DNA from: a virus
Virus record (IMG/VR): IMGVR_UViG_3300045988_130630
Direction: 5' to 3' (one strand)
Length of the DNA stretch: 42,988 bases
Shown here: positions 1 to 42,988 of the stretch, piece by piece
How the letters are laid out: each line of letters starts with the position of its first letter
Position numbering within the stretch: the first letter of the stretch is position 1
Notes under the pieces: generated by a model
The model's database searches: none
Told to the model about the DNA's origin: nothing
What the model saw: only the letters and a program-made list of their open reading frames with translations
Translations under genes and position numbers: made by a program

Positions 1-248
1 ATAAGAACCTTATAACCGGCGCGCAGTTTCCGCGCATAGGAGATCTTACCTACATCACCAAGGTGAATTAATAGATCGCTTCGACCGCACTTAGAATTAA
101 TTATTTTAACAATTTCTTCGTCGGAAGGACGATTATGAATTCCCTGATGAAGATCTTCGTCTCCAAAATGAGTATCACTAATAACCCAACAAGTTTGTAG
201 ATTTTTCCATCTATCTAAAAAACTTTCATAGACACCAGGTAAATTCAT
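1..248 (-). CDS. Calcineurin-like metallophosphoesterase, partial (start codon at 248, continues past the left edge)
   Basis: The reverse-complement translates MNLPGVYESFLDRWKNLQTCWVISDTHFGDEDLHQGIHNRP..LLIHLGDVGK. The D-x-H and GD motifs are those of metallophosphatases. A GGAG ribosome-binding site sits 5' of the start. Confidence 0.6.
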   Translation of the reverse strand, partial: MNLPGVYESFLDRWKNLQTCWVISDTHFGDEDLHQGIHNRPSDEEIVKIINSKCGRSDLLIHLGDVGKISYARKLRAGYKVL

Positions 249-260
249 AATTATTACTCC

Positions 261-1190
261 TTAACAAATTCTAAAAGTTGTTGTATCCAATTTCAAATCA
301 TTAATTGATAATTTATCTAAATGAAAATATGGGATTCTAATTAACGGGATGTTATTTTCTTTACACCATTGATTTTTAAAAGCATCATGTTCTTTTGTTT
401 TTTCAAACTTTTCTAATGTATTCCAACCAGTTCCAGATTGATAATGCTATATTCCATCAAATTCAATTAAATAAGAATTATCAATATAAAAATCAAATTT
501 AGCTTTATGGTTAGTATCCTAAAATTTACAATTTTCAAAAGTTTTTTCACAAATATACTAAATATTATGTTCTTTTAATAAAGAGATAATTTTTTCCTAA
601 CCTGCTGATTGTAAACAACCACAAGATTTACTTTGTCCTTTTCTTAAAGTAGTTCCTGATACAATTTTTTGATTGCCACAAGAGCATTGGCATAACCACA
701 TAGCAGTATTATGCTAATTAGATCCACTACGTTTTAACACTGTCCATCGACCAAAAGTTTGTCCTGTTAAATCAATTGTTGTAAGTTCACCGATCTTTTT
801 ATGAATATAACAACCACATGAAATAACGGCGCCACTTACTAAACCATCTTTACGAATACTTTTAATAGTTCCACAATCACACTAACATTTCCAATAAGTA
901 TGCCCTTTTCCTTCTGTTCTATCATATCCTAAAACTGTTAGCATACCGAATTTTTTGCCTGTTAAATCTTTTAACAATTTTAAACGTTTCTAACATCCGC
1001 ATGAAGTGGTATGATTTGAAGTTAAATGAGACGCAGAAACTACTGTTTTATTACCACATTCACATTGGCATAACCAATATGGTCCGTTCCTTGGGTCTTC
1101 AACTCGATATAAAACTGTTAATTTTCCAAAATGCTAATTAGTCAAATCTTTTGCTCGGCCTACTGGAATCTATTTATAAATTTTTTCCAT
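261..1190 (-). CDS. TAG-recoded protein with three Cys-rich Zn-ribbon repeats and a C-terminal Vsr/DUF559-like (PD-(D/E)XK) endonuclease motif; putative homing endonuclease
   Basis: A 309-codon frame is open only if its 9 in-frame TAGs are read through; it has no TAA or TGA until 263. There is a strong ribosome-binding site (AAGGAG) before the ATG at 1190. The protein has three repeats of FG.LTVL...YW.C.C.CGN...SCGC. The C-terminus is KFDFYIDNSYLIEFDGI(TAG)HY, with the TAG at the conserved Gln of EYDGxQH. Confidence 0.6.
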
Positions 1191-1285
1191 AAAATCACTC
1201 CTTTTCTATTATATATATAAATAGAAAAAGATAGAATAATGAAATTTACCCGAAGTCGCCAACCCGATTATTTAACCGGGCCTCC

Positions 1286-1561
1286 TTAAAATGCGTAAGC
1301 ATTAAATTTATACATATAGAACTCGCCATCCATAAGAAGAAGTCTATCAATCTCTTCTCGATGATCGATCTTCCACCAATCAGGAGCAGAAAGAGGAAGA
1401 TCGTAATACTCGATTCGCTGAGTTTCCATAATATCTTCTTCGATTGCGCCTTCGAGGAAAGCAAGATATAACTCTTCCGCTTCTGCCTCAGAGATGTTGG
1501 CGAATGTCCAAGACTTACCAGTCATTTCATCTTCGATTTTATAACAAGTAATTTCTTTCAT
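1286..1561 (-). CDS. hypothetical protein (91 aa)
   Basis: Supplied ORF track, standard genetic code; acidic small protein. Confidence 0.45.
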   Translation of the reverse strand: MKEITCYKIEDEMTGKSWTFANISEAEAEELYLAFLEGAIEEDIMETQRIEYYDLPLSAPDWWKIDHREEIDRLLLMDGEFYMYKFNAYAF

Positions 1562-1572
1562 AGTTATTCTCC

Positions 1573-1893
1573 TTACATTTCAACCGCATCAACGAAATCA
1601 ATGAAAACATCATTTGCGACCTCGTTCATCATATCGAGATAAGAAGAAAATCTCCTTGTCCATTCGCCGGTCATCTCACCGTGGTAAAGATACCAATCAT
1701 AATCGGAATCTTTCTGAATCATTTCGAACTGACGCTCCATAAGACTATCATCGACCATATCTCGACAATATTCCATAAACATTTCCTGCATATCAGCCTC
1801 GGACGCATTCAGGAAATAGAAATTATGGTCTCCGGCCGTATCACAAAGAATACCAATGGAATGAGTTTTAATCTTAGAATTAGAAGTAGTCAT
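1573..1893 (-). CDS. hypothetical protein (106 aa)
   Basis: Supplied ORF track; standard code. Confidence 0.45.
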   Translation of the reverse strand: MTTSNSKIKTHSIGILCDTAGDHNFYFLNASEADMQEMFMEYCRDMVDDSLMERQFEMIQKDSDYDWYLYHGEMTGEWTRRFSSYLDMMNEVANDVFIDFVDAVEM

Positions 1894-1961
1894 AATTTTT
1901 ATTTCCTTTCTTTCTTTACTTTATATATATATTATATATTATTTTTTATAAAAAATCAAAA

Positions 1962-1990
1962 AAGGATTTGCGGTTTGCGCAAATCCTTTA
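1962..1990. terminator. Perfect 9-bp hairpin GGATTTGCG/CGCAAATCC flanked by A and T tracts
   Basis: Inverted repeat read directly from the sequence, lying between convergently arranged gene ends. Confidence 0.5.
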
Positions 1991-1994
1991 AAGA

Positions 1995-2210
1995 TCAGAG
2001 AACGGGAGCATAATTATAATAAATAATCATATCTTCCAATGCATTTTTGTAAAGTCCTGTATCGAATTTATGACAATGGAATCGTTTCTCAACATTCTCT
2101 TCGATCGCGGACATAGCGATTTCAAGAGCGTTAGATCCACTTACATTTGTAGCGCAATAAATTTCATCACAAGGTGCGTCATAAACGAATAAGACAGGCA
2201 TATGTTTCAT
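1995..2210 (-). CDS. hypothetical protein (71 aa)
   Basis: Supplied ORF track; GGAGG ribosome-binding site upstream (plus-strand positions 2213-2222). Confidence 0.45.
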   Translation of the reverse strand: MKHMPVLFVYDAPCDEIYCATNVSGSNALEIAMSAIEENVEKRFHCHKFDTGLYKNALEDMIIYYNYAPVL

Positions 2211-2268
2211 ATATTATTCCTCCATTAATTGATTTTACCCAAAATTTTTGTTATAATATATTTAGAAA

Positions 2269-2514
2269 TTAAAAGATTTCAATCGCGTCTTCAAAAAGAT
2301 TGAGAAATTCATCAGCTACTTCGGAAGTCGCGAGAAGGCCGGTAGAAGAACCGCCATACCAATCAATATAGATGCGCGTGAGTGGACTACCGCCAGCTTC
2401 CGCAATCTCATCTGCATATTGCTTAGAATCAACCACGGTAAAGCTAACACTATTAATATTGTTAGTATTGATAAGATACTTAAAACCGCGGAAGTTGTGT
2501 AAAATTACAATCAT
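2269..2514 (-). CDS. hypothetical protein (81 aa)
   Basis: Supplied ORF track. Confidence 0.4.
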   Translation of the reverse strand: MIVILHNFRGFKYLINTNNINSVSFTVVDSKQYADEIAEAGGSPLTRIYIDWYGGSSTGLLATSEVADEFLNLFEDAIEIF

Positions 2515-2798
2515 CTAAATGCCTCCTCAGAAACAAAATTTTTGAGTTGTCTTATAACTCTCATGCCGTCAGGATCATTGTCGCTGAAAGTGTATTCGAA
2601 GTGAGATTTATCATTCATATAAAATTCAAGTTTTGTTCCTTGGGACTCGATAGAGATATTATTATCATCATCATTATCATTCATAGTGATACGATTAGCG
2701 AGAACCGCAATGATATCATTTGCATTAAGAAAAACGCGGTCGCCATTAGACATTTTTAAATAAATCAATTCACCTTTATTCATTTTACTTCTCCACAA
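2511..2798 (-). CDS. hypothetical protein (95 aa)
   Basis: Supplied ORF track; a 4-nt overlap with the downstream gene indicates translational coupling. Confidence 0.45.
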   Translation of the reverse strand: MWRSKMNKGELIYLKMSNGDRVFLNANDIIAVLANRITMNDNDDDNNISIESQGTKLEFYMNDKSHFEYTFSDNDPDGMRVIRQLKNFVSEEAFR

Positions 2799-3384
2799 TA
2801 TAGTCTTTCGCTACGTCTGTTCCTTCTGGAATATAAAGATAAACTCGTGCTGATTTAGAGCAGATAAAGAACCACTCTCTCCAATCACCATAACGCGGGA
2901 TACGCTTTTCAACGTGCGGAACCTGATTAGAGTAAACAACCACCGTGTCATTTGCCGGATAATTCTTAGTGCTTGTAATGCCATCAGCGCTAAGAGTAAG
3001 ATAAGTATAATAAATACTTTCACCTTCGAAGGCTCGGTAAGTATAGATACAGCCATCATCATCCATACTTGTTAGCTCTTGGGCTTCCGTAATTGTATAA
3101 TCATATTCGGAATAATCCTCTTTAACAGAAGACATCATAACTCCGCCGAACATACTTACGGCAAGATAAAGACAAACGCCGATCCAAAAGGCAGGAATAA
3201 TTTGACGGGGAATGTCAACGCGGTCGCGGTGAGACCAGTTGCGGAAGTGCTTGGCCTTAGGATCGGAAAGAGTGCTGTAATAGCCATAGCTACAATAGGC
3301 AGAATGAATGGCGAAAATCAGAAAAATAATTAAGGTCGGTAGAACAAATCCGCCCACCAGCGTTTTCAAGAAGAAGACAAACAT
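2785..3384 (-). CDS. membrane protein (199 aa; N-terminal and central transmembrane segments)
   Basis: Hydrophobic stretches in the supplied ORF translation. Confidence 0.5.
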   Translation of the reverse strand: MFVFFLKTLVGGFVLPTLIIFLIFAIHSAYCSYGYYSTLSDPKAKHFRNWSHRDRVDIPRQIIPAFWIGVCLYLAVSMFGGVMMSSVKEDYSEYDYTITEAQELTSMDDDGCIYTYRAFEGESIYYTYLTLSADGITSTKNYPANDTVVVYSNQVPHVEKRIPRYGDWREWFFICSKSARVYLYIPEGTDVAKDYIVEK

Positions 3385-3398
3385 ATTTAAAAACTCCT

Positions 3399-3848
3399 TT
3401 AAAGAATAGGTTTGAGGTTATCGCAGTAATTGAAATCTCTCATACAGCCATTTTCCTCAGTGAAACAAGAACAACCATTTTGGCAAGTTTTACGAACAAT
3501 GTCGGGATTACGGACATTCATAACGGCTTGCATATTTCCAACGATTTCTCGCTTTTGGACCATTTTCGGTGTGTCGGGAGAAGCATCAAACGCGCAGTTC
3601 ACATTTTGTTCACAATTTTGGCACGTGCCAAGTTTTGCCCAACATTTATCGCAATAAGTGTTGCCTTGATCGTCGATGATCATTTGCTTATGGAAAATTG
3701 GAGTATGACATGCTTTACAAGTGTAATATTCACCGCAAAGAAAATTATCGCAGATCGCATGATTTGGATCAATTGTGTTGCCTGTGATTTGACATAATCC
3801 GGTCGTTGGCCGGTAATAACCGCAGTTATTACAATAAAAAGTCATCAT
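3399..3848 (-). CDS. cysteine-rich protein with multiple CxxC pairs (149 aa), putative multi-Zn-ribbon protein
   Basis: About 24 Cys residues arranged in CxxC pairs in the ORF translation. Confidence 0.5.
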   Translation of the reverse strand: MMTFYCNNCGYYRPTTGLCQITGNTIDPNHAICDNFLCGEYYTCKACHTPIFHKQMIIDDQGNTYCDKCWAKLGTCQNCEQNVNCAFDASPDTPKMVQKREIVGNMQAVMNVRNPDIVRKTCQNGCSCFTEENGCMRDFNYCDNLKPIL

Positions 3849-4099
3849 AGCATTTTAGCAGAATATGGAGCATCTTCGTCGTCAAATTTTAGAATCTTAT
3901 CGGCGAGTTCGCGATTAACGCGCAAAGGACCATCGTTAAGAGGAGTAAATGCGACAGTGATAAGACCATCGAAGTATTCCTCGGCCCACTGACCGGCTCG
4001 CGCGAGATTTTCTGCGAAGATAAAACCGCACGAAAGTCTATCTATTTTATCGTCTTCATCCCAATAGCGCGCTTCATAATAAACGGGATACTGATCCAT
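3845..4099 (-). CDS. hypothetical protein (84 aa)
   Basis: Supplied ORF track; ATGA overlap with the upstream gene. Confidence 0.45.
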   Translation of the reverse strand: MDQYPVYYEARYWDEDDKIDRLSCGFIFAENLARAGQWAEEYFDGLITVAFTPLNDGPLRVNRELADKILKFDDEDAPYSAKML

Positions 4100-4115
4100 A
4101 TTTATTCTCCTTTCT

Positions 4116-4454
4116 TTAAGAAATTGTAGAGATTAAAAAGATCTCAGGGTCATCGAGCGTCTCGATGGGGATTTTGAGAAACTTTGCGTAAGCTTCCTTC
4201 ATTGTGTCATTAAGGCGATAATACTCTTGTGGAGCGATGAAGATATTGTCAATGCGGACGGCCTCTCCCGAGTCAGAAGCACCGAGAAGATAACCAAAGA
4301 TAGGGTTCTCATCGTCATCATAGTAGCTCGCGCGATGCCAATATCCTGCTTCGGTAAGCTGTTCGATAGCTTCAGCCATATTATCATAGTTCTCAAGAAG
4401 GTTCTTGGGGACTTTATAACCGCACACGAGTTTAGAACCAAAATCAACAGACAT
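4116..4454 (-). CDS. hypothetical protein (112 aa)
   Basis: Supplied ORF track. Confidence 0.45.
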   Translation of the reverse strand: MSVDFGSKLVCGYKVPKNLLENYDNMAEAIEQLTEAGYWHRASYYDDDENPIFGYLLGASDSGEAVRIDNIFIAPQEYYRLNDTMKEAYAKFLKIPIETLDDPEIFLISTIS

Positions 4455-4455
4455 A

Positions 4456-4653
4456 TTACTTGTCCTCCTTAAGAATAGAATTGATAAAAGTGCTATATTC
4501 AGTGGGTCTTACACAATACGCGGTTTTTGTTCCATTATCCCAAAAAACATATATAAGCTTGTTAGATTCAGAATTTTTTACGGCAATTGAATAAATATGA
4601 GTCGTATTAATGATATGAGTTTGACCTAAATAATCAATAAGCTTAGCAAGCAT
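4456..4653 (-). CDS. hypothetical protein (65 aa)
   Basis: Supplied ORF track; AAAGGTG ribosome-binding site upstream. Confidence 0.4.
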   Translation of the reverse strand: MLAKLIDYLGQTHIINTTHIYSIAVKNSESNKLIYVFWDNGTKTAYCVRPTEYSTFINSILKEDK

Positions 4654-4788
4654 TTTTTATCACCTTTAATAGTTTTTCTTTATTTTATATTTATATTATA
4701 TATTAAAATTTAATAAAAATCAATAAAGCGGTTTTGTCGCCTTAGGGTGGCGTAGAGACTGGATTCAATGATCGGCTTATCAAAAATG

Positions 4789-4895
4789 GTCATTTTAAAT
4801 GAAAATGGTCAAAATTTTCTGATAAATGGTCAAAAATTTCTATACTTTTGTCCGTTTTTTTCTATATTTCTGGTCAAAAATTTCTGATGAAGAGA
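4789..4895. repeat. Four direct repeats of about 15 bp, TGGTCAAAA(A)TTT(T)CT (iteron family 1)
   Basis: Read directly from the sequence. Confidence 0.6.
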
Positions 4896-4952
4896 TCGGA
4901 CAGCAAGTATAGAGGCGGATTAGGGCAAAGGAAACCGCATAGGTAAAAATTT

Positions 4953-5172
4953 TAGGTAATTTTTCATAGTTGCTTATAAAAATGTTAAATAAAATAGGTA
5001 ATTTTTCATAGTTGCTTATTTTTATATAGATGTCTAAATTTTAAACAAAATAGGTAAAAATTTTAGGTAATTTTTCATAGTTCCCTATTTTTATTTAGAA
5101 TTTGTAGGTAATTTTTAATAGTTAGCGATCGGTTTAGTTAGAATTTTTAAGAAATTTTTCATAGTTGCCTTT
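4953..5172. repeat. Five direct copies of the 23-bp iteron TAGGTAATTTTTCATAGTTGCTT (iteron family 2); three further copies lie at 5873-5961
   Basis: Copies begin at 4953, 4995, 5065, 5105 and 5150, with partial copies at 4940 and 5051. Downstream copies begin at 5873 and 5906, with a partial copy at 5939. Confidence 0.7.
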
Positions 5173-5246
5173 AAAAATATACTTTGGGTAAAAATTGTTA
5201 AAATTACTATTTTAGATTTGAAGTATATATGAAGGAGGTGGAAGCA

Positions 5247-5879
5247 TTGTCAGTAGAGTAGAAAAGATTTCCTGCTAATGTAGATATGAATATATTAACT
5301 TTTTTAAATAATAAGAAAATAAATGGTGAATTATATGCTTATTTATAGAGTTTATCTGAATATAATGTTATTAGTAAATAGCATAATATTTATAAAACTT
5401 ATGTATTGAAAAAATGGTTGCCAATTCAAAGTAAGATGTGTCAAATGCTTGGTATTAAAAGCCCTAAAACATTAAAAACGCATTTGAATTATTTAATTGA
5501 ACAAGGGTATATTATAGAAGAAGAAGATAGATATATATTACCTGAAATGGAAAATATATATTTTCTTATTCCACTACATACATTAAGATATATAAATGAT
5601 AACTGTAAAGAACATATTATAAAGATATATATTTATTTAGGATAGCGTTATAAATATGCATTAAATAATGGAAGTTAGTATGAATTTACATTAGAGGAAA
5701 TTGGAGAACATAGTGGTATAAAAGTAAAGAATAACAGCAGGGGCTATGAGATTATTAATAATGCTTTAACATTTTTATAGAATTCAGAATTAATTGATTA
5801 TGTTAGTTTTTTTGATGGGCAGATGCAGAAAAAGAAATTAACAAAATTTAGTTTTGAATATAAAAATTAGAATAGGTAA
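5247..5879 (+). CDS. TAG-recoded winged-helix DNA-binding protein, putative replication initiator or origin-binding protein (about 210 aa)
   Basis: TTG start 5 nt after GAAGGAGGTGGA. The frame is open to a TAA at 5877 only if 7 TAGs are read through. The translation contains ..KSPKTLKTHLNYLIEQGYIIEEEDRYILPE.. (a winged helix-turn-helix). The gene is flanked on both sides by the 23-bp iterons. Confidence 0.5.
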
Positions 5880-5992
5880 TTTTTAATAGTTGCCGATGAG
5901 CATTTTAGGTAATTTTTCATAGATGCTTCGACTTAAATTAGGTAAAAAATCATAGATTATCTAAGTAATAAGTAGAGGGTGTTTTCTAAGTA

Positions 5993-6044
5993 GTTTGTAT
6001 GATACAAACGATCGGCATCCGCCTCACTTTGTATCATACAAACG
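5993..6044. terminator. Perfect 17-bp inverted repeat (GTTTGTATGATACAAAC ... GTTTGTATCATACAAAC) with an 18-nt loop, followed by TTTGATTTTT; terminator or operator
   Basis: Read directly; each arm is itself nearly palindromic. Confidence 0.5.
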
Positions 6045-6080
6045 TTTGATTTTTAGATGAAAAGAAAGGTGATAAATAAA

Positions 6081-6365
6081 ATGGTTAATGAAGAAAGAAG
6101 AATAAATTCTTTAGATTATGCTATGTATGAATTTTTAGATCAAATAGGTAAAACAGATTTAGCAAAAGATTTATTAGAAGGGGTTATTTAGTATTATTAT
6201 GAGAGTAATTATTATGGAGATAATGAATTTGTAAAAGAATATTTAAAATGGTTTAGTTAGGGATATTTAGATAGAATAATTAAAGAAAATTATATGGAAT
6301 TAATGATAGATGAAAGTTAGAAAGATATTCGTGAAAAATATAAAGAAGAATTAGATTTAAATTAA
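6081..6365 (+). CDS. TAG-recoded hypothetical protein (94 aa, 3 TAGs)
   Basis: AAAGGTG ribosome-binding site; frame open from the ATG at 6081 to a TAA at 6363 with TAG read through. Confidence 0.5.
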
Positions 6366-6415
6366 AAATATTATTATTGGTAAATTATATCTTAGAGTAA
6401 AAGGAGTAAAAGGTA

Positions 6416-6730
6416 ATGATATATGAAAATATAAGAGGAGGAAAGGGAAATCCTTCAATAGTAAAATTTATGAGAGGAACGCAAGAATAGTTTGATAAGA
6501 TGGATAAAACAAATATGGTAAAACCTGATTTATATTTAAAAGATGACACTATTTATTTTGTTATTCCAGATAATACAAAACCAATTAAGGTAAAGTATGA
6601 TGATAGAAAAGTAGAATGGAATGAATCAGGAGTAGGAAGTTTAGTTAAAAATAATGATAGACCTGAATCAATAGAAGAAAATCCATTTTTACAAGAGTCA
6701 ATTAACTCGGATACTACGTATCCTCGTTGA
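6416..6730 (+). CDS. TAG-recoded hypothetical protein (104 aa, 1 TAG); C-terminus ..SDTTYPR
   Basis: AAAGGAG ribosome-binding site; the ATG at 6416 is in frame with track ORF 6500-6730 through one TAG. Confidence 0.5.
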
Positions 6731-6919
6731 TAAGGGTATTATTGACTTCGGGCATAAATGCCCTCGTTGATAAGGGCTCTACTTGATTTATAATAAATAA
6801 TATATTATAATATATATAATAAAAGAAAAAATGAAATGAAAAATAATACCCCGTAGGCAGGGAGGATCGTAGATCCGAGTCGCCTGCCCGCGTGGCGAAC
6901 GCAAAATGAAAGTAAGGAT

Positions 6920-7309
6920 TTGAAGATTGAAATGAAATTTACAACTGAAGAATTAAAGAAGAATAATGGAGAAAAGGTAGGCGTCTTCCGCAATTGGAAT
7001 GTAATCGCAACTACTAAGAAAGAGTTCTTTAATAGAGAGAATACGCAAGGCGCATACCTTATCTGGGACGACTGCAATAAGTTGGTTTTTAATGGTAAGG
7101 TTGTTGGTCGAATTACCGAGCAAGGTAAGGTGAATTATATCGAGAATGAATATAGATATGTGAAGCCGGTTCTGGAAACTTCGGGCACAAGTGCCCTCGT
7201 TGATAGGGTTGCTCCTGGATCAGAAGATGTGGATCTTAGTAAGCGCACGCTTGCTGATGACATTCTTGATAGTGCGTTTAAAATAAAGTTGGAGGAGCTT
7301 TTAGTGTAA
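6920..7309 (+). CDS. hypothetical protein (129 aa, standard code) carried inside the insertion
   Basis: Supplied ORF track; weak ribosome-binding site; contains an internal repeat copy. Confidence 0.35.
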   Translation: MKIEMKFTTEELKKNNGEKVGVFRNWNVIATTKKEFFNRENTQGAYLIWDDCNKLVFNGKVVGRITEQGKVNYIENEYRYVKPVLETSGTSALVDRVAPGSEDVDLSKRTLADDILDSAFKIKLEELLV

Positions 7310-7319
7310 GGAGGATATT

Positions 7320-7415
7320 ATGAGTGGTATTATTTGGTTTTTAATTGGTGTTGCTGTTGGATATTGCTTATGGAACGCTGGAAGAGATGACTCGGATACT
7401 ACGTATCCTCGTTGA
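7320..7415 (+). CDS. small membrane peptide (31 aa) MSGIIWFLIGVAVGYCLWNAGRDDSDTTYPR
   Basis: Strong TAAGGAGG ribosome-binding site 6 nt upstream; the C-terminal 7 residues are encoded by the duplicated repeat. Confidence 0.4.
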   Translation: MSGIIWFLIGVAVGYCLWNAGRDDSDTTYPR

Positions 7416-7596
7416 GATGGTGAGTTTATATTGGCTTATCCGCTTCTGGATAGTAATTAAATTGATGGGTAAAGAATTGGAAGACGTGGAATAAAATTAT
7501 AAAGATTGGTGGAAACGTTGAAAATTGCGTTTGTGTGGTGCCGATCGGTTTAACTAACTACCAATCACATTTTCCCCGTCTCCGTTCTCCGAACCT

Positions 7597-7634
7597 AAAA
7601 AAAAGAGAGACTTTTTTTAGTCTCTCTTTTTTCA
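7597..7634. terminator. Bidirectional rho-independent terminator (AGAGAGAC/GTCTCTCT hairpin flanked by A8 and T7 runs)
   Basis: Read directly. Confidence 0.6.
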
Positions 7635-7699
7635 TATTAGGCAATTCTTGGTGAAATTGTCAATTCTTAGGATGAAATATACCCCACCTGAATAAGTTT

Positions 7700-8077
7700 T
7701 CACTTGTTAATGAAAGTATTCAAAAAATCGGCAATTACATCATCGTCAGTTCTCTTAACCTTCTTAACCTTTACCTTCTCACTCTTGGGAAAAAGCACAT
7801 CAAGAAGATCGTTAACCCCGGTCATAAGACCATAAACCTCAGCAAAGATATTCTCCACATCGGACGCGGTCAACTCAGAATCCTTGTGGCCATTAAGAGC
7901 GGCATACTCGTTAATCCGATCGGCGATTTCCTGCGCGAGCGCGGTCTTCCGATCGGCCTGCTTGGACTCCTTCTCCACCTGCGCGACCGCAGCGTTCAGA
8001 GACTTAGCCATTTCGTCCGCAATAGCCTGAGCGTCCTCACCATTCTTCAGACGAGCAATAATATCATTCATATCCAT
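7700..8077 (-). CDS. hypothetical protein (125 aa)
   Basis: Supplied ORF track. Its promoter is at 8109-8137. Confidence 0.55.
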   Translation of the reverse strand: MDMNDIIARLKNGEDAQAIADEMAKSLNAAVAQVEKESKQADRKTALAQEIADRINEYAALNGHKDSELTASDVENIFAEVYGLMTGVNDLLDVLFPKSEKVKVKKVKRTDDDVIADFLNTFINK

Positions 8078-8108
8078 ATGAATACCTCTTTTCTTATTTT
8101 CTATATAT

Positions 8109-8137
8109 ATTATATACTATTTTTTTAAAATTGTCAA
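8109..8137 (-). promoter_or_regulatory. sigma70-type promoter (TTGACA, 17-bp spacer, TATAAT) for gene 7700-8077
   Basis: Reverse-complement of 8109-8137 reads TTGACAattttaaaaaaatagtaTATAAT. Confidence 0.55.
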
Positions 8138-8239
8138 GATTTTTTTAAATGAAAACATACGCGTGAAACAATGTAAGGGCGAAGCAATTTTTAATTAATC
8201 ATAAAGGCATATGATCCTACGCGGGCTTAAAAAAGTCTT

Positions 8240-8590
8240 TTTTTATCATTATAACATATTTTTTATAAAAAGTCAATTTTCGGGATTTTTTTGGGCCATA
8301 TGGAGAGGTGCTAGAAGTACGAAAAATTTTGCATATGGGTATACCGATCGGGAAATCGGCCCGCGACGTTCCACCGCGGGCCGGCCAAATAGACTGAGCA
8401 TTCCGGGATTTTAGTCTGAGTCTATTTTAAACACTTTTTTCGCACAAAATTTGCTAAACCTATAATTATTCCGAAATTCCGCCCGGAGCGTCAGTGATCG
8501 GGCGGTCCATTATACCACATTTTCCGATCGGTGTCAATAGGTAAAATGCACAAAAAAAATCAGCAGGTTTTAGTCAACCTGCTGATTGAA
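8240..8590. ncRNA. Non-coding structured region with two GC palindromes (8358-8382, 8479-8505), an imperfect hairpin (8391-8430), a minus-strand promoter (8509-8538) and a terminator (8559-8586); one copy of the convergent-promoter module family
   Basis: No ORF with a ribosome-binding site is present. The palindromes GGCCCGCG..CGCGGGCC and CCGCCCG..CGGGCGG were read directly. Confidence 0.35.
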
Positions 8591-8593
8591 TAT

Positions 8594-9010
8594 TTATGCA
8601 AGAAATGCGTTTACAATTTCATCGAACACCGTGGGGTTAATGTCCACGTTAAAAAAGCGGTCGTTCTTGCGGAACGCTTTGGGGTAGCGTCTAATCAGTT
8701 CCGCACGCAACGCGCTTTCCGCACCCTCGGCGGGATAGTCCCCGCAAGAACGGATTCGATGAATTTCAACGCGCGTGATAGCATACTTTTTTGCATACTC
8801 GCCGATTTCATCACGCAAACGCCCTACAACATCTTTTGCGGAAGTGCCTACTTTGTTAAATTCAAGTTCGTCGTTGTGGTAAAACTTGAAAAAGTAAACC
8901 GCTTGTTCATTTTTCAGATTCTCGCCACAATCAGGCATGAATTCCATAGAAACGGGCGGTCTACCGTCCTTAAATCGGCGTAGCTTAATAGTAATTTCTT
9001 CCATTGGCAC
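8594..9010 (-). CDS. T5orf172 / GIY-YIG-like domain protein (about 137 aa)
   Basis: Contains AVYFFKFYHNDELEFNKVGTSAKDVVGRLRDE, matching the [YF]-h-x-K-h-G-x-T...RL..L core of the T5orf172 family. AGAGAGGA ribosome-binding site. Start is either the ATG at 9004 or the GTG at 9010. Confidence 0.45.
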   Translation of the reverse strand: MPMEEITIKLRRFKDGRPPVSMEFMPDCGENLKNEQAVYFFKFYHNDELEFNKVGTSAKDVVGRLRDEIGEYAKKYAITRVEIHRIRSCGDYPAEGAESALRAELIRRYPKAFRKNDRFFNVDINPTVFDEIVNAFLA

Positions 9011-9025
9011 AAAATCCTCTCTGTT

Positions 9026-9054
9026 GATTGAGGTTTACCATCGTTCTCTCAACC
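9026..9054 (-). promoter_or_regulatory. Conserved 29-bp 5'-leader element GGTTGAGAGAACGATGGTAAACCTCAATC (hairpin GGUUGAG/CUCAAUC), copy 1; copy 2 at 12272-12300
   Basis: The identical 29-mer lies between the promoter and the ribosome-binding site of two different genes (8594-9010 and 11470-12246). Confidence 0.5.
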
Positions 9055-9084
9055 ATTATTTTTTGCACTTTTTGACTTGTTTTG

Positions 9085-9120
9085 GGGTGAAAAACCGCAT
9101 TTTTCAGCGGTTTTTCACCC
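9085..9120. terminator. Terminator with a perfect 14-bp stem (GGGTGAAAAACCGC / GCGGTTTTTCACCC)
   Basis: Read directly. Confidence 0.6.
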
Positions 9121-9127
9121 TTTTTCG

Positions 9128-9535
9128 TCAGTTTTTGGGCTTTCGCTTCTGAATCAGGGTCAATTCGTAGTCATTTTCGCCCACATGGAACGCAATCATG
9201 CGCTCCACATTCGTAATTTCCACGTTTTCGCACGCATTTTCGCTGTTTTCACGCAAAAAAGTAGCGAGTTCCGCGATAATCGAGCGTTTTGTGGGGTTTT
9301 CCTTGCGCTGTCGCTTTTCAAACTTATAAGCGGTCGGCGCTTTGCGTGTTCCGGTCTTAGAATACTTGTTAGCTTCTTTGAGCTTTTCTGCGGACAGGTC
9401 AAAGTCCTTGGCAATTCCATGGTCAATGTCATCATCGTCCATGAGAATTTCTTTTGCTTCCTCGGCAGTACAATCCAACTTTTTCATCAGATTGTCAATC
9501 TTTGCCTGAAAGTCCTTTTCACTCATTTTAGGCAT
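9128..9535 (-). CDS. hypothetical protein (135 aa)
   Basis: Supplied ORF track; AAGGGGG ribosome-binding site; promoter at 9560-9589 (TTGACA, 18-bp spacer, TATAAT). Confidence 0.55.
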   Translation of the reverse strand: MPKMSEKDFQAKIDNLMKKLDCTAEEAKEILMDDDDIDHGIAKDFDLSAEKLKEANKYSKTGTRKAPTAYKFEKRQRKENPTKRSIIAELATFLRENSENACENVEITNVERMIAFHVGENDYELTLIQKRKPKN

Positions 9536-9599
9536 TTTCTTTGCCCCCTTTCAAGTATGATTATAACACCGCCGTTAGCAAATGTCAAGAGAAATTTTT

Positions 9600-9630
9600 G
9601 GGAGCGCCTGATTTTTTTCAGGCGCTCCCC
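9600..9630. terminator. Terminator hairpin GGGAGCGCCTGA / TCAGGCGCTCCC
   Basis: Read directly. Confidence 0.6.
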
Positions 9631-9635
9631 CTGAA

Positions 9636-10013
9636 TCAGTGGGCGAGACGGAAGTAGGACTTGCGCTTGTCCACAATCTTCTCGACGCCGTTCGCTTCAA
9701 TCATCTGACGCAGAAGAGCGGAAACGCGCTGATTGGTGAGGTCGCCCAGACCGTCCACGTTCTTGATGAGTTCGGTCACGGTATACAGCTTGTCAGGATT
9801 CGCGGACAGCTCGGCAAAGATAATGTCCTTGTAGCCGTCGTTGGCAATCTGATTCGCGGTCGGCTTCTTGTCACCGGCGTTCTTGCGGGACAGCAGGTCG
9901 ATTTCGTGGTTGATAAACTCAACCATAGCAGGGTCAGCCTGAACCTCGGACAGTTTGAGCAGAGCCTCGAAACGGTCGCGCTTGGTGAGCTTCTTAACAG
10001 TAGAAGTAGACAT
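9636..10013 (-). CDS. hypothetical protein (125 aa), paralog of 12389-12769
   Basis: About 70% identical to the product of 12389-12769. Both share the identical ribosome-binding-site context AAAGGAATTGATACTATGG and the same promoter type. Confidence 0.6.
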   Translation of the reverse strand: MSTSTVKKLTKRDRFEALLKLSEVQADPAMVEFINHEIDLLSRKNAGDKKPTANQIANDGYKDIIFAELSANPDKLYTVTELIKNVDGLGDLTNQRVSALLRQMIEANGVEKIVDKRKSYFRLAH

Positions 10014-10019
10014 AGTATC

Positions 10020-10700
10020 AATTCCTTTCTTTGGCGGTAGGTCGCTACCCTTTTGATATTATTGAGTATACCACACTTTGGAGTGCTTGTCAAGAGGTTT
10101 CGCAAACTTTTCACACGAATTACTACCCCGACCTGACGGATAATTTATTGTTTGTTGATTCAATCTATTTGTCAGCGGAAAACCGCGTCAAGGATAGTTG
10201 GTTCAATCAAACTCACTTTCGCGTTCAACGTTTGGCTTTACAACGTGGTGTATTCTGTTTACTTCCTATACTTTCTCAAGGTCGCGCGCCCTCGGATTTC
10301 TTGGGCTACTCCCTCTCGACATTTTCTATTGTAGCACACTCGCTGGGATTTGTCAAGAGGTTTTCAAGAAAAAACTCATGAATTTTTTCTTTTATCCCGT
10401 GCGTTCCGCTCCGAAGAGACCTTAACGTAATAGGCGAACGGTCTATTGCTACTTCCAACCGTAGCCCCACACCGACCTGTGGCTCAGGGGTTCCCCTCTT
10501 GACATTATTTATTGTAGCACTTTTCGCACTACTTGTCAAGAGGGAATTTCAAATTTCTTTGAAAACGGGTCAGTTACCGAGTTATCACACCCATCAGCGA
10601 AGCCGTTCGGCAATTCACTGTTCCCTCTTGACATTATCCATTATAGCAGATTGCCCATAGATTACAATTGACAAAATAACCAAATTACGGGAAAAAATTT
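10020..10700 (-). promoter_or_regulatory. Tandem array of four sigma70-type promoters (-35 hexamers at about 10085, 10360, 10525 and 10660 in plus-strand coordinates) with no convincing downstream ORF; three place ATGTC(A/G)AGAGGG 2-5 nt after the -10
   Basis: Reverse-complement reads CCTCTTGACA, 17 bp, TACAAT, then aaATAATGTCAAGAGGG. Repeated three times; the first copy drives gene 9636-10013. Confidence 0.45.
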
Positions 10701-10725
10701 TCTTCATTTTTGTGCAACTTTTCTC

Positions 10726-10754
10726 TTGACAAAATTGGCGGGGCGTGGTATAAT
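10726..10754 (+). promoter_or_regulatory. Plus-strand sigma70-type promoter (TTGACA, 17-bp spacer, TGGTATAAT) of module B, firing into the GC palindrome at 10764-10788
   Basis: Read directly. Confidence 0.5.
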
Positions 10755-10792
10755 GGTGAATTCGGCCCGCTTTGGGCGTTGGCGGGCCGGCC

Positions 10793-10821
10793 ATTTTATC
10801 ACAAAAATCCGCGTTTGTCAA
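10793..10821 (-). promoter_or_regulatory. Minus-strand promoter (TTGACA, 17-bp spacer, TAAAAT) of module B, convergent with the plus-strand promoter
   Basis: Reverse-complement reads TTGACAaacgcggatttttgtgaTAAAAT. Confidence 0.45.
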
Positions 10822-10835
10822 TAGACAAAATAGAC

Positions 10836-10870
10836 AAAAAAAACTACCCATTTTTGGGTAGTTTTTTTAT
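10836..10870. terminator. Bidirectional terminator (CTACCCA/TGGGTAG hairpin with A8 and T7 flanks)
   Basis: Read directly. Confidence 0.6.
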
Positions 10871-11116
10871 TCAATCCAAAAGGTTAATCTCGCCGGGAAT
10901 TTTGAAAGAATCAGCGTCCAGCGTGGAATTGTAGTCCTCGGTAAAGAGTTCAATCATTCCACATTCCATGATGTAATTCTGCACCGCCCGCTGAACATTT
11001 CTCCAAAGGTCAGTCTTTCGGCTTTCCTCACGGGCTTTTCTGGCTTCCTGTATCTGGATAATGAGTTCGTCCAGTTCCTCGTCGGTCATGTAATTAAAAT
11101 TCAAATCCATTTTCAA
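10871..11116 (-). CDS. hypothetical protein (81 aa)
   Basis: Supplied ORF track; ATGA overlap with the upstream gene. Confidence 0.5.
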   Translation of the reverse strand: MKMDLNFNYMTDEELDELIIQIQEARKAREESRKTDLWRNVQRAVQNYIMECGMIELFTEDYNSTLDADSFKIPGEINLLD

Positions 11117-11391
11117 AACTCCCTTTTAATTGCTTTTTCCCACACTTCACGACCGAATTTTCTCTCGCGGTCTAACTTCTTGCCAATGTCTTTTGCGGTC
11201 AGCAGGTCAAGCTCGTCCGCAATCTCGGCTTCAAAGTTTACCCAAAAGTCGTAGGTCTTGATGATGAAAACTTCATCGGCTTCAAAGACGCCGCCGCACT
11301 CGGCGCAGATAATATAGTCATGGTCGATTAAAATGCCCATGTGAGGGTCATTGTCATCAGGGACTACAAAAAGAACTTGTTTAGCGTTCAT
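11113..11391 (-). CDS. hypothetical protein (about 92 aa; start MNAKQVLF, with CxxC)
   Basis: AAAGAGG ribosome-binding site before the ATG at 11391; consensus promoter at 11421-11449. Confidence 0.5.
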   Translation of the reverse strand: MNAKQVLFVVPDDNDPHMGILIDHDYIICAECGGVFEADEVFIIKTYDFWVNFEAEIADELDLLTAKDIGKKLDRERKFGREVWEKAIKREF

Positions 11392-11420
11392 GTGAAACAC
11401 CTCTTTCATTTGATATATTG

Positions 11421-11449
11421 ATTATACCATAGGGAATAGGACTTGTCAA
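11421..11449 (-). promoter_or_regulatory. Consensus sigma70-type promoter with extended -10 (TTGACA, 17-bp spacer, TGGTATAAT)
   Basis: Reverse-complement reads cTTGACAagtcctattccctaTGgTATAAT. Confidence 0.6.
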
Positions 11450-11469
11450 GCCCTATTCCCTATTTTTTT

Positions 11470-12246
11470 TTAGCTCATGTTTACAACGGGATTTTCCTTA
11501 ATGTTTCGCATGAGCGCGCGCTGAAACTCGGTCGGCTTGGGGCGTTCCACCGTGGGAGCTTTGAAAAGGGATTTTTCCATGGGTTTGTGCTGTCGGACGC
11601 AATAGCGCAGAATCTCAACTTCAATGAGAACATCTTCAAGTCCCGTATGCGATTCATCAAAACTGTCCTCGCCGCTGATAAAGCGGTAGAGAATTTCTGC
11701 GGTAAAGCGGAGCTGTCCGTTCTTGGTCTTGTAGCCGTTCTTTTCGCAATAGTCGCGGTAAGTGGGCATCTGACCGATAACCTGTCGCGCCATTTTCAAG
11801 GTGTCCCAGATTTCAAGGTCATAGGGGAAGAAATAACGATACTTGCTTTTCGTGTCCCATCTTTGCGCATTGTTGCAGGCGTTCAAGTCGAACCGCATAT
11901 TATGAGCGCAGACAAAAGAGCAGTTATAACGCTCGACACATTCGCAGAACGCCTGACGAATTTCGTAAAGGTCAGCCATAATGCGCGAACCATTCTTAAT
12001 GTCCTCAATGTAGCGAGGAATCTTGTCGGCGTAGTATGCGGACTGCATGAGGTCGCGCTCGTAGCAGAAAATGTCGCGATTCACAAAGGAATAAGTTTCA
12101 TAAACATTTCCCTTGGAATCAATGACCGCCCAGCCGAAGTCGTAGGGAAGTACATTTGACATATCCAGCTTATCGCCGTCCTGAATGGTGTTTGCGGTTT
12201 CCGTGTCCAGCATAATGCCGTAGTTTTTGCGCCTATCAATACCCAT
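11470..12246 (-). CDS. DEDDh-family (DnaQ-like) 3'-5' exonuclease (258 aa)
   Basis: Exo I motif MLDTETAN, Exo II CAHNMRFDLN and Exo III HTGLEDV. AGGAGACG ribosome-binding site. Promoter TTGACA, 17-bp spacer, TGcTATACT at about 12305-12335. Confidence 0.6.
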   Translation of the reverse strand: MGIDRRKNYGIMLDTETANTIQDGDKLDMSNVLPYDFGWAVIDSKGNVYETYSFVNRDIFCYERDLMQSAYYADKIPRYIEDIKNGSRIMADLYEIRQAFCECVERYNCSFVCAHNMRFDLNACNNAQRWDTKSKYRYFFPYDLEIWDTLKMARQVIGQMPTYRDYCEKNGYKTKNGQLRFTAEILYRFISGEDSFDESHTGLEDVLIEVEILRYCVRQHKPMEKSLFKAPTVERPKPTEFQRALMRNIKENPVVNMS

Positions 12247-12350
12247 CTTATCGTCTCCTATTGGAAAAGTAGATTGAGGTTTACCATCGTTCTCTCAACC
12301 TCTGATAATAGTATAGCACTTTGCTATTGGTTTGTCAACAGTTTTTTTGT

Positions 12351-12380
12351 AGGGCAGGGGATTTTTTTTATCCCCTGCCC
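12351..12380. terminator. Terminator (GGGCAGGGGA / TCCCCTGCCC hairpin around a T8 run)
   Basis: Read directly. Confidence 0.6.
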
Positions 12381-12388
12381 TTTTCCCT

Positions 12389-12769
12389 TTACGCGAGGGA
12401 GAAGTAGGACTTGCGCTTGTCAACCGTCTTGACAACGGTGTTGGCTTCAATCATCTGACGCAGAAGAGCGGAAACGCGCTGATTGGTATACTCCGCGAGT
12501 TCGGGAACGGTCTTGATGAGGTCGGTCACGGTATACAGCTTGTCAGGGTTCGCGGTCATCTCGTCCAGAATGACCTGCTTCACAGCGTCATTCTCCATCT
12601 GCTTGGCCGTGGGCTTCTTGTCGCCCGCGTTCTTCTTGGCGAGCAGTTCAATCTCATGCTCGATGAACGCCACCATATCAGGATTTGCCTGAACCTCATT
12701 CATTTTGAGCAGAGCCTCGAAACGGTCGCGCTTGGTGAGCTTCTTAGTAGTAGAAGTAGAAGTAGCCAT
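12389..12769 (-). CDS. hypothetical protein (126 aa), paralog of 9636-10013
   Basis: See the paralog at 9636-10013. Promoter at about 12825-12855 (TTGACA, 17-bp spacer, TATAAT). Confidence 0.6.
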   Translation of the reverse strand: MATSTSTTKKLTKRDRFEALLKMNEVQANPDMVAFIEHEIELLAKKNAGDKKPTAKQMENDAVKQVILDEMTANPDKLYTVTDLIKTVPELAEYTNQRVSALLRQMIEANTVVKTVDKRKSYFSLA

Positions 12770-13274
12770 AGTATCAATTCCTTTCTGGTTTTTAAGACTG
12801 TCCTTGTCTTTGATGTAGTTATTATATCATAGGCGGAGCAGGTTGTCAATAGTTTTTACAAATTTTTTTTTAGGGGCGGTCGCGAGGTTTATTACTATAC
12901 ATCTTGTTTATGCCTACCTTTATCTATACTCTTAAACCAATTCAATTTACTAAGCCATTAGTTTTTAAGGCGGTGGGCGAGCATTAGAAGTCATCTTGTT
13001 TTTACCTCTCTCATTTGATGTATTCATTATACCATAGGTCGAGCGGTTTGTCAAGGGGTTTTTCAAACTTTTTTTGAAAGTTTGTTCGGCACGCCACGCT
13101 TGGAACATTCCTTGTGTCGGCTTCTGGTATGATGGTCAAAGGAACTGCCTTTCCGTAGGTCTTACTCTTTCCTCCTGACATTATGTAGTATAGCAGATTG
13201 GAACTGATTTGTCTATTAACGAAATAACCAAATTACGGGAAAAAATAAAATTGAAATTTGTGCGAAATTTCTCT

Positions 13275-13302
13275 TGACAAAAATGCTGGCAGGGTGTATA
13301 AT
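13275..13302 (+). promoter_or_regulatory. Plus-strand promoter (TTGACA, 16-bp spacer, TATAAT) of module C, firing into the palindrome CCGGCCG..CGGCCGG (13311-13337)
   Basis: Read directly. Confidence 0.5.
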
Positions 13303-13340
13303 GGTAAATTCCGGCCGTAGCGCGCGGAAACGGCCGGCCA

Positions 13341-13369
13341 ATTATATCACATTTAAGGAACTTTGTCAA
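13341..13369 (-). promoter_or_regulatory. Minus-strand promoter (TTGACA, 17-bp spacer, TATAAT) of module C
   Basis: Reverse-complement reads ctaTTGACAaagttccttaaatgtgaTATAAT. Confidence 0.5.
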
Positions 13370-13382
13370 TAGTCAAAGTAAA

Positions 13383-13420
13383 CAAAAAAAATCTCCCCGT
13401 TTTGGGGAGATTTTCTTTTA
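13383..13420. terminator. Bidirectional terminator (ATCTCCCCG/CGGGGAGAT hairpin with A8 and T-rich flanks)
   Basis: Read directly. Confidence 0.6.
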
Positions 13421-13675
13421 GCCAATTACATTGACTTCGGTTTTGACAGGCGTCACCATCTTGTCGCGCGAGAACTCGCGAACCTGACCCGTTTCAAGAT
13501 TCACCGCGTAGCAATACTGCGAACCTCTCGACCGGACAAACGGCGTGTTGTTGTTGCTGTCAATTTTGAGATACATTCCCATACCGCTACCGTTGGAGCG
13601 CAGAGTGGTGAACGTGCCACCGCTGAGAATGTTAATAATTTGGAGCTGACCCTTAGTGCCAAAATTTACTTTCAT
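13418..13675 (-). CDS. hypothetical protein (85 aa)
   Basis: Supplied ORF track; GGAGAAA ribosome-binding site. Confidence 0.5.
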   Translation of the reverse strand: MKVNFGTKGQLQIINILSGGTFTTLRSNGSGMGMYLKIDSNNNTPFVRSRGSQYCYAVNLETGQVREFSRDKMVTPVKTEVNVIG

Positions 13676-13849
13676 TTTTATTTCTCCTCTCTTAAAGCAG
13701 ATGGGTATTAACCCATTCTGCGGTCACAAGTCCGATTTCCTTAGAGACAACCGTTTCATAGCGGTAATTACCGCCATCAGTTCGTCCGGTCACTTTGGCG
13801 AGAACGCCAAGTGTCAACCAAAAATAAGGCATCATTTTTTTACCCCCTA

Positions 13850-14050
13850 TTACTTACTGCTCGGAAAGATAGCGCCCAGAAGTGCGAGGATAATCCAAAC
13901 CACGAGCGCCAGCTTCCACGAGAACACGATAACAAAAGTGCCGATTGCGGTGATACCGAGGGCGGGAAGAAGCCAGCAGAGAAGCCAGACAAGGCCCGAA
14001 GTAGCAAGGAACGAAAACGCGAGAGACAGCAGAATCAAAAGAACAAACAT
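13850..14050 (-). CDS. small membrane protein with two transmembrane helices (about 66 aa)
   Basis: Start taken at the third Met (MFVLLILLS), which has an AAAGGGGAAAA ribosome-binding site. Promoter at about 14075-14110. Confidence 0.5.
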   Translation of the reverse strand: MFVLLILLSLAFSFLATSGLVWLLCWLLPALGITAIGTFVIVFSWKLALVVWIILALLGAIFPSSK

Positions 14051-14104
14051 TTTATTTTCCCCTTTCATTTGATACATTTATTATACCATTGGAGTAGGGC
14101 TTTG

Positions 14105-14605
14105 TCAAGCCCTTTTCTCCAAAAGTTCCGAAAGTTTTTCGATAATGTTTACTGCGGTCGGGTCAATGGTTTCACCCAAGTGCCAACCATTCCGAACCTT
14201 TTCATTATCGTCAACCAAGATGGACACGTCATAGCGGTCGCGCACGCTGTCGGCCTTAGTCGCGCCATACTGGACGCCGTGAAAGTGGTCATAGTGGAAG
14301 CCCTGTTCTTCAAGCCACGCGCGCTTTGCTTCACGCACGAGGTTTTTGTATTCCTCGCTCGAATCTTTGGAAAGCCAAGTGATGATGTTGATTTCCCAGC
14401 CCTCGGCGCGGAGAAGTTCGCAAACCTCATTCAGTTCAGCCATATTGCACATGGGAACAGCAGTTCGATAGGGCTTAGGATTTTCCGAACGGAGAAGTGC
14501 AAGCCAATCCTTGACGCCGTAGAGGTCAGCAATAGTGCCGTCCATGTCAAAGTTGATGGAACGTCGAGTGGCCACAACGTGGGACTTGATGTAAGTGATT
14601 TTCAT
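14105..14605 (-). CDS. HAD-superfamily 5'(3')-deoxyribonucleotidase-like phosphatase (166 aa)
   Basis: N-terminal FDMDGTIAD (the DxDGT nucleophile motif) and later DD motifs, as in NT5C-type deoxynucleotidases. Confidence 0.55.
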   Translation of the reverse strand: MKITYIKSHVVATRRSINFDMDGTIADLYGVKDWLALLRSENPKPYRTAVPMCNMAELNEVCELLRAEGWEINIITWLSKDSSEEYKNLVREAKRAWLEEQGFHYDHFHGVQYGATKADSVRDRYDVSILVDDNEKVRNGWHLGETIDPTAVNIIEKLSELLEKRA

Positions 14606-14673
14606 AGGTATTACCCCTTTCCTTTACTGTATCTGTATTATACCATACATCTGCGCGGTTGTCAAGAGAAATT

Positions 14674-14964
14674 TTAGCAATTTCCCGCTTTATTTATCCA
14701 TTCTTTCCATTTATCTTTGGCAAACTTTTTATATTCTTCTTGCCAAATACCACCTGCAATGGCTTCTTTTACTGCGTCATCAATAGAAAGATATTGGTTG
14801 GGAAAAACAAAGTCATCACAAAAGAACCGAGTTCGACCAAAGAATTTGCGGTTAGGGCGGATAACTTCATCAACAGAGATATAGATTAGCCCATATGATT
14901 CATCGTTGTATACCTTAGCCTCAAAGGTTCTTCCCTCATATTCATAAGTTTTCGGCTTACTCAT
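14674..14964 (-). CDS. hypothetical protein (96 aa)
   Basis: Supplied ORF track; promoter at about 14990-15025. Confidence 0.5.
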   Translation of the reverse strand: MSKPKTYEYEGRTFEAKVYNDESYGLIYISVDEVIRPNRKFFGRTRFFCDDFVFPNQYLSIDDAVKEAIAGGIWQEEYKKFAKDKWKEWINKAGNC

Positions 14965-15051
14965 AGCGTTTGTCCTCCTTTACTATGCTTGTATTATACC
15001 ACTATTGGATTTGCTTGTCAAGTGTTTTTTTCAAAATTTTCGCGGTCTTTC

Positions 15052-15237
15052 TCAATACACGAAAGATAAGAAATTAAGCAAAATCAGCACAGGAATAGCG
15101 TAGACGATATTGAAAGAGTCCCACCCGAGACTTTCACAGGAATAGGCAAAAATAAAGCCAAAAACGAGGCCGAAAATGCCGATTAAAATAATCATTCTAA
15201 ATCCTCCATATGACCGTAGTGTTCGTTGATATGCCAT
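15052..15237 (-). CDS. small membrane protein (61 aa)
   Basis: Supplied ORF track; hydrophobic sequence. Confidence 0.45.
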   Translation of the reverse strand: MAYQRTLRSYGGFRMIILIGIFGLVFGFIFAYSCESLGWDSFNIVYAIPVLILLNFLSFVY

Positions 15238-15455
15238 TCAAGATAGGTATTAGTCGCAATCTGAATTTCTCTATCTAACCAGTCGTAAAAGTCCTCGGGG
15301 TCGCGGGCCATGCGTTCGTCAATAATATCAGCAAGAGAAACGCGATGGGCGATAAACTCTGAAATATCAAGAGAATCCATAGAAGAAAGAAGTTCTTCCA
15401 CACACTCTTCGCGAGTGGAGAACTTTTCAGTAGAAAAATCGTGAGTGTAATACAT
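15192..15455 (-). CDS. hypothetical acidic protein (about 88 aa, start MYYTHDF)
   Basis: The track ORF 15192-15641 was truncated to the Met that has a ribosome-binding site (AAAGGGGATACAAACAATG). Its upstream part runs across repeat module D. Confidence 0.45.
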   Translation of the reverse strand: MYYTHDFSTEKFSTREECVEELLSSMDSLDISEFIAHRVSLADIIDERMARDPEDFYDWLDREIQIATNTYLEWHINEHYGHMEDLE

Positions 15456-15574
15456 TGTTTGTATCCCCTTTCCTTTACGGTAATTATAGTATAGCAGATT
15501 ATTACATTCTTGTCTATTGGTAAAATAACCAAATTCGGGAAAATAATTAGTTAGACTTTTGGTTAAATTTCCTA

Positions 15575-15603
15575 TTGACAAATTGCTGGGATGGTGGTAT
15601 AAT
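15575..15603 (+). promoter_or_regulatory. Plus-strand promoter (TTGACA, 17-bp spacer, TGGTATAAT) of module D, firing into the palindrome at 15611-15637
   Basis: Read directly. Confidence 0.5.
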
Positions 15604-15639
15604 TGGAATTCCGGCCGTGGCATGCGCAAACGGCCGGCC

Positions 15640-15669
15640 ATTTTATCACACTATTGGGTTTTTGTCAAT
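15640..15669 (-). promoter_or_regulatory. Minus-strand promoter (TTGACA / TAAAAT) of module D
   Basis: Read directly. Confidence 0.45.
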
Positions 15670-15686
15670 AGGCAAAATAAATAAAA

Positions 15687-15720
15687 TTTTGAGACGAGAT
15701 TTGGTTATCTCGTCTCAAAA
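15687..15720. terminator. Bidirectional terminator (GAGACGAGAT/ATCTCGTCTC)
   Basis: Read directly. Confidence 0.6.
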
Positions 15721-15725
15721 TATTT

Positions 15726-16178
15726 TTAACGCTCGGACGCAATGCTGAGGTAGCGGGCAATCATGTTCATTTCGCAACTCATGTCATGCCAATCGCAGAC
15801 CACATAGCCCACAAGGTCGCCATCTGCGTGAATCGGATAAACACCATAAGTGTTATTGAAAGCGAACGGCTTATTTTCAAATTCCCACTGGGTCGGGACG
15901 TAAGCTGGAAAGTTTTCCATGCCCCGCAGTTTTACGGTGGTGTCATAGATTGCGATGGGGCGCAAGCCGGACTTTGACGCCATCGTGATAGCGGTTCGCA
16001 TACAATCTTCGGTCAAAGAGCCAAGCACCGAATACCTCTTGAAGCAAACGCAGTCGTTATCTTCAATGAAGATTTCGAGCGGGTCGCCCTCGCGAATCTT
16101 CAAAGTCCGACGAATTTCTTTCGGAACGACCACACGTCCAAGGTCATCAATTCTGCGAATAATACCAGTAGCTTTCAT
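15726..16178 (-). CDS. AbrB/SpoVT(MazE)-family DNA-binding domain protein (150 aa)
   Basis: N-terminal MKATGIIRRIDDLGRVVVPKEIRRTLKIREGDPLEIF matches the swapped-hairpin AbrB N-domain consensus (K.TGIVRK.D.LGRVVIP.E.R..L.I...D.LEI). Confidence 0.65.
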   Translation of the reverse strand: MKATGIIRRIDDLGRVVVPKEIRRTLKIREGDPLEIFIEDNDCVCFKRYSVLGSLTEDCMRTAITMASKSGLRPIAIYDTTVKLRGMENFPAYVPTQWEFENKPFAFNNTYGVYPIHADGDLVGYVVCDWHDMSCEMNMIARYLSIASER

Positions 16179-16242
16179 TTTAATTTTCCCCTTTCACTTG
16201 ATACGTTAAGTATAGCAGAACAAAAGGCTTTTGTCAAGTCCT

Positions 16243-16716
16243 TTATTCAAGATTTTTGCTTTCTGCGACAAAATATTTTGCTTCGTATTGATTGGCAATA
16301 GCCTTGACTTTTGCGCTTTCCTTTTGGGTCGCGCAGTAAAAATTGAAAAGCGTATGTTTATCGCTCAATTCAATGTAAGAGTGCGGAACATCATGCAAAT
16401 CAAAATCAATGGTGTTAGTGTATTTTGTCGGGACAGTCAGTTCGACTTTCCATAATCGGTCTTTGCGGGCTTTCTCTTCAATCCACTTGACAAAGTAAAC
16501 GCCCACGAAATTACAAACGGCAGTAATAGCCATTTTCAACCAGATAGGCATACCGTCCGCGGAAGTCAGCACAATCACATAGGAATAAAAACCATAAGTG
16601 ATAGCGTTGATAAGAGATGCGCTGACTTTTCCACCATTGACAGTTAAAATGCTTTTGATGGTTGACAGAATCACATTCACCGCCGTGCAAAGCGCGAATA
16701 GAAGAATTGTATTCAT
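16243..16716 (-). CDS. membrane protein (157 aa; three N-terminal transmembrane helices plus a cytoplasmic domain)
   Basis: Supplied ORF track. Confidence 0.5.
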   Translation of the reverse strand: MNTILLFALCTAVNVILSTIKSILTVNGGKVSASLINAITYGFYSYVIVLTSADGMPIWLKMAITAVCNFVGVYFVKWIEEKARKDRLWKVELTVPTKYTNTIDFDLHDVPHSYIELSDKHTLFNFYCATQKESAKVKAIANQYEAKYFVAESKNLE

Positions 16717-16961
16717 TCTATCACCTCAATGTCGCAATAAATACAGTCGGTAATATCGACGTATTCCTCAAAACTCATTCTTTTATCATCGCGGTGGGTA
16801 AAGTCGATGTAGGCATCTCTACCGCGAAGATTATTTTCTTCATTGTATGCGTGAGTGGCATTATCAAAAGCCTTAATAGCGTCAGCTTCATTATAAACCA
16901 CCACTTCTTTGACTTCCGGAGCATCATACCAAATAGTATATTTCTTTTTCATTATTATCAC
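16713..16961 (-). CDS. hypothetical protein (82 aa)
   Basis: Supplied ORF track; ATGA overlap. Confidence 0.5.
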   Translation of the reverse strand: MIIMKKKYTIWYDAPEVKEVVVYNEADAIKAFDNATHAYNEENNLRGRDAYIDFTHRDDKRMSFEEYVDITDCIYCDIEVIE

Positions 16962-17176
16962 CCTTTCCTTTTTCTATTATAATAATATCATAATATAATA
17001 GAAATGTCAATAGAGAGTTTTTAATTTACTCTTTTAATTTTTCTAATAGGTCATCAGCACAGTCATAGCTGATGCCTCTGCGGTCGCATTGGTCAGACAA
17101 AGGGCAACAAGCGCAGTCATTAAAGGTTTCCGTCCAAGCGCGCAACCAGTCAATCAAGCGCAAGACGTTAACTTCC

Positions 17177-17521
17177 TCATACATTGTCGTCATTCTCCTT
17201 TACTCGGACAAAAAAGACCTTGTTATAAATTTTCTCTGCTTTAAGGTCAATCCAAAAATATACATTACCGCATACTCGATAGATTTTGCAAGTCTCTCCA
17301 CTAACCTTTTTGACTTCTTCAAACTTCTCTTGCGTAGTGGGGTGAAAAATCGTCAGTTTGAGAAATATGCAATAGAAAGATAAAGGAACGAAGCCGATAA
17401 TCAGAGCAATCCATGCAAGAACGTCAGTCAAGGTGTTTTCCCATTCACACCACTCATCGGTAATTGTAGCGAACGCGATACCCACGCAAAACGCGAGAAT
17501 CAACCAATACCATGCCACCAT
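17177..17521 (-). CDS. membrane protein (114 aa, two transmembrane helices)
   Basis: Supplied ORF track; AAGGGGG ribosome-binding site; promoter at about 17545-17590. Confidence 0.5.
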   Translation of the reverse strand: MVAWYWLILAFCVGIAFATITDEWCEWENTLTDVLAWIALIIGFVPLSFYCIFLKLTIFHPTTQEKFEEVKKVSGETCKIYRVCGNVYFWIDLKAEKIYNKVFFVRVKENDDNV

Positions 17522-17671
17522 TATTTTATTCCCCCTTTATTTGTTGTATACATCTTACCACATTATAGGATTTTTGTCTATTGGCATTTTACACAAAAAT
17601 TCGTGCGAAAATTTGTTGAACTTACCTCTTGACAAAAAACTCGGCGCGCCACAATCGTCCGCGCGCCGACG

Positions 17672-17700
17672 ATTTTATCACATTCAAGGAACTTTGTCAA
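17672..17700 (-). promoter_or_regulatory. Minus-strand promoter of module E (TTGACA, 17-bp spacer, TAAAAT); the palindrome CGGCGCGCC..GGCGCGCCG lies at 17642-17668
   Basis: Read directly. In this copy the plus-strand -35 element (17629-17634) has no -10. Confidence 0.45.
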
Positions 17701-17712
17701 TAGTGAAAGTAA

Positions 17713-17748
17713 ACAAAAAAAATCACCCAATTTGGGTGATTTTTCATT
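17713..17748. terminator. Bidirectional terminator (ATCACCCAA/TTGGGTGAT)
   Basis: Read directly. Confidence 0.6.
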
Positions 17749-17924
17749 TAGTTTCCTACGGCTTCGAGGTCGACGAGAATGGGAACGAGCTTGTCTTCAA
17801 GAAGCGCGACACGCTCAATCATTTCATTTGCTGCTGTTCCGCCCGACGGGTATCTCTTCTGAATGCCGTATCGAGCCATTCTGCACACCGTTTCAACAAC
17901 CTCGCTCAGTTTCTCATTCTTCAT
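17748..17924 (-). CDS. hypothetical protein (about 58 aa, start MKNEKL)
   Basis: GGAGATAAG ribosome-binding site. Confidence 0.4.
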   Translation of the reverse strand: MKNEKLSEVVETVCRMARYGIQKRYPSGGTAANEMIERVALLEDKLVPILVDLEAVGN

Positions 17925-18035
17925 TTTTCTTATCTCCATTCAATTTATTTTTTGGAAAGGGTGGCGGTTGTTTCAGGCACAACCGCCAAAGCCATAGGAA
18001 AGGGGGAGAAAAACACGAACAAAAGTTCGGTTTTG

Positions 18036-18284
18036 TCAAGGGATAATCAGTTCCGCGTCATAGACAGGCCGAACCATGCAGGGCGCGCCAAAACAGTCGA
18101 GATTGTAAGTGTCTAAATTGAGAGCGTTCCATTCTTCTGCACCGGTATCTTCATCAACCACAGTCGCGATTTTGATGTAATAGACGTTTCCAGAAGCAGG
18201 GTCTTGAAAAATCATACCCTCGGGGAGGTCTTCAAATGCAACCATTTTGTTGCTATGCTTAACAGTAATTTTCATTTCGTTCAC
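18036..18284 (-). CDS. hypothetical protein (82 aa)
   Basis: Supplied ORF track. Confidence 0.5.
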   Translation of the reverse strand: MNEMKITVKHSNKMVAFEDLPEGMIFQDPASGNVYYIKIATVVDEDTGAEEWNALNLDTYNLDCFGAPCMVRPVYDAELIIP

Positions 18285-18634
18285 CCTTTATAATAGTATT
18301 TGTAAGCCCATTCAATGATTTCATGGCTTGTGGTAGTCCATTCCTCTTTGGGACTATCGAACTTTTCCGCATACTTTTTGATGTAGTTATTATACTCCAT
18401 GCGCGCGGTGTCGTATGCTCCAATAGCCACAATTAAAGCGTGTTTCGCTTCTTCGGCGTCGGAGGCTGCTTTCTTGCGGTCGGGGCAGTCAGGATAAAGG
18501 TTAATCACCCCTACGCGCGTAATGGCTTGCCTTGTCTTTTCATAAAGGCGGTCGCGCTCTTCCCAAACCTTATAAATCAAATCGTCTGCGCGATTTTCAT
18601 AAGGGTTGAAAGGCTTCTTTTTCTTACCGAACAT
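18281..18634 (-). CDS. hypothetical protein (about 117 aa, start MFGKKKK)
   Basis: Track ORF truncated to the Met that has a ribosome-binding site. Confidence 0.45.
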   Translation of the reverse strand: MFGKKKKPFNPYENRADDLIYKVWEERDRLYEKTRQAITRVGVINLYPDCPDRKKAASDAEEAKHALIVAIGAYDTARMEYNNYIKKYAEKFDSPKEEWTTTSHEIIEWAYKYYYKG

Positions 18635-18964
18635 TTTTCTTTTTCTCCTTTTCCTGTTTATTCCACATTCTATCAAAGAACGCATTTGCGAGAACATGCT
18701 TGTAAAGGTTATCAGGCATGGGGCGCTCACCGTGCTTGTTTCTCCAAATCGCGGTGATTTTATCAATATCCGCGATATAGGCGGTAATGAGTGTGCCATC
18801 GGAAGCGCTACGAACGAGAAGAACGCCGGTTGTAGTGATAGTGTAGAGAATATCGTTCTCAACGCTGTCGATATATGGTTCGCCGATTCCTACATTATCG
18901 TAGATGAAGAGCAGGCGGTCAATACGGTCTTGCGTGGCGTGTTTTGACATTTTGATAAGCATTT
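18624..18964 (-). CDS. hypothetical protein (about 113 aa, start MLIKMSKH)
   Basis: AAAGAGG ribosome-binding site; promoter at about 18985-19030. Confidence 0.45.
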
Positions 18965-19034
18965 GTTTTACCTCTTTCTTTTTCTCTTGGATTGATTGTA
19001 TTATACCATATGGGGAGGGGCTTGTCAAGCCCCT

Positions 19035-19184
19035 TTAATATAATTGTTCCCCATCGTGGTAGCGCTCATATTCCGCTTCAAGGAAGTCGAGAATAGTTTC
19101 AAAGTCGTCTGCATCTGCGGGGTCTGCAAAGACCTTTTCAAGGACTTCGTTAGTGTGCCAATTGTAAACTCGAATAATATCCAT
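19035..19184 (-). CDS. small acidic protein (49 aa) MDIIRVYNWHTNEVLEKVFADPADADDFETILDFLEAEYERYHDGEQLY
   Basis: Not in the ORF track because it is shorter than 60 aa. GAAAGAGG ribosome-binding site; consensus promoter at 19215-19243. Confidence 0.5.
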   Translation of the reverse strand: MDIIRVYNWHTNEVLEKVFADPADADDFETILDFLEAEYERYHDGEQLY

Positions 19185-19214
19185 TTTACTTACCTCTTTC
19201 TTGATTGTATATGT

Positions 19215-19243
19215 ATTATATCATGCGGAAGGGCTTTTGTCAA
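19215..19243 (-). promoter_or_regulatory. Consensus sigma70-type promoter (TTGACA, 17-bp spacer, TATAAT)
   Basis: Reverse-complement read directly. Confidence 0.6.
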
Positions 19244-19257
19244 GCCCTTTTTATCAG

Positions 19258-19461
19258 AAATGATAATTTCTGATGATGGCGTCGAACTTGGGAGCATATA
19301 CGGTTTCCCACTGTTCTTCAAGAGTCTGGTCATTCGTGCGATATAATTCCCACGAGACTGCACCATAAGCGTTATGCTTGAAAAACTCGGCATCGCAGGG
19401 CATCTGCTCGGCATAGAGAAGCTGGGTCTTGATAAAAGAGTGAATGTTGTAGTTAGTCATT
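19258..19461 (-). CDS. hypothetical protein (about 68 aa, start MTNYNIHSF)
   Basis: Track ORF truncated. Promoter TAGACA, 17-bp spacer, TATATT at about 19480-19530. Confidence 0.45.
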
Positions 19462-19586
19462 TTATTTACCTCATCTTTCTGTTCCCTTGGAACAATTATA
19501 ATATAACACACCCTTAGAGATTTGTCTATTGACGGATCGCACAAAATTGGGAAAAATAATTTGTGCAAATTTTCGCAACTTTTTGC

Positions 19587-19615
19587 TTGATAAATTGCTG
19601 ACCCTGTGATATAAT
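19587..19615 (+). promoter_or_regulatory. Plus-strand promoter (TTGATA, 17-bp spacer, TATAAT) of module F, firing into the palindrome CCGGGCGCG..CGCGCCCGG (19623-19649)
   Basis: Read directly. Confidence 0.5.
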
Positions 19616-19832
19616 GGAAATTCCGGGCGCGTGGGCCGTGCGCGCCCGGCCGAACGACCATTGTTAAAATTTTAACAAAAATAAAATAGAAAGGGCGCGG
19701 TAATTATCGGCTACCGCGCAAACCATAGTATGAAAAATTTGTTTACTACTTCAAGAGGCTTACCATTTCCTCTTGACATGATTATAATACCACAACGGGG
19801 CGAGTTTGTCAATAGTTTTTTGAAAAAAATTT

Positions 19833-19860
19833 TCAGGCGAGATAATTAAATCTCGCCTGA
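19833..19860. terminator. Terminator hairpin TCAGGCGAGAT/ATCTCGCCTGA
   Basis: Read directly. Confidence 0.55.
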
Positions 19861-19863
19861 AAA

Positions 19864-20070
19864 TTATTCGTCCCAAATAGCTCCCGCAATCCAAAAGTAT
19901 TCATAGCGGAGTTTCGACTGAAACGCAAATAAAGCATCTGCGATTTCTCCACCGATTTCGCGGTCATCTGCCACGGGAAGCGTCTGACTTTCTTTCGCAA
20001 TTCTTTGAGCCAACTTTTCAAGGGCGTCTGCCTGTTCTCTCAAAGCCTGCGGGATAGGTTTTTCATTCAT
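19864..20070 (-). CDS. hypothetical protein (about 68 aa, start MNEKPIPQ)
   Basis: AAGGGGGAAA ribosome-binding site. Confidence 0.45.
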   Translation of the reverse strand: MNEKPIPQALREQADALEKLAQRIAKESQTLPVADDREIGGEIADALFAFQSKLRYEYFWIAGAIWDE

Positions 20071-20419
20071 TATTTGTTTCCCCCTTTGCAAAATTAGATG
20101 TTAGCTCTAACGTATGTCCGCATTTATCACAATACCAATAGTAAAAAACTGTTCCATGCCGACCGTGAGAAGCATTTACAAATTCCATTTCATTTCCGCA
20201 GATGGAGCAATAGCCGTCATTCCATGCCTTTTTATCGGCATTGTGTTCTGCAATTATCATGCCCACCATACCATAGCCAAGGGCGCATGAAATGAGAAGA
20301 CCAGCCAACAGTCTGGCTATTGGGTGAGACTTTTCCATGTTGCACCAACAGATAAGGCAAATGAACATTGCCAGAACTGCGCTGATGATTCCGCCACAAA
20401 TTAAGAATTCTGCTCCCAT
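20063..20419 (-). CDS. membrane protein with a C-terminal CxxC...CxxC zinc ribbon (about 118 aa)
   Basis: Track ORF with the start taken at MGAEFLICGG. Confidence 0.5.
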   Translation of the reverse strand: MGAEFLICGGIISAVLAMFICLICWCNMEKSHPIARLLAGLLISCALGYGMVGMIIAEHNADKKAWNDGYCSICGNEMEFVNASHGRHGTVFYYWYCDKCGHTLELTSNFAKGETNNE

Positions 20420-20422
20420 TTT

Positions 20423-20494
20423 TATTTCCCCTCTCCGCATTTAACGCATTGAGCGTGTGTTCCGCACTTCCCATCACAATAAGGACATTCCATT
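20423..20494 (-). CDS. 23-aa zinc-ribbon micro-protein MECPYCDGKCGTHAQCVKCGEGK
   Basis: AGGGGAATAAAAAAATG ribosome-binding site and start. Its stop overlaps the start of the downstream membrane Zn-ribbon gene. Confidence 0.35.
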
Positions 20495-20570
20495 TTTTTA
20501 TTCCCCTTTCCTTTGATACATTAAGTATAGCAGAAAAAGGGCTTTTTGTCAAGCCCTTTTTCTTATTTTT

Positions 20571-20927
20571 TTATTCTTTTTCTCGAATGGAATAATAAAC
20601 CTTACTCCCTCGCGGCCTGCGTTTGAGTTTATGGTCGAGGTATAACTGCATACAATACCAAGTGAATTTGCCGTTGGCATACTCATAGCCATACTTTTTG
20701 AATGCCATAAACTGCATTTCAGTCGGCGTGATAGGTCTGCCCGCCTCGTTCAGCAGTTCAAAGACGAGTTTAATCATCTGCTGATTTTTCCATTCGCGTT
20801 CCTCGCGGTCGGCTTTTAAGTCTCTTTCATATTTGTCGCAAGCGTGTTCCGCGATACTCAGATCAATGGGCGAGAGAGTGCCCGACGCGATAGCCTTTTT
20901 CAAAACTTCATAGATATCCTTGTTCAT
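20571..20927 (-). CDS. hypothetical protein (118 aa)
   Basis: Supplied ORF track; promoter at about 20950-20990. Confidence 0.5.
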   Translation of the reverse strand: MNKDIYEVLKKAIASGTLSPIDLSIAEHACDKYERDLKADREEREWKNQQMIKLVFELLNEAGRPITPTEMQFMAFKKYGYEYANGKFTWYCMQLYLDHKLKRRPRGSKVYYSIREKE

Positions 20928-21026
20928 TGTAGTTTCCCCTTTCCTTTATTGTGCTTTTATTATAGCATCTGTTTTTGGATTTGTCAAGGGCTTTTTGGAA
21001 AAAGAGGGAAAAATTTCCCTCTTTAT

Positions 21027-21299
21027 TTATCCCCAATAGACCGAAAGAACGCCGTCAATGTAGCTGGCTTTATAACCATAATTCTGCATGATATTTTTGC
21101 AAGCCTGCTTGACGCCCTTTTCATTTAATGAAGCAAGATTGCACTCATAAACTGTTTCTCCCGTTCCTGCCACACGCTCAATTTCCGGCATGATATGGTC
21201 TTCGATAAACGCACATGCGAGGGCATTATTTTTAGCTTGGATTTCTCTGCGGACTTCTTCGGCCTTGCGCGTCATTTCATAAGCATATTTAATTTCCAT
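21027..21299 (-). CDS. hypothetical protein (90 aa)
   Basis: Supplied ORF track. Confidence 0.5.
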   Translation of the reverse strand: MEIKYAYEMTRKAEEVRREIQAKNNALACAFIEDHIMPEIERVAGTGETVYECNLASLNEKGVKQACKNIMQNYGYKASYIDGVLSVYWG

Positions 21300-21364
21300 G
21301 TTGTTTTCTCCCTTTCCTTTGATGCTTTTATTATAGCATATAGGGCTTGTTTTGTCAAGCCTTT

Positions 21365-21493
21365 TTAAGAAATTTCAAAAATTTCTTCGTAGCCATCGTC
21401 CCATGCCTGTCGGCATTTCGTGTTATCTTCATTAGTGTATTCATCATAGCCGAAGCCCATGGATTCAACACGTCCTACAAAAATCCATTTCAT
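21365..21493 (-). CDS. small protein (42 aa) MKWIFVGRVESMGFGYDEYTNEDNTKCRQAWDDGYEEIFEIS
   Basis: AAAGGGGATAATTAAATG ribosome-binding site and start; consensus promoter at 21526-21554. Confidence 0.45.
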   Translation of the reverse strand: MKWIFVGRVESMGFGYDEYTNEDNTKCRQAWDDGYEEIFEIS

Positions 21494-21525
21494 TTAATTA
21501 TCCCCTTTCCTCAACTTCTGATACT

Positions 21526-21554
21526 ATTATACCCCACAGGGTGAGAAATGTCAA
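21526..21554 (-). promoter_or_regulatory. Consensus sigma70-type promoter (TTGACA, 17-bp spacer, GGTATAAT)
   Basis: Read directly. Confidence 0.6.
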
Positions 21555-21562
21555 TAGTTTTT

Positions 21563-22363
21563 TTAATTATTTTCTGTAATGTATTCCCATCTTAACCGTT
21601 CTCCTGTATCCGGGTCTTTACCGGCTGTTTTTAATTGTCCGCGCAAACAACGACCAATAGCATCTTTGTATGTATTGTAGTATGCTTCGGCTTCTCTTAC
21701 TGATAGAAACTCTTTGCCATTATTCAAGCATCTAATTCGTTTACCGCTCTTTAATTTGTTTGCCTGTGGCCCCAATGCCAAATTTTTCTTTGTTTCTTCT
21801 GGGTGCCGTTCTCTCCATTCAATCAATGCTTGTTTGCCTTGTTCTCTGTATTGTTGCGCTTTTTCTGGATGTGCAGCAATCCATTGTTTTAATACTTCTG
21901 GATTGCCTGTATTACATTCAGGATGTTCTTTTTGCCACTCATGGCATTTTTTTATATTTTGTTTACCCAATTTAGATACAATTTCTTTATGTTCATTCTA
22001 CCATTTTTTTACAGCATCTATCCGGCGTTGTTGAAATTCTTGTGCTTCTTTTGGGTGTTCTTGTAAGTATAGGTGGAAATACTCAAAACCACCACCATCA
22101 CCGCCACAGGCTAAATTGTAAAATTCTTCACTATTGACAGCGTTGTATTTTTCAATGTATTGCTTTTCTAATTCGTTGGCTTCTTCTTTTGTCTCGCAAG
22201 TTGCTAATGTAATTTTAGAAAAATTTTCTCGTCCATACTTTTTTATTGCTTCTCGTAAAATTTTCCCACTACCTAAATAATAATCATTCTTTTTAGATAA
22301 TTTGTGCTATCCTAAATATTTTTTATCATTGACTAAATTAGTAGTCAAATAAATTTCATACAT
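21563..22363 (-). CDS. TAG-recoded GIY-YIG homing endonuclease with a C-terminal NUMOD-like helix-turn-helix (266 aa), in an AT-rich island inside the GC-rich early block
   Basis: N-terminal MYEIYLTTNLVNDKKYLG(TAG)HKL, where the TAG encodes the Gln of the YIGQ motif. Further features are ..E..E..YI..Y and a C-terminal ..KRIRCLNNGKEFLSVREAEAYY...IGRCLRG..KTAG...W.YI. There are two in-frame TAGs and no other stop until 21565. GAAAGGA ribosome-binding site. The supplied track ORF 21563-21970 is the C-terminal part. Confidence 0.65.
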
Positions 22364-22402
22364 AATAAAAAATTCCTTTCTGCTTCATTCTATTATAATT
22401 AA

Positions 22403-22448
22403 AAATTGCGGCGTTTGGTTTAATAGTCTTTGACCAAACGCCGCAATT
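22403..22448. terminator. Terminator with a 17-bp stem (AAATTGCGGCGTTTGGT / ACCAAACGCCGCAATTT) followed by T8
   Basis: Read directly. Confidence 0.6.
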
Positions 22449-22452
22449 TTTT

Positions 22453-22761
22453 TTAACAATAAACCAAACTCAAATTTGACCACTTCAAAATGGAAATTTG
22501 ATTGTGTTCGCGCCCAATCTGTAAGGCTTCTTTCTTAGTGTTGACCCGCTTAGACTTATCAACGAACCAAGTATTATTGCTATACCACACACCGCAGTTT
22601 CCGCCGAAGTCCTTAACCGCATTGATAGCTTCGCGGGCGGTCTTGCACTCAACGCCGTCGGTAGCAACCTGCCAGCCGGACTTGTAGTTGATTTTCTTGC
22701 CATATTTGAGGGTCATGCCGTCGTTTTCAGCGAGTTTGAGAATAGAACGAATGTTAATCAT
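22453..22761 (-). CDS. hypothetical protein (102 aa)
   Basis: AAAGGG ribosome-binding site; promoter at about 22805-22850. Confidence 0.5.
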   Translation of the reverse strand: MINIRSILKLAENDGMTLKYGKKINYKSGWQVATDGVECKTAREAINAVKDFGGNCGVWYSNNTWFVDKSKRVNTKKEALQIGREHNQISILKWSNLSLVYC

Positions 22762-22933
22762 GTTGTAAATCCCTTTCCGGTTTGGTAGGTTTTCCTTCCC
22801 TTACTGTGATTATAGTATAGCACCGATTCGGGATTCTGTCTATTGACGCTTTGCACAAACTTTTGCCATAAAAATTGTTGAACTTGCCTATTGACAAAAA
22901 CTCGGCGCGCCAGGTCCGTTCGCGCGCCGGCCG

Positions 22934-22962
22934 ATTATACCACAAAGTTTTGAAATTGTCAA
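22934..22962 (-). promoter_or_regulatory. Minus-strand promoter of module G (TTGACA, 17-bp spacer, TATAAT); the palindrome CGGCGCGCC..GGCGCGCCGG lies at 22903-22930
   Basis: Read directly. Confidence 0.5.
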
Positions 22963-22974
22963 TAGGTAAAATGC

Positions 22975-23010
22975 ACAAAAAAATCTCCCCATTTTTGGGG
23001 AGATTTTTAA
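22975..23010. terminator. Bidirectional terminator (ATCTCCCCA/TGGGGAGAT); same hairpin family as 13391-13411
   Basis: Read directly. Confidence 0.6.
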
Positions 23011-23026
23011 TTTAAAAAATTTAATT

Positions 23027-23266
23027 TTAGCCATCGACATAAACGATAAGGACATCATCTTTGGCTTTCAGACCGCTGACCGGCAATCCCAGCACCCATT
23101 CTTCGCTTGCGTCCAGCACATCACCATTCAGAGTCATACGACCTTTGCGGTCTTTGAGGTAGCGCCCGCAAGTGTTTTCATTTATCACTTCGATGCCGTT
23201 CCCCTCATAGAACATCAGTGCGCCTTTTACCAGACCAATCACATTTTTAACCATGCCCAAAGTCAT
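23027..23266 (-). CDS. hypothetical protein (79 aa)
   Basis: Supplied ORF track. Confidence 0.5.
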   Translation of the reverse strand: MTLGMVKNVIGLVKGALMFYEGNGIEVINENTCGRYLKDRKGRMTLNGDVLDASEEWVLGLPVSGLKAKDDVLIVYVDG

Positions 23267-23382
23267 TTTGTCAACCTCTTTCGTCTTTAATGTCGTTCCC
23301 CTTGGAACAATTATAGTATAGCATAGGGTATAACAAAAGTCAACTTAAATTTTGGGATTGCCAATAGGTAAAATGTATAAAA

Positions 23383-23415
23383 AACTCGGCAGGATTTTGT
23401 ATGTCCTGCCGAGTT
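23383..23415. terminator. Terminator (AACTCGGCAGGA/TCCTGCCGAGTT followed by a T-run)
   Basis: Read directly. Confidence 0.55.
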
Positions 23416-23418
23416 TTT

Positions 23419-23613
23419 TTATTCTTCCCAACTCTCGATGACTTCGCCGGTCATTGCATCGATGATGTCAACCGAGAGGACGTTGTCTGCGTCCATGAAC
23501 TTCTGTCCGAGGGCGTATGCATTTTCCTGCCCCGCGACAGACACTTCATAGCGGTAATGCCCCATGTCGCCCGCCTTGTAATTGTAGTAGTTGACAGAAA
23601 CGATAAATAACAT
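23419..23613 (-). CDS. hypothetical protein (64 aa)
   Basis: Supplied ORF track; promoter at about 23640-23680. Confidence 0.5.
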   Translation of the reverse strand: MLFIVSVNYYNYKAGDMGHYRYEVSVAGQENAYALGQKFMDADNVLSVDIIDAMTGEVIESWEE

Positions 23614-23716
23614 TTTTTTTATCCCCTTTCCTTTTATGCTTTTATTATACCATAGATTCAGGATTTGTCAATAGTTTTTTGAAAAAAGTTTGAAAAAAAT
23701 AAGGGCGTTTCCGCCC

Positions 23717-23971
23717 TTATTCTTCATAAACGATAATGTTGTTGCCTTGCTTTTTAACGCGGGAATCTTCACAAAAGTGATAGGTAAAATCTGCGGAGAG
23801 ATGTTTGAGAAATTCGCGTCTCCATTCGCGGGACTTCGGCTCTAATTCAAAGAGAATGTAGAGCGTTTCCTCTAACCGGTCGAGGAAGTTTTCAGTGTCC
23901 GCGACGTTGAATTTGCCCGCGAGCTTTGGTTCAAGAGAAGCGCCAGTAGTGAGAATGTTGTAAGTAGTCAT
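23717..23971 (-). CDS. hypothetical protein (84 aa)
   Basis: Supplied ORF track. A terminator lies at 23697-23722 and a promoter at about 23995-24035. Confidence 0.5.
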   Translation of the reverse strand: MTTYNILTTGASLEPKLAGKFNVADTENFLDRLEETLYILFELEPKSREWRREFLKHLSADFTYHFCEDSRVKKQGNNIIVYEE

Positions 23972-24074
23972 GGTTTTTATCCCCTTTCTTATTGTATCTA
24001 CATTATAACATCTGCTTTTGGATTTGTCAAGAGTTTTTTATAAAAAAAATAAGGGCTTTTTTCAGCCCTTATTC

Positions 24075-24236
24075 TTAGCACTTGACCCACGTGTTGACTA
24101 ATTTCCGCTCAATGGTCGCGGGCTTCGTCAGAGTGTTCGCATACGCCTGTGCTTCTTTCTTAGTCTTAAAGTAAGTCGGCAAGTAGTAGCCAAGGCGAGC
24201 GCTGTAATTATCTTCGGTGTAAACTCTGTATTTCAT
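24075..24236 (-). CDS. hypothetical protein (about 53 aa, start MKYRVYTEDNY)
   Basis: AAAGGAAAGGGG ribosome-binding site. Confidence 0.4.
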   Translation of the reverse strand: MKYRVYTEDNYSARLGYYLPTYFKTKKEAQAYANTLTKPATIERKLVNTWVKC

Positions 24237-24328
24237 TCTTTGTTTTCCCCTTTCCTTTACTATAATTATAATACCACACACCGCGAAGAATGTCAAGTGT
24301 TTTTTTCAAAAAAAAGAGAAGTTTTTCA

Positions 24329-24448
24329 ACTTCTCTTTCTGCGACGAATTGCTTTCTTTACGCGGTGCTCCACGTATTCGATGAGCGCGCCCGCGCCGAT
24401 AACACCAACATAGATAGCGAGAAGAACAAGACCATCGTGAGTAGACAT
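24329..24448 (-). CDS. 39-aa membrane peptide MSTHDGLVLLAIYVGVIGAGALIEYVEHRVKKAIRRRKRS
   Basis: GAGGTAAATCAAATG ribosome-binding site and start; a hydrophobic helix with a basic tail. Not in the ORF track because it is shorter than 60 aa. Confidence 0.4.
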
Positions 24449-24633
24449 TTGATTTACCTCTTTCTTTCTTTTGATGATACTATTATAGCATTTCGGGATA
24501 GAAATGTCAAGTGAATTTTGGCAAAAAATGGAAAAAATTTTGCTTTAACGCTTTACTGTGGTAAAGTTCGGGCTGGGACGCCCTACACGCGCCCAACGGC
24601 GCAAGAGAAAGAGCGGGAAGCCCGCTCCCGCCC

Positions 24634-24843
24634 TTAATACATTTCGCTACTGGGTTCAACTGTAAAATACTCAACGTTCTGCAAGTCGAGCTTGCCATAG
24701 AACTTATCATTATACATTGTAGCACCTGTCGCAAGTAAGTCGTTCATCTTACCTGCGATTTCCATGGCGCGCTGTTCCTCGAACGCCTGCTGGAAGAGAT
24801 AGCCCTGACCGCCCTTAGTGTAATAAACAATGCCATAAATCAT
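24634..24843 (-). CDS. hypothetical protein (69 aa)
   Basis: Supplied ORF track. Confidence 0.5.
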   Translation of the reverse strand: MIYGIVYYTKGGQGYLFQQAFEEQRAMEIAGKMNDLLATGATMYNDKFYGKLDLQNVEYFTVEPSSEMY

Positions 24844-24973
24844 TTTTCATTCCCCTTTCCTTTTGTGATTATAGAATACCACATTCTAACTGATTTGTCA
24901 AGACCTTTTTGAGAAAAATCTTCGTTAATTTTTTAACAATCTGCGCCGTAGGAAAGGAAGCATTACTGCTCCC

Positions 24974-25264
24974 TTATTCTGTGTAAAGACTTATCAATTC
25001 ATTTATCTTTTCAATGGCTTCATCAATGTCATCGAGGTAATTGTCTGCTAACATACTTGCATGGCTGGCTTCCTCGTAGGCTTCATACGCGTCGTTGAGT
25101 TCCTGCGTGCCAAACTTACCCAAGCTCTCAAAGGCGTTGACAATGTTCCATGTCTTAGCCATTTCCCCTCGCTTAACCTGGCAGTCATTGAACGCTGGCT
25201 TGCTCTCGTTCATTAAACGTTCCTTTTCAGCTTTGAGGGTGTTGTAAAAATCCTGATTAGTCAT
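24974..25264 (-). CDS. hypothetical protein (96 aa)
   Basis: Supplied ORF track. Confidence 0.5.
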   Translation of the reverse strand: MTNQDFYNTLKAEKERLMNESKPAFNDCQVKRGEMAKTWNIVNAFESLGKFGTQELNDAYEAYEEASHASMLADNYLDDIDEAIEKINELISLYTE

Positions 25265-25394
25265 TTGACTATTCCCCTTTCTTTATTGTATCTACATTGT
25301 AGCACATCATCGCGCATTTGTCAAGAGTTTTTTTACTCTTCTCTGCTTGTTAATTTTTTAACAATCTTCGCCGATCCGCAAGAAAGAGAGAGAC

Positions 25395-25757
25395 TTAGTA
25401 AGCCTCTCTCCATACCTTAATGATTGTATCATCTTCCACAGTATCAGTGTCATTGTCGTTAATCCACAAGAGCAAGAAGTCGTTGTCATCAATGTTAAGT
25501 GCTTCCACGTCCCACAGATTGTCTTGCTCGTCAATGAGCGTCAGGGTATCGCCCTCGCGTGCGTAGACCTCTGCGCCGACGAAACGAATGCTTCCGCGTT
25601 CCGTGCCTGCACCGCACCAATTCTCAATGACCGAGAGGTCGTAGGACTGGGGCGCCTCTTCACAGGCTTCCGCCGTTGTGTGGTCGTGGAATCCGAAGAA
25701 AGACACAGAGAGAATGATAGCAATGGCCATGGTGATGATTTTGGAAACGTTTTTCAT
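25395..25757 (-). CDS. secreted acidic protein with an N-terminal signal peptide (120 aa)
   Basis: Hydrophobic N-terminus KIITMAIAIILSVSFFGF; AAAGAGG ribosome-binding site; promoter at about 25780-25815. Confidence 0.5.
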   Translation of the reverse strand: MKNVSKIITMAIAIILSVSFFGFHDHTTAEACEEAPQSYDLSVIENWCGAGTERGSIRFVGAEVYAREGDTLTLIDEQDNLWDVEALNIDDNDFLLLWINDNDTDTVEDDTIIKVWREAY

Positions 25758-26132
25758 TTTGATTTACCTCTTTCTTTTTGATGATACAAGTATAGCACAT
25801 GACTACTGGATTGTCAATAGTCATTTTGCACAAATGTGATGGCGTAGTTTCGGGTATTTTGACGATTGTGCATTATGACGAAGTTTTGGCGAAAAATTTG
25901 TGCAAACTGCTGATTTTTATAAAACTCGGCTCGCCACTACCGCCAGCGAGCCGAGCAACGTTTACCGGGGTGTTTGTGCGGGATGGCATCTTGCGTTCCG
26001 CAAAAGAGCGAGAGTAAGGCTGGTATACTCTCAGAGAATAAACGAGTTAGAACCTTATGGATGGGGGTGTATTTCGGGAAAAAATTTTTTTTGATTTGTG
26101 TTTTTTCTTTTGCGTGGTCAAAACGCAATCTA

Positions 26133-26243
26133 AATCAATTTTCAATTTCAGATTACGAAGAATAATTTAAATTTACTATAATCAATTTTCAATTTCAGAT
26201 TACGATTTAAAACAACAAATCAATTTTCGATTTCAAATCACGA
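26133..26243. repeat. Three direct repeats of 26 bp AATCAATTTTC(A/G)ATTTCA(G/A)AT(T/C)ACGA, starting at 26133, 26180 and 26218
   Basis: Read directly. Confidence 0.6.
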
Positions 26244-26334
26244 CTTCTTCTTTCTACCTCTTTTAGGTTTTTCACCCCACATAAGAGTGTATAATCCAGA
26301 AGTAGCAGAATACGTAGCTTTTTGCTGATACTTT

Positions 26335-27100
26335 TTAGCAACTGCCTTCAATGGGCTTAGTGGTTTCCGCATTTAATTTTTCCTCCATATATTCGATTAA
26401 TTTATCTTTATATTTACAACTATCAATATATCTATTAATAATATCTGTATCATATTTTTCCATTAGATGCTCTAATACATATTTGTATTTATTCAATTGA
26501 TATTCCCTTTGCTCTTCTTTGGTGCTTAATTGAGCCTTTTCCGCGTCTGATAAAGGTTTATAAGTAATTGTTCTTGACCCATTATCTTTTTGCTCAATAC
26601 GTATTGTTTTAAATAATTTCCAATCTCTTACGAAAGGATCTTTATCTCTGGTAGCATTAAAATATTCTTGTTCCAATCTAAATACTACTGCATCTATCCC
26701 TCTTACTTCAAAAGGCTGGTTCCACCCCATCTTCGATATCCTCCCATTCAAATGTTCCATCATCTAATTCATATACAAATGCTTGTTTATAAAATGATGA
26801 AACAATTCCATCATTTGTAATTCCTTTTGGACTATTTTTTGCATCATGAAAACAATTATAAACAATTAATCCTTGCGTTTCATATCGCGAAAAATCTACT
26901 GCTCTTCCCTCAAAATCATAATTATAAAATATATTTAACAATAGCATACACTCATATTGCGCGATTGGCCATTTATTCAATTCTTTTTGCTAATTTGCCA
27001 TTTTTTGGTATAATACCCAAAAAGCTTTTCTATATAACCATAAAAAAAGGAGTGATGCTACTAACGCACAACTCAATAATATAATAAAAATAGTTTCCAT
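26335..27100 (-). CDS. AT-rich gene pair or fusion. Frame A (26708-27100, N-terminal transmembrane segment, one TAG read-through) and frame B (26335-26763) overlap at a UUU_UGA site, suggesting a possible +1 frameshift fusion of about 255 aa
   Basis: AAAAGGAG ribosome-binding site before the ATG at 27100. Frame A ends ..GCC TTT TGA, and a +1 slip UUU to UUU continues in frame B (GAA GTA AGA GGG..). Frame B has no ribosome-binding site of its own. Confidence 0.4.
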
Positions 27101-27239
27101 AAATACTCCTTTTCTTTTTCTTATAATAATAATAAAATAAAAATAAAGAAATGTCAAGTCGTAGAGTGTGATTGGGCAAAAGTTATTTGTTTTGTTAAAA
27201 AAATTTTTAAATATAAAAAGAAAAAATTTTAAATGAAAC

Positions 27240-27268
27240 TTGACAAAAAAAATTTTTTCGAGTATAAT
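27240..27268 (+). promoter_or_regulatory. sigma70-type promoter (TTGACA, 17-bp spacer, TATAAT) at the head of the plus-strand late/structural operon
   Basis: TTGACA at 27240-27245 and TATAAT at 27263-27268, 24 nt before the GGAGG ribosome-binding site of gene 27293. Confidence 0.55.
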
Positions 27269-27292
27269 ATAAATATAGACTGGAGGTAAAAA

Positions 27293-28348
27293 ATGATAAA
27301 ACTTGATTATTCTTTACAAACTCCAGAAGAAAGAAATCAATTAGTCGAACAAATTTTGGCTGATAATCCAGATCCGCCTGAAAAGTATTTAGAAATTTTA
27401 GCAGACTATTTGGTTCTTTGTATGGAGAAACAAGAAAAAAAGGAGAAAAAATTATTAACTGATAATCGTATGGCTACAGTTAATAAACGTGAGACTTCTT
27501 TTGAAGGTCTTGTTTCCCAACTCGAAAATGGCGAAGATGGAATTTATAATTTAATTACAGATAATAGAAATACAATATTTCAACCACATATTACAATTAC
27601 AAAAAAAGATTTAGAAGAGATACCAAGTTTAAATTAGTTAAGAGAAGCCATTAATGTTTGGGAGGCTAAATTAAAAGTAACAGAAGGCAAAGACGCTTTT
27701 GTTATTAAAAAGGCTCTTATTGAAATGCGTAAAGATTAGTATGTTATGAAAAATGCTTATCGTCGTCCAATAGTGCCTACAAAATTAACCAGATCAAAGT
27801 CTTATATTCCATTAGATGATAAAACATTTATTTTTGATGATGATGGTTTTCCCATTCCTGATGGAATTAGTTTATTAAGACCTGAAATATGTTCTGCGGT
27901 TTTATGTAATTATTCCCGATTAAAGCAAGATAGTTGGGGTGAATATGATAAAGACTTATGGTATTTAATGGAGGATTTTGATAAGCTTTGTGATAAAGCT
28001 TTAGCTAATTATCCTCTTTATGATAGAATCGTTGAATATAAAATTGATGGTTTACAAAATATTGACATTCAAGAGAAAATACAAATGGAATTTGGTATTA
28101 AACATAGCCTTGAATATATTTCAAGTTTATGGCGTAATAAAATTCCAAAATTAATTGCTTCGACTGCGGAAGATGAATATTTAGATAATTATTATTTAAA
28201 TGTTGAAAAAGGTAAATATAAAAAATGTAGTCGTTGTGGTAAAATAAAATTAGCTCATAATAAATATTTTAGTAAAAATAAAACAAGTAAAGATGGCTTT
28301 TATAGTATTTGTAAAAGTTGTCGAAATTCTAAGGCCAAAAAATCTTAA
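27293..28348 (+). CDS. TAG-recoded protein (351 aa, 2 TAGs) with a C-terminal CxxC..CxxC motif
   Basis: Track ORFs 27293-27637 and 27746-28348 are in the same frame and are joined by two TAG codons with no other stop. Confidence 0.55.
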
Positions 28349-28397
28349 TATTGTCCTTTTGTTTATAATAAATAATTGAAAGGAGAATATTTTATTT

Positions 28398-29585
28398 ATG
28401 GCTGAAACATATTATTGCGAAAAATGTAATCGCACAATGAATGGCACGGAATTTTATTCATCTAATAATTTAGAAAAATATCCTAATGATGGTAAATTCC
28501 CTATGTGCAAAAAATGTATGACAATGCACGTCGATAACTGGAATCCAGATACTTATTTATGGATTTTACAAGAGGCGGATGTTCCTTATGTTCCAGATGA
28601 ATGGAATAAATTAATGGAAAAATATGGACGCGATCCACAGTCTATGACCGGTATGACGATTCTTGGACGTTATTTGTCAAAAATGAAACTCAAATAGTTT
28701 AAAGATTATCGTTGGAAAGATACAGAATTTTTACAATAGATGGCAAATAATAAATTAGAGCAAACTATGAAACGTCAAGGGTATGATGCTCAATAGATTG
28801 CAACCGCTATTGAAAAAAGTTCTATTGCTATTCCAGAAGGAGAATTAAAAGAGCCGGTTTATGCTCCACCGCCTGATGCCCCTACGGAAGATTATTTCGC
28901 ACAATAGAGTGGTGAAGTGGAACAAGAATTAGATTTAACTGATGAAGACCGCACTTATTTAAGACTTAAATGGGGCAAAACTTATAAACCTGAAGAATGG
29001 GTTAAGCTTGAATAGTTGTATGAAGAAATGATGGCTTCTTATGATATTCAAGGTGCCGGACATAAAGATACGCTAAAACTAATATGTAAGACATCTTTAA
29101 AGGCAAATCAATTGATCGATATTGGTGATATTGAAGGTTTCCAAAAGATGAGCAAAGTATATGATAGCTTAATGAAGTCTGGTAAATTTACTGCTGCCCA
29201 AAATAAAGCAGAGTCAGGCGAATTTGTTGATTCAATTGGCGAATTAATTGAATTATGTGAAAAAGAAGGATATATTGAAAGATATTATGTTGAATAGCCA
29301 CATGATAAAGTGGACTTGACTATTCAAGATATGCAACGTTATACTCGCACTCTTATTGAAGATGAAACTAATATCAGCACAATGGTAGAAAAAGCTTTAC
29401 GCGAAAATGCTAAAGAAGATGAAGAGAAAGCAAAGAACGCGGAAAGCGATATTGTTGATGATGCTGATTTAAGTATTGAAGAACTTGAAAAAACTATTAA
29501 AGATAGTGATTACGCAGATTTTGAGGAATTTAAAGAATAGGAATCTGCGCAAGATAATGAGTTCTTATAGGGTTTAGATAAATAA
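28398..29585 (+). CDS. TAG-recoded protein (395 aa, 8 TAGs), N-terminal Zn ribbon; possibly the terminase small subunit by position
   Basis: Track ORFs 28398, 29016 and 29310 are in the same frame, joined only by TAGs, and terminate at the TAA at 29583. Its stop overlaps the terminase start (TAATG). Confidence 0.5.
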
Positions 29586-31324
29586 TGGCATTACAAGATT
29601 TACTGTAGTTAAGTGATAGCCGTAGAAAAATAGGTCTATCACCGGAGCGAGTAGAAGCGGTAATGCCCACTATCCGTAAATACGTTGCCTTTTGGAGAGA
29701 ATATCCTGATTTATTTGTAGATTTTATGGTGCGAGGAAGACGCACTGAAATAAAAGATGGAGAATTTAATTTTTATTTTTATTAGAGAGTATTTCTCCGT
29801 TCTGTTATGCGTTATTAGTATGTTTATGCGGTTTTTCCTCGTGCTTATTCTAAATCATTTTTGTCTGTTATGGCATTGATGATTAGATGTATTTTATACC
29901 CTGGCGCACATTTGTTCGTTACTTCTGGAGGTAAAGAGCAAGGTGCTAGTATTCTTCATGATAAAGTTCAAGAAATATGTGAACTTATTCCCAGCTTTAA
30001 TCGAGAAATTGATTGGAGTCGAGGAAAAACTCTTGAAGGAAAAGATAAAGTTAGATATGTATTTAAAAATGGTTCAGTTTTGGATAACCTTGCAGCGCGT
30101 GAAAGCACTCGTGGTCAACGTCGTCATGGTGGATTAATGGAAGAATGTGTTGGTATTGATGATGCCATTCTTCGTGAAGTTATTATTCCTGTTATGGCAA
30201 TTTCCCGTAGAGCTAAAGATGGCACTACTAATGAACAAGAGCCATTAAATAAATCACAAATTTATATTACTACTGCTGGTTATAAGGGCACATTCCCTTA
30301 TGATAGACTTATTGGTTTCTTAGTTCGTATGGTAACTTAGCCCGATCGTTGTATGGTATTAGGCGGAACATGGCGAACTCCTGTTGCAGTAGGATTACAA
30401 AGTAAAACATTTATTACTGACCAAAAGAATGAAGGAACTTATAATGAGGCTTCATTCGAACGTGAATACGAATCTAAGTGGTCAGGAACTGTTGAGGATG
30501 CTTTCTTTAATGGAGAGCATTTTGATAGAAATAGAAAACTATTATAGCCTGAATACGAAGCTTCTGGACGTGCGGGCGCGCAAGCTTATTATGTGCTTTC
30601 TGTAGATGTAGGTCGTAAAGGATGCGATTCAGTAGTTTGTGTATTTAAAGTAACACCACAAGCCCAAGGTCCAGCTATTAAATCTTTAGTAAATATGTAT
30701 ACTATGTCAGATGATCATTTTGAAGATCAGGCTATTAAATTAAAGAAATTATTTTATAAATATAAAGCTAAAACTTTGGTTATAGATGGTAATGGTTTAG
30801 GTATTGGACTTTTGGATTATATGGTAAAATCTCAAAATGATGAAGATGGTGAATTTTTACCTGATTTTGGTGTTGAGAATGATGATGATGGATATTATAA
30901 AAAATATCGCACACCAAATACTCAATTTGATGCTATGTATGTTATTAAAGCAAATGCTCCAATAAATACTGAATGTCATGCTAATGCTCAGACTCAATTA
31001 CAAGCGGGTAAGGTAAAATTCTTAATAGATGAGAGAACAGCTAAAGAAAAATTATTAGCTACTCAAAAAGGTTCAAAAATGACTCCTGAACAAAGGGCAG
31101 ATTATTTAAAACCATTTACTTTAACCTCCATATTAAAAGAAGAAATGATGAATTTACGCGAAGAAAATGAAGGTATTAATATTATTTTAAAATAGGCAAA
31201 TCGCGGAATTCGTAAAGATAAATTTTCGGCTTTCGAATATGGATTATATTATTTAAAACTTGAAGAAGATAAAAAGAAAAAACGTAAAAAGTTTAATGCG
31301 GCTGATTGGTGCTTTTTAAATTAA
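29585..31324 (+). CDS. terL: Terminase large subunit (579 aa, 5 in-frame TAGs)
   Basis: Track ORFs 29861, 30353 and 30593 are in frame. The ATPase region contains HLFVTSGGKEQGAS. The nuclease region LSVDVGRKGCDSVVCVFKV...LVIDGNGLGIGL has the RNase-H-like D..G..D and DxxG motifs typical of TerL. Confidence 0.65.
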
Positions 31325-31336
31325 GGAGGGTGGAAA

Positions 31337-31693
31337 GTGCGTGCTTCAAGAGGAGAAATTAAAATTGAAGAAATCTTAGAAGAAGCAGGACTACCTTTTA
31401 AAATGGAATACATCTTTCCAGATTTAAAAAGCCCAAGCGGGCGTCCGCTTCGTTTTGATTTTGTTATATTTGATGATGATGGAAAAATTGATTTCATTAT
31501 TGAGTATTAGGGAAAATAGCATTATGAAGCCAGTTCTAAATTTGGCGGAAAGCGCGGTTTATACCAGTAGCAATATAATGATAATCAAAAAAGACGTTTT
31601 TGCGCTTTACATGATTTTAGATTAATAGAGATTCCATATACCGACGAAAACCTTATTTCTTATGATTATATAATGAAATTAGCAGGTTATTAA
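31337..31693 (+). CDS. TAG-recoded small Vsr/DUF559-like (PD-(D/E)XK) endonuclease, putative free-standing homing endonuclease between terminase and portal (118 aa, 3 TAGs)
   Basis: AAGGAGGG ribosome-binding site then GTG. Contains ..RPLRFDFVIFDDDGKIDFIIEY(TAG)GK(TAG)HY.., i.e. the IEYDGxQH motif with the conserved Gln encoded by TAG. Confidence 0.55.
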
Positions 31694-31706
31694 AGGAGGT
31701 GGAACT

Positions 31707-33356
31707 TTGGATACGCAAGATCGTAATGAATAGATTCATGCTAAAGGTTTTGATATTTATAATGGTCGTTATGAATATAATTACAATGATACTATGGATT
31801 ATGCTAATAGAAAAATAAAAGTTGGCACAAAAACTTTAGATGATGCTATTTTAAAACTTGGTGATTATAGTAAGATTAGATACCCAGGTCAAAATCGTAT
31901 TATCACGAAACCTGATGTGCTTCGCGCGCTCGCAGAAAGAGATCTAAATGCTTTGCGATACATTTCTAATTTTTATTATGATATAAGTGGTGTATATCAA
32001 CGAGTTTGTAATTATGTTGCTTTTTTATATCGTTATGATTGGTATATTGCAGCCGAAACTTATGATGACAATGTAAAAGAAGAAAAAGTTTTAAAAGATT
32101 TTTATAAAATGTTGAATTATTTTGATAATAGCTATATTAAAAAGGTTTGCGGAGATATTGCTTTACAAGTTGTTAAAAATGGATGCTATTATGGATATAT
32201 AGTTCCTTCTGAGAAAAATCTAATTTTACAAGAATTACCAGTTAGATATTGTAGAACACGTTATAGTGTAAATAATACCCCAGTTGTTGAATTTGATATG
32301 CGATTTTTTGATACTTTTAGAGATATGAATTATCGTTTAAAAGTATTAAAATTATTCCCAGAAGAATTTGCTAAAGGTTATGTTCTATATAAACAAGGAA
32401 AGCTTGCTTTAGAAGAGGCAGTTGGATGCTAGCATACTGGTAGTTGGTATGTTCTTGAACCAGAAAATTGTGTTAAATTTAATATTAATAATAGTGATGT
32501 TCCTATTTTTGTAAATTCGATTCCTACTATTATGGATTTAGATGCAGCGCAAGATCTTGATCGCAAGAAACAAATGTAGAAGTTACTTAAAATTTTAGTC
32601 CAAAAGCTCCCAATGGATAAAAATGGTGATTTGATATTTGATGTTGATGAAGCCAGAGATATTCATAATAATGCCGTTTAGATGTTATAGAGGGCTATTG
32701 GAGTAGATGTTTTAACTACATTTACTGATGTAGATTCTATTGATATGTCTGATAAAAATACTACTACAACGACAGATGATTTAGCTAAAGTTGAACGTAG
32801 TGTTTATAATTCATTAGGTATTTCATAGAATTTATTTAATACTGATGGCAATATGGCTTTAGAAAAATCAGTATTAAATGATGAATCTACAATAAGAAGT
32901 TTAATTTTATAGTTTAATATATTCTTTAATAGAATTATTGAAAAAAAGAGTAGTAATAAGAAATATAATTTTAGATTTTATTTATTAGAAACTACTTAGA
33001 ATAATTATCAAACACTTTCTAAAATGTATAAAGAACAAGCACAAATGGGACAATCAAAACTATTGTCTTAGATTGCTCTTGGACATTCGTAGAGTTTTAT
33101 TCTTAATGCAGCTCATTTTGAAAATGAGATTTTACATTTAAGTGAAATTATGATTCCTCCTCTTATGAGTTCTACTATGGGTAGTGAAGATATTTTGGGT
33201 TTAAAAGGTTCATCATCTAATAATAAAACTCAAAATAATTCAGGAAGTTCAGGTTCTGGAACTGCTAAAGCTTCTAATGGCGAGGCAGGACGTCCAGAAA
33301 AACCTGATGACTAGAAAAGTGAAAAAACTATTCAAAATAAAGAAGCAATGAAATAA
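31707..33356 (+). CDS. Portal protein (about 549 aa, about 9 in-frame TAGs)
   Basis: AAAGGAGG ribosome-binding site then TTG at 31707, in frame with track ORF 31794-32432 and open to the TAA at 33354. Its size and position immediately after terminase support the call. Confidence 0.5.
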
Positions 33357-33365
33357 GGAGGATTT

Positions 33366-34946
33366 ATGAAACATACAAGTATTAAATTAAATACACCTTG
33401 TGAGTTTATAAATATAACTCCTGTAAATCCTTTAATTTCTAAATGCCAAATTAAGGTTTGTTATGTAGATGATAAACCTAATCGTAACAAAAGCGTAATT
33501 ACTAAAGATGTAGCGACTGAGATGGCTAATAGCCTTCCTGGTAGTCCTATTGTTGGCTTTTTTAATGAGAATGCTGAAGATTTTGAAGAACATAATAGGA
33601 TAATTGAATTATCTAACGGCGAATTTAGAATGAGAGATAATACTCGCCCTTATGGTTTTGTTGATCTTGGAGCTAAAGTTTGGTTTTAGAAATTTTTGGA
33701 TGATGGTGTTGCCGAACGTGAGTATTTAATGACTGAAGGTTATTTGTGGACTGGTTAGTATCCTGAATGTAAACGTGTGGTTGATAAAGGGAATAATCAT
33801 TCTATGGAGCTTGATGAAAAAACATTAAATGCTACGTGGGCAAAAGATAGCAATGGAAAACCTTAGTTTTTTATTATAAATAAGGCAATTATTTCTAAAC
33901 TTTGTATTTTGGGAGAAGAAAATGAACCTTGTTTCGAAGGCTCCCAAATCAATGTGAATTTTTCATTCGATGATGGTTTTAAGAACACTTTGTTCTCCAT
34001 GATGAATGAACTTAAAGAATTTATGAAAGAAGGAGGAGCCAAAGTGTTTACACAATACGCTGTTAATATTGGCGACAATTTGTGGAATTCTCTTTATTCT
34101 TATATTGAGAATAAGTATCCTGTCGAACCAAAGAATTATTGTTCTATTTATCGCATTGAAGGTGTCTGCGAAGATGGTGAACAAAAGTTTGCTGTTTTGA
34201 AGAATAAGCAGGATGAAAAATACTATCGTATGGATTTTTCTCTTGACGCAGAGAATTTCGTTCCTTCTGATACTTTGATTGAAGTAACTGATTATGCTCC
34301 TGCGGCTGAGCCTCAGTTTGCTCTTAATGCTGTAGAAGAATTTGAAAATGAGTATGCTTCAAAAAAGAAAGCAGAAGAGGACAAAAATAATAAATCAAAT
34401 AATCCTGACGGTGAAAATAAATCAGAGGGCAATGATAATAAAAAGAACCCTGATAATGGAGAGCCCTCTAATAAGTCTGATAAAGGCAACAACGGTGAGA
34501 ATGATGACGATGATAAAAAGAAAAAGAAAAATTATTCTCTTGAAGATGTTGTTGAATATACTGAACTTAAAGCTCAGTATGATGAATTATAGACTAAATT
34601 TGCAGCTCTTGAAACTGAAAATAATAGCTTGAAAGAGCAAATTGCTCCACTTGCTGAATTTAAAAATGCTGCTGAGAAGAAAGATAAAGAAGATATGATT
34701 GCTAAATTCTATATGCTTTCTGATGAAGATAAGGCTGATGTTGTTGAAAATATTGATAAATATTCTCTTGATGATATTGAAGCTAAATTATCTGTTATTT
34801 GTGTTCGCAACAAGGTGAGTTTCGACCTTGACGAAAATAATAAGCCCAATGGTGCTACTACTTTTAATTTGAACAATAATGGTTCAGAAGATGATGATAT
34901 GCCCGCTTGGGTGAAGGCGGCTTTTGCTACCGCCAACAAAAATTAA
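33366..34946 (+). CDS. TAG-recoded head-morphogenesis protein (526 aa, 4 TAGs) with an acidic, low-complexity, coiled-coil C-terminal half; putative scaffold or prohead protein
   Basis: Track ORFs 33366, 33909 and 34629 are in frame. It contains a KKKAEEDKNNKSNNPDGENKSEGNDNKKN stretch and ETENNSLKEQI heptads. Confidence 0.45.
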
Positions 34947-34963
34947 TAAGGAGGACATACTAA

Positions 34964-35890
34964 ATGTTTAAAGACTTTTTGAATAGTCATTTAGGTATCA
35001 AGGGTATCCCTAAGTCTCAGGCAAAGTATGTTGAGTTTGGTTACGGTCAGGTCGAGCCTAATCACCTTTCCGCGCAAAGAAATGCTCAAATCTATGCTCA
35101 ACTTCCTGCCAATAAAGAGATTGAGATTCTTGAAAACGGTCAGTTTGTAAAGTATGACTATGCTGCTAATGGTAACGGTATCGGCGAAGTCAACTTTACT
35201 GGCGAAGGTGAATGGATGCTCGTTTATAATGAGATTAAGCTTTATCGTGATCATCCAGATGGAACCAAGCAGTGGGATTGCGAATTTGCTATGATTAAAG
35301 ATGACTATCAGGCTCGTGTTTATAGCCCTTATGATTGGGAGCATACCGAGGTTGAATATGGTGGTCGTTTCTGGAATGGTGTTGATGAAAAGGGTCAAAC
35401 TTATAAGTTAATCGAGCAGACTGTTTCCGCTGATCAGGGCTTAAAGACTGTTACTATTGCTGGTCGTGTTTATGACGTTGTTGATAATAAGTTTACTTAT
35501 GATGGTAATGAATATACTCTTGATAGTAATCATCAGGTTGCTAAAGTTCCTGTAAAGTATTACTATGATAAGGTTCTTACTGATGTCCCTGACATGTATG
35601 AAATGAATTGGACTAATAATCCATATCATAAGTTAGGCATCTATCATGAGAAGTTCATGGAATCTGGCACTTCTATGGTTCCTCGTGTATTTAAGACCAT
35701 GATTGGTGATCTTTATACTACTAATATGATTAATGAAGATACTCTTGTTGTTGGAGATAAGCTTTCTCCTTCTGCTGATACAAAGGGTATTCTTAGCAAA
35801 ACTGGCGACGATTCAATGACCTGGCAGGTTGTTAAAGTTTATACTATGCCTGATGGTCAAAAGGGCGTTAAGGTAATGCGTATTAAGTAA
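34964..35890 (+). CDS. structural protein (308 aa, no TAG), capsid-associated
   Basis: Supplied ORF track; AAGGAGG ribosome-binding site; no TAG codon; lies between the scaffold-like and capsid-like genes. Confidence 0.5.
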   Translation: MFKDFLNSHLGIKGIPKSQAKYVEFGYGQVEPNHLSAQRNAQIYAQLPANKEIEILENGQFVKYDYAANGNGIGEVNFTGEGEWMLVYNEIKLYRDHPDGTKQWDCEFAMIKDDYQARVYSPYDWEHTEVEYGGRFWNGVDEKGQTYKLIEQTVSADQGLKTVTIAGRVYDVVDNKFTYDGNEYTLDSNHQVAKVPVKYYYDKVLTDVPDMYEMNWTNNPYHKLGIYHEKFMESGTSMVPRVFKTMIGDLYTTNMINEDTLVVGDKLSPSADTKGILSKTGDDSMTWQVVKVYTMPDGQKGVKVMRIK

Positions 35891-35907
35891 GAAAGGAGAA
35901 AAGGATA

Positions 35908-37017
35908 ATGTTAGATAAAAATAATTTAATTGCTCTTATGAAGCAAGTTGCTAAGGCTGATCCTTCTGCTCCTGTTGCTTATAGTTATGAGGGAAAAAAT
36001 CTTAGTTATGAAGCCTTGAATGAAACTCTTCGTAATGAAATGAATGAGTTGGCTGGCACTTACGCTCTTTATCGTGAAAATAAGAATCTTATTTTCTCTA
36101 TGATTGAGCAGACTCTTGATGAGGTTCTTCCTAAGAAAGTTATTCAGCAATATGATCAGTTTGCTGAGGTTAAGACTTTCGCTCAGGGTGATAAACCTAT
36201 CTTCCGTCGTCCTCTTAATAATCGTGCTCGTGCTAAGCAGTTTGTAACTCGCGTTGGTCTTGCTGGTATTTATGAAGTCTTCAAGCTCGGACCTAAAGAG
36301 AATGAAGCCTTCGAGGTACGTACTAGCGCTATCGGCGGAGCTGCTCAGATCGGCTTCGAAGAGTTCCTCGATGGTCGTGTTGATTTCGGTGAAGTAACCA
36401 AGATCATCATGGATGGTATGGATGAACTTATTTATAAAGAAGTCGCTGCCGCTCTTAGATCTTCTATCAATCAGCTTCCTCCTGCTAACCGCGTTGCGGC
36501 TGCCGGATTTGATGAAGCTGCTATGGATCGTTTGATCACCATTGCTTCTGCTTATGGTACTCCTACTATTTATTGTACTTATGAGTTTGCTGTTAAGATG
36601 ATTCCTCATGAGGCTTGGAGATATACTGAAGCTATGAAGAATGAGCTTTGGAATAATGGTCGTCTTGCTACCTATAAGGGCACTAAGGTTATTATTCTTG
36701 AGCAGGGCTTTGAAGATGAAACCAATACTCGTAAGGTTATTGATCCTGGTTATGCTTGGGTTATTCCTACGGGCGCTGATGGTAAGCCTGTAAAGATTGC
36801 TTTCGAAGGTGGCACTATTGTTGACGAGTTCAACAATTATGATCGTTCTCGTGAGATTTAGGTTTACAAGAAGGTTGGCGTAGTTTGCATGCTCGCTAAT
36901 AACATCTGTGCTTATGTTGATACTTCACTTCTCGGTCAGATGTATACTTGGAATTATGATGGAGTTACTGGCAAGGTTATCACTTATGATGGTCGCCTTA
37001 GTGGTGCTACTGTTTAA
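35908..37017 (+). CDS. putative major capsid protein (369 aa, one TAG near the C-terminus)
   Basis: Track ORF 35908-36861 extended through one TAG to the TAA at 37015. AAAGGAGAAAAGG ribosome-binding site. Immediately followed by a strong terminator. Position after the scaffold-like gene. Confidence 0.45.
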
Positions 37018-37034
37018 TTTAATATAAATTATTC

Positions 37035-37080
37035 CATGGGGAGAAGGGATTAAACTCCCTCTCCCCATATTTTTGTTTTA
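37035..37080 (+). terminator. Rho-independent terminator (GGGGAGAAGGG..CCCTCTCCCC followed by ATATTTTTGTTTT) after the capsid gene
   Basis: Read directly. Confidence 0.6.
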
Positions 37081-37103
37081 TGAGTAAAAGGAGAAATTGA
37101 ATA

Positions 37104-37697
37104 ATGATTAATAATGAAGATATTTATAATGTAAAAAATAGAAGCACTAGTGTAGTTGTTTATACTATTCCTGATACTAATTTGCGTCGTGAATTTGCGC
37201 CCGGTGAAACTAAGCGTATTCCATTTGGTGAGCTAGAAAAATTAACTTATCAAGCAGGCGGCCGCGAATTAATTGCTAATTTTTTACAAATTTTAGAGCC
37301 AGAAGTAACTCATACTCTTAATGTTCATACTGAACCTGAATACAATATGTCAGAGCAACAAGTTGCTGATTTAATTCTTAATGGCTCATTAGATGCTTTC
37401 TTAGATGCTCTTGATTTTGCTCCTATTGGAATTATTGACTTAATCAAGAATTTATCTGTTAGCCTTCCTATTACTGATATTAATAAGCGTAGAGCTTTGA
37501 AGGAAAAAACTGGGTTTGATGTTGATAAAGCTATTGCTAATGATATCGCTAGTAAAGAAGAAGATACTATCGTAGAAAAAGAACCTGCAACTAAGCGCCG
37601 TGTAGTAAGAGAAGAACCTACTACTCAAGGTCGTCGTACAAGCGGTTCTGGATATAAAGTAATTAATAAAACCGAGGAAACTTCCTCCAAGAAATAA
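37104..37697 (+). CDS. hypothetical structural protein (197 aa, no TAG)
   Basis: Supplied ORF track; AAAGGAGAAA ribosome-binding site. Confidence 0.5.
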   Translation: MINNEDIYNVKNRSTSVVVYTIPDTNLRREFAPGETKRIPFGELEKLTYQAGGRELIANFLQILEPEVTHTLNVHTEPEYNMSEQQVADLILNGSLDAFLDALDFAPIGIIDLIKNLSVSLPITDINKRRALKEKTGFDVDKAIANDIASKEEDTIVEKEPATKRRVVREEPTTQGRRTSGSGYKVINKTEETSSKK

Positions 37698-37716
37698 TTT
37701 ATAGGAGGGCGATTAA

Positions 37717-38289
37717 GTGGGAACATTATTCTCAACTGTTTATAATCGCTTTCTAAACAAGGTTACTGATGATATGTATCTGGAATTGACCCCTGAAGAT
37801 ACTCTAAGAGATTTATAGAATCTTATAATAGATGCTATTCCTGGATTTGAATTTCCGCGAAAAAATCTTTTAGATTATAATTTAGATGTTGCTACTATTA
37901 ATGAATCTGAGGCTATGCCAAATGATTTTATTGTAGGAACAGTATGGGGAGAACTTCCAGAACCGGGTGAAGAACCTCAAGTTTTAGTTGATAGATCCAG
38001 CTTTAATTGTGATCTAACTGAAGAAGAAATTAATATTTTAGCTATTTTAATGATGTGCGGTTGGACGCAAAGACAAGTCACTTCAATTGAGAACACTCGA
38101 ATGAAATACAGTGGCTCTGATTTTAAATTTACTTCTTAGGCAAATCATTTATCAAAGTTATTAAACTTATTAGGTGAATGCCAAAGACAATCTCACCATA
38201 TGTAGCGTTTATATAAACGTAGACGTTTAAATAATAAAGGTGAATATGAATCTAATTGGGATGTGTTTAAAAGTCGATATGATTACTAA
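37717..38289 (+). CDS. TAG-recoded hypothetical protein (190 aa, 3 TAGs), possibly a head-tail connector
   Basis: AGGAGGG ribosome-binding site then GTG; in frame with track ORF 37915-38139; open to the TAA at 38287. Confidence 0.4.
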
Positions 38290-38587
38290 ATATAATTTTG
38301 ATATTCCAATAGAGAGTATAAAAGTAAATTGTTTGCGCTTAACCAATCAATTATGGAAATTAATTCCAATGCGCGAAAATAATGAAGATTGGCATAAATA
38401 GCTAGAAACTGTTATAAATGAAATTGTGGGGTTTAGTGTGATTTTTAGCGCTGAACCCCTTTATTTATAGTTATTAAACAAACTTGAGGGATTGTAGAAT
38501 CAAGATACTGATTTTAATTTTTATCGTAAGACTGTATTTGAAACGATTAGTCTTTTATAGGAGATAAATTATGGCATCAGGGTTTGA
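38279..38587 (+). CDS. TAG-recoded hypothetical protein (about 102 aa, 4 TAGs); start uncertain
   Basis: Frame open from the ATG at 38279 to the TGA at 38585 with TAG read through. Confidence 0.3.
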
Positions 38588-39635
38588 TTATAGTAGTAAG
38601 CAACCTTTTAGATTACAACAAGGTCGCTTAGGAATTTATGATAAGCCACCCTTTGAAGGTAGCCCTGTTGAAGGCGTTAATTATACAGCGGTTCGGCTCG
38701 GTTAGATGGGCGGAAACCGCCAACAAGAGCGTATGATTTTATCTAAGCGCAGAAGTTTAGATAGAGCAGTATGGAATTCATATCAAGCCGCGGAAATTAT
38801 TAAATAGGATGCGGAATATAAAAAACCTATTAGGTGTTTGATTAATCCTAATAAATTAAAATAGGATTATGATGACAAGATTTTGTCTGTTGGAAATGAA
38901 TATTAGTTTAAACCGGGAGATATTTTTGAATGGTGTGGAACTAATACCTATTGGATTTGTTATCTTTAGGATTTGACTGAATTAGCTTATTTTAGAGGAG
39001 ATATTAGGAAATGCTCTTATAAGATAAATTGGGTAGATGAGGGAGAGAAGAAATCTACTTATGCAGCAATTCGCGGTCCTGTAGAAACGAAAATTGATTA
39101 TATTCAGAAACATGAAATTAGTATAGATAATCCCAATTATTCATTAAATATTTTAATGCCAAAAAATAAAGATACGTTAAGATATTTTAAACGTTATACT
39201 AAATTTTATTTAGATAGTTAGGATGAGGGAGATAATTTAATTTGTTGGCGTGTTGAAGCTGTAGATTCTATAAGTATGCCTGGCATTTTAGAAATCAATG
39301 CGACTGAATATTATACTAATGAGTAGGAAGACAATTTAGACGATAAGACTGTTGGTTCTTTAATTACAGAACCAATTGATCCAAATCCTACGACAACTGA
39401 TATTATAGGGGAAACATTTATTTTTCCAAAGAGAACTTATACTTATTATTTTGATGGTGAAGTTGTTTTAGAATGGAAAATAAAAAATAATAAAAAGTTG
39501 CCGGTTTCTTTAAAAATTATTAAAGAAGCAAAAAAGCCAACAGTTGAAATAAGTTGGACTTCTGGATATAGCGGATAGTTCGATTTATGTTATGGAGACT
39601 ATAAGAAAACGATTGTAGTTCAATCATTGTTTTAA
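38571..39635 (+). CDS. TAG-recoded hypothetical structural protein (354 aa, 9 TAGs)
   Basis: ATG at 38571 after a GGAG ribosome-binding site; in frame with track ORF 38973-39221; open to the TAA at 39633. Confidence 0.45.
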
Positions 39636-39650
39636 GGAGTAAAAGGTGTT

Positions 39651-40232
39651 ATGAAAATTAATGGTGTAAATTTACCTAAATCAAGTTTTTTTTCTGTTGA
39701 AAAAGATTTAGAAATTATTGTAAAACATCTCTGTAAAAATGAGAGATTAAAGCGCTTATTGTATTATACAACAAAAGATGCTATTGATAAGCCAGATTTA
39801 AATGATGAACAAATGATTCAATTATTTAATAAAAATATTAAGTTAATTCCTAAGCTTTATGTTGATGGAAGTGTATTAAATTATTTAATTATTAATTTTG
39901 ATAATTTTACACAAAGCGGAAATCCTGAGTTTAGAGATAATATTGTTGAATTCGATATTATTTGTCATTTTGATCAATGGCATTTAAAAGATTATCAATT
40001 GCGCCCTTATCGTATCGCCGCAGAAATTGACAGCATGATAGATAAAACACATTTAACTGGTATTGGCAAATTAGAATTTCTTGGTGCGAATCAAATTATT
40101 TTAACTGATGAATATGCTGGTTTATGCCTTATGTATCAGGCAGTTCATGGCGAAGAAGATAAAAAATTTATGCCGAATCCTAATGACGAGGAAAGATTTA
40201 TAGAAGATTTTAAAAAAAGAACTGAAAAATAA
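39651..40232 (+). CDS. hypothetical protein (193 aa, no TAG)
   Basis: Supplied ORF track; AAGGAG ribosome-binding site. Confidence 0.5.
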   Translation: MKINGVNLPKSSFFSVEKDLEIIVKHLCKNERLKRLLYYTTKDAIDKPDLNDEQMIQLFNKNIKLIPKLYVDGSVLNYLIINFDNFTQSGNPEFRDNIVEFDIICHFDQWHLKDYQLRPYRIAAEIDSMIDKTHLTGIGKLEFLGANQIILTDEYAGLCLMYQAVHGEEDKKFMPNPNDEERFIEDFKKRTEK

Positions 40233-40957
40233 TGGATATTAGACTTGGGTTAATGACAGGTATTGATTTGCCAATACCTGAATTAGAAGTCACTATTCAT
40301 TAGCCATCTATAAAAGAGATTTCTTTTATAGGTGAAAAAGATCTTTTCTTGGGGATTTAGTGCTTATGTATTGATAAAAACATAATAGAGAATTCGGGCG
40401 AAAGTCTTTTAAGAGAAACAAATAATTTTTAGATATTTATGACAATGATGAAAGAAAAAGAGATGGCCGATAAAAAACAAGCATCTATATAGGTTCTTAC
40501 ATTATTGTTTCCAAAGCAAAATGTTTTATTTACCCCGAGGTCAATTGTTTTACAAGGTGACCCACAAATAATGATTGACGAAAGCAATTTTAATATATTA
40601 TAGGAATATATTAAAGAAATATTTTGTTTTAAATCTAATGCTTCGCAAGAAATGGGATTCAATCCTGGAAATGCGGCCGCGAAAAAGATAGCCGATAAAT
40701 TAATGCGAGGTAGACAACGTGTCGCTGAATTAAATGGCACGGCTAATGCTAGTATATTTAGTTAGTATCTTTCAATGCTTACTATAGGTCTTGATTCAAT
40801 GTCTTTACAGGATTTAATGGATTTAACAATGTTCCAACTCTATGACCTTGTTGAAAGATATCAACTTTATATTAATTGGGATATTGATATCCGGTCTAGA
40901 TTAGCGGGCGCGAAGCCTGATAATAAGCCGGATAACTGGATGAAAAATATCCATTAA
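40232..40957 (+). CDS. TAG-recoded hypothetical protein (241 aa, 7 TAGs)
   Basis: ATG overlaps the upstream stop (TAATG); in frame with track ORF 40775-40957. Confidence 0.45.
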
Positions 40958-40981
40958 ATTTTTTAAGGAGGAAAAAAACCT

Positions 40982-41965
40982 ATGAAATTTGGTGTACGCG
41001 AAATTTGCGATGTCGTTTTAAAGGCAAAGGCTAATCAAAAGATTGGTAATAAGCAATTTTATAAGAATGAGCCAGTTATTTATTTCGACACTTTAAAGAC
41101 TTCCAGTATGGAAGGCGCTGCTACCACCGTATACGCACAAGGTGGACGTGGTAATACTAACTTAGTCGCATGGGAAGGCGAGCGTACTGTTACCTTCACA
41201 ATGGAAGATGCTCTTATTTCTCCTGAAGGTTTCATGATTCTTTCCGGTGCTGGTCTTGTTGAGGCTTCTGCTAAAAATAAGATTAAGCAACATATTACTC
41301 AAACTGTTGATAAGACTAAAGACATTGTCCCTGCTAATACTGAAAAAGACATTAAAACTGATGGATTGATTATTCCTGTCTCTTATGCCCCTTATCTTGA
41401 TAATGAACATAAAGATGACGATTATGTTTATGTTTTCTTCATGAAGGATGGCGAAATTATTTCTGAGCCTTATTTAGCACATGAAGGAGTTACCACTGGA
41501 GACGCTGGTTTTAGTGTTACCGTAAAGGGATTTGCTCGTTCTACTGGAGCGGCTTATACCACTAACGATTTAGAGAATGATTATGCTAAATGCGATTCTG
41601 TAATGGTTGATTATTACACTGAGCGTGAATCTGGCGCTAAGCAGATTGAAATTACTGCTGATAAGTTCGGTGGTAACTACTATCTTGAAGCTTCTACCTT
41701 ATTCCGTAATCAAGATGGTGTAGATATGCCTGCTGAATTTATTATTCCTAACTGCAAGATTCAATCCAACTTTAACTTTACAATGGCTTCTTCTGGTGAT
41801 CCTTCTACTTTCACCTTTACTATGGATGCATTCCCTGATTATACTCGTTTCGATCATAGTAAGAAAGTTTTGGCTGCTATTCAGATTATTGAAGAAGACG
41901 AAACTGTTGACAACGATATTCGTAGAAAGACCGCTGCTGATAGCACCATTGCTGTTGGAGGCTAA
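40982..41965 (+). CDS. putative major tail (tube) protein (327 aa, no TAG)
   Basis: Strong AAGGAGGAAAAAAACC ribosome-binding site; no TAG; followed by a small gene and a strong terminator. Position downstream of the head genes. Confidence 0.4.
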   Translation: MKFGVREICDVVLKAKANQKIGNKQFYKNEPVIYFDTLKTSSMEGAATTVYAQGGRGNTNLVAWEGERTVTFTMEDALISPEGFMILSGAGLVEASAKNKIKQHITQTVDKTKDIVPANTEKDIKTDGLIIPVSYAPYLDNEHKDDDYVYVFFMKDGEIISEPYLAHEGVTTGDAGFSVTVKGFARSTGAAYTTNDLENDYAKCDSVMVDYYTERESGAKQIEITADKFGGNYYLEASTLFRNQDGVDMPAEFIIPNCKIQSNFNFTMASSGDPSTFTFTMDAFPDYTRFDHSKKVLAAIQIIEEDETVDNDIRRKTAADSTIAVGG

Positions 41966-41970
41966 TTAAT

Positions 41971-42153
41971 ATGGTTGTAAAAGGTCCAGTAAAATATACT
42001 CCACCAAAACAGCCTAAAAAAGAATCTACTAAAAAGCAGCCAAAAGTAGAAAAGGCTGTAAAGAAAGAGCTTATCGAGCCTATTGAGGAAGTAGTTCTTC
42101 AAGAGGAAGATGAGGTAAGTAAGATTTTATCTGAATTAGATAAAAAAGATTAA
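41971..42153 (+). CDS. small basic/acidic protein (60 aa, no TAG)
   Basis: Supplied ORF track. Confidence 0.4.
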   Translation: MVVKGPVKYTPPKQPKKESTKKQPKVEKAVKKELIEPIEEVVLQEEDEVSKILSELDKKD

Positions 42154-42154
42154 T

Positions 42155-42195
42155 TAATGGGAGAGAATAGAAATATTCTCTCCCATTTTTTTGTT
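42155..42195 (+). terminator. Rho-independent terminator (GGGAGAGAATA..TATTCTCTCCC followed by ATTTTTTTGTT)
   Basis: Read directly. Confidence 0.6.
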
Positions 42196-42217
42196 ATGTG
42201 AAAAAGGAGGATTAAAT

Positions 42218-42988
42218 TTGGTAATTAAAAATAATTATAGTAATAATAGTCAAGAAAGTTAGAAAATTGCTGAGGATTTTATTTATTGGACTGAAGATAT
42301 GATAAAAGAGCAGTTATAGTAGGAACATTTTAAAGAATTATATGAAAAAATAAGAAAATCATCAGAAATATTAATTAAACATTTTACTATTTTTGATAAT
42401 ATTTAGAAAAAGCATAATAGTAAAATAAATAAATCAATGACTATGACTTTAAATTTATTAGAATAGAAAAAAATATTAATCTATTAGGAATTTTTTAATT
42501 TATAGAATTTAATTAATGAGTTTTTAAGTCAAGAAATAAAAATTACTGCTGTTTATGTTGATCCAATTACAGGCCAAAGAGAGATTAGATTAATGGATAA
42601 TGATATAAAAAATATTCAAGCAGTTGAAAAAACATCTGTATAGGGTTATAATTATGCTAAATTAGAATATGATATGAATTAGCATTATGAAAATTTAAAA
42701 AATGCTTTGCCAGATGATGATAATAAAGGACTATAGAATACAGCAATGCAAGTGGAATTAAGATATAATAAATATAAAAAGAGAATATTATGGTATAAAA
42801 ATTAGTGGAAAGGATATACAATGTCTACTCGTGGTCCTATTAATGAAGCATTTGTATCTTTTTATATAAATAATATTAAATTTAATTCAGATCTTGAAAC
42901 AAATATTGATTATTTTATGTTAGATCCTACTATGGGTGCAATTAATGCTGATAATATGAATGGATTTTTAATTGGAGACGTGTCTGGG
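42218..42988 (+). CDS. TAG-recoded protein, partial (at least 257 codons with 13 in-frame TAGs; continues past the window end)
   Basis: AAAGGAGG ribosome-binding site then TTG at 42218. There is no TAA or TGA in 771 nt of 25%-GC sequence in this frame, which is open only if TAG is read through. Confidence 0.45.

Follow-up and report, generated by a model that had tools for sequence, protein, structure and literature searches.

Large phages can carry freestanding homing endonuclease genes, such as the seg and mob genes of T4. In T4-like phages and cyanophages, codon usage is partitioned between early and late genes, and this partition is tied to phage-encoded tRNAs. Partially stop-codon-recoded gut phages, in which TAG is reassigned to Gln ('code 15'), were described by Borges et al. 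(bioRxiv 10.1101/2021.08.26.457843), and a further TAG-recoding phage, phAss-1, was published in 2023 (PMC10607447). In this study, we analyzed a 42,988-nucleotide stretch of DNA from a virus record in IMG/VR (IMGVR_UViG_3300045988_130630; hereafter the window). From its letters alone, an earlier note had proposed three sharply different regimes of composition and coding, and had named a mosaic of lineages, expression-phase-specific codon adaptation and a chimeric assembly as possible explanations. We consider it probable that the window belongs to a real phage that reads TAG as Gln in some of its genes, and that its GC steps reflect synonymous codon usage changing from module to module rather than joins between foreign genomes.

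Results

Recursive likelihood segmentation of the whole window placed breaks at 4541, 6848, 26078 and 42115, near the boundaries proposed before. From left to right, the segments between them have a GC content of 36%, 25%, 42%, 33% and 22% (likelihood ratio of the first split 260, versus at most 13.4 in 100 shuffles). For the recoded regions, estimated by eye at 30-33% GC, we computed 29.1% (261-1190), 25.0% (4700-6730), 34.2% (21563-22363), 29.6% (26335-27100) and 32.4% (27240 to the end), which is an acceptable agreement, as is the 38.5% of the left block (1286-4454), formerly put at about 40%. The figure of about 50% for 7700-26000 was wrong: this region has 42.5% GC, and every 1-kb window in it is at or below 48%. 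The steps exist, but their size had been overstated, and instead of three regimes we find two sharp ones, an intermediate left block and a class of A3-rich inserts. All blocks have nearly the same amino-acid composition, and the differences between them are purely synonymous. The left block, with a GC3 of 0.37, lies between the late genes (0.22) and the early (middle) block (0.52); GAT accounts for 0.88 of the Asp codons in late genes versus 0.39 in the middle block, and CAT for 0.94 versus 0.46 of the His codons. The small AT-rich inserts have an A3-rich codon bias, unlike the T3-rich late genes.

Sharp boundaries of composition and code are the only direct support for a contig that is chimeric or mis-assembled from two or three phages or organisms; in addition, a large number of related IMG/VR contigs are about twice as long as the genome, so concatemer-type assembly artefacts do occur in this data set. 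Nevertheless, we regard a chimera as extremely improbable and reject it, since the queried junctions recur in separate assemblies. Both junction regions have the same neighbours in 10-19 near-identical, separately assembled contigs. The 26-27.3 kb junction is found in 15 of 15 close relatives (~96% identity), the junctions at 4.5-7.7 kb are bridged by 10-11 contigs, and a sigma-like gene lies beside a GC-richer upstream block in 50 loci from many metagenomes. A GenBank MAG contig from another study is collinear with window positions 6904-17665, and the published relative phAss-1 has the same kind of intragenomic pattern. Furthermore, the overlapping loci of a close relative, contig 126669 (~97% identical to the window across the late block), join into a self-consistent map of 97.5 kb, in which the 51,720 overlapping bases show no mismatch. 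The window is a true, contiguous and properly assembled 43-kb stretch of a ~97-kb tailed-phage genome of gut type. The close relative carries a very long tape-measure gene (2,775 codons). In tblastn, the major capsid protein matches phAss-1 (50% identity) as well as Enterococcus and Bacillus phages (~40% identity to EF1-type phages), and the phage belongs to the broad phAss-1/Enterococcus-EF1-related group. No megablast-level DNA similarity to GenBank phages was found.

In-frame TAG codons are unevenly distributed. Counting as read-through joints those TAG codons with at least 40 open codons on either side, we observed 54 in 27291-42988 on the plus strand and 7 in 1-1208 on the minus strand, and only 4 in 7651-26200 on the minus strand, where the control counts are 73 for TGA and 31 for TAA. 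This bears out the coding split noted earlier, with TAG read-through in the plus-strand late block and three nuclease genes and its near absence from the minus strand at 7.7-26 kb. Full ORF lengths return only with TAG as a sense codon, and PHROG matches run full-length across TAG codons in TerL, the portal, the sigma-like family and the nucleases. At about 38 TAG sites of the window, standard-code relatives have CAA or CAG at 24-28 and never TAT or TAC. Around 29% of the Gln codons in the late module are TAG. Across 49 distinct ortholog sets, TAG plus CAG amounts to 18.8 +/- 2.1 and CAA to 21.7 +/- 2.3 per 1000 codons, and TAG density falls as CAG density rises (rho -0.52). TAG codes for Gln, and it has displaced CAG specifically, not CAA. 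Among stop codons TAA is strongly favoured, and the background is AT-rich.

The recoded plus-strand block is opened by the sigma-like gene (27293..28348), which matches PHROG 5767 (labelled 'sigma factor'; E=9e-55). It has two in-frame TAG codons, both aligned to columns with Gln in all other lineages, and its product has a C-terminal zinc ribbon; no Pfam or PDB sequence matches were obtained for it. A sigma-70 consensus scan marked 27129..27268 as a candidate divergent promoter region, in which a predicted promoter with the perfect consensus TTGACA-17-TATAAT (27240-27268) faces the sigma-like gene and a predicted 11/12 match (27157-27129) faces the early block. Both candidate promoters at this boundary are near-consensus and of host type. 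Downstream lies the conserved late packaging and structural module (28398..42988, plus strand; GC 32%), with PHROG matches for TerL (29585-31324), a small homing-endonuclease-like gene (31337-31693), the portal (31707-33356), the major capsid protein (35908-37017) and a virion structural protein (40982-41965), followed by a TAG-dense gene (42158 to the end). The late block is present in 35 of 35 distant relatives at ~72% DNA identity. On the other side of the boundary, two AT-rich minus-strand ORFs (26335..27157; GC 27-30%, one TAG each) occupy the promoter-proximal end of the minus-strand block. They gave no family matches in Pfam and PHROG searches and are conserved in all 15 close relatives, whereas distant relatives do not share them.

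The minus-strand block at 7700..26128 comprises about 40 small early or accessory genes that do not use TAG read-through. Among the few that could be annotated are a DnaQ-like exonuclease (11470-12246), a HAD phosphatase (14105-14605) and an AbrB/MazE-type regulator (15726-16178), all on the minus strand. GC3 of single genes spreads widely, from 0.32 to 0.73. Gene content is hypervariable, being patchy in close relatives and present in almost none of the 35 distant relatives, and identity among close relatives is 0.89-0.94, versus 0.96-0.98 in the late block. Between this block and the convergent plus-strand genes (5229-7420) lies a perfect 14-bp hairpin (7599..7632), an inverted repeat that resembles a bidirectional terminator.

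Several small AT-rich islands vary in occurrence among close relatives. A GIY-YIG homing endonuclease gene (21563..22363, minus strand; Pfam GIY-YIG/SegE, two in-frame TAG codons) lies within the early block. It aligns with PHROG 314 over residues 1-249, spanning the TAG codons (E=2.7e-39), and is missing from 15 of 15 close relatives; where the window has 21361-22585, contig 126669 has 149 bp only. An HNH-family homing endonuclease gene (261..1190, minus strand; GC3 0.16) contains nine in-frame TAG codons, stays open only with TAG as sense, and matches PHROG 374 (E=4.6e-61) and PHROGs 559 and 9084 across the TAG positions. It is found in 3 of 11 close relatives. The neighbouring left block (1286..4653, minus strand), with about 10 small TAG-free genes (GC3 as above, T3 0.45) and no Pfam matches, is kept in all 11 close relatives, with ~88% identity. 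It is followed by a non-coding repeat array (4787..5168, plus strand) of four ATGGTCAAAAATTTCT-type repeats and five 21-nt iterons in the same orientation (TAGGTAATTTTTCATAGTTGC); two further iterons lie at 5873-5926, and the seven iteron matches in the window (up to 3 mismatches) compare with 0 expected in shuffles. The iterons flank a plus-strand gene (5229..5879; GC 23.5%) for a winged-helix-like DNA-binding protein with weak HTH_36 and LexA_DNA_bind matches and a match to PHROG 3502, which may be the initiator of an origin-like cassette. The seven in-frame TAG codons of this putative initiator fit poorly with replication functions being early and standard-code. Two AT-rich plus-strand ORFs at 6057-6365 (3 TAG) and 6416-6730 (1 TAG) had no family matches in Pfam and PHROG searches. 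The region 4700-6730, described before as recoded, is so only in part: 4700-5200 and 5870-5930 are non-coding iteron array with TAG inside the iterons. The cassette at 4.5-6.25 kb occurs in 2 of 11 close relatives. The inserts, i.e., two or three homing-endonuclease genes and the iteron-flanked DNA-binding-protein cassette, are independently mobile. A mosaic origin is supported for these small islands; the hypervariable gene content of the early block does not argue that it was acquired as one piece from another lineage.

The suggestion that code and composition travel together is valid at the level of blocks and within the window only. Inside the late block, TAG density shows no correlation with GC3 (rho 0.04), and late genes that lack TAG are equally AT3-rich. 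In the standard-code L062 clade, late-gene GC3 is 0.22, equal to that of the window; the standard-code relative L030 has a GC step, and the recoded clade L077/L079 has none. Code and composition are separable, because the late genes of standard-code relatives are equally AT-rich and the late block itself lacks a correlation.

Discussion

What maintains the synonymous difference between the large blocks? About three quarters of the difference in GC comes from a loss of coding-strand C, which is 0.13 in late genes versus 0.21 in early genes (G: 0.20 versus 0.24). Throughout the late block the GC skew lies between +0.2 and +0.3, and late genes have a T3 of 0.49 and a C3 of 0.09. These values would be expected from a purely mutational process, in which a strand-specific or transcription-associated C-to-T bias acts on the late coding strand, with neither selection nor tRNA adaptation. 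The same bias would turn NNC into NNT and CAG into TAG; one C-to-T change is enough to convert CAG to TAG, and it is CAG, not CAA, that was replaced. However, rare variants make this explanation unlikely. Among new third-position variants in late genes, T>C changes outnumber C>T changes (141 versus 50). The implied equilibrium of third-position C/(C+T) in late genes is 0.32, more than twice the observed 0.14 and near the 0.35 of the early genes (observed 0.50), so the mutation process looks alike in both blocks. With rising variant frequency the implied late equilibrium drops from 0.32 to 0.23, as expected if T>C changes are selected against.

Singletons deviate in opposite directions in the two blocks. 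The early block shows 584 GC>AT versus 400 AT>GC changes (p=5e-9), with an implied equilibrium GC of 0.34, below the observed 0.43, and the late block 273 AT>GC versus 189 GC>AT changes (p=1e-4), with an implied equilibrium of 0.42, above the observed 0.33 (heterogeneity between blocks: chi-square 70, p=7e-17). The variants were polarised by the majority allele, the early block having no outgroup, the genomes are related and recombine, and DNA imported from relatives with another GC content could imitate the asymmetry; singletons in the late block are mostly unclustered. An excess of GC>AT changes in the early block is equally expected of recently acquired DNA that decays to phage composition. 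It is possible, though we remain doubtful, that the early block is a turnover zone refilled from GC-richer hosts or phages by horizontal transfer and decaying towards AT without selection; that the AT-rich recoded core represents the native composition of the lineage is an equally tentative proposal. Consistent with such transfer, the early block is hypervariable even where late blocks are 96% identical, is essentially non-homologous in the 35 distant relatives, is less conserved among close relatives and heterogeneous in GC3, and has a higher GC content than the late block in each of 50 loci. Its implied equilibrium equals the present GC of the late block, and the 97.5-kb genome of the close relative is mostly T3-rich, which makes the early block the outlier. 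On the other hand, transfer leaves the AT>GC excess of the late block, whose GC lies below its own equilibrium, unexplained. No donor of early genes was found, as the bacterial-genome matches to an early gene are phage-like MAG contigs only, and the amino-acid composition of early genes fits the rest of the phage. A contribution of transfer is compatible with, and not exclusive of, the explanation by codon usage.

For the large blocks, expression-phase-specific codon adaptation fits best, given the synonymous difference, the opposed deviations of rare variants and the tRNA set of the relative. No tRNA genes were found in the 43-kb window. Contig 126669 encodes 20 tRNAs, including one with anticodon CTA (CUA suppressor), GNN tRNAs for six of the NNY two-codon boxes and the A34 tRNAs Thr-AGT and Leu-AAG, a set that suits T-ending codons. 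The suppressor was found in the genome of this relative only, and tRNA arrays vary between close relatives. The CUA tRNA has 90 nt and a long variable arm and lies near a 90-nt tRNA-Tyr; this form is unexpected for a Gln acceptor. Reading the timing of expression from gene content and orientation only, we propose that early genes would be translated by the unmodified host apparatus, with TAG as a stop and the host tRNA pool. The phage tRNA set including the CUA suppressor would then be added, and suppression would let the nucleases, the sigma-like protein and the proteins of the virion be made at full length. Recoding may coincide with AT-rich codons because both are traits of second-phase genes, on an AT-rich genomic background, and neither would cause the other. 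Some AT3-rich genes lack TAG, and some lineages break the coupling between recoding and composition.

Like the freestanding seg and mob genes of T4, the nuclease genes of the window are small AT-rich GIY-YIG or HNH inserts whose presence varies among close relatives. Unlike those, they contain in-frame TAG codons and therefore can be produced only in a suppressing cell, and their A3-rich bias differs from the T3-rich late genes. As in T4-like phages and cyanophages, late genes use codons that phage tRNAs serve and the difference is synonymous; here, however, the split is large (GC3 0.22 versus 0.52) and joined by a reassigned stop codon, and the tRNA link is drawn from a relative's genome. The gut phages of Borges et al. 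(10.1101/2021.08.26.457843) have, as here, in-frame TAG only in structural genes, late genes and part of the selfish ones; also shared are early genes that fit the standard code, a phage-encoded suppressor tRNA (here in the relative), the strong preference for TAA stops on an AT-rich background and close standard-code relatives; a recoded homing endonuclease within an early gene was also described there. In contrast, the lineage of the window lies, as far as testable, outside the clades named there, its recoded and non-recoded gene sets are also ~0.3 apart in GC3 (GC is treated at the whole-genome level there), and its first recoded gene encodes a sigma-like protein behind a candidate consensus host-type promoter. 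With the phAss-1 group (PMC10607447), besides capsid protein similarity, the phage shares a large genome of siphovirus type, a tape-measure gene of great length (here that of the close relative), TAG recoding in virion genes, a tRNA array with CUA suppressor(s) and a mixture of recoded and standard-code members. Computed here, TAG use is also associated with low GC3 at the gene level in phAss-1 (0.20-0.27 in TAG-rich, 0.45-0.7 in TAG-free genes). The genome of the window's phage is smaller (~97 kb versus 133-138 kb) and differs in gene order, and its whole late block is AT-rich, whereas the capsid genes of phAss-1 are GC-rich and TAG-free. In summary, partially TAG-recoded phages are a known class to which this phage belongs, and the stepped layout, in which the late module is conserved, the early module changes fast and a small number of inserts are mobile, is a phage organization known before; somewhat new is that rare variants suggest that both codon regimes are kept off one common mutational equilibrium.

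Composition and codon usage along the window

The base composition changes sharply along the window, as confirmed by 1-kb sliding GC windows together with exact counts per interval. Recursive likelihood segmentation placed breaks at 4541, 6848, 26078 and 42115, which delimit segments with GC contents of, in order, 0.363, 0.246, 0.423, 0.326 and 0.225; the likelihood ratio of the first split was 260, compared with a maximum of 13.4 among 100 shuffles. An earlier note on this DNA, written by eye, had given 30-33% GC for several recoded regions, about 40% for a left block and about 50% for a block at 7.7-26 kb, and these figures are right only in part. They come close to the computed values for 261-1190 (29.1%), 21563-22363 (34.2%), 26335-27100 (29.6%), 27240 to the end (32.4%) and the left block at 1286-4454 (38.5%). 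The region 4700-6730 is AT-rich as described, but at 25.0% it falls outside the range given, and the block at 7700-26000 reaches 42.5% and not 50%. The lowest GC of any segment (22.5%) is found at 42116-42988, which coincides with the most TAG-dense gene; in a relative, the orthologue of this gene has 16 TAG in 341 codons and lies just upstream of the tape-measure gene.

The amino-acid composition is nearly equal across the blocks, whereas third codon positions are far apart, and the codon difference between blocks is thus confined to synonymous sites. Late genes have C3 0.09, G3 0.13 and T3 0.49, the middle block C3 0.29, G3 0.23 and T3 0.29, the left block C3 0.22 and T3 0.45, and the small AT-rich islands A3 0.42 and T3 0.38. 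Glutamine codons in late genes are divided into CAA 0.56, CAG 0.15 and TAG 0.29, compared with CAA 0.35, CAG 0.65 and no TAG in the middle block. Third-position and glutamine codon usage therefore define two sharp regimes, one intermediate regime and a fourth signature for selfish inserts. The highest GC at third codon positions (GC3) in the window, 0.73 and 0.71, belongs to two clearly paralogous early genes on the minus strand (9636-10013 and 12389-12769, 125-126 aa).

Reassignment of TAG to glutamine

The coding split proposed in the earlier note is real: judged from the ORFs, TAG is read through in the late block and almost never in the middle block. From 27.3 kb on, the plus strand holds short broken ORFs in the standard code, and reading TAG as sense turns it into closely packed genes of 190-580 codons. 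Defining a read-through joint as a TAG codon with at least 40 open codons on either side, we counted 54 joints on the plus strand of the late block. The same definition applied to the 17.6 kb of minus strand at 7.65-26.2 kb gave four candidate TAG joints, compared with 73 for TGA and 31 for TAA as controls, so that the missing TAG read-through of the middle block does not stem from the ORF definition. Conserved phage genes are cut by in-frame TAG and yield full-length homologues once TAG is sense; PHROG matches of the large terminase (TerL), the portal, the sigma-like family and the HNH and GIY-YIG nucleases all run over TAG codons, and a subset of genes, the early genes on the minus strand of the middle block, is free of in-frame TAG read-through. 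Recoding of TGA or TAA was also considered and rejected: late-block ORFs stayed short, and the gains elsewhere were spurious, as expected in GC-richer DNA.

Late-gene orthologues from related loci were aligned codon by codon. At about 38 TAG sites of the window, standard-code relatives have CAA or CAG at 24-28 and mostly Glu or Lys at the rest, but never Tyr. The two TAG codons of the sigma-like gene occupy columns with Gln in every other lineage; this gene has one to seven TAG codons in all recoded lineages and none in standard-code lineages. Over 49 distinct ortholog sets, both the sum of TAG and CAG (18.8 +/- 2.1 per 1000 codons) and CAA (21.7 +/- 2.3) are constant. Judged from these alignments, TAG is glutamine, and codon counts indicate that it has demonstrably taken the place of CAG with CAA unchanged. 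Outside the window, in the left arm of a close relative (L139:11869-15903), several AT3-rich genes on the minus strand have three to six in-frame TAG each and adjoin a tRNA array; recoding thus extends beyond the structural module.

Transfer RNAs of close relatives

The window contains no detectable tRNA or known RNA, and close relatives showed no tRNA in the 17 kb that adjoin it on the left or the 20 kb that adjoin it on the right. The close relative L180 (IMGVR_UViG_3300045988_126669) carries 20 tRNAs in an array that lies some 20-32 kb left of where the window maps; they include a tRNA with CTA anticodon, a candidate TAG suppressor, at 16472-16561, about 30 kb to the left. L181, a relative of 78% identity, has 30 tRNAs, two of them with CTA anticodon. 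The arrays vary among close relatives, and two of these (L138 and L143) show none in the corresponding stretch. The CTA tRNA, the only one of L180, measures 90 nt and has a long variable arm, and a tRNA-Tyr(GTA) of the same length lies about 600 nt away (17135-17224). This long-armed form is odd for a glutamine acceptor, though the alignments give Gln and never Tyr.

The relative's array provides GNN tRNAs for Asn, Asp, His, Tyr, Phe and Ile, and those of L180 and L139 include the A34 tRNAs Thr-AGT and Leu-AAG. Such A34 tRNAs are uncommon in bacteria and suit codons that end in T. The combined set fits the T-ending bias of the late genes, a link that we infer. In addition, ARAGORN called a tRNA with an abnormal anticodon loop and a two-base 'anticodon' in two relatives (L139:15229-15299 and L141:15233-15303); the loop reads CTTCAAG and could present UCA or UUC.

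Gene modules and the boundary at 27.2 kb

The early/middle block (7.7-26.1 kb, minus strand) comprises about 40 small genes, most of which match no family, as is typical of early or accessory regions in phages; those that do are a DnaQ-like exonuclease, a HAD phosphatase and an AbrB/MazE-type regulator. Close relatives have the block only in patches, with an identity of 0.89-0.94 compared with 0.96-0.98 in the late block. Among 35 distant relatives it is almost without DNA homology, whereas the late block is common to all 35.

The plus-strand late module opens with a member of PHROG 5767 (27293-28348), which gave no match in Pfam or PDB sequence searches and whose putative identity as a sigma factor comes from the PHROG label alone. 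Rightward of it, the PHROG search placed the large terminase, a small homing-endonuclease-like gene, the portal, several conserved virion proteins and a structural protein, all on the plus strand. The major capsid protein (35908-37017, plus strand), assigned by protein identity to phage capsids, is 50% identical to that of phAss-1 and about 40% to those of Enterococcus EF1-type phages, with distant similarity to annotated Bacillus phage capsid proteins. A consensus scan predicts a divergent promoter region at 27129-27268, in which a perfect sigma-70 consensus (TTGACA-17-TATAAT) is directed at the sigma-like gene and an 11/12 match at the early block. If these promoters are functional, the sigma-like gene would be transcribed by the host polymerase and fully translated only after TAG suppression.

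Mobile inserts and the iteron cassette

Two islands encode homing endonucleases on the minus strand, namely an HNH-family enzyme at 261-1190 (PHROG 374, E=4.6e-61), the match spanning in-frame TAG, and a GIY-YIG enzyme at 21563-22363 (PHROG 314, E=2.7e-39, and Pfam GIY-YIG), also spanning TAG. The GIY-YIG gene occurs in none of 15 close relatives, with 149 bp in its place in contig 126669, and the HNH gene occurs in three of 11. The region 4700-6730, which the earlier note listed as recoded, is largely a very AT-rich origin-like cassette, within which a winged-helix-like gene (5229-5879) does have seven in-frame TAG. Seven same-orientation copies of a 21-nt iteron, at 4787-5168 and 5873-5926, flank this gene, compared with none expected by chance, and the iteron itself contains TAG; four ATGGTCAAAAATTTCT-type repeats accompany the iterons around the gene. 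The cassette occurs in two of 11 close relatives, and the other nine have unrelated DNA at the 4.5-6.25 kb site. On this distribution it may be an exchangeable or accessory replicon module and not the essential origin of the phage. Mosaic assembly, one explanation offered for the compositional blocks, is supported for the islands, which vary among near-identical genomes and are atypical in composition; a mobility gene is recognisable in the nuclease islands, but not in the iteron cassette.

Several small repeats lie in the same part of the window. A perfect 16-nt inverted repeat (GTTTGTATGATACAAA; 5993-6008 and 6028-6043) directly follows the downstream iterons. A short hairpin occurs in four copies (6705-6735, 6745-6775, 7178-7208 and 7390-7420), each followed by CTCGTTGA(T/G)A(A/T/G)GG. 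The copies form two sub-types, with one pair 94% identical, and two of them overlap the C-termini of small ORFs, both ending ...DSDTTYPR*.

Contiguity of the contig

Sharp steps of this kind might also come from a chimeric or mis-assembled contig, a possibility that had been raised and that we reject, since 10-19 contigs and a MAG of independent origin have the same junctions. A search with the sigma-like protein found 476 related loci in IMG/VR, and in all 50 loci with 10 kb on each side, the upstream block is GC-richer than the late block (mean difference 0.06, range 0.01-0.105). Fifteen contigs with a late-block identity of about 96% cover the 26-27.3 kb junction, and 10-11 contigs extend over 1.3-13.4 kb and thereby across the 7.45-7.7 kb junction; 6904-17665 is also collinear with a MAG contig in GenBank that comes from a different study. 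Overlapping loci of one relative contig tile 97.5 kb with no mismatch in 51,720 overlapping bases, and the window maps in order onto this composite. No end overlap was detected in the terminal 3 kb of the composite, so that 97.5 kb is an approximate genome length. The lengths of related IMG/VR contigs fall into two groups, one near 97 kb and the other near 190-197 kb, the latter probably being head-to-tail double-length assemblies of a genome of about 97 kb.

Code and composition

The earlier note had argued that code and composition travel together. This is true at the level of blocks but not inside the late block, and some lineages depart from it. In the window, median GC3 is 0.21 in TAG-containing and 0.47 in TAG-free genes (p=6e-9), and this association is a block effect: among late genes, TAG density and GC3 show no gene-by-gene correlation (rho 0.04), and those that lack TAG have a GC3 of 0.16-0.32. 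The family as a whole gives a moderate correlation (rho about -0.44, uncorrected for phylogeny). Most lineages are recoded and have the GC step, the L062 clade uses the standard code with a late-gene GC3 of 0.22 and no step, L030 uses the standard code with a step of 0.057, and L077/L079 are recoded and have no step; all four combinations thus exist. The 97.5-kb composite is mostly T3-rich, TAG-free genes included, and its GC3-rich part is essentially the early block.

Mutation or selection

Variants were analyzed among 17-18 close genomes, which are related and recombining, with the rare allele taken as derived, i.e., polarised by the majority allele, as the early block lacks an outgroup. The one suitable candidate, contig 3300014039_000024, gave no early-block alignment at >=85% identity and, being divergent, was left out of the counts. 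Early-block singletons comprise 584 GC>AT and 400 AT>GC changes (binomial p=5e-9), and late-block singletons, which are mostly unclustered, show the reverse with 189 and 273 (binomial p=1e-4). The implied equilibrium GC is 0.34 against an observed 0.43 in the early block and 0.42 against 0.33 in the late block; for third-position C/(C+T) the values are 0.35 against 0.50 and 0.32 against 0.14, respectively. With rising allele frequency, the implied equilibrium shifts toward the observed state. Together, the opposite asymmetries and the frequency trend argue against block-specific mutation bias. The pattern is what selection in opposite directions would give, and it may point to such selection within the limits of majority-allele polarisation among related, recombining genomes. 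Taken by itself, the early block is explained just as well by DNA that was acquired recently and has since been decaying.

It is tempting to speculate, though we consider it rather unlikely, that the late genes are actively held in a two-layer 'private dialect', in which TAG as Gln is combined with extreme T-ending codons served by phage tRNAs. These would include the A34 tRNAs Thr-AGU and Leu-AAG and a full GNN set for NNY boxes. If so, codon composition, in addition to the recoded stop, would time translation or stand in its way. The asymmetries of opposite sign among the variants would then reflect ongoing opposite selection on the early and late genes of one genome.

In practice, genes of the window should be called with TAG as sense for late-block and nuclease genes and with standard stops elsewhere, and sharp GC steps in such contigs should not be read as assembly errors. 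The family is well sampled, with its 476 related loci comprising recoded and standard-code lineages with and without the GC step. It is therefore good material to study how stop-codon reassignment spreads through a phage genome, and could show if selection, beyond mutation bias, separates early and late codon usage.

Host and comparison with known phages

A search of bacterial genomes for a host returned only phage-like MAG contigs. One of these (CAMELE010000001.1, 163,874 bp, from an 'uncultured Mollicutes bacterium' MAG) is collinear with the early block at 87-96% identity and is probably this phage mis-binned; its Mollicutes bin could be a weak hint to the host, but does not count as evidence for one.

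Compared by megablast with 50,697 phage records, 34 kb of the window gave no match. A related group containing phAss-1 has already been published (PMC10607447). Members of the proposed genus Phassvirus (phAss-1, BK046881 and BK025033) share 80-86% nucleotide identity (PMC10607447); membership of the present phage was rejected, given no DNA-level similarity to phAss-1, a capsid protein only 50% identical, and differences in genome size and gene order. Our computation revealed in phAss-1 a gene-level pattern of TAG and low GC3 like that of the window, which is not discussed in the phAss-1 paper (PMC10607447). According to the published view, low GC precedes recoding (bioRxiv 10.1101/2021.08.26.457843), and the composite of the close relative, T3-rich even in TAG-free genes, matches this view. 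In other gut phage clades, partial recoding has been described on an AT-rich background, together with suppressor tRNAs, recoded homing endonucleases, early genes compatible with the standard code and close relatives that use the standard code (bioRxiv 10.1101/2021.08.26.457843). Partial recoding as found here is thus already known, and the present phage is modestly new only in its within-genome GC3 split and in the opposite variant asymmetries of its early and late blocks.

Follow-up and report, generated by a model that had tools for sequence, protein, structure and literature searches.

How is one to read a stretch of phage DNA that the standard genetic code breaks into fragments, and, if it is a gene after all, what is it doing there? 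The stretch in question occupies 930 nucleotides near the start of a 42,988-nucleotide piece of viral DNA (IMG/VR record IMGVR_UViG_3300045988_130630), which as a whole we refer to as the window. An initial annotation, made from the letters alone, saw in it a recoded nuclease with tandem zinc-ribbon repeats. Our own answer, which draws on sequence, on a predicted structure, and on analogy with known systems, is that it is quite probably a free-standing homing endonuclease gene (hereafter HEG) of the Vsr-like/EDxHD superfamily. Each part of that answer—that the frame is translated, that its product is a nuclease, and that the gene moves—poses its own problem.

A reading frame interrupted only by TAG

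Two features define the frame and its end, beyond which lies the downstream phosphoesterase gene (pe).

261 to 1190, minus strand: coding sequence of the putative homing endonuclease (HEG), 309 codons plus TAA, with nine TAG triplets read as Gln
249 to 263, minus strand: right end of the HEG, its TAA overlapping a second AAGGAG ribosome-binding site that would restore translation of pe (from the sequence and the junction alignment)

The initial annotation had described a minus-strand frame with nine TAGs and no other stop, and so it proved: 309 sense codons run to a TAA without a single internal TAA or TGA, and the TAGs stand at codons 7, 19, 67, 103, 159, 198, 211, 224, and 248. It was also right that a standard-code scan would miss the frame, the largest open reading frame inside it being 46 amino acids long. 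How surprising is such openness? The remaining five frames of the region hold 8–36 TAA or TGA triplets each, and none of 20,000 shuffles of the region gave an open run of 309 codons (the longest reached 211). The signals for translation are where they had been reported, with a strong ribosome-binding site, AAAGGAG (1204–1198), 7 nt 5' of the ATG (1190–1188) and, at the other end, the HEG's TAA (263–261) lying over an AAGGAG (262–257) that is placed 8 nt 5' of the phosphoesterase ATG (248–246).

One could still suppose that the nine TAGs are genuine stops and that what we have is a decaying pseudogene or noncoding DNA; the standard code, after all, splits the frame into pieces of at most 61 codons, and the window yielded no suppressor tRNA. 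Such a supposition has to contend with a probability of about 2e-10 (computed from the base composition of the region, GC 0.29) that 309 codons would lack TAA and TGA, with HEG variants that differ at 18 codons and retain all nine TAGs, and with the terminase, portal, and other structural genes of the window, which become long open reading frames when TAG is taken as sense and carry up to 10 in-frame TAGs each. It must also contend with the orthologues, among which TAG and CAA exchange at eight alignment columns and dN/dS is 0.16–0.29. Gln248, the Gln of DGxQH that 67 of 69 relatives share, is itself a TAG codon in the HEG; among the seven distinct HEG sequences read, this codon is TAG in five (the window, L005, L016, L019, and L020) and CAA in L017, and the DGIqH of L018 falls out of register, opposite window codon 243. 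Taken together, the TAG/CAA exchange, the TAG-encoded Gln248, the kept TAGs, and a dN/dS of about 0.2 lead us to reject the pseudogene, which we regard as barely credible, and point instead to a real gene under selection that can be read only with TAG as Gln.

All HEG orthologues examined (60–100% identity) are TAG-recoded as well. Within the window, the gene stands out from its immediate surroundings: at GC 0.29, it uses TAG for 9 of its 17 Gln codons (53%), whereas its same-strand neighbours have GC 0.38–0.43 and no TAG, pe also being TAG-free. What, then, reads the TAGs? ARAGORN found tRNA genes neither in the window nor in the 12 related loci scanned with it (L001–L012), so whatever reads through TAG must lie in another part of the ~190-kb genome. 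Composition also varies along the window as a whole, which falls into two compartments (7500–26000 vs. 1–7300 and 26000–42988). The central ~18 kb has GC 0.40–0.50, mostly small minus-strand open reading frames, and hardly any in-frame TAG; TAGs are many in the structural block and in several small islands, where GC is 0.21–0.34.

Cys-rich repeats and a Vsr-like nuclease domain

What protein would such a gene make? Four parts can be set out along it.

993 to 1148, minus strand: Cys-rich repeat 1, D15 to C66, DLT..FG.LTVL...W39-x-C41-x-C43-x-C45-G...S63-C64-G-C66
810 to 968, minus strand: Cys-rich repeat 2, D75 to C127, from sequence comparison
615 to 773, minus strand: Cys-rich repeat 3, D140 to C192, from sequence comparison
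264 to 608, minus strand: predicted Vsr-fold (EDxHD-like) nuclease domain, S195 to C309, from fold and motif

The tail had been assigned to a Vsr/DUF559-type endonuclease with a C terminus of the FDF..IEYDGxQH type. The motif is indeed there (F232-D233-F234 ... I242-E243-F-D245-G-I-Q248-H249), and PHROG endonuclease families match the protein, but Pfam thresholds, that of DUF559 included, were not reached. A database search returned 5,705 relatives of the protein. Its matches to PHROG 374, 559, 9084, and 7140, which are labelled HNH, homing, or intron-encoded endonuclease, span 5e-61 to 1e-17; for the families labelled homing or HNH endonuclease, the span is 1e-25 to 5e-61. With the HEG protein itself, no Pfam model came up to threshold (DUF2726 scored 15.1 bits vs. 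24.7), and NCBIfam gave sub-threshold matches only. Across the relatives, the weak Pfam matches were to DUF2726 (its threshold is reached in some, such as P0083 with 28.2 bits), DUF5889, DUF559 (E only ~0.01–0.08, in few relatives), PvuRts1I-N, and RAP, mostly Vsr-like or PD-(D/E)XK families. With no Pfam model at threshold, the Vsr/DUF559 assignment comes from fold and motif and not from Pfam membership. Sequence searches of PDB chains with the protein, a full-length profile, and a nuclease-domain profile gave nothing meaningful, and structural comparison alone succeeded: in the AlphaFold2 model of P0001, a database protein 97% identical to the HEG protein (pLDDT 90.7), the nuclease domain is found to have the Vsr fold.

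Candidate active-site residues are Q198/E199, D233, E243, D245, H249, D269, and K272, and those from D233 onward are invariant in 69 relatives. An hhalign comparison with Vsr, weak as it is (probability only 4.6%), sets Q198, D233, D245, H249, and D269 opposite E25, D51, H64, H69, and D97, with the invariant D245 occupying the x of EDxHD. Position 198 (codon at 597–599), the equivalent of Vsr E25, is Glu in 63 of the 69 relatives and Gln in the HEG. Within the HEG clade (the window and L016–L020), codon 198 is TAG in three sequences and CAA in L018 and L019; in the next-closest orthologues, it is GAG (Glu), and in the HEG, an acidic residue (position 199) follows Gln198.

Ahead of this domain lie the repeats, which had been described as three in tandem of about 45 amino acids, with a Cys4 set in each. 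Three there are, 40–43% identical to one another, but their period is 60–65 amino acids (the figure of about 45 fits the FG...SCGC core only), and each has not four but five invariant Cys residues, WxCxCxCG...SCGC. In the AlphaFold2 model, repeat 1 is predicted to form three beta strands and a short helix, as is each of the others. No Pfam model matched these repeats in the protein or its 69 relatives, and Pfam found no NUMOD or helix–turn–helix in the N-terminal two-thirds of the HEG protein, a region taken up by the three Cys-rich, beta-rich repeats. Foldseek found no match in the PDB below E 1e-3; its weak top matches were tandem Tudor domains, because the protein has three small beta modules. 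In the viral structure library (BFVD), 223 proteins match at E ≤0.001, with annotations that include homing endonuclease, group I intron protein, treble-clef zinc finger, DUF2726, and AP2. The number of repeats varies among the best 120 relatives (3 copies in 47, 4 in 45, 5 in 19, and 6–8 in 9), and seven of the 120 consist of repeats only, four to eight of them, with the nuclease absent.

The HEG thus appears to encode three Cys-rich repeats and a Vsr-fold nuclease, with metal-binding and catalytic residues that look intact in the sequence and the model. Might the nuclease domain nevertheless be inactive or vestigial, the repeats doing the work of a sequence-specific DNA-binding regulator? 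Gln in place of Glu at position 198 would suit such a protein, as would the repeat-only relatives and the annotation of some relatives as regulatory proteins. It is hard to see, however, why a vestigial domain should keep D233, E243, D245, H249, D269, and K272 invariant or why purifying selection should extend over the whole protein, and the sporadic distribution and co-converted flank described below would be unexpected for a regulator. We consider a regulator highly improbable.

If the product is a nuclease, of what kind is it? On the modelled structure, it belongs with the EDxHD/Vsr-like homing endonucleases, whose prototype is I-Bth0305I of Bacillus phage 0305phi8-36 (PDB 3r3p), which as a dimer touches ~60 bp and produces 2-base 5' overhangs (PMC3239194). 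HMMER detects no sequence similarity between the two proteins, and the first residue of the EDxHD motif is Gln in the HEG and Glu in I-Bth0305I. The latter belongs to a group I intron and binds DNA through NUMOD/helix–turn–helix elements, whereas the HEG is free-standing and has its three Cys-rich repeats. Neither is the HEG protein a mismatch-repair enzyme; it is without the zinc site of Escherichia coli Vsr (PDB 1cw0) and the context of its intercalating Trp.

The closest published description is that of a “large unrecognized outgroup of EDxHD/Vsr HEGs” with three to five CapR-like ~60-amino acid domains in phage introns of groups I and II (PMC12350094), examples being the terL-intron open reading frame of Kayvirus (Staphylococcus) and gp34 and gp36 of Bacillus phage Mawwa; the open reading frames in the terminase-gene introns of these phages share the HEG's nuclease domain. 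The plan is the same in both (three to five tandem zinc-knuckle modules of ~60 amino acids followed by a nuclease of ~110), and so is the nuclease motif, SxGE...FDF...IEYDGxQH...D..KN...RIPY. By tblastn, identity is 26–30% over 81–91% of the query, BFVD structural matches run from 1e-10 to 1e-26, and in that library the HEG protein's structural neighbours carry the annotation homing endonuclease or group I intron protein. The repeats differ in form, HxxCG...CPxC in the outgroup and WxCxCxCG...SCGC with five Cys in the HEG; an hhalign alignment of the two repeat profiles has a probability of 9.9% (E 0.003), with the CG knuckles in register, and Pfam CapR, DUF4379, and DUF723 are matched by none of the 69 relatives. 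Unlike the published outgroup, the HEG copy is both intergenic and TAG-recoded.

A literature search for CxCxC repeats together with homing endonucleases found nothing. One may be tempted to see in WxCxCxCG...SCGC an undescribed modular DNA-reading repeat, coupled to dense TAG recoding as an expression lock, and although we think this doubtful, its consequences are easily stated. Each ~60-amino acid module would contact a fixed stretch of bases, making the array a natural retargetable zinc-module nuclease, and the lock would permit expression of the selfish gene only inside phages that have already switched their genetic code.

The intergenic site and its mosaic neighbour

Where is this gene found, and where is it missing? 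Related contigs were fetched by way of the upstream 91-amino acid gene and the downstream metallophosphoesterase gene, pe; they are 97–197 kb long and come mostly from one IMG/VR sample, with human-gut ENA assemblies in addition. The features that matter at the two edges of the HEG are as follows.

1281 to 1288, minus strand: left junction TAAGGAGG, the upstream gene's stop codon fused to a ribosome-binding site that serves the phosphoesterase directly in HEG-less phages
1191 to 1280, minus strand: leader of the putative mobile cassette, missing from HEG-less phages in the junction alignment
69 to 248, minus strand: first ~180 nt of pe, apparently foreign and carried with the HEG, encoding the metal-binding motifs SDTHFGD and HLGD
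1 to 68, minus strand: native continuation of pe, which runs off the window (the whole gene encodes 246 amino acids and has no TAG)

Among 13 IMG/VR contigs with this pe gene, the HEG is present in three and another member of its family in one. The search for related phages without the gene, which the initial annotation had proposed, was thus amply rewarded, the other nine being empty, with the flanking genes joined directly. The left junction, TAAGGAGG, is identical in all 13. At the nine empty loci, it is followed by 5 or 6 nt (ACTAA, ATTAA, or ATATAA) and then by ATG; in the three HEG-bearing contigs, as in the two window-matching ENA contigs, the cassette with the HEG comes directly after it. 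Within the leader are a small hairpin (CCCGG..TCGGG), an element that is AT-rich and promoter-like (TATATATATAATAG), and, at 1204–1198, the HEG's AAAGGAG. The same TATAAT-containing leader stands upstream of the orthologue in L016, so that it travels with the HEG. AT-rich ATATATAATA-type elements precede several other operons as well as the HEG, and a sigma-70 consensus scan called no promoter for the HEG leader. Elsewhere in the window, at 27293–28348 on the plus strand, is a phage sigma-factor-like gene (PHROG 5767, 9e-55) with a perfect TTGACA-N17-TATAAT promoter upstream and a C-terminal Cys4 zinc-ribbon-like tail in its product.

The family member in L004 (5285–6160 of IMG/VR 3300045988_126669) is TAG-recoded, has four repeats, and is 37% identical to the HEG protein. 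It lies at the same intergenic point, where it uses the native ribosome-binding site and ATG position of pe, and the foreign pe tract beside it is longer, about amino acids 1–150. A different member at the same point makes the site 5' of pe a hot spot for the HEG family. Two further members, of 40–41% identity, lie close by: one in L003 (5955–7160) just downstream of pe, where 1.2 kb replaces 63 bp of L005, and one in L007 (2334–3029) ~2.3 kb upstream.

The HEG is also better conserved than what surrounds it. The window, L001, and L008 have the very same HEG DNA (100% identity), and L012 departs from it by four synonymous changes, whereas the adjacent upstream protein in those copies is only 78–88% identical; where HEG-plus loci are aligned, identity climbs to 100% across the HEG and is 84–96% in the flanks. 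Pairs of HEG-plus and HEG-minus phages occur on three different backbones (L008/L007, L005/L003, and L012/L011), and the orthologues examined, which span seven contexts, all lie directly 5' of a Metallophos gene, with differing upstream neighbours. An intron-encoded origin was considered and rejected, since the HEG lies between two separate genes. Rfam, at its gathering threshold, found no family anywhere in the window.

The neighbour on the right (27 bits with Pfam Metallophos; cutoff 21.5) is a mosaic. Over its first 180 nt, which are AT-rich, the HEG-plus alleles are 98–100% identical to each other, and HEG-plus and HEG-minus alleles share 46–65% identity vs. 80–100% further downstream. A more distant phage, L016, whose HEG is a 74%-identical orthologue, makes the same point from the other side. 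Amino acids 1–66 of the window's phosphoesterase are 79% identical to those of L016 and 56% to those of the HEG-minus sibling L003; for amino acids 67–150, the figures are reversed, 51% to L016 and 92% to the sibling empty allele. It follows from this reversal that pe is chimeric, its 5' end having come in with the HEG, and in the alleles compared, each HEG copy is accompanied by a foreign start of pe, ~180 nt long. That the right boundary is uniform, at pe nucleotide ~180, could mean that there was a single ancestral acquisition followed by ordinary recombination instead of repeated homing.

Presence or absence at one precise intergenic site and an element more conserved than its flanks, next to a mosaic neighbour, are what we find here, as for a free-standing HEG, and the sequences indicate that the gene was recently copied between related gut phages and that 180 bases from the start of the adjoining phosphoesterase gene went with it. 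Need it be purely selfish? The same biochemistry would serve a domesticated nuclease of competition or exclusion, one that destroys co-infecting relatives or excludes their pe-region markers, and a lineage that stays stably linked to one and the same target gene, even in phages diverged to 60% identity, would suit such a role. The HEG is present, however, in only about a quarter of close relatives, with identical copies across diverged backbones, and patchy presence with identical copies fits a spreading element better than a retained adaptive gene. We therefore hold domestication to be improbable, although homing and domestication are not mutually exclusive.

The window contains two more genes that the initial annotation counted, with the HEG, as three recoded mobile nucleases.

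21563 to 22363, minus strand: GIY-YIG endonuclease, 266 amino acids, 2 TAG (Pfam GIY-YIG; SegE_GIY-YIG 24 bits)
31337 to 31693, plus strand: stand-alone Vsr-like nuclease, 118 amino acids, GTG start, 3 TAG, a distant paralogue of the HEG nuclease domain

The GIY-YIG gene is confirmed by Pfam (23.4 bits vs. a cutoff of 22.6); it forms an AT-rich island (GC ~0.30–0.37) within a region of GC ~0.42. The gene at 31337–31693 is indeed a paralogue (26% identity to the HEG nuclease domain over 85 amino acids, E 3e-8) and does sit between the large terminase and portal genes, but its mobility, and with it the count of three, finds no support, since all 78 of the related IMG/VR loci have the gene. At 56–97%, its identity there tracks or exceeds that of the terminase C terminus (51–100%). 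Universal presence and divergence in step with the terminase are the behaviour of a fixed core gene and not of a sporadic homing element, and the product is possibly a packaging-associated nuclease. The window's terminase itself is nearest (47%) to those of Enterococcus phages VRE9_4 and H1, Geobacillus E3, and the gut phage Phass-1.

A proposed route of homing and what it means

How might the HEG spread? In a mixed infection, its tandem repeats would bind a long site in an HEG-less allele, the candidates being the TAAGGAGG/ATG junction and the first ~180 nt of pe, with their conserved metal-binding motifs (SDxHFGD and GD). The Vsr-like domain would then break the DNA, probably as a dimer like I-Bth0305I, and recombinational repair would copy the heterologous block—leader, HEG, and foreign pe 5' end, window ~69–1280—from the HEG-plus genome. 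HEG-plus genomes would be immune because their junction is split and their pe 5' end has diverged, differing at 35–54% of bases. A search for target palindromes in the 5' region of HEG-less pe found nothing above chance; CAGAC-G-GTCTG (a 5+1+5 palindrome) is present in all empty alleles, at a chance expectation of about once in five such regions.

Timing may matter as well. With more than half of its Gln codons TAG and none in its same-strand neighbours, the HEG should depend for its translation on the phage's switch to TAG read-through, which would come late in infection, when several genomes are present. A late switch of this kind has been proposed for recoded phages generally (bioRxiv 10.1101/2021.08.26.457843); late-only translation of the HEG is something that we infer, partly by analogy, since the window and the fetched loci hold no suppressor tRNA.

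Much of this has a precedent. Free-standing homing with co-conversion is known in T4-like phages, for SegF, SegG, and MobE among others (PMC2988022 and PMC2790892), and the likeness is considerable: the genes are intergenic and patchy among relatives, a neighbouring conserved gene is apparently targeted, and the flank is co-converted, leaving the carrier with a diverged immune allele. The T4 enzymes differ in having GIY-YIG or HNH catalytic domains, whereas the HEG's is Vsr-like, with homing deduced here from comparative genomics only.

As we read it, then, the HEG is not a new kind of element; as a free-standing, TAG-recoded, Vsr-like homing endonuclease gene, it adds one well-documented case to a kind already known, and the TAG recoding of large gut phages is already established. 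What it does make plain is that standard-code annotation of recoded gut phages conceals whole gene classes, selfish nucleases included. The comparative evidence for recent homing with co-conversion is unusually clear, and the natural donor, recipient, and product genomes, along with a 180-nt candidate target window, make homing by Vsr-like (EDxHD) nucleases, which have been little studied, directly testable. The Cys-rich repeat array, abundant as it is (over 5,700 relatives in the database and 223 matches among viral structures), is uncharacterised and bears the label “HNH endonuclease” in PHROG families; a family definition for it would improve the annotation of phages and might provide a new scaffold for DNA binding. 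Finally, a gene with 53% of its Gln codons as TAG amid TAG-free neighbours suggests that mobile elements adapt to a phage's alternative code and, perhaps, may be confined by it.

Follow-up and report, generated by a model that had tools for sequence, protein, structure and literature searches.

The locus described here combines a gene for a 210-aa protein with arrays of direct repeats on both sides of it and, beyond its stop codon, a short motif and a long hairpin (Table 1). It lies in a 42,988-base stretch of phage DNA, the whole of which we call the window, in which TAG is read as a sense codon: long genes with TAA and TGA as their sole stops are found at 261–1190 (− strand), at 5247–5879 (+ strand) and, rightward (+ strand), from 27,293 on. 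Products of the right-hand block include a phage sigma factor, a large terminase, a portal and capsid-type proteins. The terminase is nearest to those of SPbeta-like Bacillus phages, Enterococcus phages VRE9_4 and H1, Geobacillus phage E3 and the gut phage Phass-1, and this affinity and the GGAGG ribosome-binding sites jointly suggest a host among the Firmicutes. Since close relatives of the 210-aa gene sit on contigs of 150–201 kb, we take the window to be a fragment of a ~190-kb genome. No tRNA genes were found in it.

Over positions 4500–6500 the GC content is 0.23–0.25, against 0.40–0.48 in the flanks. The first-pass annotation of this DNA had called the region extremely AT-rich, which it is, and had placed it at the junction between leftward and rightward genes, which does not hold: the locus heads a four-gene rightward island (5247–7309) within a long run of small leftward genes, and the large leftward/rightward junction lies near 27,000–27,300. 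In relatives, 7,700–27,000 is a block of small leftward genes. The second and third island genes (6057–6365 and 6416–6730) have no counterparts among relatives, and the fourth (6836–7309) shows ~30% identity to a 121-aa protein in two of them (L001 and L008), so that, save for this weak similarity, the genes 3′ of the hairpin in the window are unconserved.

The 210-aa gene begins 8 nt after a GGAGG (5234–5238), and its stop codon falls inside the first downstream repeat, the coding sequence and the repeat overlapping by 7 nt. As the first-pass annotation had proposed, the gene is recoded: its 210 codons include seven in-frame TAGs, a content that equals the richness of the late genes, while the neighbouring leftward genes have zero. 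At residues 34 and 133, the two positions where TAG is conserved, 21 relatives have TAG, CAA or CAG and nothing else, indicating that TAG encodes glutamine. A gene so rich in TAG would be translatable only after TAG is read as glutamine.

With up to three mismatches, the 23-mer TAGGTAATTTTTCATAGTTGCTT is found at 4953, 4995, 5064, 5148, 5873 and 5906, where chance would give none, and a search with its 17-nt core adds the copy at 5105. The copies total five upstream (4953–5170) and three downstream (5873–5961) of the gene, as first annotated, and all lie on the + strand, with none elsewhere in the 42,988 bases. Upstream, successive full copies are 42, 69, 41 and 43 bp apart; downstream, the third copy, TAGGTAAAAAATCATAGATTATC, is a diverged variant with an A-run that is kept almost letter for letter in close relatives. 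Half-sites missing from the earlier list accompany the upstream array, TAGGTAAAAATTT at 4940 and 5051 and GGGTAAAAA at 5186.

Further upstream lies a second family, the 15-mer TGGTCAAAA(A)TTTCT, with three good matches against 0.4 expected. Four copies at 4789–4895 had been annotated, which is roughly right: we count three good copies on the + strand and two more degenerate ones, at ~4787 and ~4848, that preserve a period of 21–23 bp. This family is similar to the main repeat that other lineages carry (GGTAAAAATTCTA in L014 and L015); similar copies are present in L001 and L008, with none in L005. Beyond the arrays, the inverted repeat annotated as 17 bp and perfect at 5993–6044 is indeed perfect, with arms of 16 bp and an end at 6043.

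Table 1 Features of the locus, with positions in the window.
Feature	Position	Strand	Details
Second repeat family, TGGTCAAAA(A)TTTCT	4787–4887	+	Good copies 4806–4820, 4827–4841, 4871–4885
Upstream main-repeat array	4940–5172	+	Full copies 4953–4975, 4995–5017, 5064–5086, 5105–5127, 5148–5170
Half-sites TAGGTAAAAATTT	4940–4952 and 5051–5063	+	Within the upstream array
Promoter-side element	5186–5210	+	GGGTAAAAA 5186–5194, TGTTAAAAT 5196–5204, then TTAC
Gene for 210-aa protein	5247–5879	+	TTG start 5247, TAA stop 5877–5879
Downstream array	5873–5961	+	Three repeats 5873–5895, 5906–5928, 5939–5961; 33 bp apart
CTAAGTA(A/G)T, two copies	5961 and 5986 (region 5961–5995)	+	AT-rich, directly after the last repeat
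Inverted repeat (long hairpin)	5993–6043	+	Perfect 16-bp arms 5993–6008 and 6028–6043; loop 19 nt

Conservation of the layout in close and distant relatives

The same layout is retained in 21 IMG/VR loci, whose proteins are 43–72% identical to that of the window, and in L001–L007. Three to five repeats lie 80–420 bp upstream of the gene, and two to three tandem repeats start at the stop codon or just past it; all are oriented like the gene, and the upstream array keeps its position and orientation. The spacing across loci, 22–24 or 33 bp downstream and 41–43 bp upstream, is close to whole helical turns. In one relative (IMGVR_UViG_3300045988_110853, 196,076 bp) it is identical to that of the window.

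One half of the repeat is constant across these loci and reads GG(T/G)AA (core GGTAA) with an A/T-run, whereas the other half is lineage-specific (for example, TAGGTAATTTTGGATAG in L010, GGTAAAAATTCTAC in L014, GGTAAAAAGTGCTAGTAT in L017, GGGAAAAAAATCTACCA in L018 and GGTAAAAATGTATAG in L028; also TTTGGATAG in L010, GTGCTAGTAT in L017 and ATCTACCA in L018). The variable half changes jointly in every copy of a locus, and it changes along with the protein, a pattern that paired evolution of a protein and its site would be expected to leave. Clusters of the exact window 17-mer occur, in the whole of IMG/VR, on three contigs of 181–201 kb only and in a single stretch of each; this restriction indicates that the sites act locally and do not serve a genome-wide regulon. 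A dispersed promoter family was rejected as an explanation of the repeats on the same grounds, namely that exact copies keep to one stretch in each large relative and that the window has none outside the locus, the start of the late operon at ~27,000 included.

Most close relatives carry, 3′ of the last upstream repeat and ahead of the ribosome-binding site, an inverted pair of half-sites, GGTAAAA-N8-TTTTACC, as seen in nine aligned upstream regions. The pair encloses a putative extended −10; that of the window spans 5186–5207, its right arm decayed, and here TGTTAAAAT is the likely extended −10, although a promoter scan did not include it among its listed predictions. The element at 5186–5210 is a probable self-repression site. 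The operators of RepE, RepA and pi are likewise half-site pairs over a promoter, and we liken the pair of the window to these.

Past the array, CTAAGTA(A/G)T occurs three times in the window against 0.5 expected, two of the three at 5961–5995. The slightly relaxed form CTAA(A/G)TA(A/G)T lies within 220 nt of the stop codon in 19 of 26 loci (at most 0.15 expected), often twice, and is unchanged even at ~25% protein identity, where the repeats differ greatly. The motif is a candidate DNA-unwinding or factor-binding element.

The hairpin that follows has AT-rich arms, each nearly palindromic, a GC-rich loop and a T-rich stretch next to it, and its z-score is −2.8. Most lineages have an equivalent 100–135 nt after the stop codon: the inverted-repeat score reached at least 14 in 16 of 20, while shuffled sequences gave 13 or less. 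The stems have no sequence in common between lineages, only their complementarity being kept, and many loops contain TTCGCTTCGCTC, from which the 19-nt loop of the window differs in sequence. An Rfam search gave nothing above noise, and a known RNA family was therefore rejected. An ordinary intrinsic terminator is also unlikely, as the AT-rich stem and 19-nt GC-rich loop differ from the terminator-type hairpins elsewhere in the window, which consist of an A-run, a GC-rich stem and a T-run with loops mostly of 3–9 nt; in relatives, a T-run follows the equivalent hairpin only sometimes.

The downstream array is the part of the module that is retained throughout the protein family, distant relatives having three tandem repeats of 22–24 bp after the stop codon. 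The circular plasmid pRGI00117 (7,167 bp) encodes a clear family member (hhalign probability 99.9%, E = 1e-31), followed by three 23-bp tandem repeats, and also holds a complete Rep_3 gene with three 22-bp iterons of its own. In a temperate phage (L036, an 18-kb contig with relatives of up to ~24 kb), the gene sits between the integrase/switch region and the terminase and is followed by three 23-bp repeats and two copies of CTAAATAGT, with no upstream array. In a 24.9-kb phage (L039) it lies directly 3′ of a gene matching a PHROGs replication-initiation/DnaD-like family (7e-20) that is not homologous to the 210-aa protein family; the same repeats and motif follow it, and no upstream array stands out. 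Two large phages (L037 and L038) have it as a lone rightward gene in a leftward block with gyrase, RNase H, PhoH and RNA ligase. The core found family-wide is hence the gene, three tandem repeats of ~23 bp after its stop codon and a CTAAnTAAT motif; only large-phage relatives showed an upstream array and a hairpin.

Protein family and predicted fold

The family counts 382 homologues in a large protein collection and at least 573 cluster representatives (at 50% identity) in an exhaustive search, and these representatives carry no functional annotation. Searches with blastn and tblastn against cultured phages, using the window protein and three relatives as queries, returned no matches. In Pfam, the best matches of the window protein are to generic families and stay below cut-off: HTH_36 (E = 0.0055) and LexA_DNA_bind. 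Among 86 diverse relatives the families most often matched are HTH_36 (33), Crp-type HTH (18), DUF6945 (15) and Rep3_N (7).

Following the suggestion in the first-pass annotation that the product resembles Rep or DnaD-type proteins, we find that the window protein falls below the curated cut-off of every Rep profile, and that weak matches occur among its relatives. The Rep3 profiles (PF01051 Rep3_N and PF21205 Rep3_C), which recover the Rep protein of pRGI00117 as a positive control (E = 1.6e-33 and 1.8e-17), do not match the window protein. In the seven relatives, the Rep3_N matches are all below cut-off (best E = 1.3e-4); P0250, the sole one for which we saw a score, reaches 21.4 bits against a cut-off of 22.4. 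RepA_N (PF06970) is neither among the Pfam matches of the window protein nor among the 25 most frequent families of the 86 relatives. In PHROGs, several families of replication-initiation proteins or DnaD-like loaders are each matched by 4–11 of the 86 members; only a minority of members match O-like and DnaD-like families, and weakly so (E = 1e-4 to 1e-7). The label ScpB comes from phrog_3396, which 51 of the 86 match. Pfam ScpB is not among the families listed for these relatives, and ScpA and SMC are not among the Pfam assignments of neighbouring genes; the label probably reflects a common two-winged-helix fold.

Profile searches against the PDB gave regulator-type winged helices, TubR (E = 0.0011) and AspA included. 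A confident AlphaFold2 model of the window protein (pLDDT 87.6, pTM 0.82) consists of N-terminal strands and two winged-helix domains. Foldseek found nothing significant in the PDB. The best fold matches of the protein are initiators, and among the named matches in BFVD, a collection of predicted viral structures, replication initiators and replisome organisers predominate. In the predicted model the N-terminal domain has a RepA_N-type fold, that is, a winged helix with DnaD-type extensions; among RepA_N initiators, the N-terminal domain of RepA from the Vibrio cholerae satellite PLE is PDB chain 4ro3.

A proposed iteron-type origin and competing explanations

On balance, and with moderate confidence, we read the locus as an iteron-type origin with a new initiator of a RepA_N/DnaD-like, two-winged-helix type. 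What we observe are the repeats, which are conserved, covary with the protein and keep to a single locus in each genome, along with a similarity of fold and the genes that neighbour the module. Several phased, replicon-specific direct repeats of ~17–23 bp lie beside the gene, as in iteron origins generally, and the origin reading is further supported by their covariation with the protein, by the operator-like half-site pair, and by the AT-rich motif with its adjoining hairpin. As modelled, the fold appears nearest to those of proven iteron-binding initiators, which would favour the same reading, and the position of the gene in or beside the replication module of small phages favours it too. 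The first-pass annotation had proposed an origin made of iteron arrays around a gene of the Rep/DnaD winged-helix type; this fits best among the readings tested and is supported in part. It had left open a rolling-circle mechanism, which we rejected, since no nuclease-type family is matched and two winged helices are predicted, and had offered cumulative GC skew as a check, which lends no support. Skew tracks the direction of transcription and shows no step at the locus; its cumulative minimum in the window lies near 27,000, and coding-strand skew, taken gene by gene on either side of the locus, shows no consistent pattern in the three genomes compared (the window, L005 and L001). Also counting against an initiator is the TAG-rich gene itself, as a translation that has to wait until TAG is read as glutamine is unexpected in a protein that acts first. 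Further points against the reading are the lack of DnaA boxes at the locus, the Rep cut-offs that the protein fails to reach, the regulators returned by PDB profile searches, the absence of helicase, primase and loader genes near the locus in the large phages, and the second, better-supported initiator that pRGI00117 and L039 each carry beside the module.

Our proposal is that the locus is a self-contained origin cassette of a TAG-recoded Firmicutes phage. The 210-aa protein would be a site-specific initiator that binds the origin through its RepA_N/DnaD-like N-terminal domain and its second winged helix. One molecule would cover each asymmetric ~23-bp site, one domain reading the constant half with GGTAA and the A/T-run and the other domain reading the lineage-specific half. 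The origin core, at which the DNA would open and replication proteins of host or phage would be loaded, may consist of the three phased sites that follow the stop codon, the constant CTAAGTAAT elements and the long hairpin. The five upstream sites, together with the half-site pair over the likely −10, would serve in repression of the gene, and their pairing with the downstream array may occur as well, in the manner of the iteron sets that flank P1 repA and F repE.

The protein could instead be a transcription factor that regulates itself and takes no direct part in replication, which we think rather unlikely. Its upstream array would control its own promoter, and the downstream array would close a repression loop or block read-through into the next genes. 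That regulator-type winged-helix profiles (DeoR, MarR, Crp, LexA, GntR) match as well as or better than Rep families agrees with such a factor, and so do the half-sites over the likely −10 and the absent skew signal. The sites, however, occur nowhere else in the window or in the ~200-kb relatives, so the gene itself would be the only target of the regulator. Asymmetric, phased direct repeats are also atypical of dimeric repressors, and the best fold matches are initiators. The distant relatives bear on the question in both directions: pRGI00117 and L039 have other initiators, as a mere regulator would allow, and the 210-aa protein may there be an accessory factor rather than the initiator; yet the part shared family-wide is the array after the stop codon and not a promoter operator, L036 lacking an upstream array and L039 having none that is evident.

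A partition or segregation element, in which a winged-helix protein binds centromere-like repeats (as in TubR–tubC and StbA–stbDR) and stabilises an episomal phage or plasmid, seems distinctly improbable. Direct-repeat arrays flanking an autoregulated gene, the layout proposed here, are typical of centromeres. The module of the 7-kb plasmid adjoins a complete Rep_3 replicon, where stability functions are usually found, and the TubR and AspA profile matches and the ScpB label, described above, point the same way; against this, no partition NTPase gene adjoins in any neighbourhood examined. Least credible, and in our estimate very improbable, is a polar barrier to replication forks or RNA polymerase, even though all sites share one orientation around their own gene, the island is transcribed against its neighbours, and RTP, which stops forks at B. 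subtilis Ter, is a winged-helix protein whose sites adjoin the autoregulated gene that encodes it.

If the origin reading is taken further, one tentative extension is that the gene, the three repeats, CTAAnTAAT and the covarying hairpin make up a portable, undescribed origin cassette that moves among ~190-kb TAG-recoded phages, phages of 18–25 kb and small plasmids. On this view, a conserved host factor might recognise the motif and the hairpin with its TTCGCTTCGCTC loop as a new kind of signal to open the DNA or load the primosome, and diversification of the repeats and the protein would give each replicon its specificity.

To our knowledge, the ~190-kb TAG-recoded gut phages have never been cultured, and we know of no origin or initiator for them. 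The protein family is widespread in uncultured TAG-recoded gut phages, and a cassette of defined cis-sites and protein would offer a marker for replication activity in metagenome coverage, a target for replication assays and possibly a building block for vectors in gut Firmicutes. The TAG-filled gene also bears on how recoding times phage functions: should the protein be the initiator, replication here could not begin before TAG is read as glutamine.

Comparison with known replicons

The kind of system, repeats with a winged-helix initiator, would be a familiar one, whereas the protein family is new and goes unrecognised by curated Rep models; also unusual are the flanking of the gene by two arrays, the unvarying motif and the hairpin that covaries. 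The family would link RepA_N/DnaD-type initiators with two-winged-helix, Rep_3-like ones. It differs from RepA_N initiators, such as RepA of the staphylococcal plasmids pSK41 and pTZ2162 and of PLE, not only in having no PF06970 match listed, for the window protein or the 86 relatives, but also in that the C-terminal half is a second winged helix and not a host-specific C-terminal domain. RepA_N origins, moreover, have their repeats inside rep, semi-palindromic around a poly-A tract, while those of the window lie outside and around the gene (the 7 nt at its stop codon aside) and have a unit that is not palindromic.

The Rep_3 replicons (R6K pi, F RepE, pPS10 RepA) differ in that the window protein gives no match to Rep3_N, which seven of the 86 relatives match below cut-off, and in that the upstream sites of the window are not contiguous, being 41–69 bp apart. 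The locus also lacks DnaA boxes, none (TTATCCACA, up to one mismatch) being found between 2798 and 7850; iteron origins without DnaA boxes exist. The layout of the window recalls P1 and F, in which the rep gene has iteron sets on either side.

With lambda O and ori-lambda, SPP1 G38P and DnaD-like organisers, the locus shares a small, site-specific DNA-binding protein (here predicted) near its repeats, and some family members match O-like and DnaD-like PHROGs weakly. It departs from them in having its repeats outside the coding sequence and in having no adjoining helicase-loader gene in the large phages, where helicase, primase and loader genes are all absent within 10 kb; unlike the DnaD-like organisers, the window protein does not carry a C-terminal DnaD or DnaB_2 domain. 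The order in ori-lambda is iterons, AT-rich DNA and a palindrome, and the order in the window recalls it.

Unlike the Rep_3 plasmids, the element in the window is a ~190-kb phage. In the large phages the proposed cassette sits as an AT-rich insert, opposed to its neighbours, beside genes that differ between relatives.

Repeats shared with relatives and a two-module plasmid

Contig IMGVR_UViG_3300045988_110853 (196,076 bp) has exact copies of the 17-bp core of the 23-mer within positions 1322-2291, spaced by 42, 69 and 842 bp, exactly as in the window (4953, 4995, 5064 and 5906). This contig probably represents the same phage as the window, or a very close relative.

A second repeat family, TGGTCAAAAATTTCT, lies at window positions 4787-4887 with a period of 21-23 bp, and is similar to the main repeats of other lineages, namely GGTAAAAATTCTAC in relative L014 and GGTAAAAAATCTA in relative L015. 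Copies of this family are present in relatives L001 and L008 and absent from L005. The family could be a leftover site of the same kind of protein, or could provide that kind of protein with a second specificity.

The rat-gut plasmid pRGI00117 (HG796263.1, 7.2 kb) contains a Rep_3 gene accompanied by three 22-bp iterons, and also encodes a winged-helix relative of the window 5247-5879 protein, which has three 23-bp repeats of its own. With both modules together, the plasmid represents a natural test case for an initiator versus an accessory role of the winged-helix protein.

Hairpins with a common loop

Hairpins located 3' of the gene in relatives have the loop TTCGCTTCGCTC in common, on stems whose sequences are unrelated; this is strong covariation. 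Searching Rfam with these hairpins returned zero matches. Long, two-way terminator-type hairpins, made up of an A-run, a GC-rich stem and a T-run, are numerous across the leftward-gene block (window 7599-23419).

Coordinates of gene classes, border genes, plasmid modules, hairpins and palindromes
Feature	Source	Position	Strand	Remarks
AT-rich, TAG-rich class	window	261-1190, 5247-7309, 27293-42988		rightward genes and gene 261-1190; GC 0.23-0.36
GC-richer class	window	1286-4653, 7700-27000		small leftward genes; GC 0.40-0.48
HNH or homing-type endonuclease gene	window	261-1190	-	phrog_374, E 4.6e-61
Phage sigma factor gene	window	27293-28348	+	phrog_5767, E 9e-55
Regions of the two modules	pRGI00117	1186-2099 and 5963-6699
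Hairpins with loop TTCGCTTCGCTC (examples, others exist)	relatives	L010 3752-3793; L012 3735-3793; L020 3746-3793; L021 3748-3792; L023 3724-3764; L028 3741-3787
Terminator-type hairpins (examples)	window	9085-9120, 15686-15721, 19828-19865, 22401-22451, 23379-23419
Palindrome CCGATCGG	window	7541, 7916, 7949, 8344, 8524

Gene classes, TAG recoding and site distribution

Genes across the window (1-42988) fall into two classes by GC and TAG content. In-frame TAG codons are abundant in the rightward genes and in the endonuclease gene, which contains nine of them and is located at the left end of the leftward-gene block; none were present in those small leftward genes that were translated. TAG is read as glutamine in the window phage, and no suppressor tRNA gene was found within the window. 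The rightward structural block opens with the sigma factor gene, whose product carries a zinc-ribbon or HNH-like tail at its C-terminal end, and no copy of the 23-mer was detected near this gene.

The palindrome CCGATCGG occurs five times inside 1 kb of the window (7541-8531), with zero copies in the rest of it. GATC is almost missing from window positions 10000-26000 (~3 sites in these 16 kb), whereas the window's first 10 kb contain 37 sites and its final 16 kb ~30; this scarcity may reflect restriction-system avoidance, or a separate history of the leftward-gene block. Within the repeat locus, GATCGG is present in four plus-strand copies, at 4770, 4894, 5127 and 6010.

Follow-up and report, generated by a model that had tools for sequence, protein, structure and literature searches.

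The window, a 42,988-nt stretch of viral DNA (IMG/VR record IMGVR_UViG_3300045988_130630), belongs to an uncultured Firmicutes-type gut phage with TAG-recoded late genes, and an 18-kb block on its minus strand (7600..26000) is a standard-code, TAG-free, GC3-rich early region. With a probability of roughly three in four, this block represents a hyperplastic early region (host-takeover or accessory) of a Firmicutes phage, composed of self-contained cassettes of promoter, ribosome-binding site and ORFan.

Genes of the early block

In agreement with an initial annotation that proposed about 45 small genes, 44-46 minus-strand ORFs of 30-258 aa were called in the block, all read in the standard code and with no in-frame TAG. 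The GC content was 41-47% and the coding fraction about 0.60. Pfam matches were obtained for 2 of the 41 scanned block proteins, and the few PHROG matches were mostly to families of unknown function. The 150-aa product of the gene at 15726..16178 (minus strand) is an AbrB/SpoVT-family DNA-binding protein, as previously suggested (Pfam PF04014, E=2.7e-9; TIGR01439, 42 bits vs a cut-off of 28.3). A GIY-YIG homing-endonuclease-like ORF (21566..22362, minus strand), with two in-frame TAGs and a low GC content, is located inside an insertion (21361-22585) that is specific to the window, and was not counted as an early cassette.

Promoter array

The minus strand of 7600-26000 was searched for TTGACA-N16-18-TATAAT, scored out of 12, and compared with 200 shuffles. 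There were 46 sites scoring at least 10/12 (shuffles, 3.9+/-1.7), 34 scoring at least 11/12 (0.18+/-0.44) and 19 perfect sites (none in 200 shuffles); 32 sites of at least 11/12 additionally carried the TG (0.01 in shuffles). Only 3-4 such sites were found on the plus strand of the block, and 0-2 in the flanks (1-7599 and 26001-42988). A separate scan for promoter-like sites detected 103, vs 39.9+/-5.6 in shuffles. The array, of about 40 near-perfect promoters, is genuine and far above chance, as the initial annotation had anticipated, and the four promoters it gave as examples (8137-8109, 11449-11421, 19243-19215 and 21554-21526) all score 12/12 on the minus strand.

The promoters lie on the gene strand, and in most of them the -10 element ends 28-33 nt ahead of an ATG that is preceded by a purine-rich Shine-Dalgarno (SD) sequence. 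The GGAGG ribosome-binding sites described earlier were not confirmed as such: exact GGAGG is rare, and the usual form is still an extended purine-rich SD, (A)GAAAGGGGA or AGAAAGAGGT. Nearly all promoters of the block have TGn and an A/T-tract upstream of the -35 element. Pairwise identity was 0.95 for the -35, 0.85 for the -10 and 0.71 for TGn, vs 0.30 for the spacer core, and spacers were alike in only 4 of 741 promoter pairs; conservation is thus limited to the functional elements. A hairpin around the -35 was present in only 6 of 41 promoters. These features support a host-type (sigma-70/sigma-A, extended -10) assignment, with the promoters predicted to serve small early-type genes.

Perfect minus-strand promoters with TG were located at 24482..24510 (serving a 40-aa gene, 24448-24326), 24002..24030 (84 aa, 23971-23717), 23644..23671 (16-nt spacer; 64 aa, 23613-23419), 21330..21358 (90 aa, 21299-21027), 20959..20987 (118 aa, 20927-20571), 19215..19243 (49 aa, 19184-19035; cassette missing in the relative L001), 19000..19028 (-35 in a GGGGC/GCCCC hairpin loop; 112 aa, 18962-18624), 14993..15021 (96 aa, 14964-14674; missing in L001; crossover in TATAATACA), 14637..14665 (166-aa HAD/PNK-phosphatase-like gene, 14605-14105), 14080..14108 (-35 in a GGGC/GCCC hairpin loop; 66 aa, 14050-13850), 13026..13054, 12821..12849 (126 aa, 12769-12389), 11421..11449 (-35 in a 12-bp hairpin loop; 92 aa, 11391-11113) and 9560..9588 (135 aa, 9535-9128). 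Two further perfect promoters lack the TG, namely 21526..21554 (42 aa, 21493-21365) and 8109..8137 (125 aa, 8077-7700).

The remaining minus-strand promoters deviate from the consensus. The form TTGACA-17-TGcTATACT was found at 25789..25817 (120 aa, 25757-25395), 16209..16237 (AbrB-family gene), 12310..12338 (258 aa, 12246-11470, phrog_20187) and 20524..20552, where the -35 is the loop of an 11-bp A/T+GGGC hairpin in a terminator-promoter fusion. TTGACA-17-TGcTACAAT serves a 96-aa gene (25264-24974) from 25296..25324, and it heads units without an ORF at 10511..10539 (ATGTCAAGAGG) and 10328..10356 (ATGTCGAGAGG). TTGACA-17-TGgTATTAT occurs at 24268..24296 (53 aa, 24236-24075) and, without a clear ORF and with ATGTCAAGAGG after the -10, at 19784..19812. 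Single TTGACA-17 variants were TGgTATTCT at 24873..24901 (69 aa, 24843-24634), TGaTATTAT at 16982..17010 (79 aa, 16952-16713; cassette missing in many relatives) and TGgTATACT at 10065..10093 (125 aa, 10013-9636). TTGACT-17 is followed by TGcTATACT at 23315..23343 (79 aa, 23266-23027) and by TGtTATAAT at 8248..8276.

A promoter for every gene, as initially proposed, was an overstatement: only 29 of 46 ORFs have a proximal promoter, and the others lie in short, often overlapping operons. Strong promoters without a convincing ORF (10667, 10539, 10356, 19812 and the Pa/Pb pairs of the repeated module described below) indicate that some of the promoters do not belong to expression cassettes.

Terminators and domains

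Only 14 strict terminator-like sites were found on the minus strand of the block, of which only 8 were at gene ends; 6 or 7 of these 8 are part of the repeated module and are spaced every 2-3.3 kb. Domain boundaries are formed by bidirectional terminators at 8558..8587 (12-bp stem), 13384..13418 (stem ATCTCCCC/GGGGAGAT), 15686..15721 (15-bp stem), 17717..17745 (13-bp stem) and 22984..23003 (TCTCCCC/GGGGAGA), and by a minus-strand terminator at 10837..10868 (14-bp stem with A/T-tract flanks); those at 8558..8587 and 10837..10868 are intrinsic. Another intrinsic terminator (19828..19865, minus strand, 16-bp stem) follows the gene at 20070-19864. The common stem ATCTCCCC/GGGGAGAT noted earlier is indeed present at both 13384-13418 and 22984-23003. 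A bidirectional terminator for each gene was, however, an overstatement, as a strong terminator stands at only about 8 gene ends. Instead of insulating gene from gene, the strong terminators bound eight multi-cassette domains of 2-3 kb, so that nesting and a shared 3' end are expected for many transcripts.

Codon usage, sigma-like gene and host

Early-gene stop codons were TAA (28), TGA (15) and TAG (1), the sole TAG being outside the GC-rich block; late genes each contain 1-12 in-frame TAGs. GC3 was 0.53 in the early genes of the block vs 0.22 in late genes, and glutamine was encoded by CAG in 78% of cases in early genes vs CAA in 57% and TAG in 26% in late genes. A model of standard-code early genes exists for recoded phages (bioRxiv 10.1101/2021.08.26.457843).

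Divergent from the block, a perfect plus-strand promoter (27240..27268, TTGACA-17-TATAAT) lies 24 nt upstream of a gene for a 351-aa 'sigma-like' protein (27293..28348, plus strand); codons 115 and 149 of this gene are in-frame TAGs. The label derives from the PHROG family name and the depositors' annotation only; searches of Pfam, NCBIfam, PDB and folds gave no confirmation of a sigma identity.

The nearest deposited relatives are phages of Enterococcus, Geobacillus, Alicyclobacillus and Brevibacillus and the gut phage phAss-1, for which Clostridia are the predicted hosts (PMC10607447). The host is therefore very probably a member of the Firmicutes/Bacillota, in line with the Gram-positive host suggested initially.

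Conservation and gene turnover among relatives

IMG/VR contained 476 relatives, and homologs of the sigma-like protein numbered more than 6,800. In relatives at 71-99% identity, the density of strong promoters on the gene strand was 6-21 per 10 kb upstream of the sigma-like gene, and 0-1 per 10 kb downstream. A smaller array built in the same way is present in the cultured Enterococcus phage EF1, which is not recoded. The array is kept across hundreds of relatives and EF1, while gene content changes fast: at 99% sigma-like identity only 12 of 21 neighbouring genes were held in common, and at 71-84% only 0-4 of 21.

Among close relatives, 67 synteny breakpoints were counted, 30 of which fell in promoter-leader windows making up 17% of the block (p about 1e-7). 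Such an excess would also be favoured by selection, if only indels that leave genes intact survive, and so the enrichment alone is no proof of promoter-mediated recombination. The two junction sequences do, however, show crossovers within the repeats: in two indels resolved at the nucleotide level exactly one gene and one promoter were gone, with the crossover in the common TGGTATAATACA / TATAATACAAT of the -10 region. The high GC3 of the block, which would fit host-like codon usage, could instead stem from a foreign origin of the cassettes.

The initial annotation also considered the promoters as a sink for the host sigma-A holoenzyme. We may reasonably infer that the block would recruit host RNA polymerase massively; titration of sigma-A found no specific support. 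Nearly all promoters keep a constant spacing to an SD and ATG and thus look made for expression rather than as decoys. The cellular RNA polymerase pool numbers thousands, beside which about 45 promoters per genome are small before replication. In T4-type and SPO1 phages, equivalent arrays act as devices for expression and shuffling. The genome of a T4-type phage contains about 50 PeSL promoter-terminator cassettes (PMC2839356), a precedent for the analogous cassettes of the block (PMC2839356, PMC4122927), and the same hallmarks are seen in the likewise analogous host-takeover module of SPO1 (PMC6873191). The promoter density is accordingly not without precedent.

Proposed function of the cassettes

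In the preferred reading of an early region built from expression cassettes, each cassette comprises an A/T-tract UP-like sequence, cTTGACAa, a spacer of 17 bp and TGnTATAAT, then about 22-26 nt of leader that includes an extended purine-rich SD, and lastly a small ORFan. When the phage infects, these maximal-strength signals would be read immediately by the host's ribosomes and its unmodified sigma-A RNA polymerase, so that about 45 small proteins, probably highly expressed, would be made in a burst ahead of any phage-made factor; takeover or anti-defence roles appear plausible for them. Their standard code, zero TAG and GC3-rich codons, unlike those of late genes, would make them readable at that time. 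Strong, mostly bidirectional terminators every 2-3 kb would split the block into eight domains, each with several cassettes and with nested transcripts that end together. The -35, -10 and leader sequences, being near-identical, may act as short homology patches, between which recombination would allow single-gene cassettes to be gained, lost or swapped; most genes would retain a private promoter while content changes fast because of this recombination between promoter-leader patches. Expression would later pass to TAG-containing genes, among them the divergent sigma-like gene, which has the same host-type promoter, yet its translation would require TAG suppression.

Repeated module

A conserved, covarying GC-rich hairpin with face-to-face promoters on either side was observed in seven copies in the block. 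The hairpins lie at 8474..8507 (stem CCGCCCG/CGGGCGG), 10758..10791 (CGGCCCGC/GCGGGCCG), 13306..13339 and 15606..15639 (both CCGGCCG/CGGCCGG), 17637..17670 (CGGCGCGC/GCGCGCCG, then GAGTTTTTTG), 19618..19651 (CCGGGCGCG/CGCGCCCGG) and 22898..22932 (CGGCGCGC/GCGCGCCG, then GAGTTTTTG). The minus-strand promoter Pa is perfect with TG at 22934..22962 (-10 end 2-4 nt ahead of the GC hairpin), 13341..13369 and 8509..8537, and reads TTGACA-17-TGaTAAAAT at 17672..17700, 15640..15668 and 10793..10821. The antisense promoter Pb (plus strand) is perfect with TG at 10726..10754, where it faces Pa and its -10 ends 7-8 nt ahead of the hairpin, and at 15575..15603; it is perfect at 13274..13302 and reads TTGATA-17-TGaTATAAT at 19587..19615. 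A further minus-strand promoter, Pc, has the form TAGACA-17-TGcTATACT at 22814..22842 (102 aa, 22761-22453), 15488..15516 (87 aa, 15455-15192) and 13187..13215 (followed by ATGTCAGGAGG, without a clear ORF), and TAGACA-17-TGtTATATT at 19500..19528 (68 aa, 19460-19254); a Pc-like promoter, TTGTAA-16-TGcTATAAT (10640..10667), heads a unit without an ORF.

Near-consensus promoters of the early block

Sites in the early block (7600-26000) were scored over the 12 positions of a -35 hexamer TTGACA and a -10 hexamer TATAAT, separated by a spacer of 17 ± 1 bp, and the counts were compared with those obtained in 200 dinucleotide shuffles. The minus strand carried 46 sites matching at at least 10 positions (shuffles 3.9 ± 1.7) and 34 matching at at least 11 (shuffles 0.18); 32 of the 34 also showed the TG of an extended -10 element (shuffles 0.01). 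Nineteen sites were perfect, as against none in the 200 shuffles. Such sites numbered 3-4 on the plus strand and 0-2 in the flanks. Promoters of this type had been described in the initial annotation, and the four cited there (8109-8137, 11421-11449, 19215-19243 and 21526-21554) were each a perfect match. The comparison with shuffled sequence that it had proposed, carried out on the block, gave a promoter density far above the controls, and the promoters lie on the strand of the genes, i.e. the minus strand, and not on the wrong one. The array of promoters is real and conserved, departs strongly from randomness and has the correct orientation.

In the consensus of 39 units an UP-like A/T tract is followed by the -35 hexamer, the 17-bp spacer, the extended -10 element and the -10 hexamer, the sequence being tt.t..aaaaaa.ctcTTGACAAa-(10 variable)-tgTGnTATAaT. 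The spacer measured 17 bp in 39 of 41 promoters, and hexamers, spacer and TGn together have the sequence of sigma-70/sigma-A promoters with an extended -10. Pairwise identity among the promoters was 0.95 in the -35 hexamer, 0.71 in TGn and 0.85 in the -10 hexamer, whereas the spacer core reached 0.30 and the leaders 0.34 (0.30-0.35 for spacer core, flanks and leaders overall), and only 4 of 741 promoter pairs had similar spacers. As conservation is limited to the functional elements, each promoter is a signal maintained in its own right, and the set does not consist of recent copies of a single repeat. The end of the -10 hexamer was located 28-33 nt before the ATG in most units, and the ATG was preceded in most units by (A)GAAAGGGGA or AGAAAGAGGT, an extended Shine-Dalgarno (SD) sequence. 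Strong GGAGG ribosome-binding sites had been proposed earlier; the extended SD is indeed present, but the literal GGAGG is rare.

Strong promoters lacking a convincing ORF were also observed, at 10100-10667, 13187-13215 and 19700-19812 on the minus strand. At these promoters the motif ATGTC(A/G)(A/G)GAGG starts 5-6 nt past the -10 hexamer, and the units could be leaderless micro-ORFs ('MSRG...', 17-31 aa, three with a terminal TAG). That the units at 10.1-10.65 kb and 19.7 kb are structured RNAs was rejected, as they folded no better than shuffles (z = -0.9 to +0.1).

Genes and terminators

On the minus strand of the block 44-46 ORFs of 30-258 aa were called, in agreement with the roughly 45 small genes of the initial annotation, with a coding fraction of only ~0.60. 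A private promoter for every gene could be confirmed for 29 of the 46 ORFs, while the remainder are arranged in short, often overlapping operons. A bidirectional terminator behind every gene was not found: the gene strand carried 14 strong intrinsic terminators, and a strict terminator was present at only 8 of 46 gene ends, 6 or 7 of these 8 being part of a repeated module of ~250 nt. Because strong terminators are few and mostly lie within the spaced modules, the block is divided into eight domains of 2-3.3 kb, with termination at the level of the domain. Within one domain, transcripts of successive promoters would read through to a common end. A -35 hexamer within a hairpin loop was detected in only 6 of 41 promoters, which are terminator-promoter fusions (e.g. 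20524-20563), and the idea of a terminator hidden in every promoter was therefore rejected. Terminator-like hairpins in plus orientation were seen at 9084-9121, 12351-12381, 20532-20563 and 23379-23419 in this block of minus-strand genes; they may stop antisense transcription.

Nearly all of the 41 early proteins scanned were ORFans. Among the exceptions were an AbrB/SpoVT-family protein, a HAD/PNK-phosphatase-like protein and a member of the phage protein family phrog_20187. The first of these (15726-16178), already recognised as AbrB-like from the sequence, has an N-terminal swapped-hairpin DNA-binding domain of the AbrB type (PF04014, E=2.7e-9; TIGR01439, 42 bits against a cut-off of 28.3). 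Two segmental duplications were detected, 9583-9882 with 12333-12632 (74% identity) and 10667-10803 with 13215-13351 (73% identity). The genes 10013-9636 and 12769-12389 look paralogous, and their leaders are near-identical. An insertion of low GC content at 21361-22585 was absent from all close relatives. It contains a GIY-YIG homing-endonuclease-like ORF (22362-21566, minus strand) with two in-frame TAGs, preceded by its own terminator at ~22410-22467, and looks like a mobile element that landed within the early block.

A repeated module with face-to-face promoters

Seven copies of the ~250-nt module were found, at about 8.5, 10.8, 13.35, 15.65, 17.7, 19.6 and 22.95 kb (8474-8590, 10620-10870, 13170-13420, 15470-15725, 17550-17750, 19490-19720 and 22800-23015). 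On the gene strand the order of its parts is a bidirectional terminator, promoter Pa, a GC-rich hairpin, promoter Pb in four of the seven copies, and promoter Pc. Where present, Pb is a perfect antisense promoter opposing Pa; Pc (TAGACA-17-TGcTATACT) stands before the next gene. The near-palindrome TTGWCWATWGWCAA occurred chiefly at Pa copies (6 matches, 0.23 expected).

With a covariance model of the hairpin, 119 instances were located in the window together with 45 related loci, every one of them on the early-gene strand. The stem was paired in 98.2% of cells, with compensatory changes at 6 of 8 pairs and a covariation score of 0.515, compared with 0.146 in shuffles and at most 0.06 in slid controls. 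Among 95 distinct instances, 35 were accompanied by both Pa and Pb, 24 by Pa only, 13 by Pb only and 23 by neither. The -10 of Pa ends 2-4 nt before the stem and that of Pb 7-8 nt before it, spacings from which the complete hairpin would form the 5' end of a predicted antisense RNA. This RNA would be ~105 nt long, ending at the bidirectional terminator; of the four RNAs so predicted, three folded with z = -4.4 to -7.1. Wobble pairs in the hairpin were equally of the G.U type (8) and the A.C type (8) and did not distinguish which strand folds. The hairpin matched no Rfam family, and its covariance model found no match in the cultured Enterococcus phage EF1. Interference between convergent promoters, a cis-antisense RNA and a 5' stabiliser are possible roles of the module.

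Face-to-face (convergent) promoter switches are known from P2/186-type phages. Pa and Pb are likewise convergent, their -10 boxes lying ~39 bp apart, and polymerases starting from them should exclude or collide with each other. Unlike the single lysis-lysogeny switch of those phages, however, the module is present in seven copies per genome in the early region, carries a covarying GC hairpin between the promoters and is not flanked by repressor genes.

TAG recoding and assignment of the phage

Megablast of the early block and the right flank against GenBank phages gave no match, and the window has no close DNA-level match among deposited phages; the phage was therefore identified through its proteins. 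The right flank codes for terminase-, portal- and virion-like proteins that are fragmented under the standard code. Pfam searches with flank ORFs in the standard code returned no match because these ORFs are fragments. When TAG was read as sense, 27.0-43.0 kb became a contiguous plus-strand series of long ORFs (352, 401, 580, 559, 529 aa etc.) with 1-12 in-frame TAGs per late gene. Readings with TGA or TAA as sense were rejected, as they gave overlapping ORFs on both strands. One late gene translated with TAG as Q was 100% identical to a database protein, and a TAG occupies the Gln position of the canonical 'YLGQ' motif in the GIY-YIG ORF. TAGs in conserved late genes, with full-length proteins restored when TAG is sense, are the pattern of Code 15 (TAG to Gln). 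No tRNA of any kind, and hence no suppressor tRNA(CUA), was detected in the 43-kb window, which is one part of a ~190-kb genome. No Rfam family reached its gathering score in the window, and a permissive scan of the block yielded sub-threshold matches on terminator hairpins only.

The terminase shared 44-47% identity with its counterparts in Enterococcus phages VRE9_4/H1/EF1, Geobacillus phage E3, an Alicyclobacillus phage and the TAG-recoded gut phage phAss-1. Together with the TAG recoding, this kinship indicates that the window belongs to a large phage of Bacillota with TAG-recoded genes; contigs related to it are up to about 190-197 kb long. Outside the early block, TAG-recoded genes were observed at 27290-42988 (plus strand), 264-1208 (minus strand) and 5202-5876 (plus strand). 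The last is a 225-aa ORF visible solely with TAG as sense, in a stretch (5000-7000) of 23-28% GC and a GC skew of +0.39 with hardly any standard-code ORFs. A small TAG-containing ORF (31338-31677, plus strand) lies between the terminase-like and portal-like genes.

Early and late compartments

The early block has a GC content of 41-47%, compared with 23-35% in the flanks. Codon usage, compared between 7700-26000 and 27290-42000, differed likewise: GC3 was 0.53 in early and 0.22 in late genes, Gln was encoded by CAG in 78% of early codons and by CAA (57%) and TAG (26%) in late ones, and Leu by CTC/CTG/CTT in early genes and TTA in late genes. Early genes contained no in-frame TAG and ended in TAA (28) or TGA (15); the sole TAG stop sits outside the GC-rich block. 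Being TAG-free, the early block is thus readable under either code, which fits the model of Borges et al. that recoded phages have their early genes translated in the code of the host (bioRxiv 10.1101/2021.08.26.457843). The split between the compartments could stem from adaptation to the host tRNA pool or from a foreign origin of the cassettes.

Divergent from the block lies a sigma-like gene (27293-28348, plus strand), whose name 'sigma factor' comes from PHROG 5767 and from the depositors of relatives. A perfect TTGACA-17-TATAAT promoter is located 24 nt 5' of its ATG, in the same geometry as in the early cassettes, and in-frame TAGs occur at codons 115 and 149. Among the distinct relatives with a valid start, all 29 had the promoter, and in 28 of the 29 the gene carried 1-6 TAGs at partly conserved positions; the EF1 gene has the promoter and no TAG. 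This pattern suggests that translation of the sigma-like gene may be gated by TAG suppression. If the protein is a sigma factor, the gene would be transcribed early by the host polymerase and translated only after suppression has been established.

Conservation and cassette turnover

Relatives of the sigma-like protein numbered 476 in IMG/VR and >6,800 in a large protein collection. Loci with 71-99% identity to it showed 6-21 strong early-strand promoters in the 10 kb upstream of the gene and 0-1 in the 10 kb downstream, and GC was higher upstream in nearly all of them. EF1, a standard-code phage whose GC content is uniform at ~29%, carries a smaller block of the same design at the same place, with ~16 near-consensus promoters at 11000-16600 before small minus-strand genes, all deposited as hypothetical. 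It also has two antisense promoters (11035 and 12987), each followed by GC hairpins unlike that of the module. As a non-recoded phage has the same design, the promoter architecture is older than the recoding.

Gene content, by contrast with this constancy of architecture in relatives, turned over rapidly. Where the sigma-like proteins were 99% identical, no more than 12 of 21 neighbouring genes were in common, and at 71-84% only 0-4 of 21, often at other places. The close relatives are mosaics with 67 distinct synteny breakpoints in the block, 30 of which fell into promoter-leader windows making up 17% of it (binomial p about 1e-7). In the related locus L001, the promoter of a 96-aa gene (14964-14674) was joined within the shared sequence TGGTATAATACA to the leader of the following gene, so that exactly one gene and one promoter had been deleted. 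Likewise, exactly one gene and one promoter were missing for the 49-aa gene 19184-19035, with the junction resolved at the nucleotide level. At these two junctions the promoter-leader repeats served as substrates for cassette gain, loss and exchange, and we infer the same for the block in general.

Comparison with known systems

In T4-type phages, promoter-early stem-loop (PeSL) cassettes supply each genome with ~50 strong sigma-70-like promoters whose upstream region is AT-rich; some have G/C stem-loops that overlap the -35, they are located upstream of ORFans in hyperplastic regions, and recombination of neighbouring units leads to single-ORFan indels with crossovers between -10 and ATG (Arbiol et al. 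2010, PMC2839356; Comeau et al. 2014, PMC4122927). The early block resembles them in having a strong sigma-70-like promoter with an AT-rich upstream region directly before an ORFan, in being a hyperplastic region with rapid gene turnover, and in its two junctions, which are of the same kind as the indels with crossovers inside repeated promoter units. A terminator stem-loop in each unit, in contrast, was not seen: 6 of 41 promoters had one around the -35, and 8 of 46 gene ends had a strict terminator. As neither the lineage nor the host phylum is related, the likeness is one of analogy and not of homology. Here, moreover, the TGn extended -10 is near universal, the array is contiguous and unidirectional over 18 kb, and the genome switches genetic code between early and late genes.

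[quoted passage not shown] 1998). It, too, is a cluster of small early genes in a Firmicutes phage; strong promoters and strong ribosome-binding sites were found here in the sequence, and early timing is presumed. The present block differs in having ~45 genes and ~40 promoters in 18 kb, and no homology of its proteins to SPO1 gp37-60 was detected. The strong early promoters of T5, T7 (A1-A3) and T4 outcompete host promoters. They share the near-consensus hexamers and the A/T-rich upstream region and are recognised by unmodified host RNA polymerase immediately after infection, but they number a handful to a few dozen and are dispersed, not placed one per small gene in a contiguous array.

Recoded gut phages and the Phassvirus-EF1-PMBT10 group likewise have TAG as Gln in structural and late genes together with early genes readable in the standard code (bioRxiv 10.1101/2021.08.26.457843; PMC10607447), and low-GC late genes and Bacillota hosts are further features in common. 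The phage studied here is only distantly related to phAss-1. Neither of the two papers contains the word 'promoter' or describes early-gene architecture, and both are silent on the GC3 split, on an early block free of TAG and on the promoter array.

By analogy with these systems, the array is best read as PeSL-like or host-takeover early cassettes in an unrelated, abundant TAG-recoded Firmicutes lineage. Three features have no counterpart in what is known: the compartmentation of code and codons, the putative TAG gating of the sigma-like gene, and the module of face-to-face promoters with its covarying hairpin.

Possible function of the array

As early cassettes, the units would present maximal signals on which the host sigma-A holoenzyme and host ribosomes could act at once, with a burst of small accessory proteins as the presumed result. 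The initial annotation had raised titration of the host sigma-A holoenzyme, for which we found no support: it is not needed to explain any of the data, and the fixed geometry of promoter, SD and ATG is evidence against a decoy. An array acting mainly as a sink that draws the holoenzyme from host promoters, with the ORFs secondary, would account for the very dense, near-perfect promoters with UP-like tracts, for strong promoters without a convincing ORF and for face-to-face pairs that would give only short RNAs. Yet most promoters stand 28-33 nt from SD and ATG, the ORFs are kept among close relatives, and ~45 sites per genome are, by general knowledge, few compared with the RNA polymerase pool of a cell before replication. 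Arrays that are homologous (or analogous) to this one, in EF1, SPO1 and T4-type phages, are moreover read as expression cassettes (PMC2839356; PMC6873191), and we consider a sink improbable. T7 uses early promoters for transcription-driven genome entry. About 40 strong promoters pointing one way over 18 kb, next to the terminase/structural module where packaging often starts, might similarly let host RNA polymerase pull in a 190-kb genome from a leading end; the block, however, lies at arbitrary positions in the roughly 190-197-kb contigs, terminators each 2-3 kb would interrupt the pulling, and a motor needs neither the fixed geometry nor cassette turnover, which leaves little likelihood for such a role.

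Two further explanations concern the origin of the promoters. The direct-repeat families that cover them, the two segmental duplications and the sevenfold module speak for passive copies of one recently amplified repeat, whether segmental or MITE-like; against this, the spacer core, flanks and leaders are near-random beside the conserved -35, TGn and -10 (similar spacers in 4 of 741 pairs). The same architecture, furthermore, occurs in relatives sharing almost no block DNA or genes, and recent amplification is thus very hard to credit. Chance matches in A/T-rich intergenic DNA, for which only the general A/T-richness (intergenic GC 0.37) speaks, were ruled out by the shuffle test and are equally contradicted by strand bias, the fixed start-codon distance and conservation in relatives.

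A more far-reaching version of the early-cassette reading is offered tentatively, with the odds clearly against its holding as a whole: recoded phages may have a two-layer developmental timer specific to them, with the array as its first tier and the seven modules as a new class of antisense-RNA or interference switches. Host sigma-A promoters would fire on the TAG-free, host-adapted early compartment and, divergently, on the sigma-like gene, and the change of genetic code would then gate the change of transcription programme. The modules, as cis-antisense small RNAs or interference switches, would divide this region into domains and switch these off.

Gut microbiomes are rich in stop-codon-recoded phages, and we know of nothing that has been reported on how their infection programme starts. 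The block makes an early compartment recognisable from sequence by its host promoter type, standard code, absence of TAG and own codon usage, and the ORFans in it, which number dozens in each genome, are prime candidates for proteins of host takeover and anti-defence. To our knowledge, earlier descriptions of cassette shuffling through promoter repeats concern T4-type phages that infect Gram-negative bacteria; promoter-mediated shuffling can now be extended to a lineage of Firmicutes phages that is unrelated to these and has thousands of members in metagenomes. The promoters also constitute a library of predicted maximal-strength Firmicutes promoter-RBS parts, and the array could be used to delimit early regions and predict the host phylum of uncultured phages. 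The TAG-containing sigma-like gene and the hairpin modules offer leads to the way in which gene regulation is coupled to the switch of code.

Contigs of the close relatives L009, L012, L024 and L026 were observed to end at the borders of the early block, equivalent to ~7.4 kb and ~26.1 kb of the window. Such ends could hint at a physical genome end; probably, they reflect strain-level mosaicism that tangled the assembly.

Follow-up and report, generated by a model that had tools for sequence, protein, structure and literature searches.

An exact repeat of 29 nt in non-coding DNA, placed in front of two genes that encode unrelated proteins, raises the question of what has kept its two copies identical. 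The repeat, GGTTGAGAGAACGATGGTAAACCTCAATC, lies on the minus strand of the 42,988-nt stretch of phage DNA analyzed here (the window) at positions 9026-9054 (copy 1) and 12272-12300 (copy 2), upstream of the minus-strand ORFs 8594-9010 and 11470-12246, respectively. An exact search recovered both copies where the first-pass annotation had placed them and no third one in the window, even when three mismatches were allowed; 100 shuffles gave an expectation of 0.00 chance matches. A covariance model trained on relatives, which carry variant forms of the motif, selected the same two sites and no other in the window (62.7 bits for copy 1 and 56.7 bits for copy 2), the third-ranked match falling to 14.5 bits. 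The best reading of the 29-mer is that of a cis-acting structured RNA in the 5′ leaders of selected early mRNAs.

Architecture and position of the hairpin

The repeat had been proposed to fold into a 7-bp stem, GGUUGAG/CUCAAUC, closed by a plain 15-nt loop. The hairpin appears in the predicted folds of both copies, and minimum-energy folding yields it in six different contexts, with a predicted stem energy of −9 to −13 kcal/mol. Its stem in the window nevertheless spans 8-9 bp rather than 7, and the loop is itself structured. The motif consists of a 7-10 bp lower stem, a purine-rich internal loop (RA/AAA), and an upper helix of 2 bp that ends in a GA(U/A)G tetraloop. Copy 2, extended by a flanking A-U pair, occupies 12271..12301, and its apical 13-mer, GAACGAUGGUAAA (12280..12292), contains the 2×3 internal loop GA/AAA, the helix AC/GU and a GAUG tetraloop. 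Copy 1, flanked by a U-A pair, occupies 9025..9055 with its apical 13-mer at 9034-9046; both assignments combine exact matching, the covariance model and the fold. The closing A.C of the window stem becomes A-U or G-C in relatives. Neither a U-tract 3′ of the hairpin nor a stable alternative pairing with the Shine-Dalgarno sequence (SD) was seen in the six folded contexts.

We then examined the hairpin relative to transcription and translation signals. Copy 2 follows a σA-type promoter on the minus strand (12310..12338; TTGACA-17-TATACT with a TG extension, 11/12 consensus matches), whose predicted start at about 12302-12303 would let the hairpin begin at about +2 or +3. The SD of the downstream exonuclease gene, read from the sequence as AGGAG (12255..12259), is separated from the hairpin by 12 nt and from the ATG by 8 nt. 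By promoter prediction, relatives with a promoter-linked motif share this layout, the hairpin starting at about +1 to +3. Copy 1 precedes the SD of a 138-aa gene, similarly read as AGAGAGGA (9015..9022), by only 3 nt, and promoter prediction found no acceptable σA-type promoter adjoining it. The earlier proposal that the element lies between the −10 and the ribosome-binding site, right at the transcript 5′ end, consequently holds by promoter prediction for copy 2 and fails for copy 1, which has no promoter. The nearest σA-type promoter upstream of copy 1 (9560..9588, minus strand, 12/12 consensus matches) is the likely source of its transcript. The intervening 135-aa gene (9128..9535, from the ORF list), homologues of which sit directly 5′ of the motif in several clades according to tblastn synteny, is probably co-transcribed with the 138-aa gene, and copy 1 probably lies inside a bicistronic mRNA. 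That copy 1 is perfect despite having no promoter of its own argues that position relative to the ribosome-binding site matters, beyond 5′-terminal placement. The motif was always found just 5′ of the SD in the sense orientation, with 14-19 nt from the end of the −10 to the apex (apart from a single 12-nt case, in which another −10 may have been picked by the script), 21-34 nt from the end of the apex to the start codon and 3-15 nt from the stem base to the SD.

Between the 135-aa gene and copy 1, a separate 15-bp hairpin (9084..9121) has no U-tract on the minus strand and is a predicted plus-strand terminator; two compensatory changes in a relative (L268) keep its pairing. The region as a whole consists of shuffled promoter/terminator cassettes in which nearly every gene has its own strong promoter and terminators are many.

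Common descent and selection on the RNA

An old duplication underlies the two sites. One arm (repeat family D4; 9583..10111, minus strand), with a 125-aa paralogue at 9636-10013, is 74% identical to the other (12333..12867, minus strand), which carries a 126-aa paralogue at 12389-12769 and stops at the copy 2 promoter and motif. The two copies share a common descent: they lie at the edge of this duplication, which also took in the paralogous gene upstream, and did not originate independently. A longer recent duplication would have reduced the repeat to simple homology; the duplication is instead old, and the immediate flanks of the motif are only ~50% identical, so that the case for selection stands. 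Identity of 29/29 in the motif compares with 74% in the adjacent duplicated DNA, a background at which 29 identities out of 29 have a probability of ~1.6e-4. Likewise, a relative with a 91% identical exonuclease (L162) keeps all 29 nt between flanks that are only 67-75% identical.

The motif is widespread in a large group of uncultured phages, most of them from the human gut. Dozens of contigs of 80-197 kb from IMG/VR and metagenomes carry it, and a phage genome of ~100-200 kb has one or two copies. Among these phages the sequence of the lower stem varies while numerous compensatory changes keep it complementary, and a G.U pair within it is conserved. In an ungapped alignment (A3), seven of the nine stem pairs are changed on both sides; double-changed cells number 26 against 12.7 in shuffles, a count reached by none of 500 shuffles, and the proportion of paired cells drops from 77% to 22-52% once the partner is slid. 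The same analysis of 39 distinct sequences (A4) yields 54 cells against 25.6 in shuffles, again reached by none of 500. Independent stem pairs include GGUUGAGA/CCUCAAUC, AGUCAAGG/CCUUGAUU, UGUAAGGA/CCCUUAUA, GGUUGAAG/CUUCAAUC and CAUUAAGGG/CCCUAAUG. The upper 2-bp helix covaries as well, from AC/GU to GU/GC (L192), AA/UU (L189) or AU/AU (L203). At one stem position, 20 of the 39 sequences have a G.U pair, which the opposite strand would read as A.C. Two copies on a single contig (3300014039_000024) differ at five positions with pairing intact in both, which argues against gene conversion as the cause of their similarity.

Comparison across relatives shows that selection acts on the sense-strand RNA to preserve the hairpin. 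The first-pass annotation had argued that an exact non-coding repeat implies function, and the behavior of distant phages, which keep the apex and compensate the stem, supports this as far as selection on a hairpin is concerned. The apical 13-mer is almost invariant across phage clades with differing stems, whose exonucleases are only 25-65% identical, and this conservation exceeds what a stem alone requires. One clade (L164-171, 177 and 185) has a hairpin at the same place and has lost the apical module, which shows that the stem alone has some value.

Genes led by the motif and a candidate operator

The motif precedes genes of at least four types, encoding DEDDh-type exonucleases, GIY-YIG-like proteins, HD phosphohydrolases and, in one clade, a small acidic protein (an 86-aa gene is among the motif-led genes). 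The gene behind copy 2 (11470..12246, minus strand) encodes, as first annotated, an exonuclease, here identified as a 258-aa protein of DEDDh (DnaQ-like) type. Its motifs DTET, HN.RFD and H....D are invariant in the protein alignment (A2; residues D13/E15, N115/F118/D119 and H199/D204) and correspond to the Exo I (DxE), Exo II (Nx2-3FD) and Exo III (Hx4D) motifs of DEDDh 3′-5′ exonucleases. The product has no Pfam, NCBIfam or PDB sequence match; it matches phrog_20187 at 1.8e-41 and phrog_192 at 4e-5, and an Enterococcus phage protein with 38% identity to it carries an exodeoxyribonuclease annotation. The gene behind copy 1 (8594..9010, minus strand) starts at GTG 9010 or ATG 9004, giving a protein of 138 or 136 aa with a putative GIY-YIG-like fold, for which we used as criterion a β-β-α-β-α order, Y..(10)..[YV]G in the strands, and Arg and Glu in helices 1 and 2, respectively. 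Its description as T5orf172-like gained no profile support, as no Pfam T5orf172 or GIY-YIG profile matched even at E≤1.

We infer, with about even confidence, that the hairpin is a shared operator bound by a candidate trans-acting factor that controls translation and/or stability. Of the roles first suggested, translational operator, protein-binding element and RNase processing site all stay as candidates, and a shared operator is favored here. The invariant apex would dock this factor, which is most likely an RNA-binding protein encoded by the phage or its host, and binding would set the translation and/or lifetime of the few motif-led mRNAs. Given the 3-15 nt that separate the stem base from the SD and the 21-34 nt between the end of the apex and the start codon, a bound protein would occupy the 5′ margin of the region covered by the 30S subunit, the geometry known from the T4 gene 43 operator. 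A hairpin starting at +1 to +3 should also shield the 5′ end from 5′-end-dependent decay. The near-invariance of the apex, selection, covariation, tight spacing and the shared gene set all count in favor of this operator. Simple autoregulation is unlikely because the motif precedes at least four unrelated families and is absent from the leader of the exonuclease gene in the HD clade; the factor should be sought elsewhere. Against the operator, the start at +1 to +3 would suit a pure 5′-end stabilizer equally well, and one clade keeps the stem without the apical module.

The closest counterpart is the translational operator of gene 43 (DNA polymerase) in phages T4 and RB69, a hairpin ~40 nt upstream of the start codon whose apical nucleotides are identical in both phages (PMC3014915). 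Both systems have a leader hairpin at a compatible spacing, with a conserved apex on a differing lower stem, and the gene 43 product, like the predicted product behind copy 2, is a DNA-metabolism enzyme with exonuclease activity. The loops differ, UAAC/UAAA in T4/RB69 against a GA(U/A)G tetraloop and RA/AAA internal loop here, and the T4 operator is autogenous and serves one gene, whereas the motif described here precedes at least four unrelated families and its putative regulator is probably separate. A second parallel concerns the E. coli nuclease gene rne, for which Diwa et al. are said to have described in 2000 a 5′ UTR stem-loop, hp2, with a sequence-specific internal loop that mediates feedback on the gene. 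A conserved 5′ UTR stem-loop, a specific internal loop and a nuclease gene are common to both; sequence and host group are unrelated, and hp2 senses RNase E, whereas the phage nucleases show no sign of RNA action.

Very little is known of post-transcriptional control in large uncultured Firmicute-type human-gut phages, and the motif, short and easily recognized, marks a small coherent set of nucleic-acid-degrading enzyme genes. If the apex is a protein dock, it offers a direct route to a new phage or host RNA-binding regulator and would shed light on how the timing or extent of potentially self-destructive nuclease activity is controlled in these phages. Being compact and portable, the motif could also be used as a leader in expression work with Gram-positive hosts.

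Competing explanations and novelty

A pure 5′-terminal mRNA stabilizer is the best of the alternatives, though we consider it rather unlikely. The hairpin would block pyrophosphate removal and 5′ attack (by RNase J1/Y in Firmicutes, RNase E elsewhere), so that a few enzyme mRNAs outlive early transcription with no need for a specific partner. This is consistent with a hairpin that, in every promoter-linked copy, begins no more than ~3 nt from where transcription is predicted to start, with unrelated 5′ hairpins at the same place in other exonuclease leaders (L164 type, L193, MT837012), and with the clade in which the stem is retained and the apex lost. Precedents in Bacillus are the aprE leader stem-loop, ermC and SP82 phage mRNA (PMC7509114), to which cryIIIA STAB-SD can be added among Firmicute 5′ stabilizers (PMC7509114, PMC4113751). 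They would resemble the leaders studied here in having a stem-loop at the very 5′ end, as predicted for the promoter-linked copies, a purine-rich SD-like stretch and strong σA-type promoters and SDs, and SP82 is, moreover, a large virulent Bacillus phage. A stabilizer needs no particular loop, however, yet the 13-nt apex is near-invariant among clades whose exonucleases have diverged widely; the Firmicute elements have no conserved loop and are not common to several genes, and copy 1 in the window probably lies off the primary 5′ end, internal to its transcript.

An antitermination site of the nut/put type, in which the nascent hairpin, alone or together with a phage protein, alters RNA polymerase to read through terminators downstream, appears very unlikely. 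The region is terminator-rich, and a short hairpin with a conserved loop just past early promoters, once or twice per genome, recalls lambda nutL/nutR, where each genome has two short, nearly identical boxB hairpins in early leaders that are otherwise unrelated, and a conserved loop docks a protein. The loop here is of another type, with no GNRA-like pentaloop, and the motif is coupled to the SD and start codon by a tight spacing not expected of a nut site. Nearly every gene has its own strong promoter, so that read-through is not needed.

We give similarly little credence to translation of the hairpin itself, with the GAGG/AAGG strand acting as SD for the AUG of the tetraloop and a tiny uORF, or STAB-SD-like 30S binding, controlling the gene. 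Most variants do have an SD-like RRGG 4-5 nt ahead of the loop AUG, several of the resulting uORFs end in or beside the main SD (e.g. MVNLNQ*, MVNLNLLFQ*), and STAB-SD and SP82 provide precedents. The stretch in question reads GAGG, AAGG or GGGG in most variants and no better than GAGA in the window, and it is always locked in the stem; the 4-5 nt spacing is also short compared with the 8-10 nt of real genes here. The AUG is changed to AAG in three independent variants (L176, the second L320 copy and L203), and the length and stop of the uORF vary, from four codons to in-frame fusions. A regulatory uORF or leader peptide was rejected on this loss of the start codon and variable peptide and stop position.

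It is still less probable that the apex is a minimal sensor, either a tiny aptamer or the dock of a signal-responsive RNA-binding protein, through which a nucleotide-derived signal would switch on a 'nuclease regulon' in a large clade of human-gut phages. The exonuclease, the GIY-YIG-like protein and the HD hydrolase would, if so, be on only when safe or necessary. The strict form of such sensing, a mini-riboswitch in which a minimal aptamer for a nucleotide-like metabolite gates nuclease and phosphohydrolase genes, is slightly less probable again. Its small, highly conserved internal loop and tetraloop and the nucleotide/nucleic-acid theme of the downstream genes would fit; the element is very small, matches no Rfam riboswitch and has beside it no alternative pairing, terminator or SD-sequestering structure. 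A riboswitch with an expression platform was discarded, since the six folded contexts contain no U-tract and no SD-sequestering alternative. An equally remote DNA-level element (a palindromic operator for a DNA-binding protein, a module-boundary hot spot of recombination or gene conversion, or a duplication remnant) would suit the edge of an old duplication, the shuffled cassettes and the apparently winged-helix-like genes directly 5′ of both copies, but the conserved G.U pair is strand-specific, the half-sites vary around an invariant asymmetric center, the opposite of a dimer operator, and the motif is always sense, between promoter and SD.

Returning to the candidate operator, we compared it with known RNA families. 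Covariance models of Rfam 15 gave no gathering-level match anywhere in the window, and permissive scans of both leaders (E≤10) returned chance matches only, none of which fits the minus-strand hairpin. Judged against Rfam 15, the motif is a well-supported candidate for a new cis-regulatory family. Around 10,000 unnamed candidate structured RNAs have been catalogued from IMG/VR and human microbiomes (PMC10690425, PMC8040213), and these share with the present motif their data sources and the placement of a conserved structure at most 25 nt 5′ of phage genes.

Two copies of the hairpin in the window

The window contains two exact copies of the 29-mer GGTTGAGAGAACGATGGTAAACCTCAATC, as reported by the first-pass annotation, both on the minus strand, which is the orientation of all genes in this part of the sequence. 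Copy 1 (9026-9054) lies upstream of the ORF at 8594-9010, which codes for a 138-aa protein, and copy 2 (12272-12300) lies upstream of the exonuclease ORF at 11470-12246. No third copy was found in the window even when 3 mismatches were allowed, and none is expected by chance. Both copies had been placed between a −10 element and a ribosome-binding site (RBS), a description that fits copy 2 and fails for copy 1. For copy 2, a promoter scan revealed TTGACA-17-TATACT with a TG extension (12338-12310, minus strand), which leaves a gap of 9 nt between the −10 element and the 29-mer. Given that the transcription start site predicted from this promoter falls near 12302-12303, the hairpin would start at about +2 or +3; A12301, just before the 29-mer, can pair with U12271, just after it. 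The Shine-Dalgarno (SD) sequence of the exonuclease gene, AGGAG, is located 12 nt past the hairpin (12259-12255, minus strand). No acceptable σA-type promoter adjoins copy 1, and the nearest one (9588-9560, minus strand) is found upstream of a gene coding for a 135-aa protein (9128-9535); copy 1 therefore most likely lies within a bicistronic RNA. The 135-aa gene and copy 1 are separated by a 15-bp hairpin (9084-9121, minus strand) that lacks a U-tract, and the SD sequence behind copy 1, AGAGAGGA, is only 3 nt beyond the stem. The flanking pair is U-A in copy 1 versus A-U in copy 2, a small covariation already present between the window copies.

Both loci have an arm in an old segmental duplication (9583-10111 versus 12333-12867) that contains paralogous genes coding for 125- and 126-aa proteins (9636-10013 and 12389-12769, 73% identical proteins) upstream of copies 1 and 2, respectively. 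At its downstream end, the duplication directly adjoins copy 2 and its promoter, and at the other locus an insertion of ~500 bp carrying the 135-aa gene separates copy 1 from the duplicated arm. Because both arms belong to this duplication, the two motif copies are probably homologous by descent. The first-pass annotation had considered that a recent duplication including coding sequence would reduce the identity of the 29-mers to simple homology. This is not what we observed, as the duplicated arms are 74% identical and the immediate flanks of the two copies only ~50%; at 74% identity, a run of 29 identical positions would arise with a probability of ~1.6 × 10⁻⁴.

An invariant apex on a covarying stem

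Purifying selection maintains the motif as an RNA hairpin of the sense strand, whose apex is invariant and internally structured. In IMG/VR, ~14 related contigs (85-197 kb) contain the exact 29-mer, in the two contexts known from the window and at most twice each. A larger family was gathered from loop-only scans, 80 protein-anchored exonuclease loci, loci encoding the 138-aa protein and one metagenome scan; a stem-only IMG/VR pattern (GGTTGAG-N15-CTCAATC) returned mostly chance matches and was set aside. Throughout this family, the central 13 nt (GAACGAUGGUAAA), which form the apex, are almost invariant, and the flanking stems are wholly different between members with complementarity kept: the stem pair is GGUUGAGA/CCUCAAUC in the window, and AGUUGAGG/CCUCAAUC, AGUCAAGG/CCUUGAUU, UGUAAGGA/CCCUUAUA, GGUUGAAG/CUUCAAUC, CAUUAAGGG/CCCUAAUG, GUAAUCGGGG/CCCCAAAUAC and UUGUCAGGGG/CCCCUAAUAA in loci from related phages (L handles). 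Single changes are also consistent with the structure, with A-U in place of G.U in L159 and with the closing A.C replaced by A-U in L158 and by G-C in the next clade.

In an ungapped alignment of 21 distinct variants, two-sided changes affect 7 of the 9 stem pairs, and the 26 covarying cells exceed the 12.7 ± 2.8 obtained in shuffles (0 of 500 reached 26). Paired cells amount to 77% in this alignment, and shifting the partner by 1-3 columns lowers this share to 22-52%. Likewise, 39 distinct model-aligned sequences yield 54 covarying cells versus 25.6 ± 3.9 in shuffles (0 of 500 reached 54). A G.U pair occupies one stem position in 20 of these 39 sequences, where the opposite strand would read an A.C mismatch, which argues that the selected structure is an RNA (or single strand) of sense polarity rather than a double-stranded DNA palindrome. 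In each of six different contexts, the minimum-energy structure from RNAfold contained the hairpin proposed initially, with whole-leader folding energies of −7 to −13 kcal/mol. A covariance model built from the 21 variants detected only the two known sites in the window (62.7 and 56.7 bits), the next match scoring 14.5 bits.

Within the apex, RNAfold predicts A-U and C-G pairs enclosing a GAUG tetraloop. This 2-bp upper helix, AC/GU in the consensus, is supported by divergent members in which it reads GU/GC (L192, AAGUGAUGGCAAA), AA/UU (L189, CAAGAUGUUGA) and AU/AU (L203, AAAUGAAGAUACA); the last two have no significant model score and owe their assignment to position, each forming the leader of the orthologous gene immediately behind the promoter. 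The module consists, in order, of the lower stem, an internal loop (5′-RA / 3′-A(A/C)(A/G/U)), the 2-bp helix and the tetraloop GA(U/A)G. A K-turn, a sarcin-ricin/loop E motif and a tetraloop-receptor were considered for the apex and set aside, because they misfit in strand order or in variants L192 and L268. We found no antisense partner of the loop within the window, and neither a conserved loop-downstream pseudoknot nor an anti-SD switch was seen by eye or in the folds. No Rfam 15 family matches the motif, either at gathering thresholds or in permissive scans; catalogues of unnamed structured-RNA candidates built from the same data exist (PMC10690425, PMC8040213), and the motif may be among them.

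No deposited phage in GenBank gave a near match in a megablast of the region. Of the cultured phages, those of Enterococcus come closest, with ~38% amino acid identity in the exonuclease, and the motif is absent from them. Promoters, SD sequences and these distant relatives point to Firmicutes as the host group, and many metagenome matches originate from human-gut samples. Both motif copies are also present in CAMELE010000001.1 (L333/L334), a 163,874-nt contig from a public MAG labelled 'uncultured Mollicutes bacterium', which is probably a phage genome binned as a bacterium.

Placement, downstream genes and candidate function

The hairpin occupies a fixed place, between the transcription start site (or an upstream cistron) and the SD sequence, in front of a limited group of genes. 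For the promoter-linked instances as a whole, 14-19 nt separate the end of the −10 element from the first apex base, so that pairing would begin at about +1 to +3; in the single exception, this distance is 12 nt and the script may have chosen another −10 element. The end of the apex and the start codon are 21-34 nt apart. The genes behind the motif code for DEDDh-type exonucleases of several subfamilies with invariant DxE, N..FD and H....D motifs (weak match to phrog_192; a 38%-identical Enterococcus phage protein is annotated 'exodeoxyribonuclease'), for the 138-aa family of the window, including a 211-aa version in L323 with the motif on a different stem, for a 125-aa protein in L320 with a Y..KLGET..R pattern similar to that of the 138-aa family, for HD-domain phosphohydrolases (PF01966, 2 × 10⁻¹¹) and for an 86-aa acidic protein. 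Taken together, these products point to one theme, the enzymatic cutting or hydrolysis of nucleic acids or nucleotides. Phages of the HD clade have their exonuclease gene 6-10 kb away, behind an ordinary short leader without the motif.

The 138-aa protein has no match in Pfam, PHROGs, NCBIfam or PDB, the latter searched by sequence and with Foldseek. Among its homologues (P0147, P0166, P0178 and others; L323), many are 215-230 aa long, and these longer versions carry an N-terminal σ70 region-4-like helix-turn-helix (weak PF08281 match). In L257, from the next clade, the position of the 138-aa gene is occupied by a T5orf172-like sequence (6440-6620, YIDRDGNFILKVGTTNDLERRRKEH) with no canonical in-frame start before 6604 and no motif upstream; it may start at a non-canonical codon or represent a pseudogene.

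Hairpins that act in cis from mRNA leaders, like translational operators, are already a known kind of element. An apex that stays fixed on a stem free to vary is what a docking site for a trans-acting factor looks like, and we infer such a site from the alignments. The motif precedes at least four unrelated gene families, so this factor is probably not the downstream product, which favours a shared operator: the apex would dock an RNA-binding protein of the phage or of the host, which would set the translation and/or the lifetime of the motif-bearing mRNAs. We give this reading about an even chance. Its best-documented parallel is the gene 43 operator of T4 and RB69, a leader hairpin located ~40 nt before the start codon, with the same top nucleotides in both phages (PMC3014915). 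Candidates for the factor are the 125/126-aa paralogues and the 135-aa protein, both of which also occur in phages without the motif.

A hairpin starting at +1 to +3 would additionally shield the 5′ end of the transcript, a protection known from Firmicute leaders such as aprE and from SP82 phage RNA (PMC7509114). The L164-type clade has kept the stem and lost the apex, which suggests that such a protective layer has a value of its own. The perfect conservation of copy 1, which has no promoter, argues for a role of placement relative to the RBS at least as important as that of 5′-terminal placement.

Among the alternatives to the shared operator, a nut-like role in antitermination is possible in form, given the one or two conserved hairpins per genome that follow early promoters, but it would be superfluous where every gene owns a promoter and leaves the tight RBS spacing unexplained. 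The AUG of the tetraloop could also start a regulatory uORF. This is unlikely, because three independent members of the family have AAG in place of AUG (L176, L203 and the second copy of L320 at 1612-1662), the product varies from MVNP* up to an in-frame fusion, and the SD-like strand is locked in the stem at a spacing of only 4-5 nt, with only GAGA in the window version. A terminator or attenuator was rejected, as no U-tract follows the hairpin and no alternative pairing involves the SD sequence.

The surrounding small-gene array and other repeats

The 8-26 kb region is a dense array of small minus-strand genes, nearly all of which are individually equipped with a consensus TTGACA-17-(TG)TATAAT promoter and with a strong SD sequence. 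The GC content of this block (8000-26000) is 40-45%, compared with 29-35% in the flanking regions, and more than 25 near-consensus promoter/terminator/RBS cassettes form repeat families within it, an organization reminiscent of the T4 PeSL cassettes and of the host-takeover module of SPO1. Family D8, a second class of structural repeat, is found at 8465-8512, 10749-10796, 13297-13344 and 17628-17675. Each copy consists of a perfect minus-strand promoter and, 3-5 nt beyond it, a GC-rich hairpin (stem of 7-9 bp, loop of 11-13 nt); the stems differ among the four copies with complementarity kept (−14 to −20 kcal/mol). Three of the four copies are faced from ~40 bp by a plus-strand promoter (8439-8466, 10726-10754 and ~13262-13290), forming putative convergent promoter pairs across a palindrome. 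Directly past the exonuclease stop codon, an 11-bp hairpin (TAGGGAATAGG...CCTATTCCCTA, 11421-11460, minus strand) holds in its loop the −35 TTGACA of the next promoter.

A further paralogous pair is found at 10602-10871 and 13147-13419. The 125/126-aa family has one to three members in most related loci, and by eye the C-terminal halves of these proteins appear winged-helix-like. Members of the 135-aa family are encoded directly upstream of the motif in several clades. The exonuclease promoters of many relatives (L164-L171, L177, L185, L200, L202, L209, L215, L217 and L223) carry a conserved box, AAAATTTGTGCAAT, ~10 nt upstream of the −35 element, which might represent an activator site or a second kind of promoter. 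The box upstream of relatives' promoters, TTTGTGCA included, shows no enrichment within the window. Finally, an AT-rich, gene-poor stretch (4936-5178 and 5856-5936) contains six direct-repeat copies of ~42-44 nt with the core TAGGTAATTTTTCATAGTTGC, spaced by 41-69 bp; these iteron-like repeats could be a replication origin or a regulatory site.

Follow-up and report, generated by a model that had tools for sequence, protein, structure and literature searches.

Why does the early region of a viral genome repeat an intergenic unit in which two promoters face each other across a GC-rich palindrome next to a terminator, and which part of this unit is maintained? We examined this question in a 42,988-nt stretch of viral DNA (IMG/VR record IMGVR_UViG_3300045988_130630), the whole of which is referred to here as the window, with the copy at about 10640-10870 as the focal one.

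Nine hairpins and the modules that house them

The repeated control unit in the early genes is real. Nine copies of a 27-nt hairpin, with an 8-bp G+C stem (C-S-G-N-N-C-G-N) and an 11-nt loop, were identified within the window, all in one orientation (Table 1). The first-pass annotation, made from the sequence alone, had listed eight copies of the repeat; every one of them was found, and a ninth hairpin was added (first row of Table 1). About 0.1 such hairpins would be expected by chance in a first-order Markov simulation of the region, and a covariance model built from the copies of relatives recovered exactly these nine in the window, all on the plus strand and with 37-45 bits. GC hairpins of the same type number 13 in the window, nine in the modules and four being ordinary terminators, and all lie between 8.3 and 26 kb.

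Eight of the nine hairpins are housed in a composite module, which comprises a bidirectional terminator, a minus-strand sigma-A promoter (P-), the hairpin, in four copies a plus-strand promoter (P+), and a weaker second minus-strand promoter (P2). Near-consensus promoters were detected 41 times in the window against 0.75 expected. The plus promoter has perfect hexamers and spacing in three copies, a TTGATA box in a fourth, and only a weak form at copy 8479. Six copies have a hairpin-adjoining minus promoter, and none was found in the window at copies 19623 and 25927.

Three copies had been described as having lost the plus -10 box through a deletion of roughly 23 bp while keeping the palindrome. 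Copies 17641 and 22903 do lack this box, but the difference is an indel of about 24 nt which could have arisen in either direction; the third, 25927, does keep the hairpin but has neither promoter. Similarly, the terminator described as bidirectional is so in six modules, whereas that of copy 19623 is minus-strand-only and copy 25927 lacks one.

Table 1. Hairpins, promoters and terminators in the window (copies are named in the text by the first position of their hairpin)
Feature	Position	Strand	Hairpin	Details
Extra hairpin	8357-8383		8357-8383	No adjoining promoter here; minus promoter at the orthologous site of relatives; 36.8 bits
Module	8439-8587		8479-8505	Weak plus promoter 8439-8466 (TTCGCA-16-TATAAT); P- 8537-8509; bidirectional terminator 8558-8587
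Focal copy, hairpin (core element)	10763-10789		10763-10789	CGGCCCGC-TTTGGGCGTTG-GCGGGCCG; -17 to -20 kcal/mol; 41.6 bits
Focal copy, T1 (bidirectional intrinsic terminator)	10837-10868			14-bp stem, T-run; ends upstream minus-strand operon (gene 10871-11116)
Focal copy, P-(hp) (sigma-A-type promoter)	10793-10821	-		TTGACA-17-TGnTAAAAT; -10 to hairpin 3 nt
Focal copy, P+ (convergent consensus promoter)	10726-10754	+		TTGACA-17-TGGTATAAT; -10 to hairpin 8 nt
Focal copy, P2 (second, weaker promoter downstream of module)	10640-10667	-		TTGTAA-16-TATAAT, TG-extended
Module	13187-13418		13311-13337	P2 13215-13187; P+ 13274-13302 (TTGACA-17-TATAAT); P- 13369-13341; terminator 13384-13418
Module	15488-15721		15611-15637	P2 15516-15488; P+ 15575-15603 (TTGACA-17-TATAAT); P- 15668-15640; bidirectional terminator 15686-15721
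Short-form module	17552-17745		17641-17669	P2 about 17580-17552; orphan TTGACA 17629-17634; P- 17700-17672; terminator 17717-17745
Module without adjoining minus promoter	19500-19719		19623-19649	P2 19528-19500; P+ 19587-19615 (TTGATA-17-TATAAT); minus-only terminator 19695-19719
Short-form module	22814-23003		22903-22929	P2 22842-22814; orphan TTGACA about 22891-22896; P- 22962-22934; terminator 22984-23003
Most upstream hairpin	25927-25953		25927-25953	No adjoining promoter; minus strand then AGTTTTAT; next minus promoter 25817-25789; 37.2 bits

Covariation and spacing of the hairpin among relatives

The hairpin is under selection. Its stem was paired at 98% across 71 distinct variants from related viral contigs, with compensatory stem changes in 118 double-change cells against 41 in shuffles, and sliding the register of the stem dropped the paired fraction to 26-44% at every slide. 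The double changes fall at the variable arm positions 2, 4, 5 and 8 (33, 36, 29 and 20, respectively), and four stem pairs (C1, G3, C6 and G7) are invariant. When only the promoter and the 5' arm were fixed in the search, at least 6 of 8 Watson-Crick pairs were recovered in 106 of 109 cases. G-U pairs are nearly absent from the stem; the asymmetry of G-U versus A-C by strand was 12 vs 6 in the stem and 12 vs 4 in a possible inner 2-bp helix, counted over non-independent rows, a difference that does not single out the folded strand. An A/U-rich second inverted repeat (TTGCACAAATTT...AAATTTGTGCAA) showed covariation in one paralogue and was inconsistent elsewhere.

The palindrome had been proposed as the conserved core of the repeat, and the relatives agree with this, since they carry the hairpin with both promoters, one or neither. 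Both are present in 49 of 118 modules of relatives, with their -10 boxes 36-39 bp apart, and 46 of 180 contexts, about a quarter, have a promoter-less hairpin. Where promoters exist, they are locked to the stem: the minus -10 box lies 2-4 nt from it in 90 of 90 cases and the plus -10 box 7-8 nt in 59 of 60, and the same spacings hold over 180 distinct contexts. Thus transcription on both strands should begin at the base of the hairpin, with the sense start predicted inside the stem rather than ahead of it. With the start shifted to stem nt 3-5, the hairpin still folds at -4 to -15 kcal/mol.

The first-pass annotation had also suggested that the palindrome is a protein-binding site. For a double-stranded DNA site this is disfavoured, as the variable stem positions covary almost perfectly, which indicates a folded nucleic acid; arm positions free to mismatch, as in a double-stranded operator, were not seen. 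We nevertheless weighed a DNA-level role more broadly, and consider it quite unlikely. The element could be an 8-N11-8 operator of a dimeric early regulator (e.g. the AbrB/MazE-fold protein at 15726-16178), an extruded or single-stranded hairpin serving replication, recombination or supercoil management, or a selfish REP-like palindrome spread with promoter cassettes. The four invariant positions per arm, the dyad-symmetric motifs found also around the -35 boxes and downstream, and the near-absence of G-U pairs, which fits a constraint on both strands, would agree with such a role, as would hairpins that close relatives have exchanged among paralogous sites and similarity breakpoints that in some cases fall at modules. 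On the other hand, covariation of the non-conserved arm positions is not required of a protein site, the position of the element relative to promoters is fixed to the single nucleotide and its orientation is constant, and in the genome collection it occurs only on contigs from gut metagenome-assembled genome (MAG) bins and is not scattered through host chromosomes. A GC-rich centre of 11 bp also makes cruciform extrusion unfavourable, which favours an RNA structure.

Several candidates were set aside: a cruciform, for its GC-rich 11-bp centre; a mimic of CRISPR repeats, as the nine sequences differ; and a rolling-circle nick site, as the loop is variable and GC-rich. REP/BIME elements are likewise short, GC-rich, imperfect intergenic palindromes lying in many copies between transcription units, but here there is no GTAG-type head and no RAYT (no transposase among the proteins screened against Pfam and PHROGs), and the copies are confined to the early region of the window, in fixed orientation and locked to promoter positions. 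A 'CCCGAA box' showed no enrichment over chance in the window.

Recognition could instead take place on RNA, the hairpin in the sense leader being bound by a phage or host factor in a nut- or RAT-like manner, or by a regulator of translation or decay, which would coordinate all early operons, e.g. in early shut-off or antitermination. Essentially all of 85 variants have an 11-nt loop, with CG at loop positions 4-5 and 8-9 in 75-90% of them, and the A-R-T-T at the 3' flank is conserved; this fixed loop, its CG dinucleotides and the ARUUU flank suggest specific recognition. The constant 27-nt length, the four invariant pairs, the single orientation of all copies and further conserved motifs at fixed distance beyond the hairpin (TGTCAAKAG, TTGCACAAATTTT and TTTGTGCA) point the same way. 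Against this, stems and loops vary among the nine copies of one genome, where half of the stem positions differ, unlike nutL/nutR; each operon has its own promoters, so antitermination would be needless at each boundary; and no candidate RNA-binding protein was identified. Compared with a lambda nut/boxB-type site, which has the same hairpin with a conserved loop and a boxA-like sequence, only the loop CG and the ARTT flank were common to the copies. We regard this reading as having a small chance of being right. Its most far-reaching form, for which we see an equally small chance, is that the hairpin is the recognition element of a dedicated phage or host factor acting on RNA at every early-operon boundary. 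Hairpin and nested convergent promoters would then make up a switch of a sort not described before, timing or shutting off early transcription in a TAG-recoded gut-phage clade, and the element would be a new class of phage regulatory RNA instead of a passive stabiliser or terminator.

The convergent promoter and its predicted antisense RNA

The plus-promoter hexamers are 100% conserved in 55 distinct modules, whereas the spacer is conserved at 44-77%, and one clade retains the promoter at the orthologous site with an adjacent exonuclease of only 63% identity. Invariant hexamers around a drifting spacer indicate a working promoter, so that the plus promoter noted at first reading looks functional by its sequence. 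The plus RNA of 100-120 nt proposed with it also agrees with our prediction of ~110 nt, which in the focal copy would run from about 10759 to 10870 with T1 as its predicted 3' end. In folding predictions, the plus RNAs form the 5' hairpin, a small middle hairpin and the terminator, which in the focal copy is the terminal hairpin T1 (z -5 to -7). A small ORF in the plus RNA was set aside, as there is no SD or ATG.

The role assigned to this RNA, however, needs revision. It was thought to be antisense to the 5' end of the minus-strand mRNA, but the predicted overlap is only ~25 nt, that is the hairpin itself, and includes no coding 5' end; the first SD/ATG lies more than 110 nt beyond it, so neither a ribosome-binding site (RBS) nor a coding start is covered. 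Facing promoters with overlapping predicted transcripts, as in a cis-antisense unit of the P22 sar type, occur in 4 of the 9 copies of the window. As a plus RNA is possible in only these four, antisense control cannot be the general function of the module.

Face-to-face promoter units are known from phages, such as Pant-Psar with sar RNA in P22, pR-pL in coliphage 186 and oop in lambda. They share with the module two strong facing promoters and a short terminated antisense RNA, with interference and pairing both possible. Here, however, no more than about 22-26 nt separate the starts, the transcripts overlap in a single hairpin and not in an RBS or gene, and the unit is repeated at several operon boundaries with a bidirectional terminator which also ends the upstream operon. 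Kissing-hairpin antisense control is known from plasmids (R1 CopA/CopT, pIP501 RNAIII and pT181), and exactly complementary sense and antisense stem-loops with sizeable loops able to nucleate pairing are common to both. In the module, however, no attenuator or RBS is controlled, the loop has no YUNR motif, and half of the copies lack the antisense promoter. An RNase III site was also set aside, as it takes ~20 bp or more of (irregular) double-stranded RNA and the stem has 8-9 bp, with no significant larger fold of the sense leader beyond it (z -0.9 to -2.9).

Perhaps the plus RNAs themselves are the functional products, as a family of trans-acting small RNAs for which the hairpin serves as 5' stabiliser, the copies without a plus promoter being decayed or alternative forms. 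The plus promoter is the best-conserved part of the long-form modules, and the 5' hairpin, A/U-rich linker and terminator resemble the build of a small RNA. Nevertheless, half of all modules keep the hairpin without a plus promoter, the linker runs antisense to a promoter, which already constrains it, and neither an Rfam match nor a target was identified, which makes this reading very improbable.

A candidate 5' cap or possible nested terminator

The explanation we prefer, tentatively and at somewhat less than an even chance, is that the hairpin caps early transcripts against 5'-end-dependent decay, and that the convergent promoter, in the copies that have it, makes a capped antisense RNA of ~110 nt and competes with the sense promoter. 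Each module would then separate two early operons, both driven by host sigma-A, in a large gut phage of Firmicutes (Clostridia-type bins). In the gene (minus) direction, a strong bidirectional terminator would close the operon and, ~15 nt on, a near-consensus promoter would give a sense transcript that begins 2-4 nt into the 27-nt hairpin, and hence a long-leader early mRNA with a flush 5'-terminal stem-loop. In Firmicutes, RNA is attacked from its 5' end by RNase J1/Y and RppH, and the hairpin may act as a cap or roadblock which stabilises the downstream message; read-through RNA cut upstream of the hairpin would gain the same protection. In the four long-form copies, the perfectly conserved convergent promoter, which faces the opposite side of the palindrome at 7-8 nt, would start a plus RNA on the other strand at the base of this hairpin. 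The plus RNA would cross the sense promoter and stop at the bidirectional terminator as a hairpin-capped antisense RNA of about 110 nt. As the -10 boxes are so close, polymerases cannot occupy both promoters simultaneously, so the antisense unit would throttle the sense promoter by occlusion or collision. Moreover, the 5' hairpins of the sense and antisense RNAs are exact complements of each other, the 11-nt loop included, and by pairing they could remove the cap.

Judged by promoter geometry, the element would have the stable hairpin a few nt from the 5' end that characterises a 5'-terminal stem-loop stabiliser. The gene-proximal promoters, with leaders of about 25 nt, a strong SD and no hairpin, need no cap; the hairpin is found only on the long-leader promoter. 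In SPO1, early promoters have GC hairpins 9-10 nt after the -10 box. It was reported that 5' stem-loops and SD-like sequences stabilise mRNAs of B. subtilis and phage SP82, and that RNase J1/Y prefer accessible 5' ends (PMC7509114). The module resembles the Bacillus 5' stabilisers (the aprE and ermC leaders and the SP82 early-RNA stabiliser) in having a stable structure at the extreme 5' end in a Firmicute system, with a precedent for phage early mRNA (PMC7509114). It differs in its fixed 27-nt format, its 11-nt loop and its nine repeats, in being common to two convergent promoters, and in its place some 110-190 nt ahead of the gene, from which a second promoter separates it; besides, the SP82 stabiliser proper is a polypurine sequence and not a hairpin.

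Some observations count against a cap. A simple protective hairpin needs neither a constant 11-nt loop with a semi-conserved CG nor four invariant pairs, the sense start is predicted inside the stem and not before it, and the downstream genes have their own promoters, which leaves little evident need for a capped long-leader transcript. In the 46 contexts with no adjoining promoter, a cap would need processing of read-through RNA.

The position of the sense start would also suit a different role, in which the hairpin closes the operon boundary as a reserve intrinsic terminator whose form (A-rich, stem, T-rich) is bidirectional. With the minus -10 box 2-4 nt from the stem, the sense transcript would start inside the 5' arm and so could not form the terminating hairpin, and plus transcripts, which have the full hairpin, would be stopped early. 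The stem itself, 8 bp and nearly all G-C, suits an intrinsic terminator. In the short-form and promoter-less copies, AGTTTTT(T)G, CATTTTTG or TTTTTG comes after the stem on the gene strand, giving at least 5 U within 8 nt at 17641 (AGTTTTTT), 22903 (AGTTTTTG) and 25927 (AGTTTTAT), the last of which has no other terminator for its upstream operon. The plus strand has ATTTTAT 2-4 nt past the stem, and the unusual -10 box TAAAAT of the hairpin-adjoining promoters was found nowhere else among the 41 promoters. Such a U-run is absent, however, from the long forms, where only 2-3 T follow the stem on the gene strand (AATTCACC, AATTTACC) and the hairpin is equally well kept. The fixed 11-nt loop is atypical and costly compared with the 3-8-nt loops of the ordinary terminators of this phage, the terminator scan flagged none of the nine hairpins, and most modules already have a strong terminator ~60 nt upstream. 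We consider a nested terminator unlikely.

Distribution and significance

Rfam 15 gave no match to the whole window at gathering score, and below threshold only terminator-like chance matches of at most 36 bits against cut-offs of 48-114; the tRNA scan gave nothing relevant, and megablast of both window halves found no match among known phages. With the hairpin covariance model, no matches were detected in the SPO1 terminal redundancy, the Enterococcus EF1 early region or the distant loci L020, L022 and L023, which suggests a clade-limited element; two matches were found in L021 and one weak match in L019. Sequence similarity to the terminal redundancy of SPO1 was not found either. We found no description of this module in the literature. 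In EF1, an antisense TAAAAT promoter with a small GC hairpin is only loosely analogous.

The module varies devices already known from phages and does not amount to a system of a new kind. The SPO1 host-takeover module and the T7 early region have likewise many small early genes with near-consensus host promoters, terminators and RNA structures between units. However, with 8 bp the stem here is not long enough for RNase III, homology is absent, and the phage belongs to the Enterococcus EF1/Lactococcus 949-like group and not to Herelleviridae.

For the study of early gene control in uncultured Clostridia gut phages, the module offers a concrete, cloneable unit, which has a terminator, a covarying hairpin with promoters placed around it to the single nucleotide, and a predicted antisense RNA. 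Should the hairpin stabilise RNA, or the convergent promoter throttle its partner, the parts would be compact and portable means of expression control for Firmicutes, and would also account for how these phages divide an early region of roughly 18 kb into insulated units. The module also serves as a marker by which early-operon boundaries can be annotated in this group of phages.

More than 100 viral contigs carry the module, and they come from several mammals, among them human, yak and roe deer. In the genome-collection scan, the contigs from gut MAG bins that carried the element are probably mis-binned phage contigs, and the only indication of the host is gut Clostridia-type MAG bins. Between relatives, similarity breakpoints fall at modules in some cases, in a non-rigorous comparison.

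Hairpin modules of the early region

The source of the window is a large phage, with related IMG/VR contigs of up to about 160-197 kb. No close relative was found among the sequenced phages searched with the window, and at the protein level its relatives were Enterococcus phages EF1/VRE9, gut phage Phass-1 and Lactococcus 949/WRP3-type phages. The 8-26 kb region is a block of small minus-strand genes, and near-consensus TTGACA-17-TGnTATAAT promoters (41 found in the window vs 0.75 expected) lie nearly all on the minus strand; the right arm codes for a sigma-like protein, terminase, portal and virion proteins. Together, these features mark the block, as predicted from sequence, as the host-sigma-A-dependent early region. 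Many of its gene-proximal promoters have leaders of ~25 nt with a strong Shine-Dalgarno and without a hairpin. G+C is 0.42-0.45 in the block (8000-26000) vs 0.26-0.33 in both flanking arms, a sharp compositional step inside a single phage genome.

All the module copies listed by the first-pass annotation were located in the window, and an additional, ninth hairpin was identified at 8357-8383. The nine share one format, 27 nt in total, with an 8-bp stem (C-S-G-N-N-C-G-N), an 11-nt loop and AAAYT as the plus-strand 5' flank. The window contains 13 such GC hairpins (the nine modules and four ordinary terminators) vs 0.1 in simulated sequence, and a covariance model built from the relatives' copies recovered exactly the nine, in one orientation, at 37-45 bits. 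Compared with the long form, which carries the plus promoter P+, copies 17641 and 22903 show an indel of ~24 nt, at which the plus -10 is gone and an orphan TTGACA is left, while copy 25927 has no adjoining promoter.

Coordinates of module parts (in plus-strand order) and of other features
Feature	Position	Strand	Remarks
P2	first in module	minus	weak promoter, TAGACA-17-TATACT
P+	10726, 13274, 15575; 19587	plus	four copies; first three perfect, the last TTGATA
Hairpin	between P+ and P-(hp)		nine copies
P-(hp)	beyond hairpin	minus	six copies; -10 often unusual TAAAAT
Terminator	last in module		bidirectional in six copies
SPO1 hairpin sites (L024, terminal redundancy)	4397-4460, 5360-5420, 6740-6800, 7486-7540, 9529-9470		read directly in sequence
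Late-arm ORFs, TAG as sense	27290-28348 (sigma-like); 28380-29585; 29582-31324 (terminase-like)	plus
Late-arm ORFs, TAG as sense	31677-33356 (portal-like); 33357-34946; others	plus
Promoter-driven ATGTCAAGAGGG units	10013-10667, 13011-13215	minus	four units
Paralogous genes	9636-10013, 12389-12769	minus	125 and 126 aa
AbrB/MazE-fold protein gene	15726-16178	minus	150 aa

Stem covariation among relatives

Relatives were sampled by a protein-anchored search that gave 23 loci, in which identity of the neighbouring exonuclease gene was 91-97% for ~15 loci, 63% for three and lower for the others. In all, the element occurred 118 times in these loci, in 71 distinct forms when flanks were included. 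In the alignment of the 71 (A2), the stem was 98% paired; four pairs covaried, with 33, 36, 29 and 20 double changes, and three to four, G3 among them, were invariant. Double-change cells numbered 118 vs 41 ± 4 in shuffles, and pairing fell to 26-44% when the register was slid. Since the instances of A2 had been chosen for pairing, a second search, in which the minus promoter and the skeleton of the 5' arm were the sole constraints, was run as a control for selection bias. It returned 85 stretches from ~55 different viral contigs and ~17 samples, and of its 8 possible Watson-Crick pairs the free 3' arm formed 6 or more in 106 of 109 matches (67 perfect). Close relatives carried differing yet self-complementary stems at one orthologous site (e.g. 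CGGCCCGC, CGGACCGC and CCGGTCGC); some of this difference is exchange between paralogous modules.

Using the covariance model, the element was not found in the SPO1 terminal redundancy, the early region of Enterococcus phage EF1 or more distant loci. In a scan of genome collections, all contigs with the element came from gut MAGs, for the most part from bins assigned to Clostridia, Eubacteriales or Lachnospiraceae. Three relatives' loci (L008, L010 and L014) are mosaic against 8-24 kb of the window, with blocks at 70-94% nucleotide identity. Modules coincide with several of the block ends or deletions (e.g. 8387/8438, 15686/15720, 19654/19805 and the loss of 16725-18562 in L008), and recombination may thus use the repeated modules as joints.

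We infer a folded nucleic acid as the conserved core, and the covarying hairpin is conserved beyond generic promoter or terminator motifs. The palindrome had been put forward as the core and as a possible protein-binding site; a double-stranded operator fits poorly, because variable positions of the arms match, which an operator would not need. Furthermore, a GC-rich centre of 11 bp makes a cruciform unlikely, and only the sense (gene-strand) RNA would include the element whatever the context. Roles at the DNA level or selfish spread, taken jointly, are considered improbable. The predicted sense RNA would have a leader of 150-190 nt, with the hairpin at its 5' end or close to it.

Two promoters on one hairpin and its possible role

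Among 180 distinct contexts, about 60 had both promoters, 58 the close one only, 16 the far one only and 46 none. The stem follows the minus -10 by 2-4 nt (90/90 cases) and the plus -10 by 7-8 nt (59/60). As transcription usually starts ~7 nt past the -10, the plus RNA is predicted to begin 0-2 nt ahead of the stem and the sense RNA 2-4 nt within it, where the invariant G3 is the predicted natural start. Folding energies are -14 to -22 kcal/mol for the full hairpin and -4 to -15 kcal/mol for the truncated one. With 36-39 bp between the two -10 boxes and open-complex protection reaching about +20, simultaneous occupancy of both promoters should be impossible.

Across 55 distinct modules of the long form, both plus hexamers (-35 and -10) were invariant while the spacer was only 44-77% conserved, and the plus promoter was conserved better than the sense promoter. 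It was also kept at the orthologous site in the 63% clade; invariant hexamers with a drifting spacer, so retained, are the signature expected of a working promoter. Folding agrees with the antisense RNA of about 100-120 nt previously suggested: the plus-strand RNAs predicted from 10759, 13307 and 15608 measure about 110-118 nt and fold, with z-scores of -5.1 to -7.3, into a 5' hairpin, a terminator and, between them, a small stem-loop that the dyad at the sense -35 forms. No plus-strand terminator was found near copy 19620. A trans-acting sRNA family is very unlikely.

In Firmicutes, two 5'-end shields against RNase J1/Y are known, 5' stem-loops and ribosome-bound SD sequences, with SP82 phage early RNA among the classic cases (PMC7509114). 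In phage SPO1, early promoters are followed, 9-10 nt past the -10 and before the SD, by GC hairpins of -9 to -14 kcal/mol, which by analogy parallel a 5' hairpin role. Given the predicted place of our hairpin at or near the sense 5' end and these precedents, our best, still tentative, reading is a 5' cap or roadblock for early transcripts, with a competing convergent promoter in half of the modules. The hairpin would shield early sense transcripts at the 5' end, and the convergent promoter would compete with the sense promoter and yield an antisense RNA that is itself capped by the hairpin; the 5' stem-loop of this RNA would be exactly complementary to the sense stem-loop, 11-nt loop included.

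A serious alternative, albeit an unlikely one, is a nested back-up terminator, which transcripts of the sense promoter would evade because they begin within the arm. T-runs on both sides of the stem point to it, with AGTTTTT-type runs after short-form (no plus -10) and promoter-less copies and ATTTTAT on the plus side; however, long-form copies keep the hairpin without a U-run, and the loop is too large. The fixed 27-nt length, the loop CGs (positions 4-5 and 8-9 of the gene strand in 75-90% of 85 variants), the invariant stem pairs and the conserved ARTT flank are more than a passive cap needs, which keeps alive a protein-recognised RNA element, at a rather low probability.

Each of the mechanistic ingredients has been described before. 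Hairpins that stabilise 5' ends are known, as are kissing hairpins, promoters that face each other and give a short antisense RNA (P22 sar, phage 186) and early regions dense in promoters and terminators (SPO1). Their combination was not found described in Rfam or in the literature searched. What appears new is one covarying hairpin common to two promoters nested to single-nucleotide precision, recurring at about nine operon boundaries and spread across a clade of uncultured gut phages. In Enterococcus phage EF1 (L110; 12715-13532 and 10990-11095), TTGTGAA(A/T)T and AAAATAACA motifs are iterated along 800 nt of non-coding sequence. The antisense-oriented TTGACA-17-TAAAAT promoters of EF1, with small GC hairpins 2 nt later, are loosely analogous in architecture, with no sequence homology.

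Other features of the window

Reading TAG as sense turns the fragmented late arm (27290-42988, plus strand) into a tight row of long ORFs, and similar stretches lie at 5202-5879 (plus) and 261-1208 (minus). TAG thus appears to be recoded in late genes; the early minus-strand block reads normally, and the sigma-like gene itself requires TAG read-through. A tRNA scan of the window found no suppressor tRNA.

Four promoter-driven units start TATAAT/TACAAT-N5-ATGTCAAGAGGG. They could be either leaderless mini-ORFs beginning MSRG/MSGG (34, 18, 18 and 56 aa) or 130-180-nt non-coding RNAs, which would have an SD-like 5' stabiliser. Besides the 56-aa candidate, the ORF listing gave only out-of-frame unsupported ORFs, and there was no Rfam match. 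The two paralogous genes (300-nt repeat, 74% identity), without Pfam or PHROGs match, each have a strong GC terminator after them and promoter-only ATGTCAAGAGGG units before.

On the gene strand downstream of each hairpin (e.g. 25895-25910, 22850-22880, 10700-10720), the module-specific motifs TTGCACAAATTTT and TTTGTGCA form a loose inverted repeat, TTTGTGCA having 7 matches vs 2 expected. The -35 boxes lie within small dyads (TTTGTC-AATA-GACAAA). These motifs and dyads may serve as sites for a protein or form a second, weak hairpin in the RNA; paralogue 15637 has three compensatory changes in the downstream inverted repeat, the other paralogues none. At its N-terminus the 150-aa early protein carries a domain of the AbrB/MazE (SpoVT-AbrB) fold (Pfam PF04014, 2.7e-09; PHROG 'antitoxin'); it is a candidate for regulating the early region by binding DNA.
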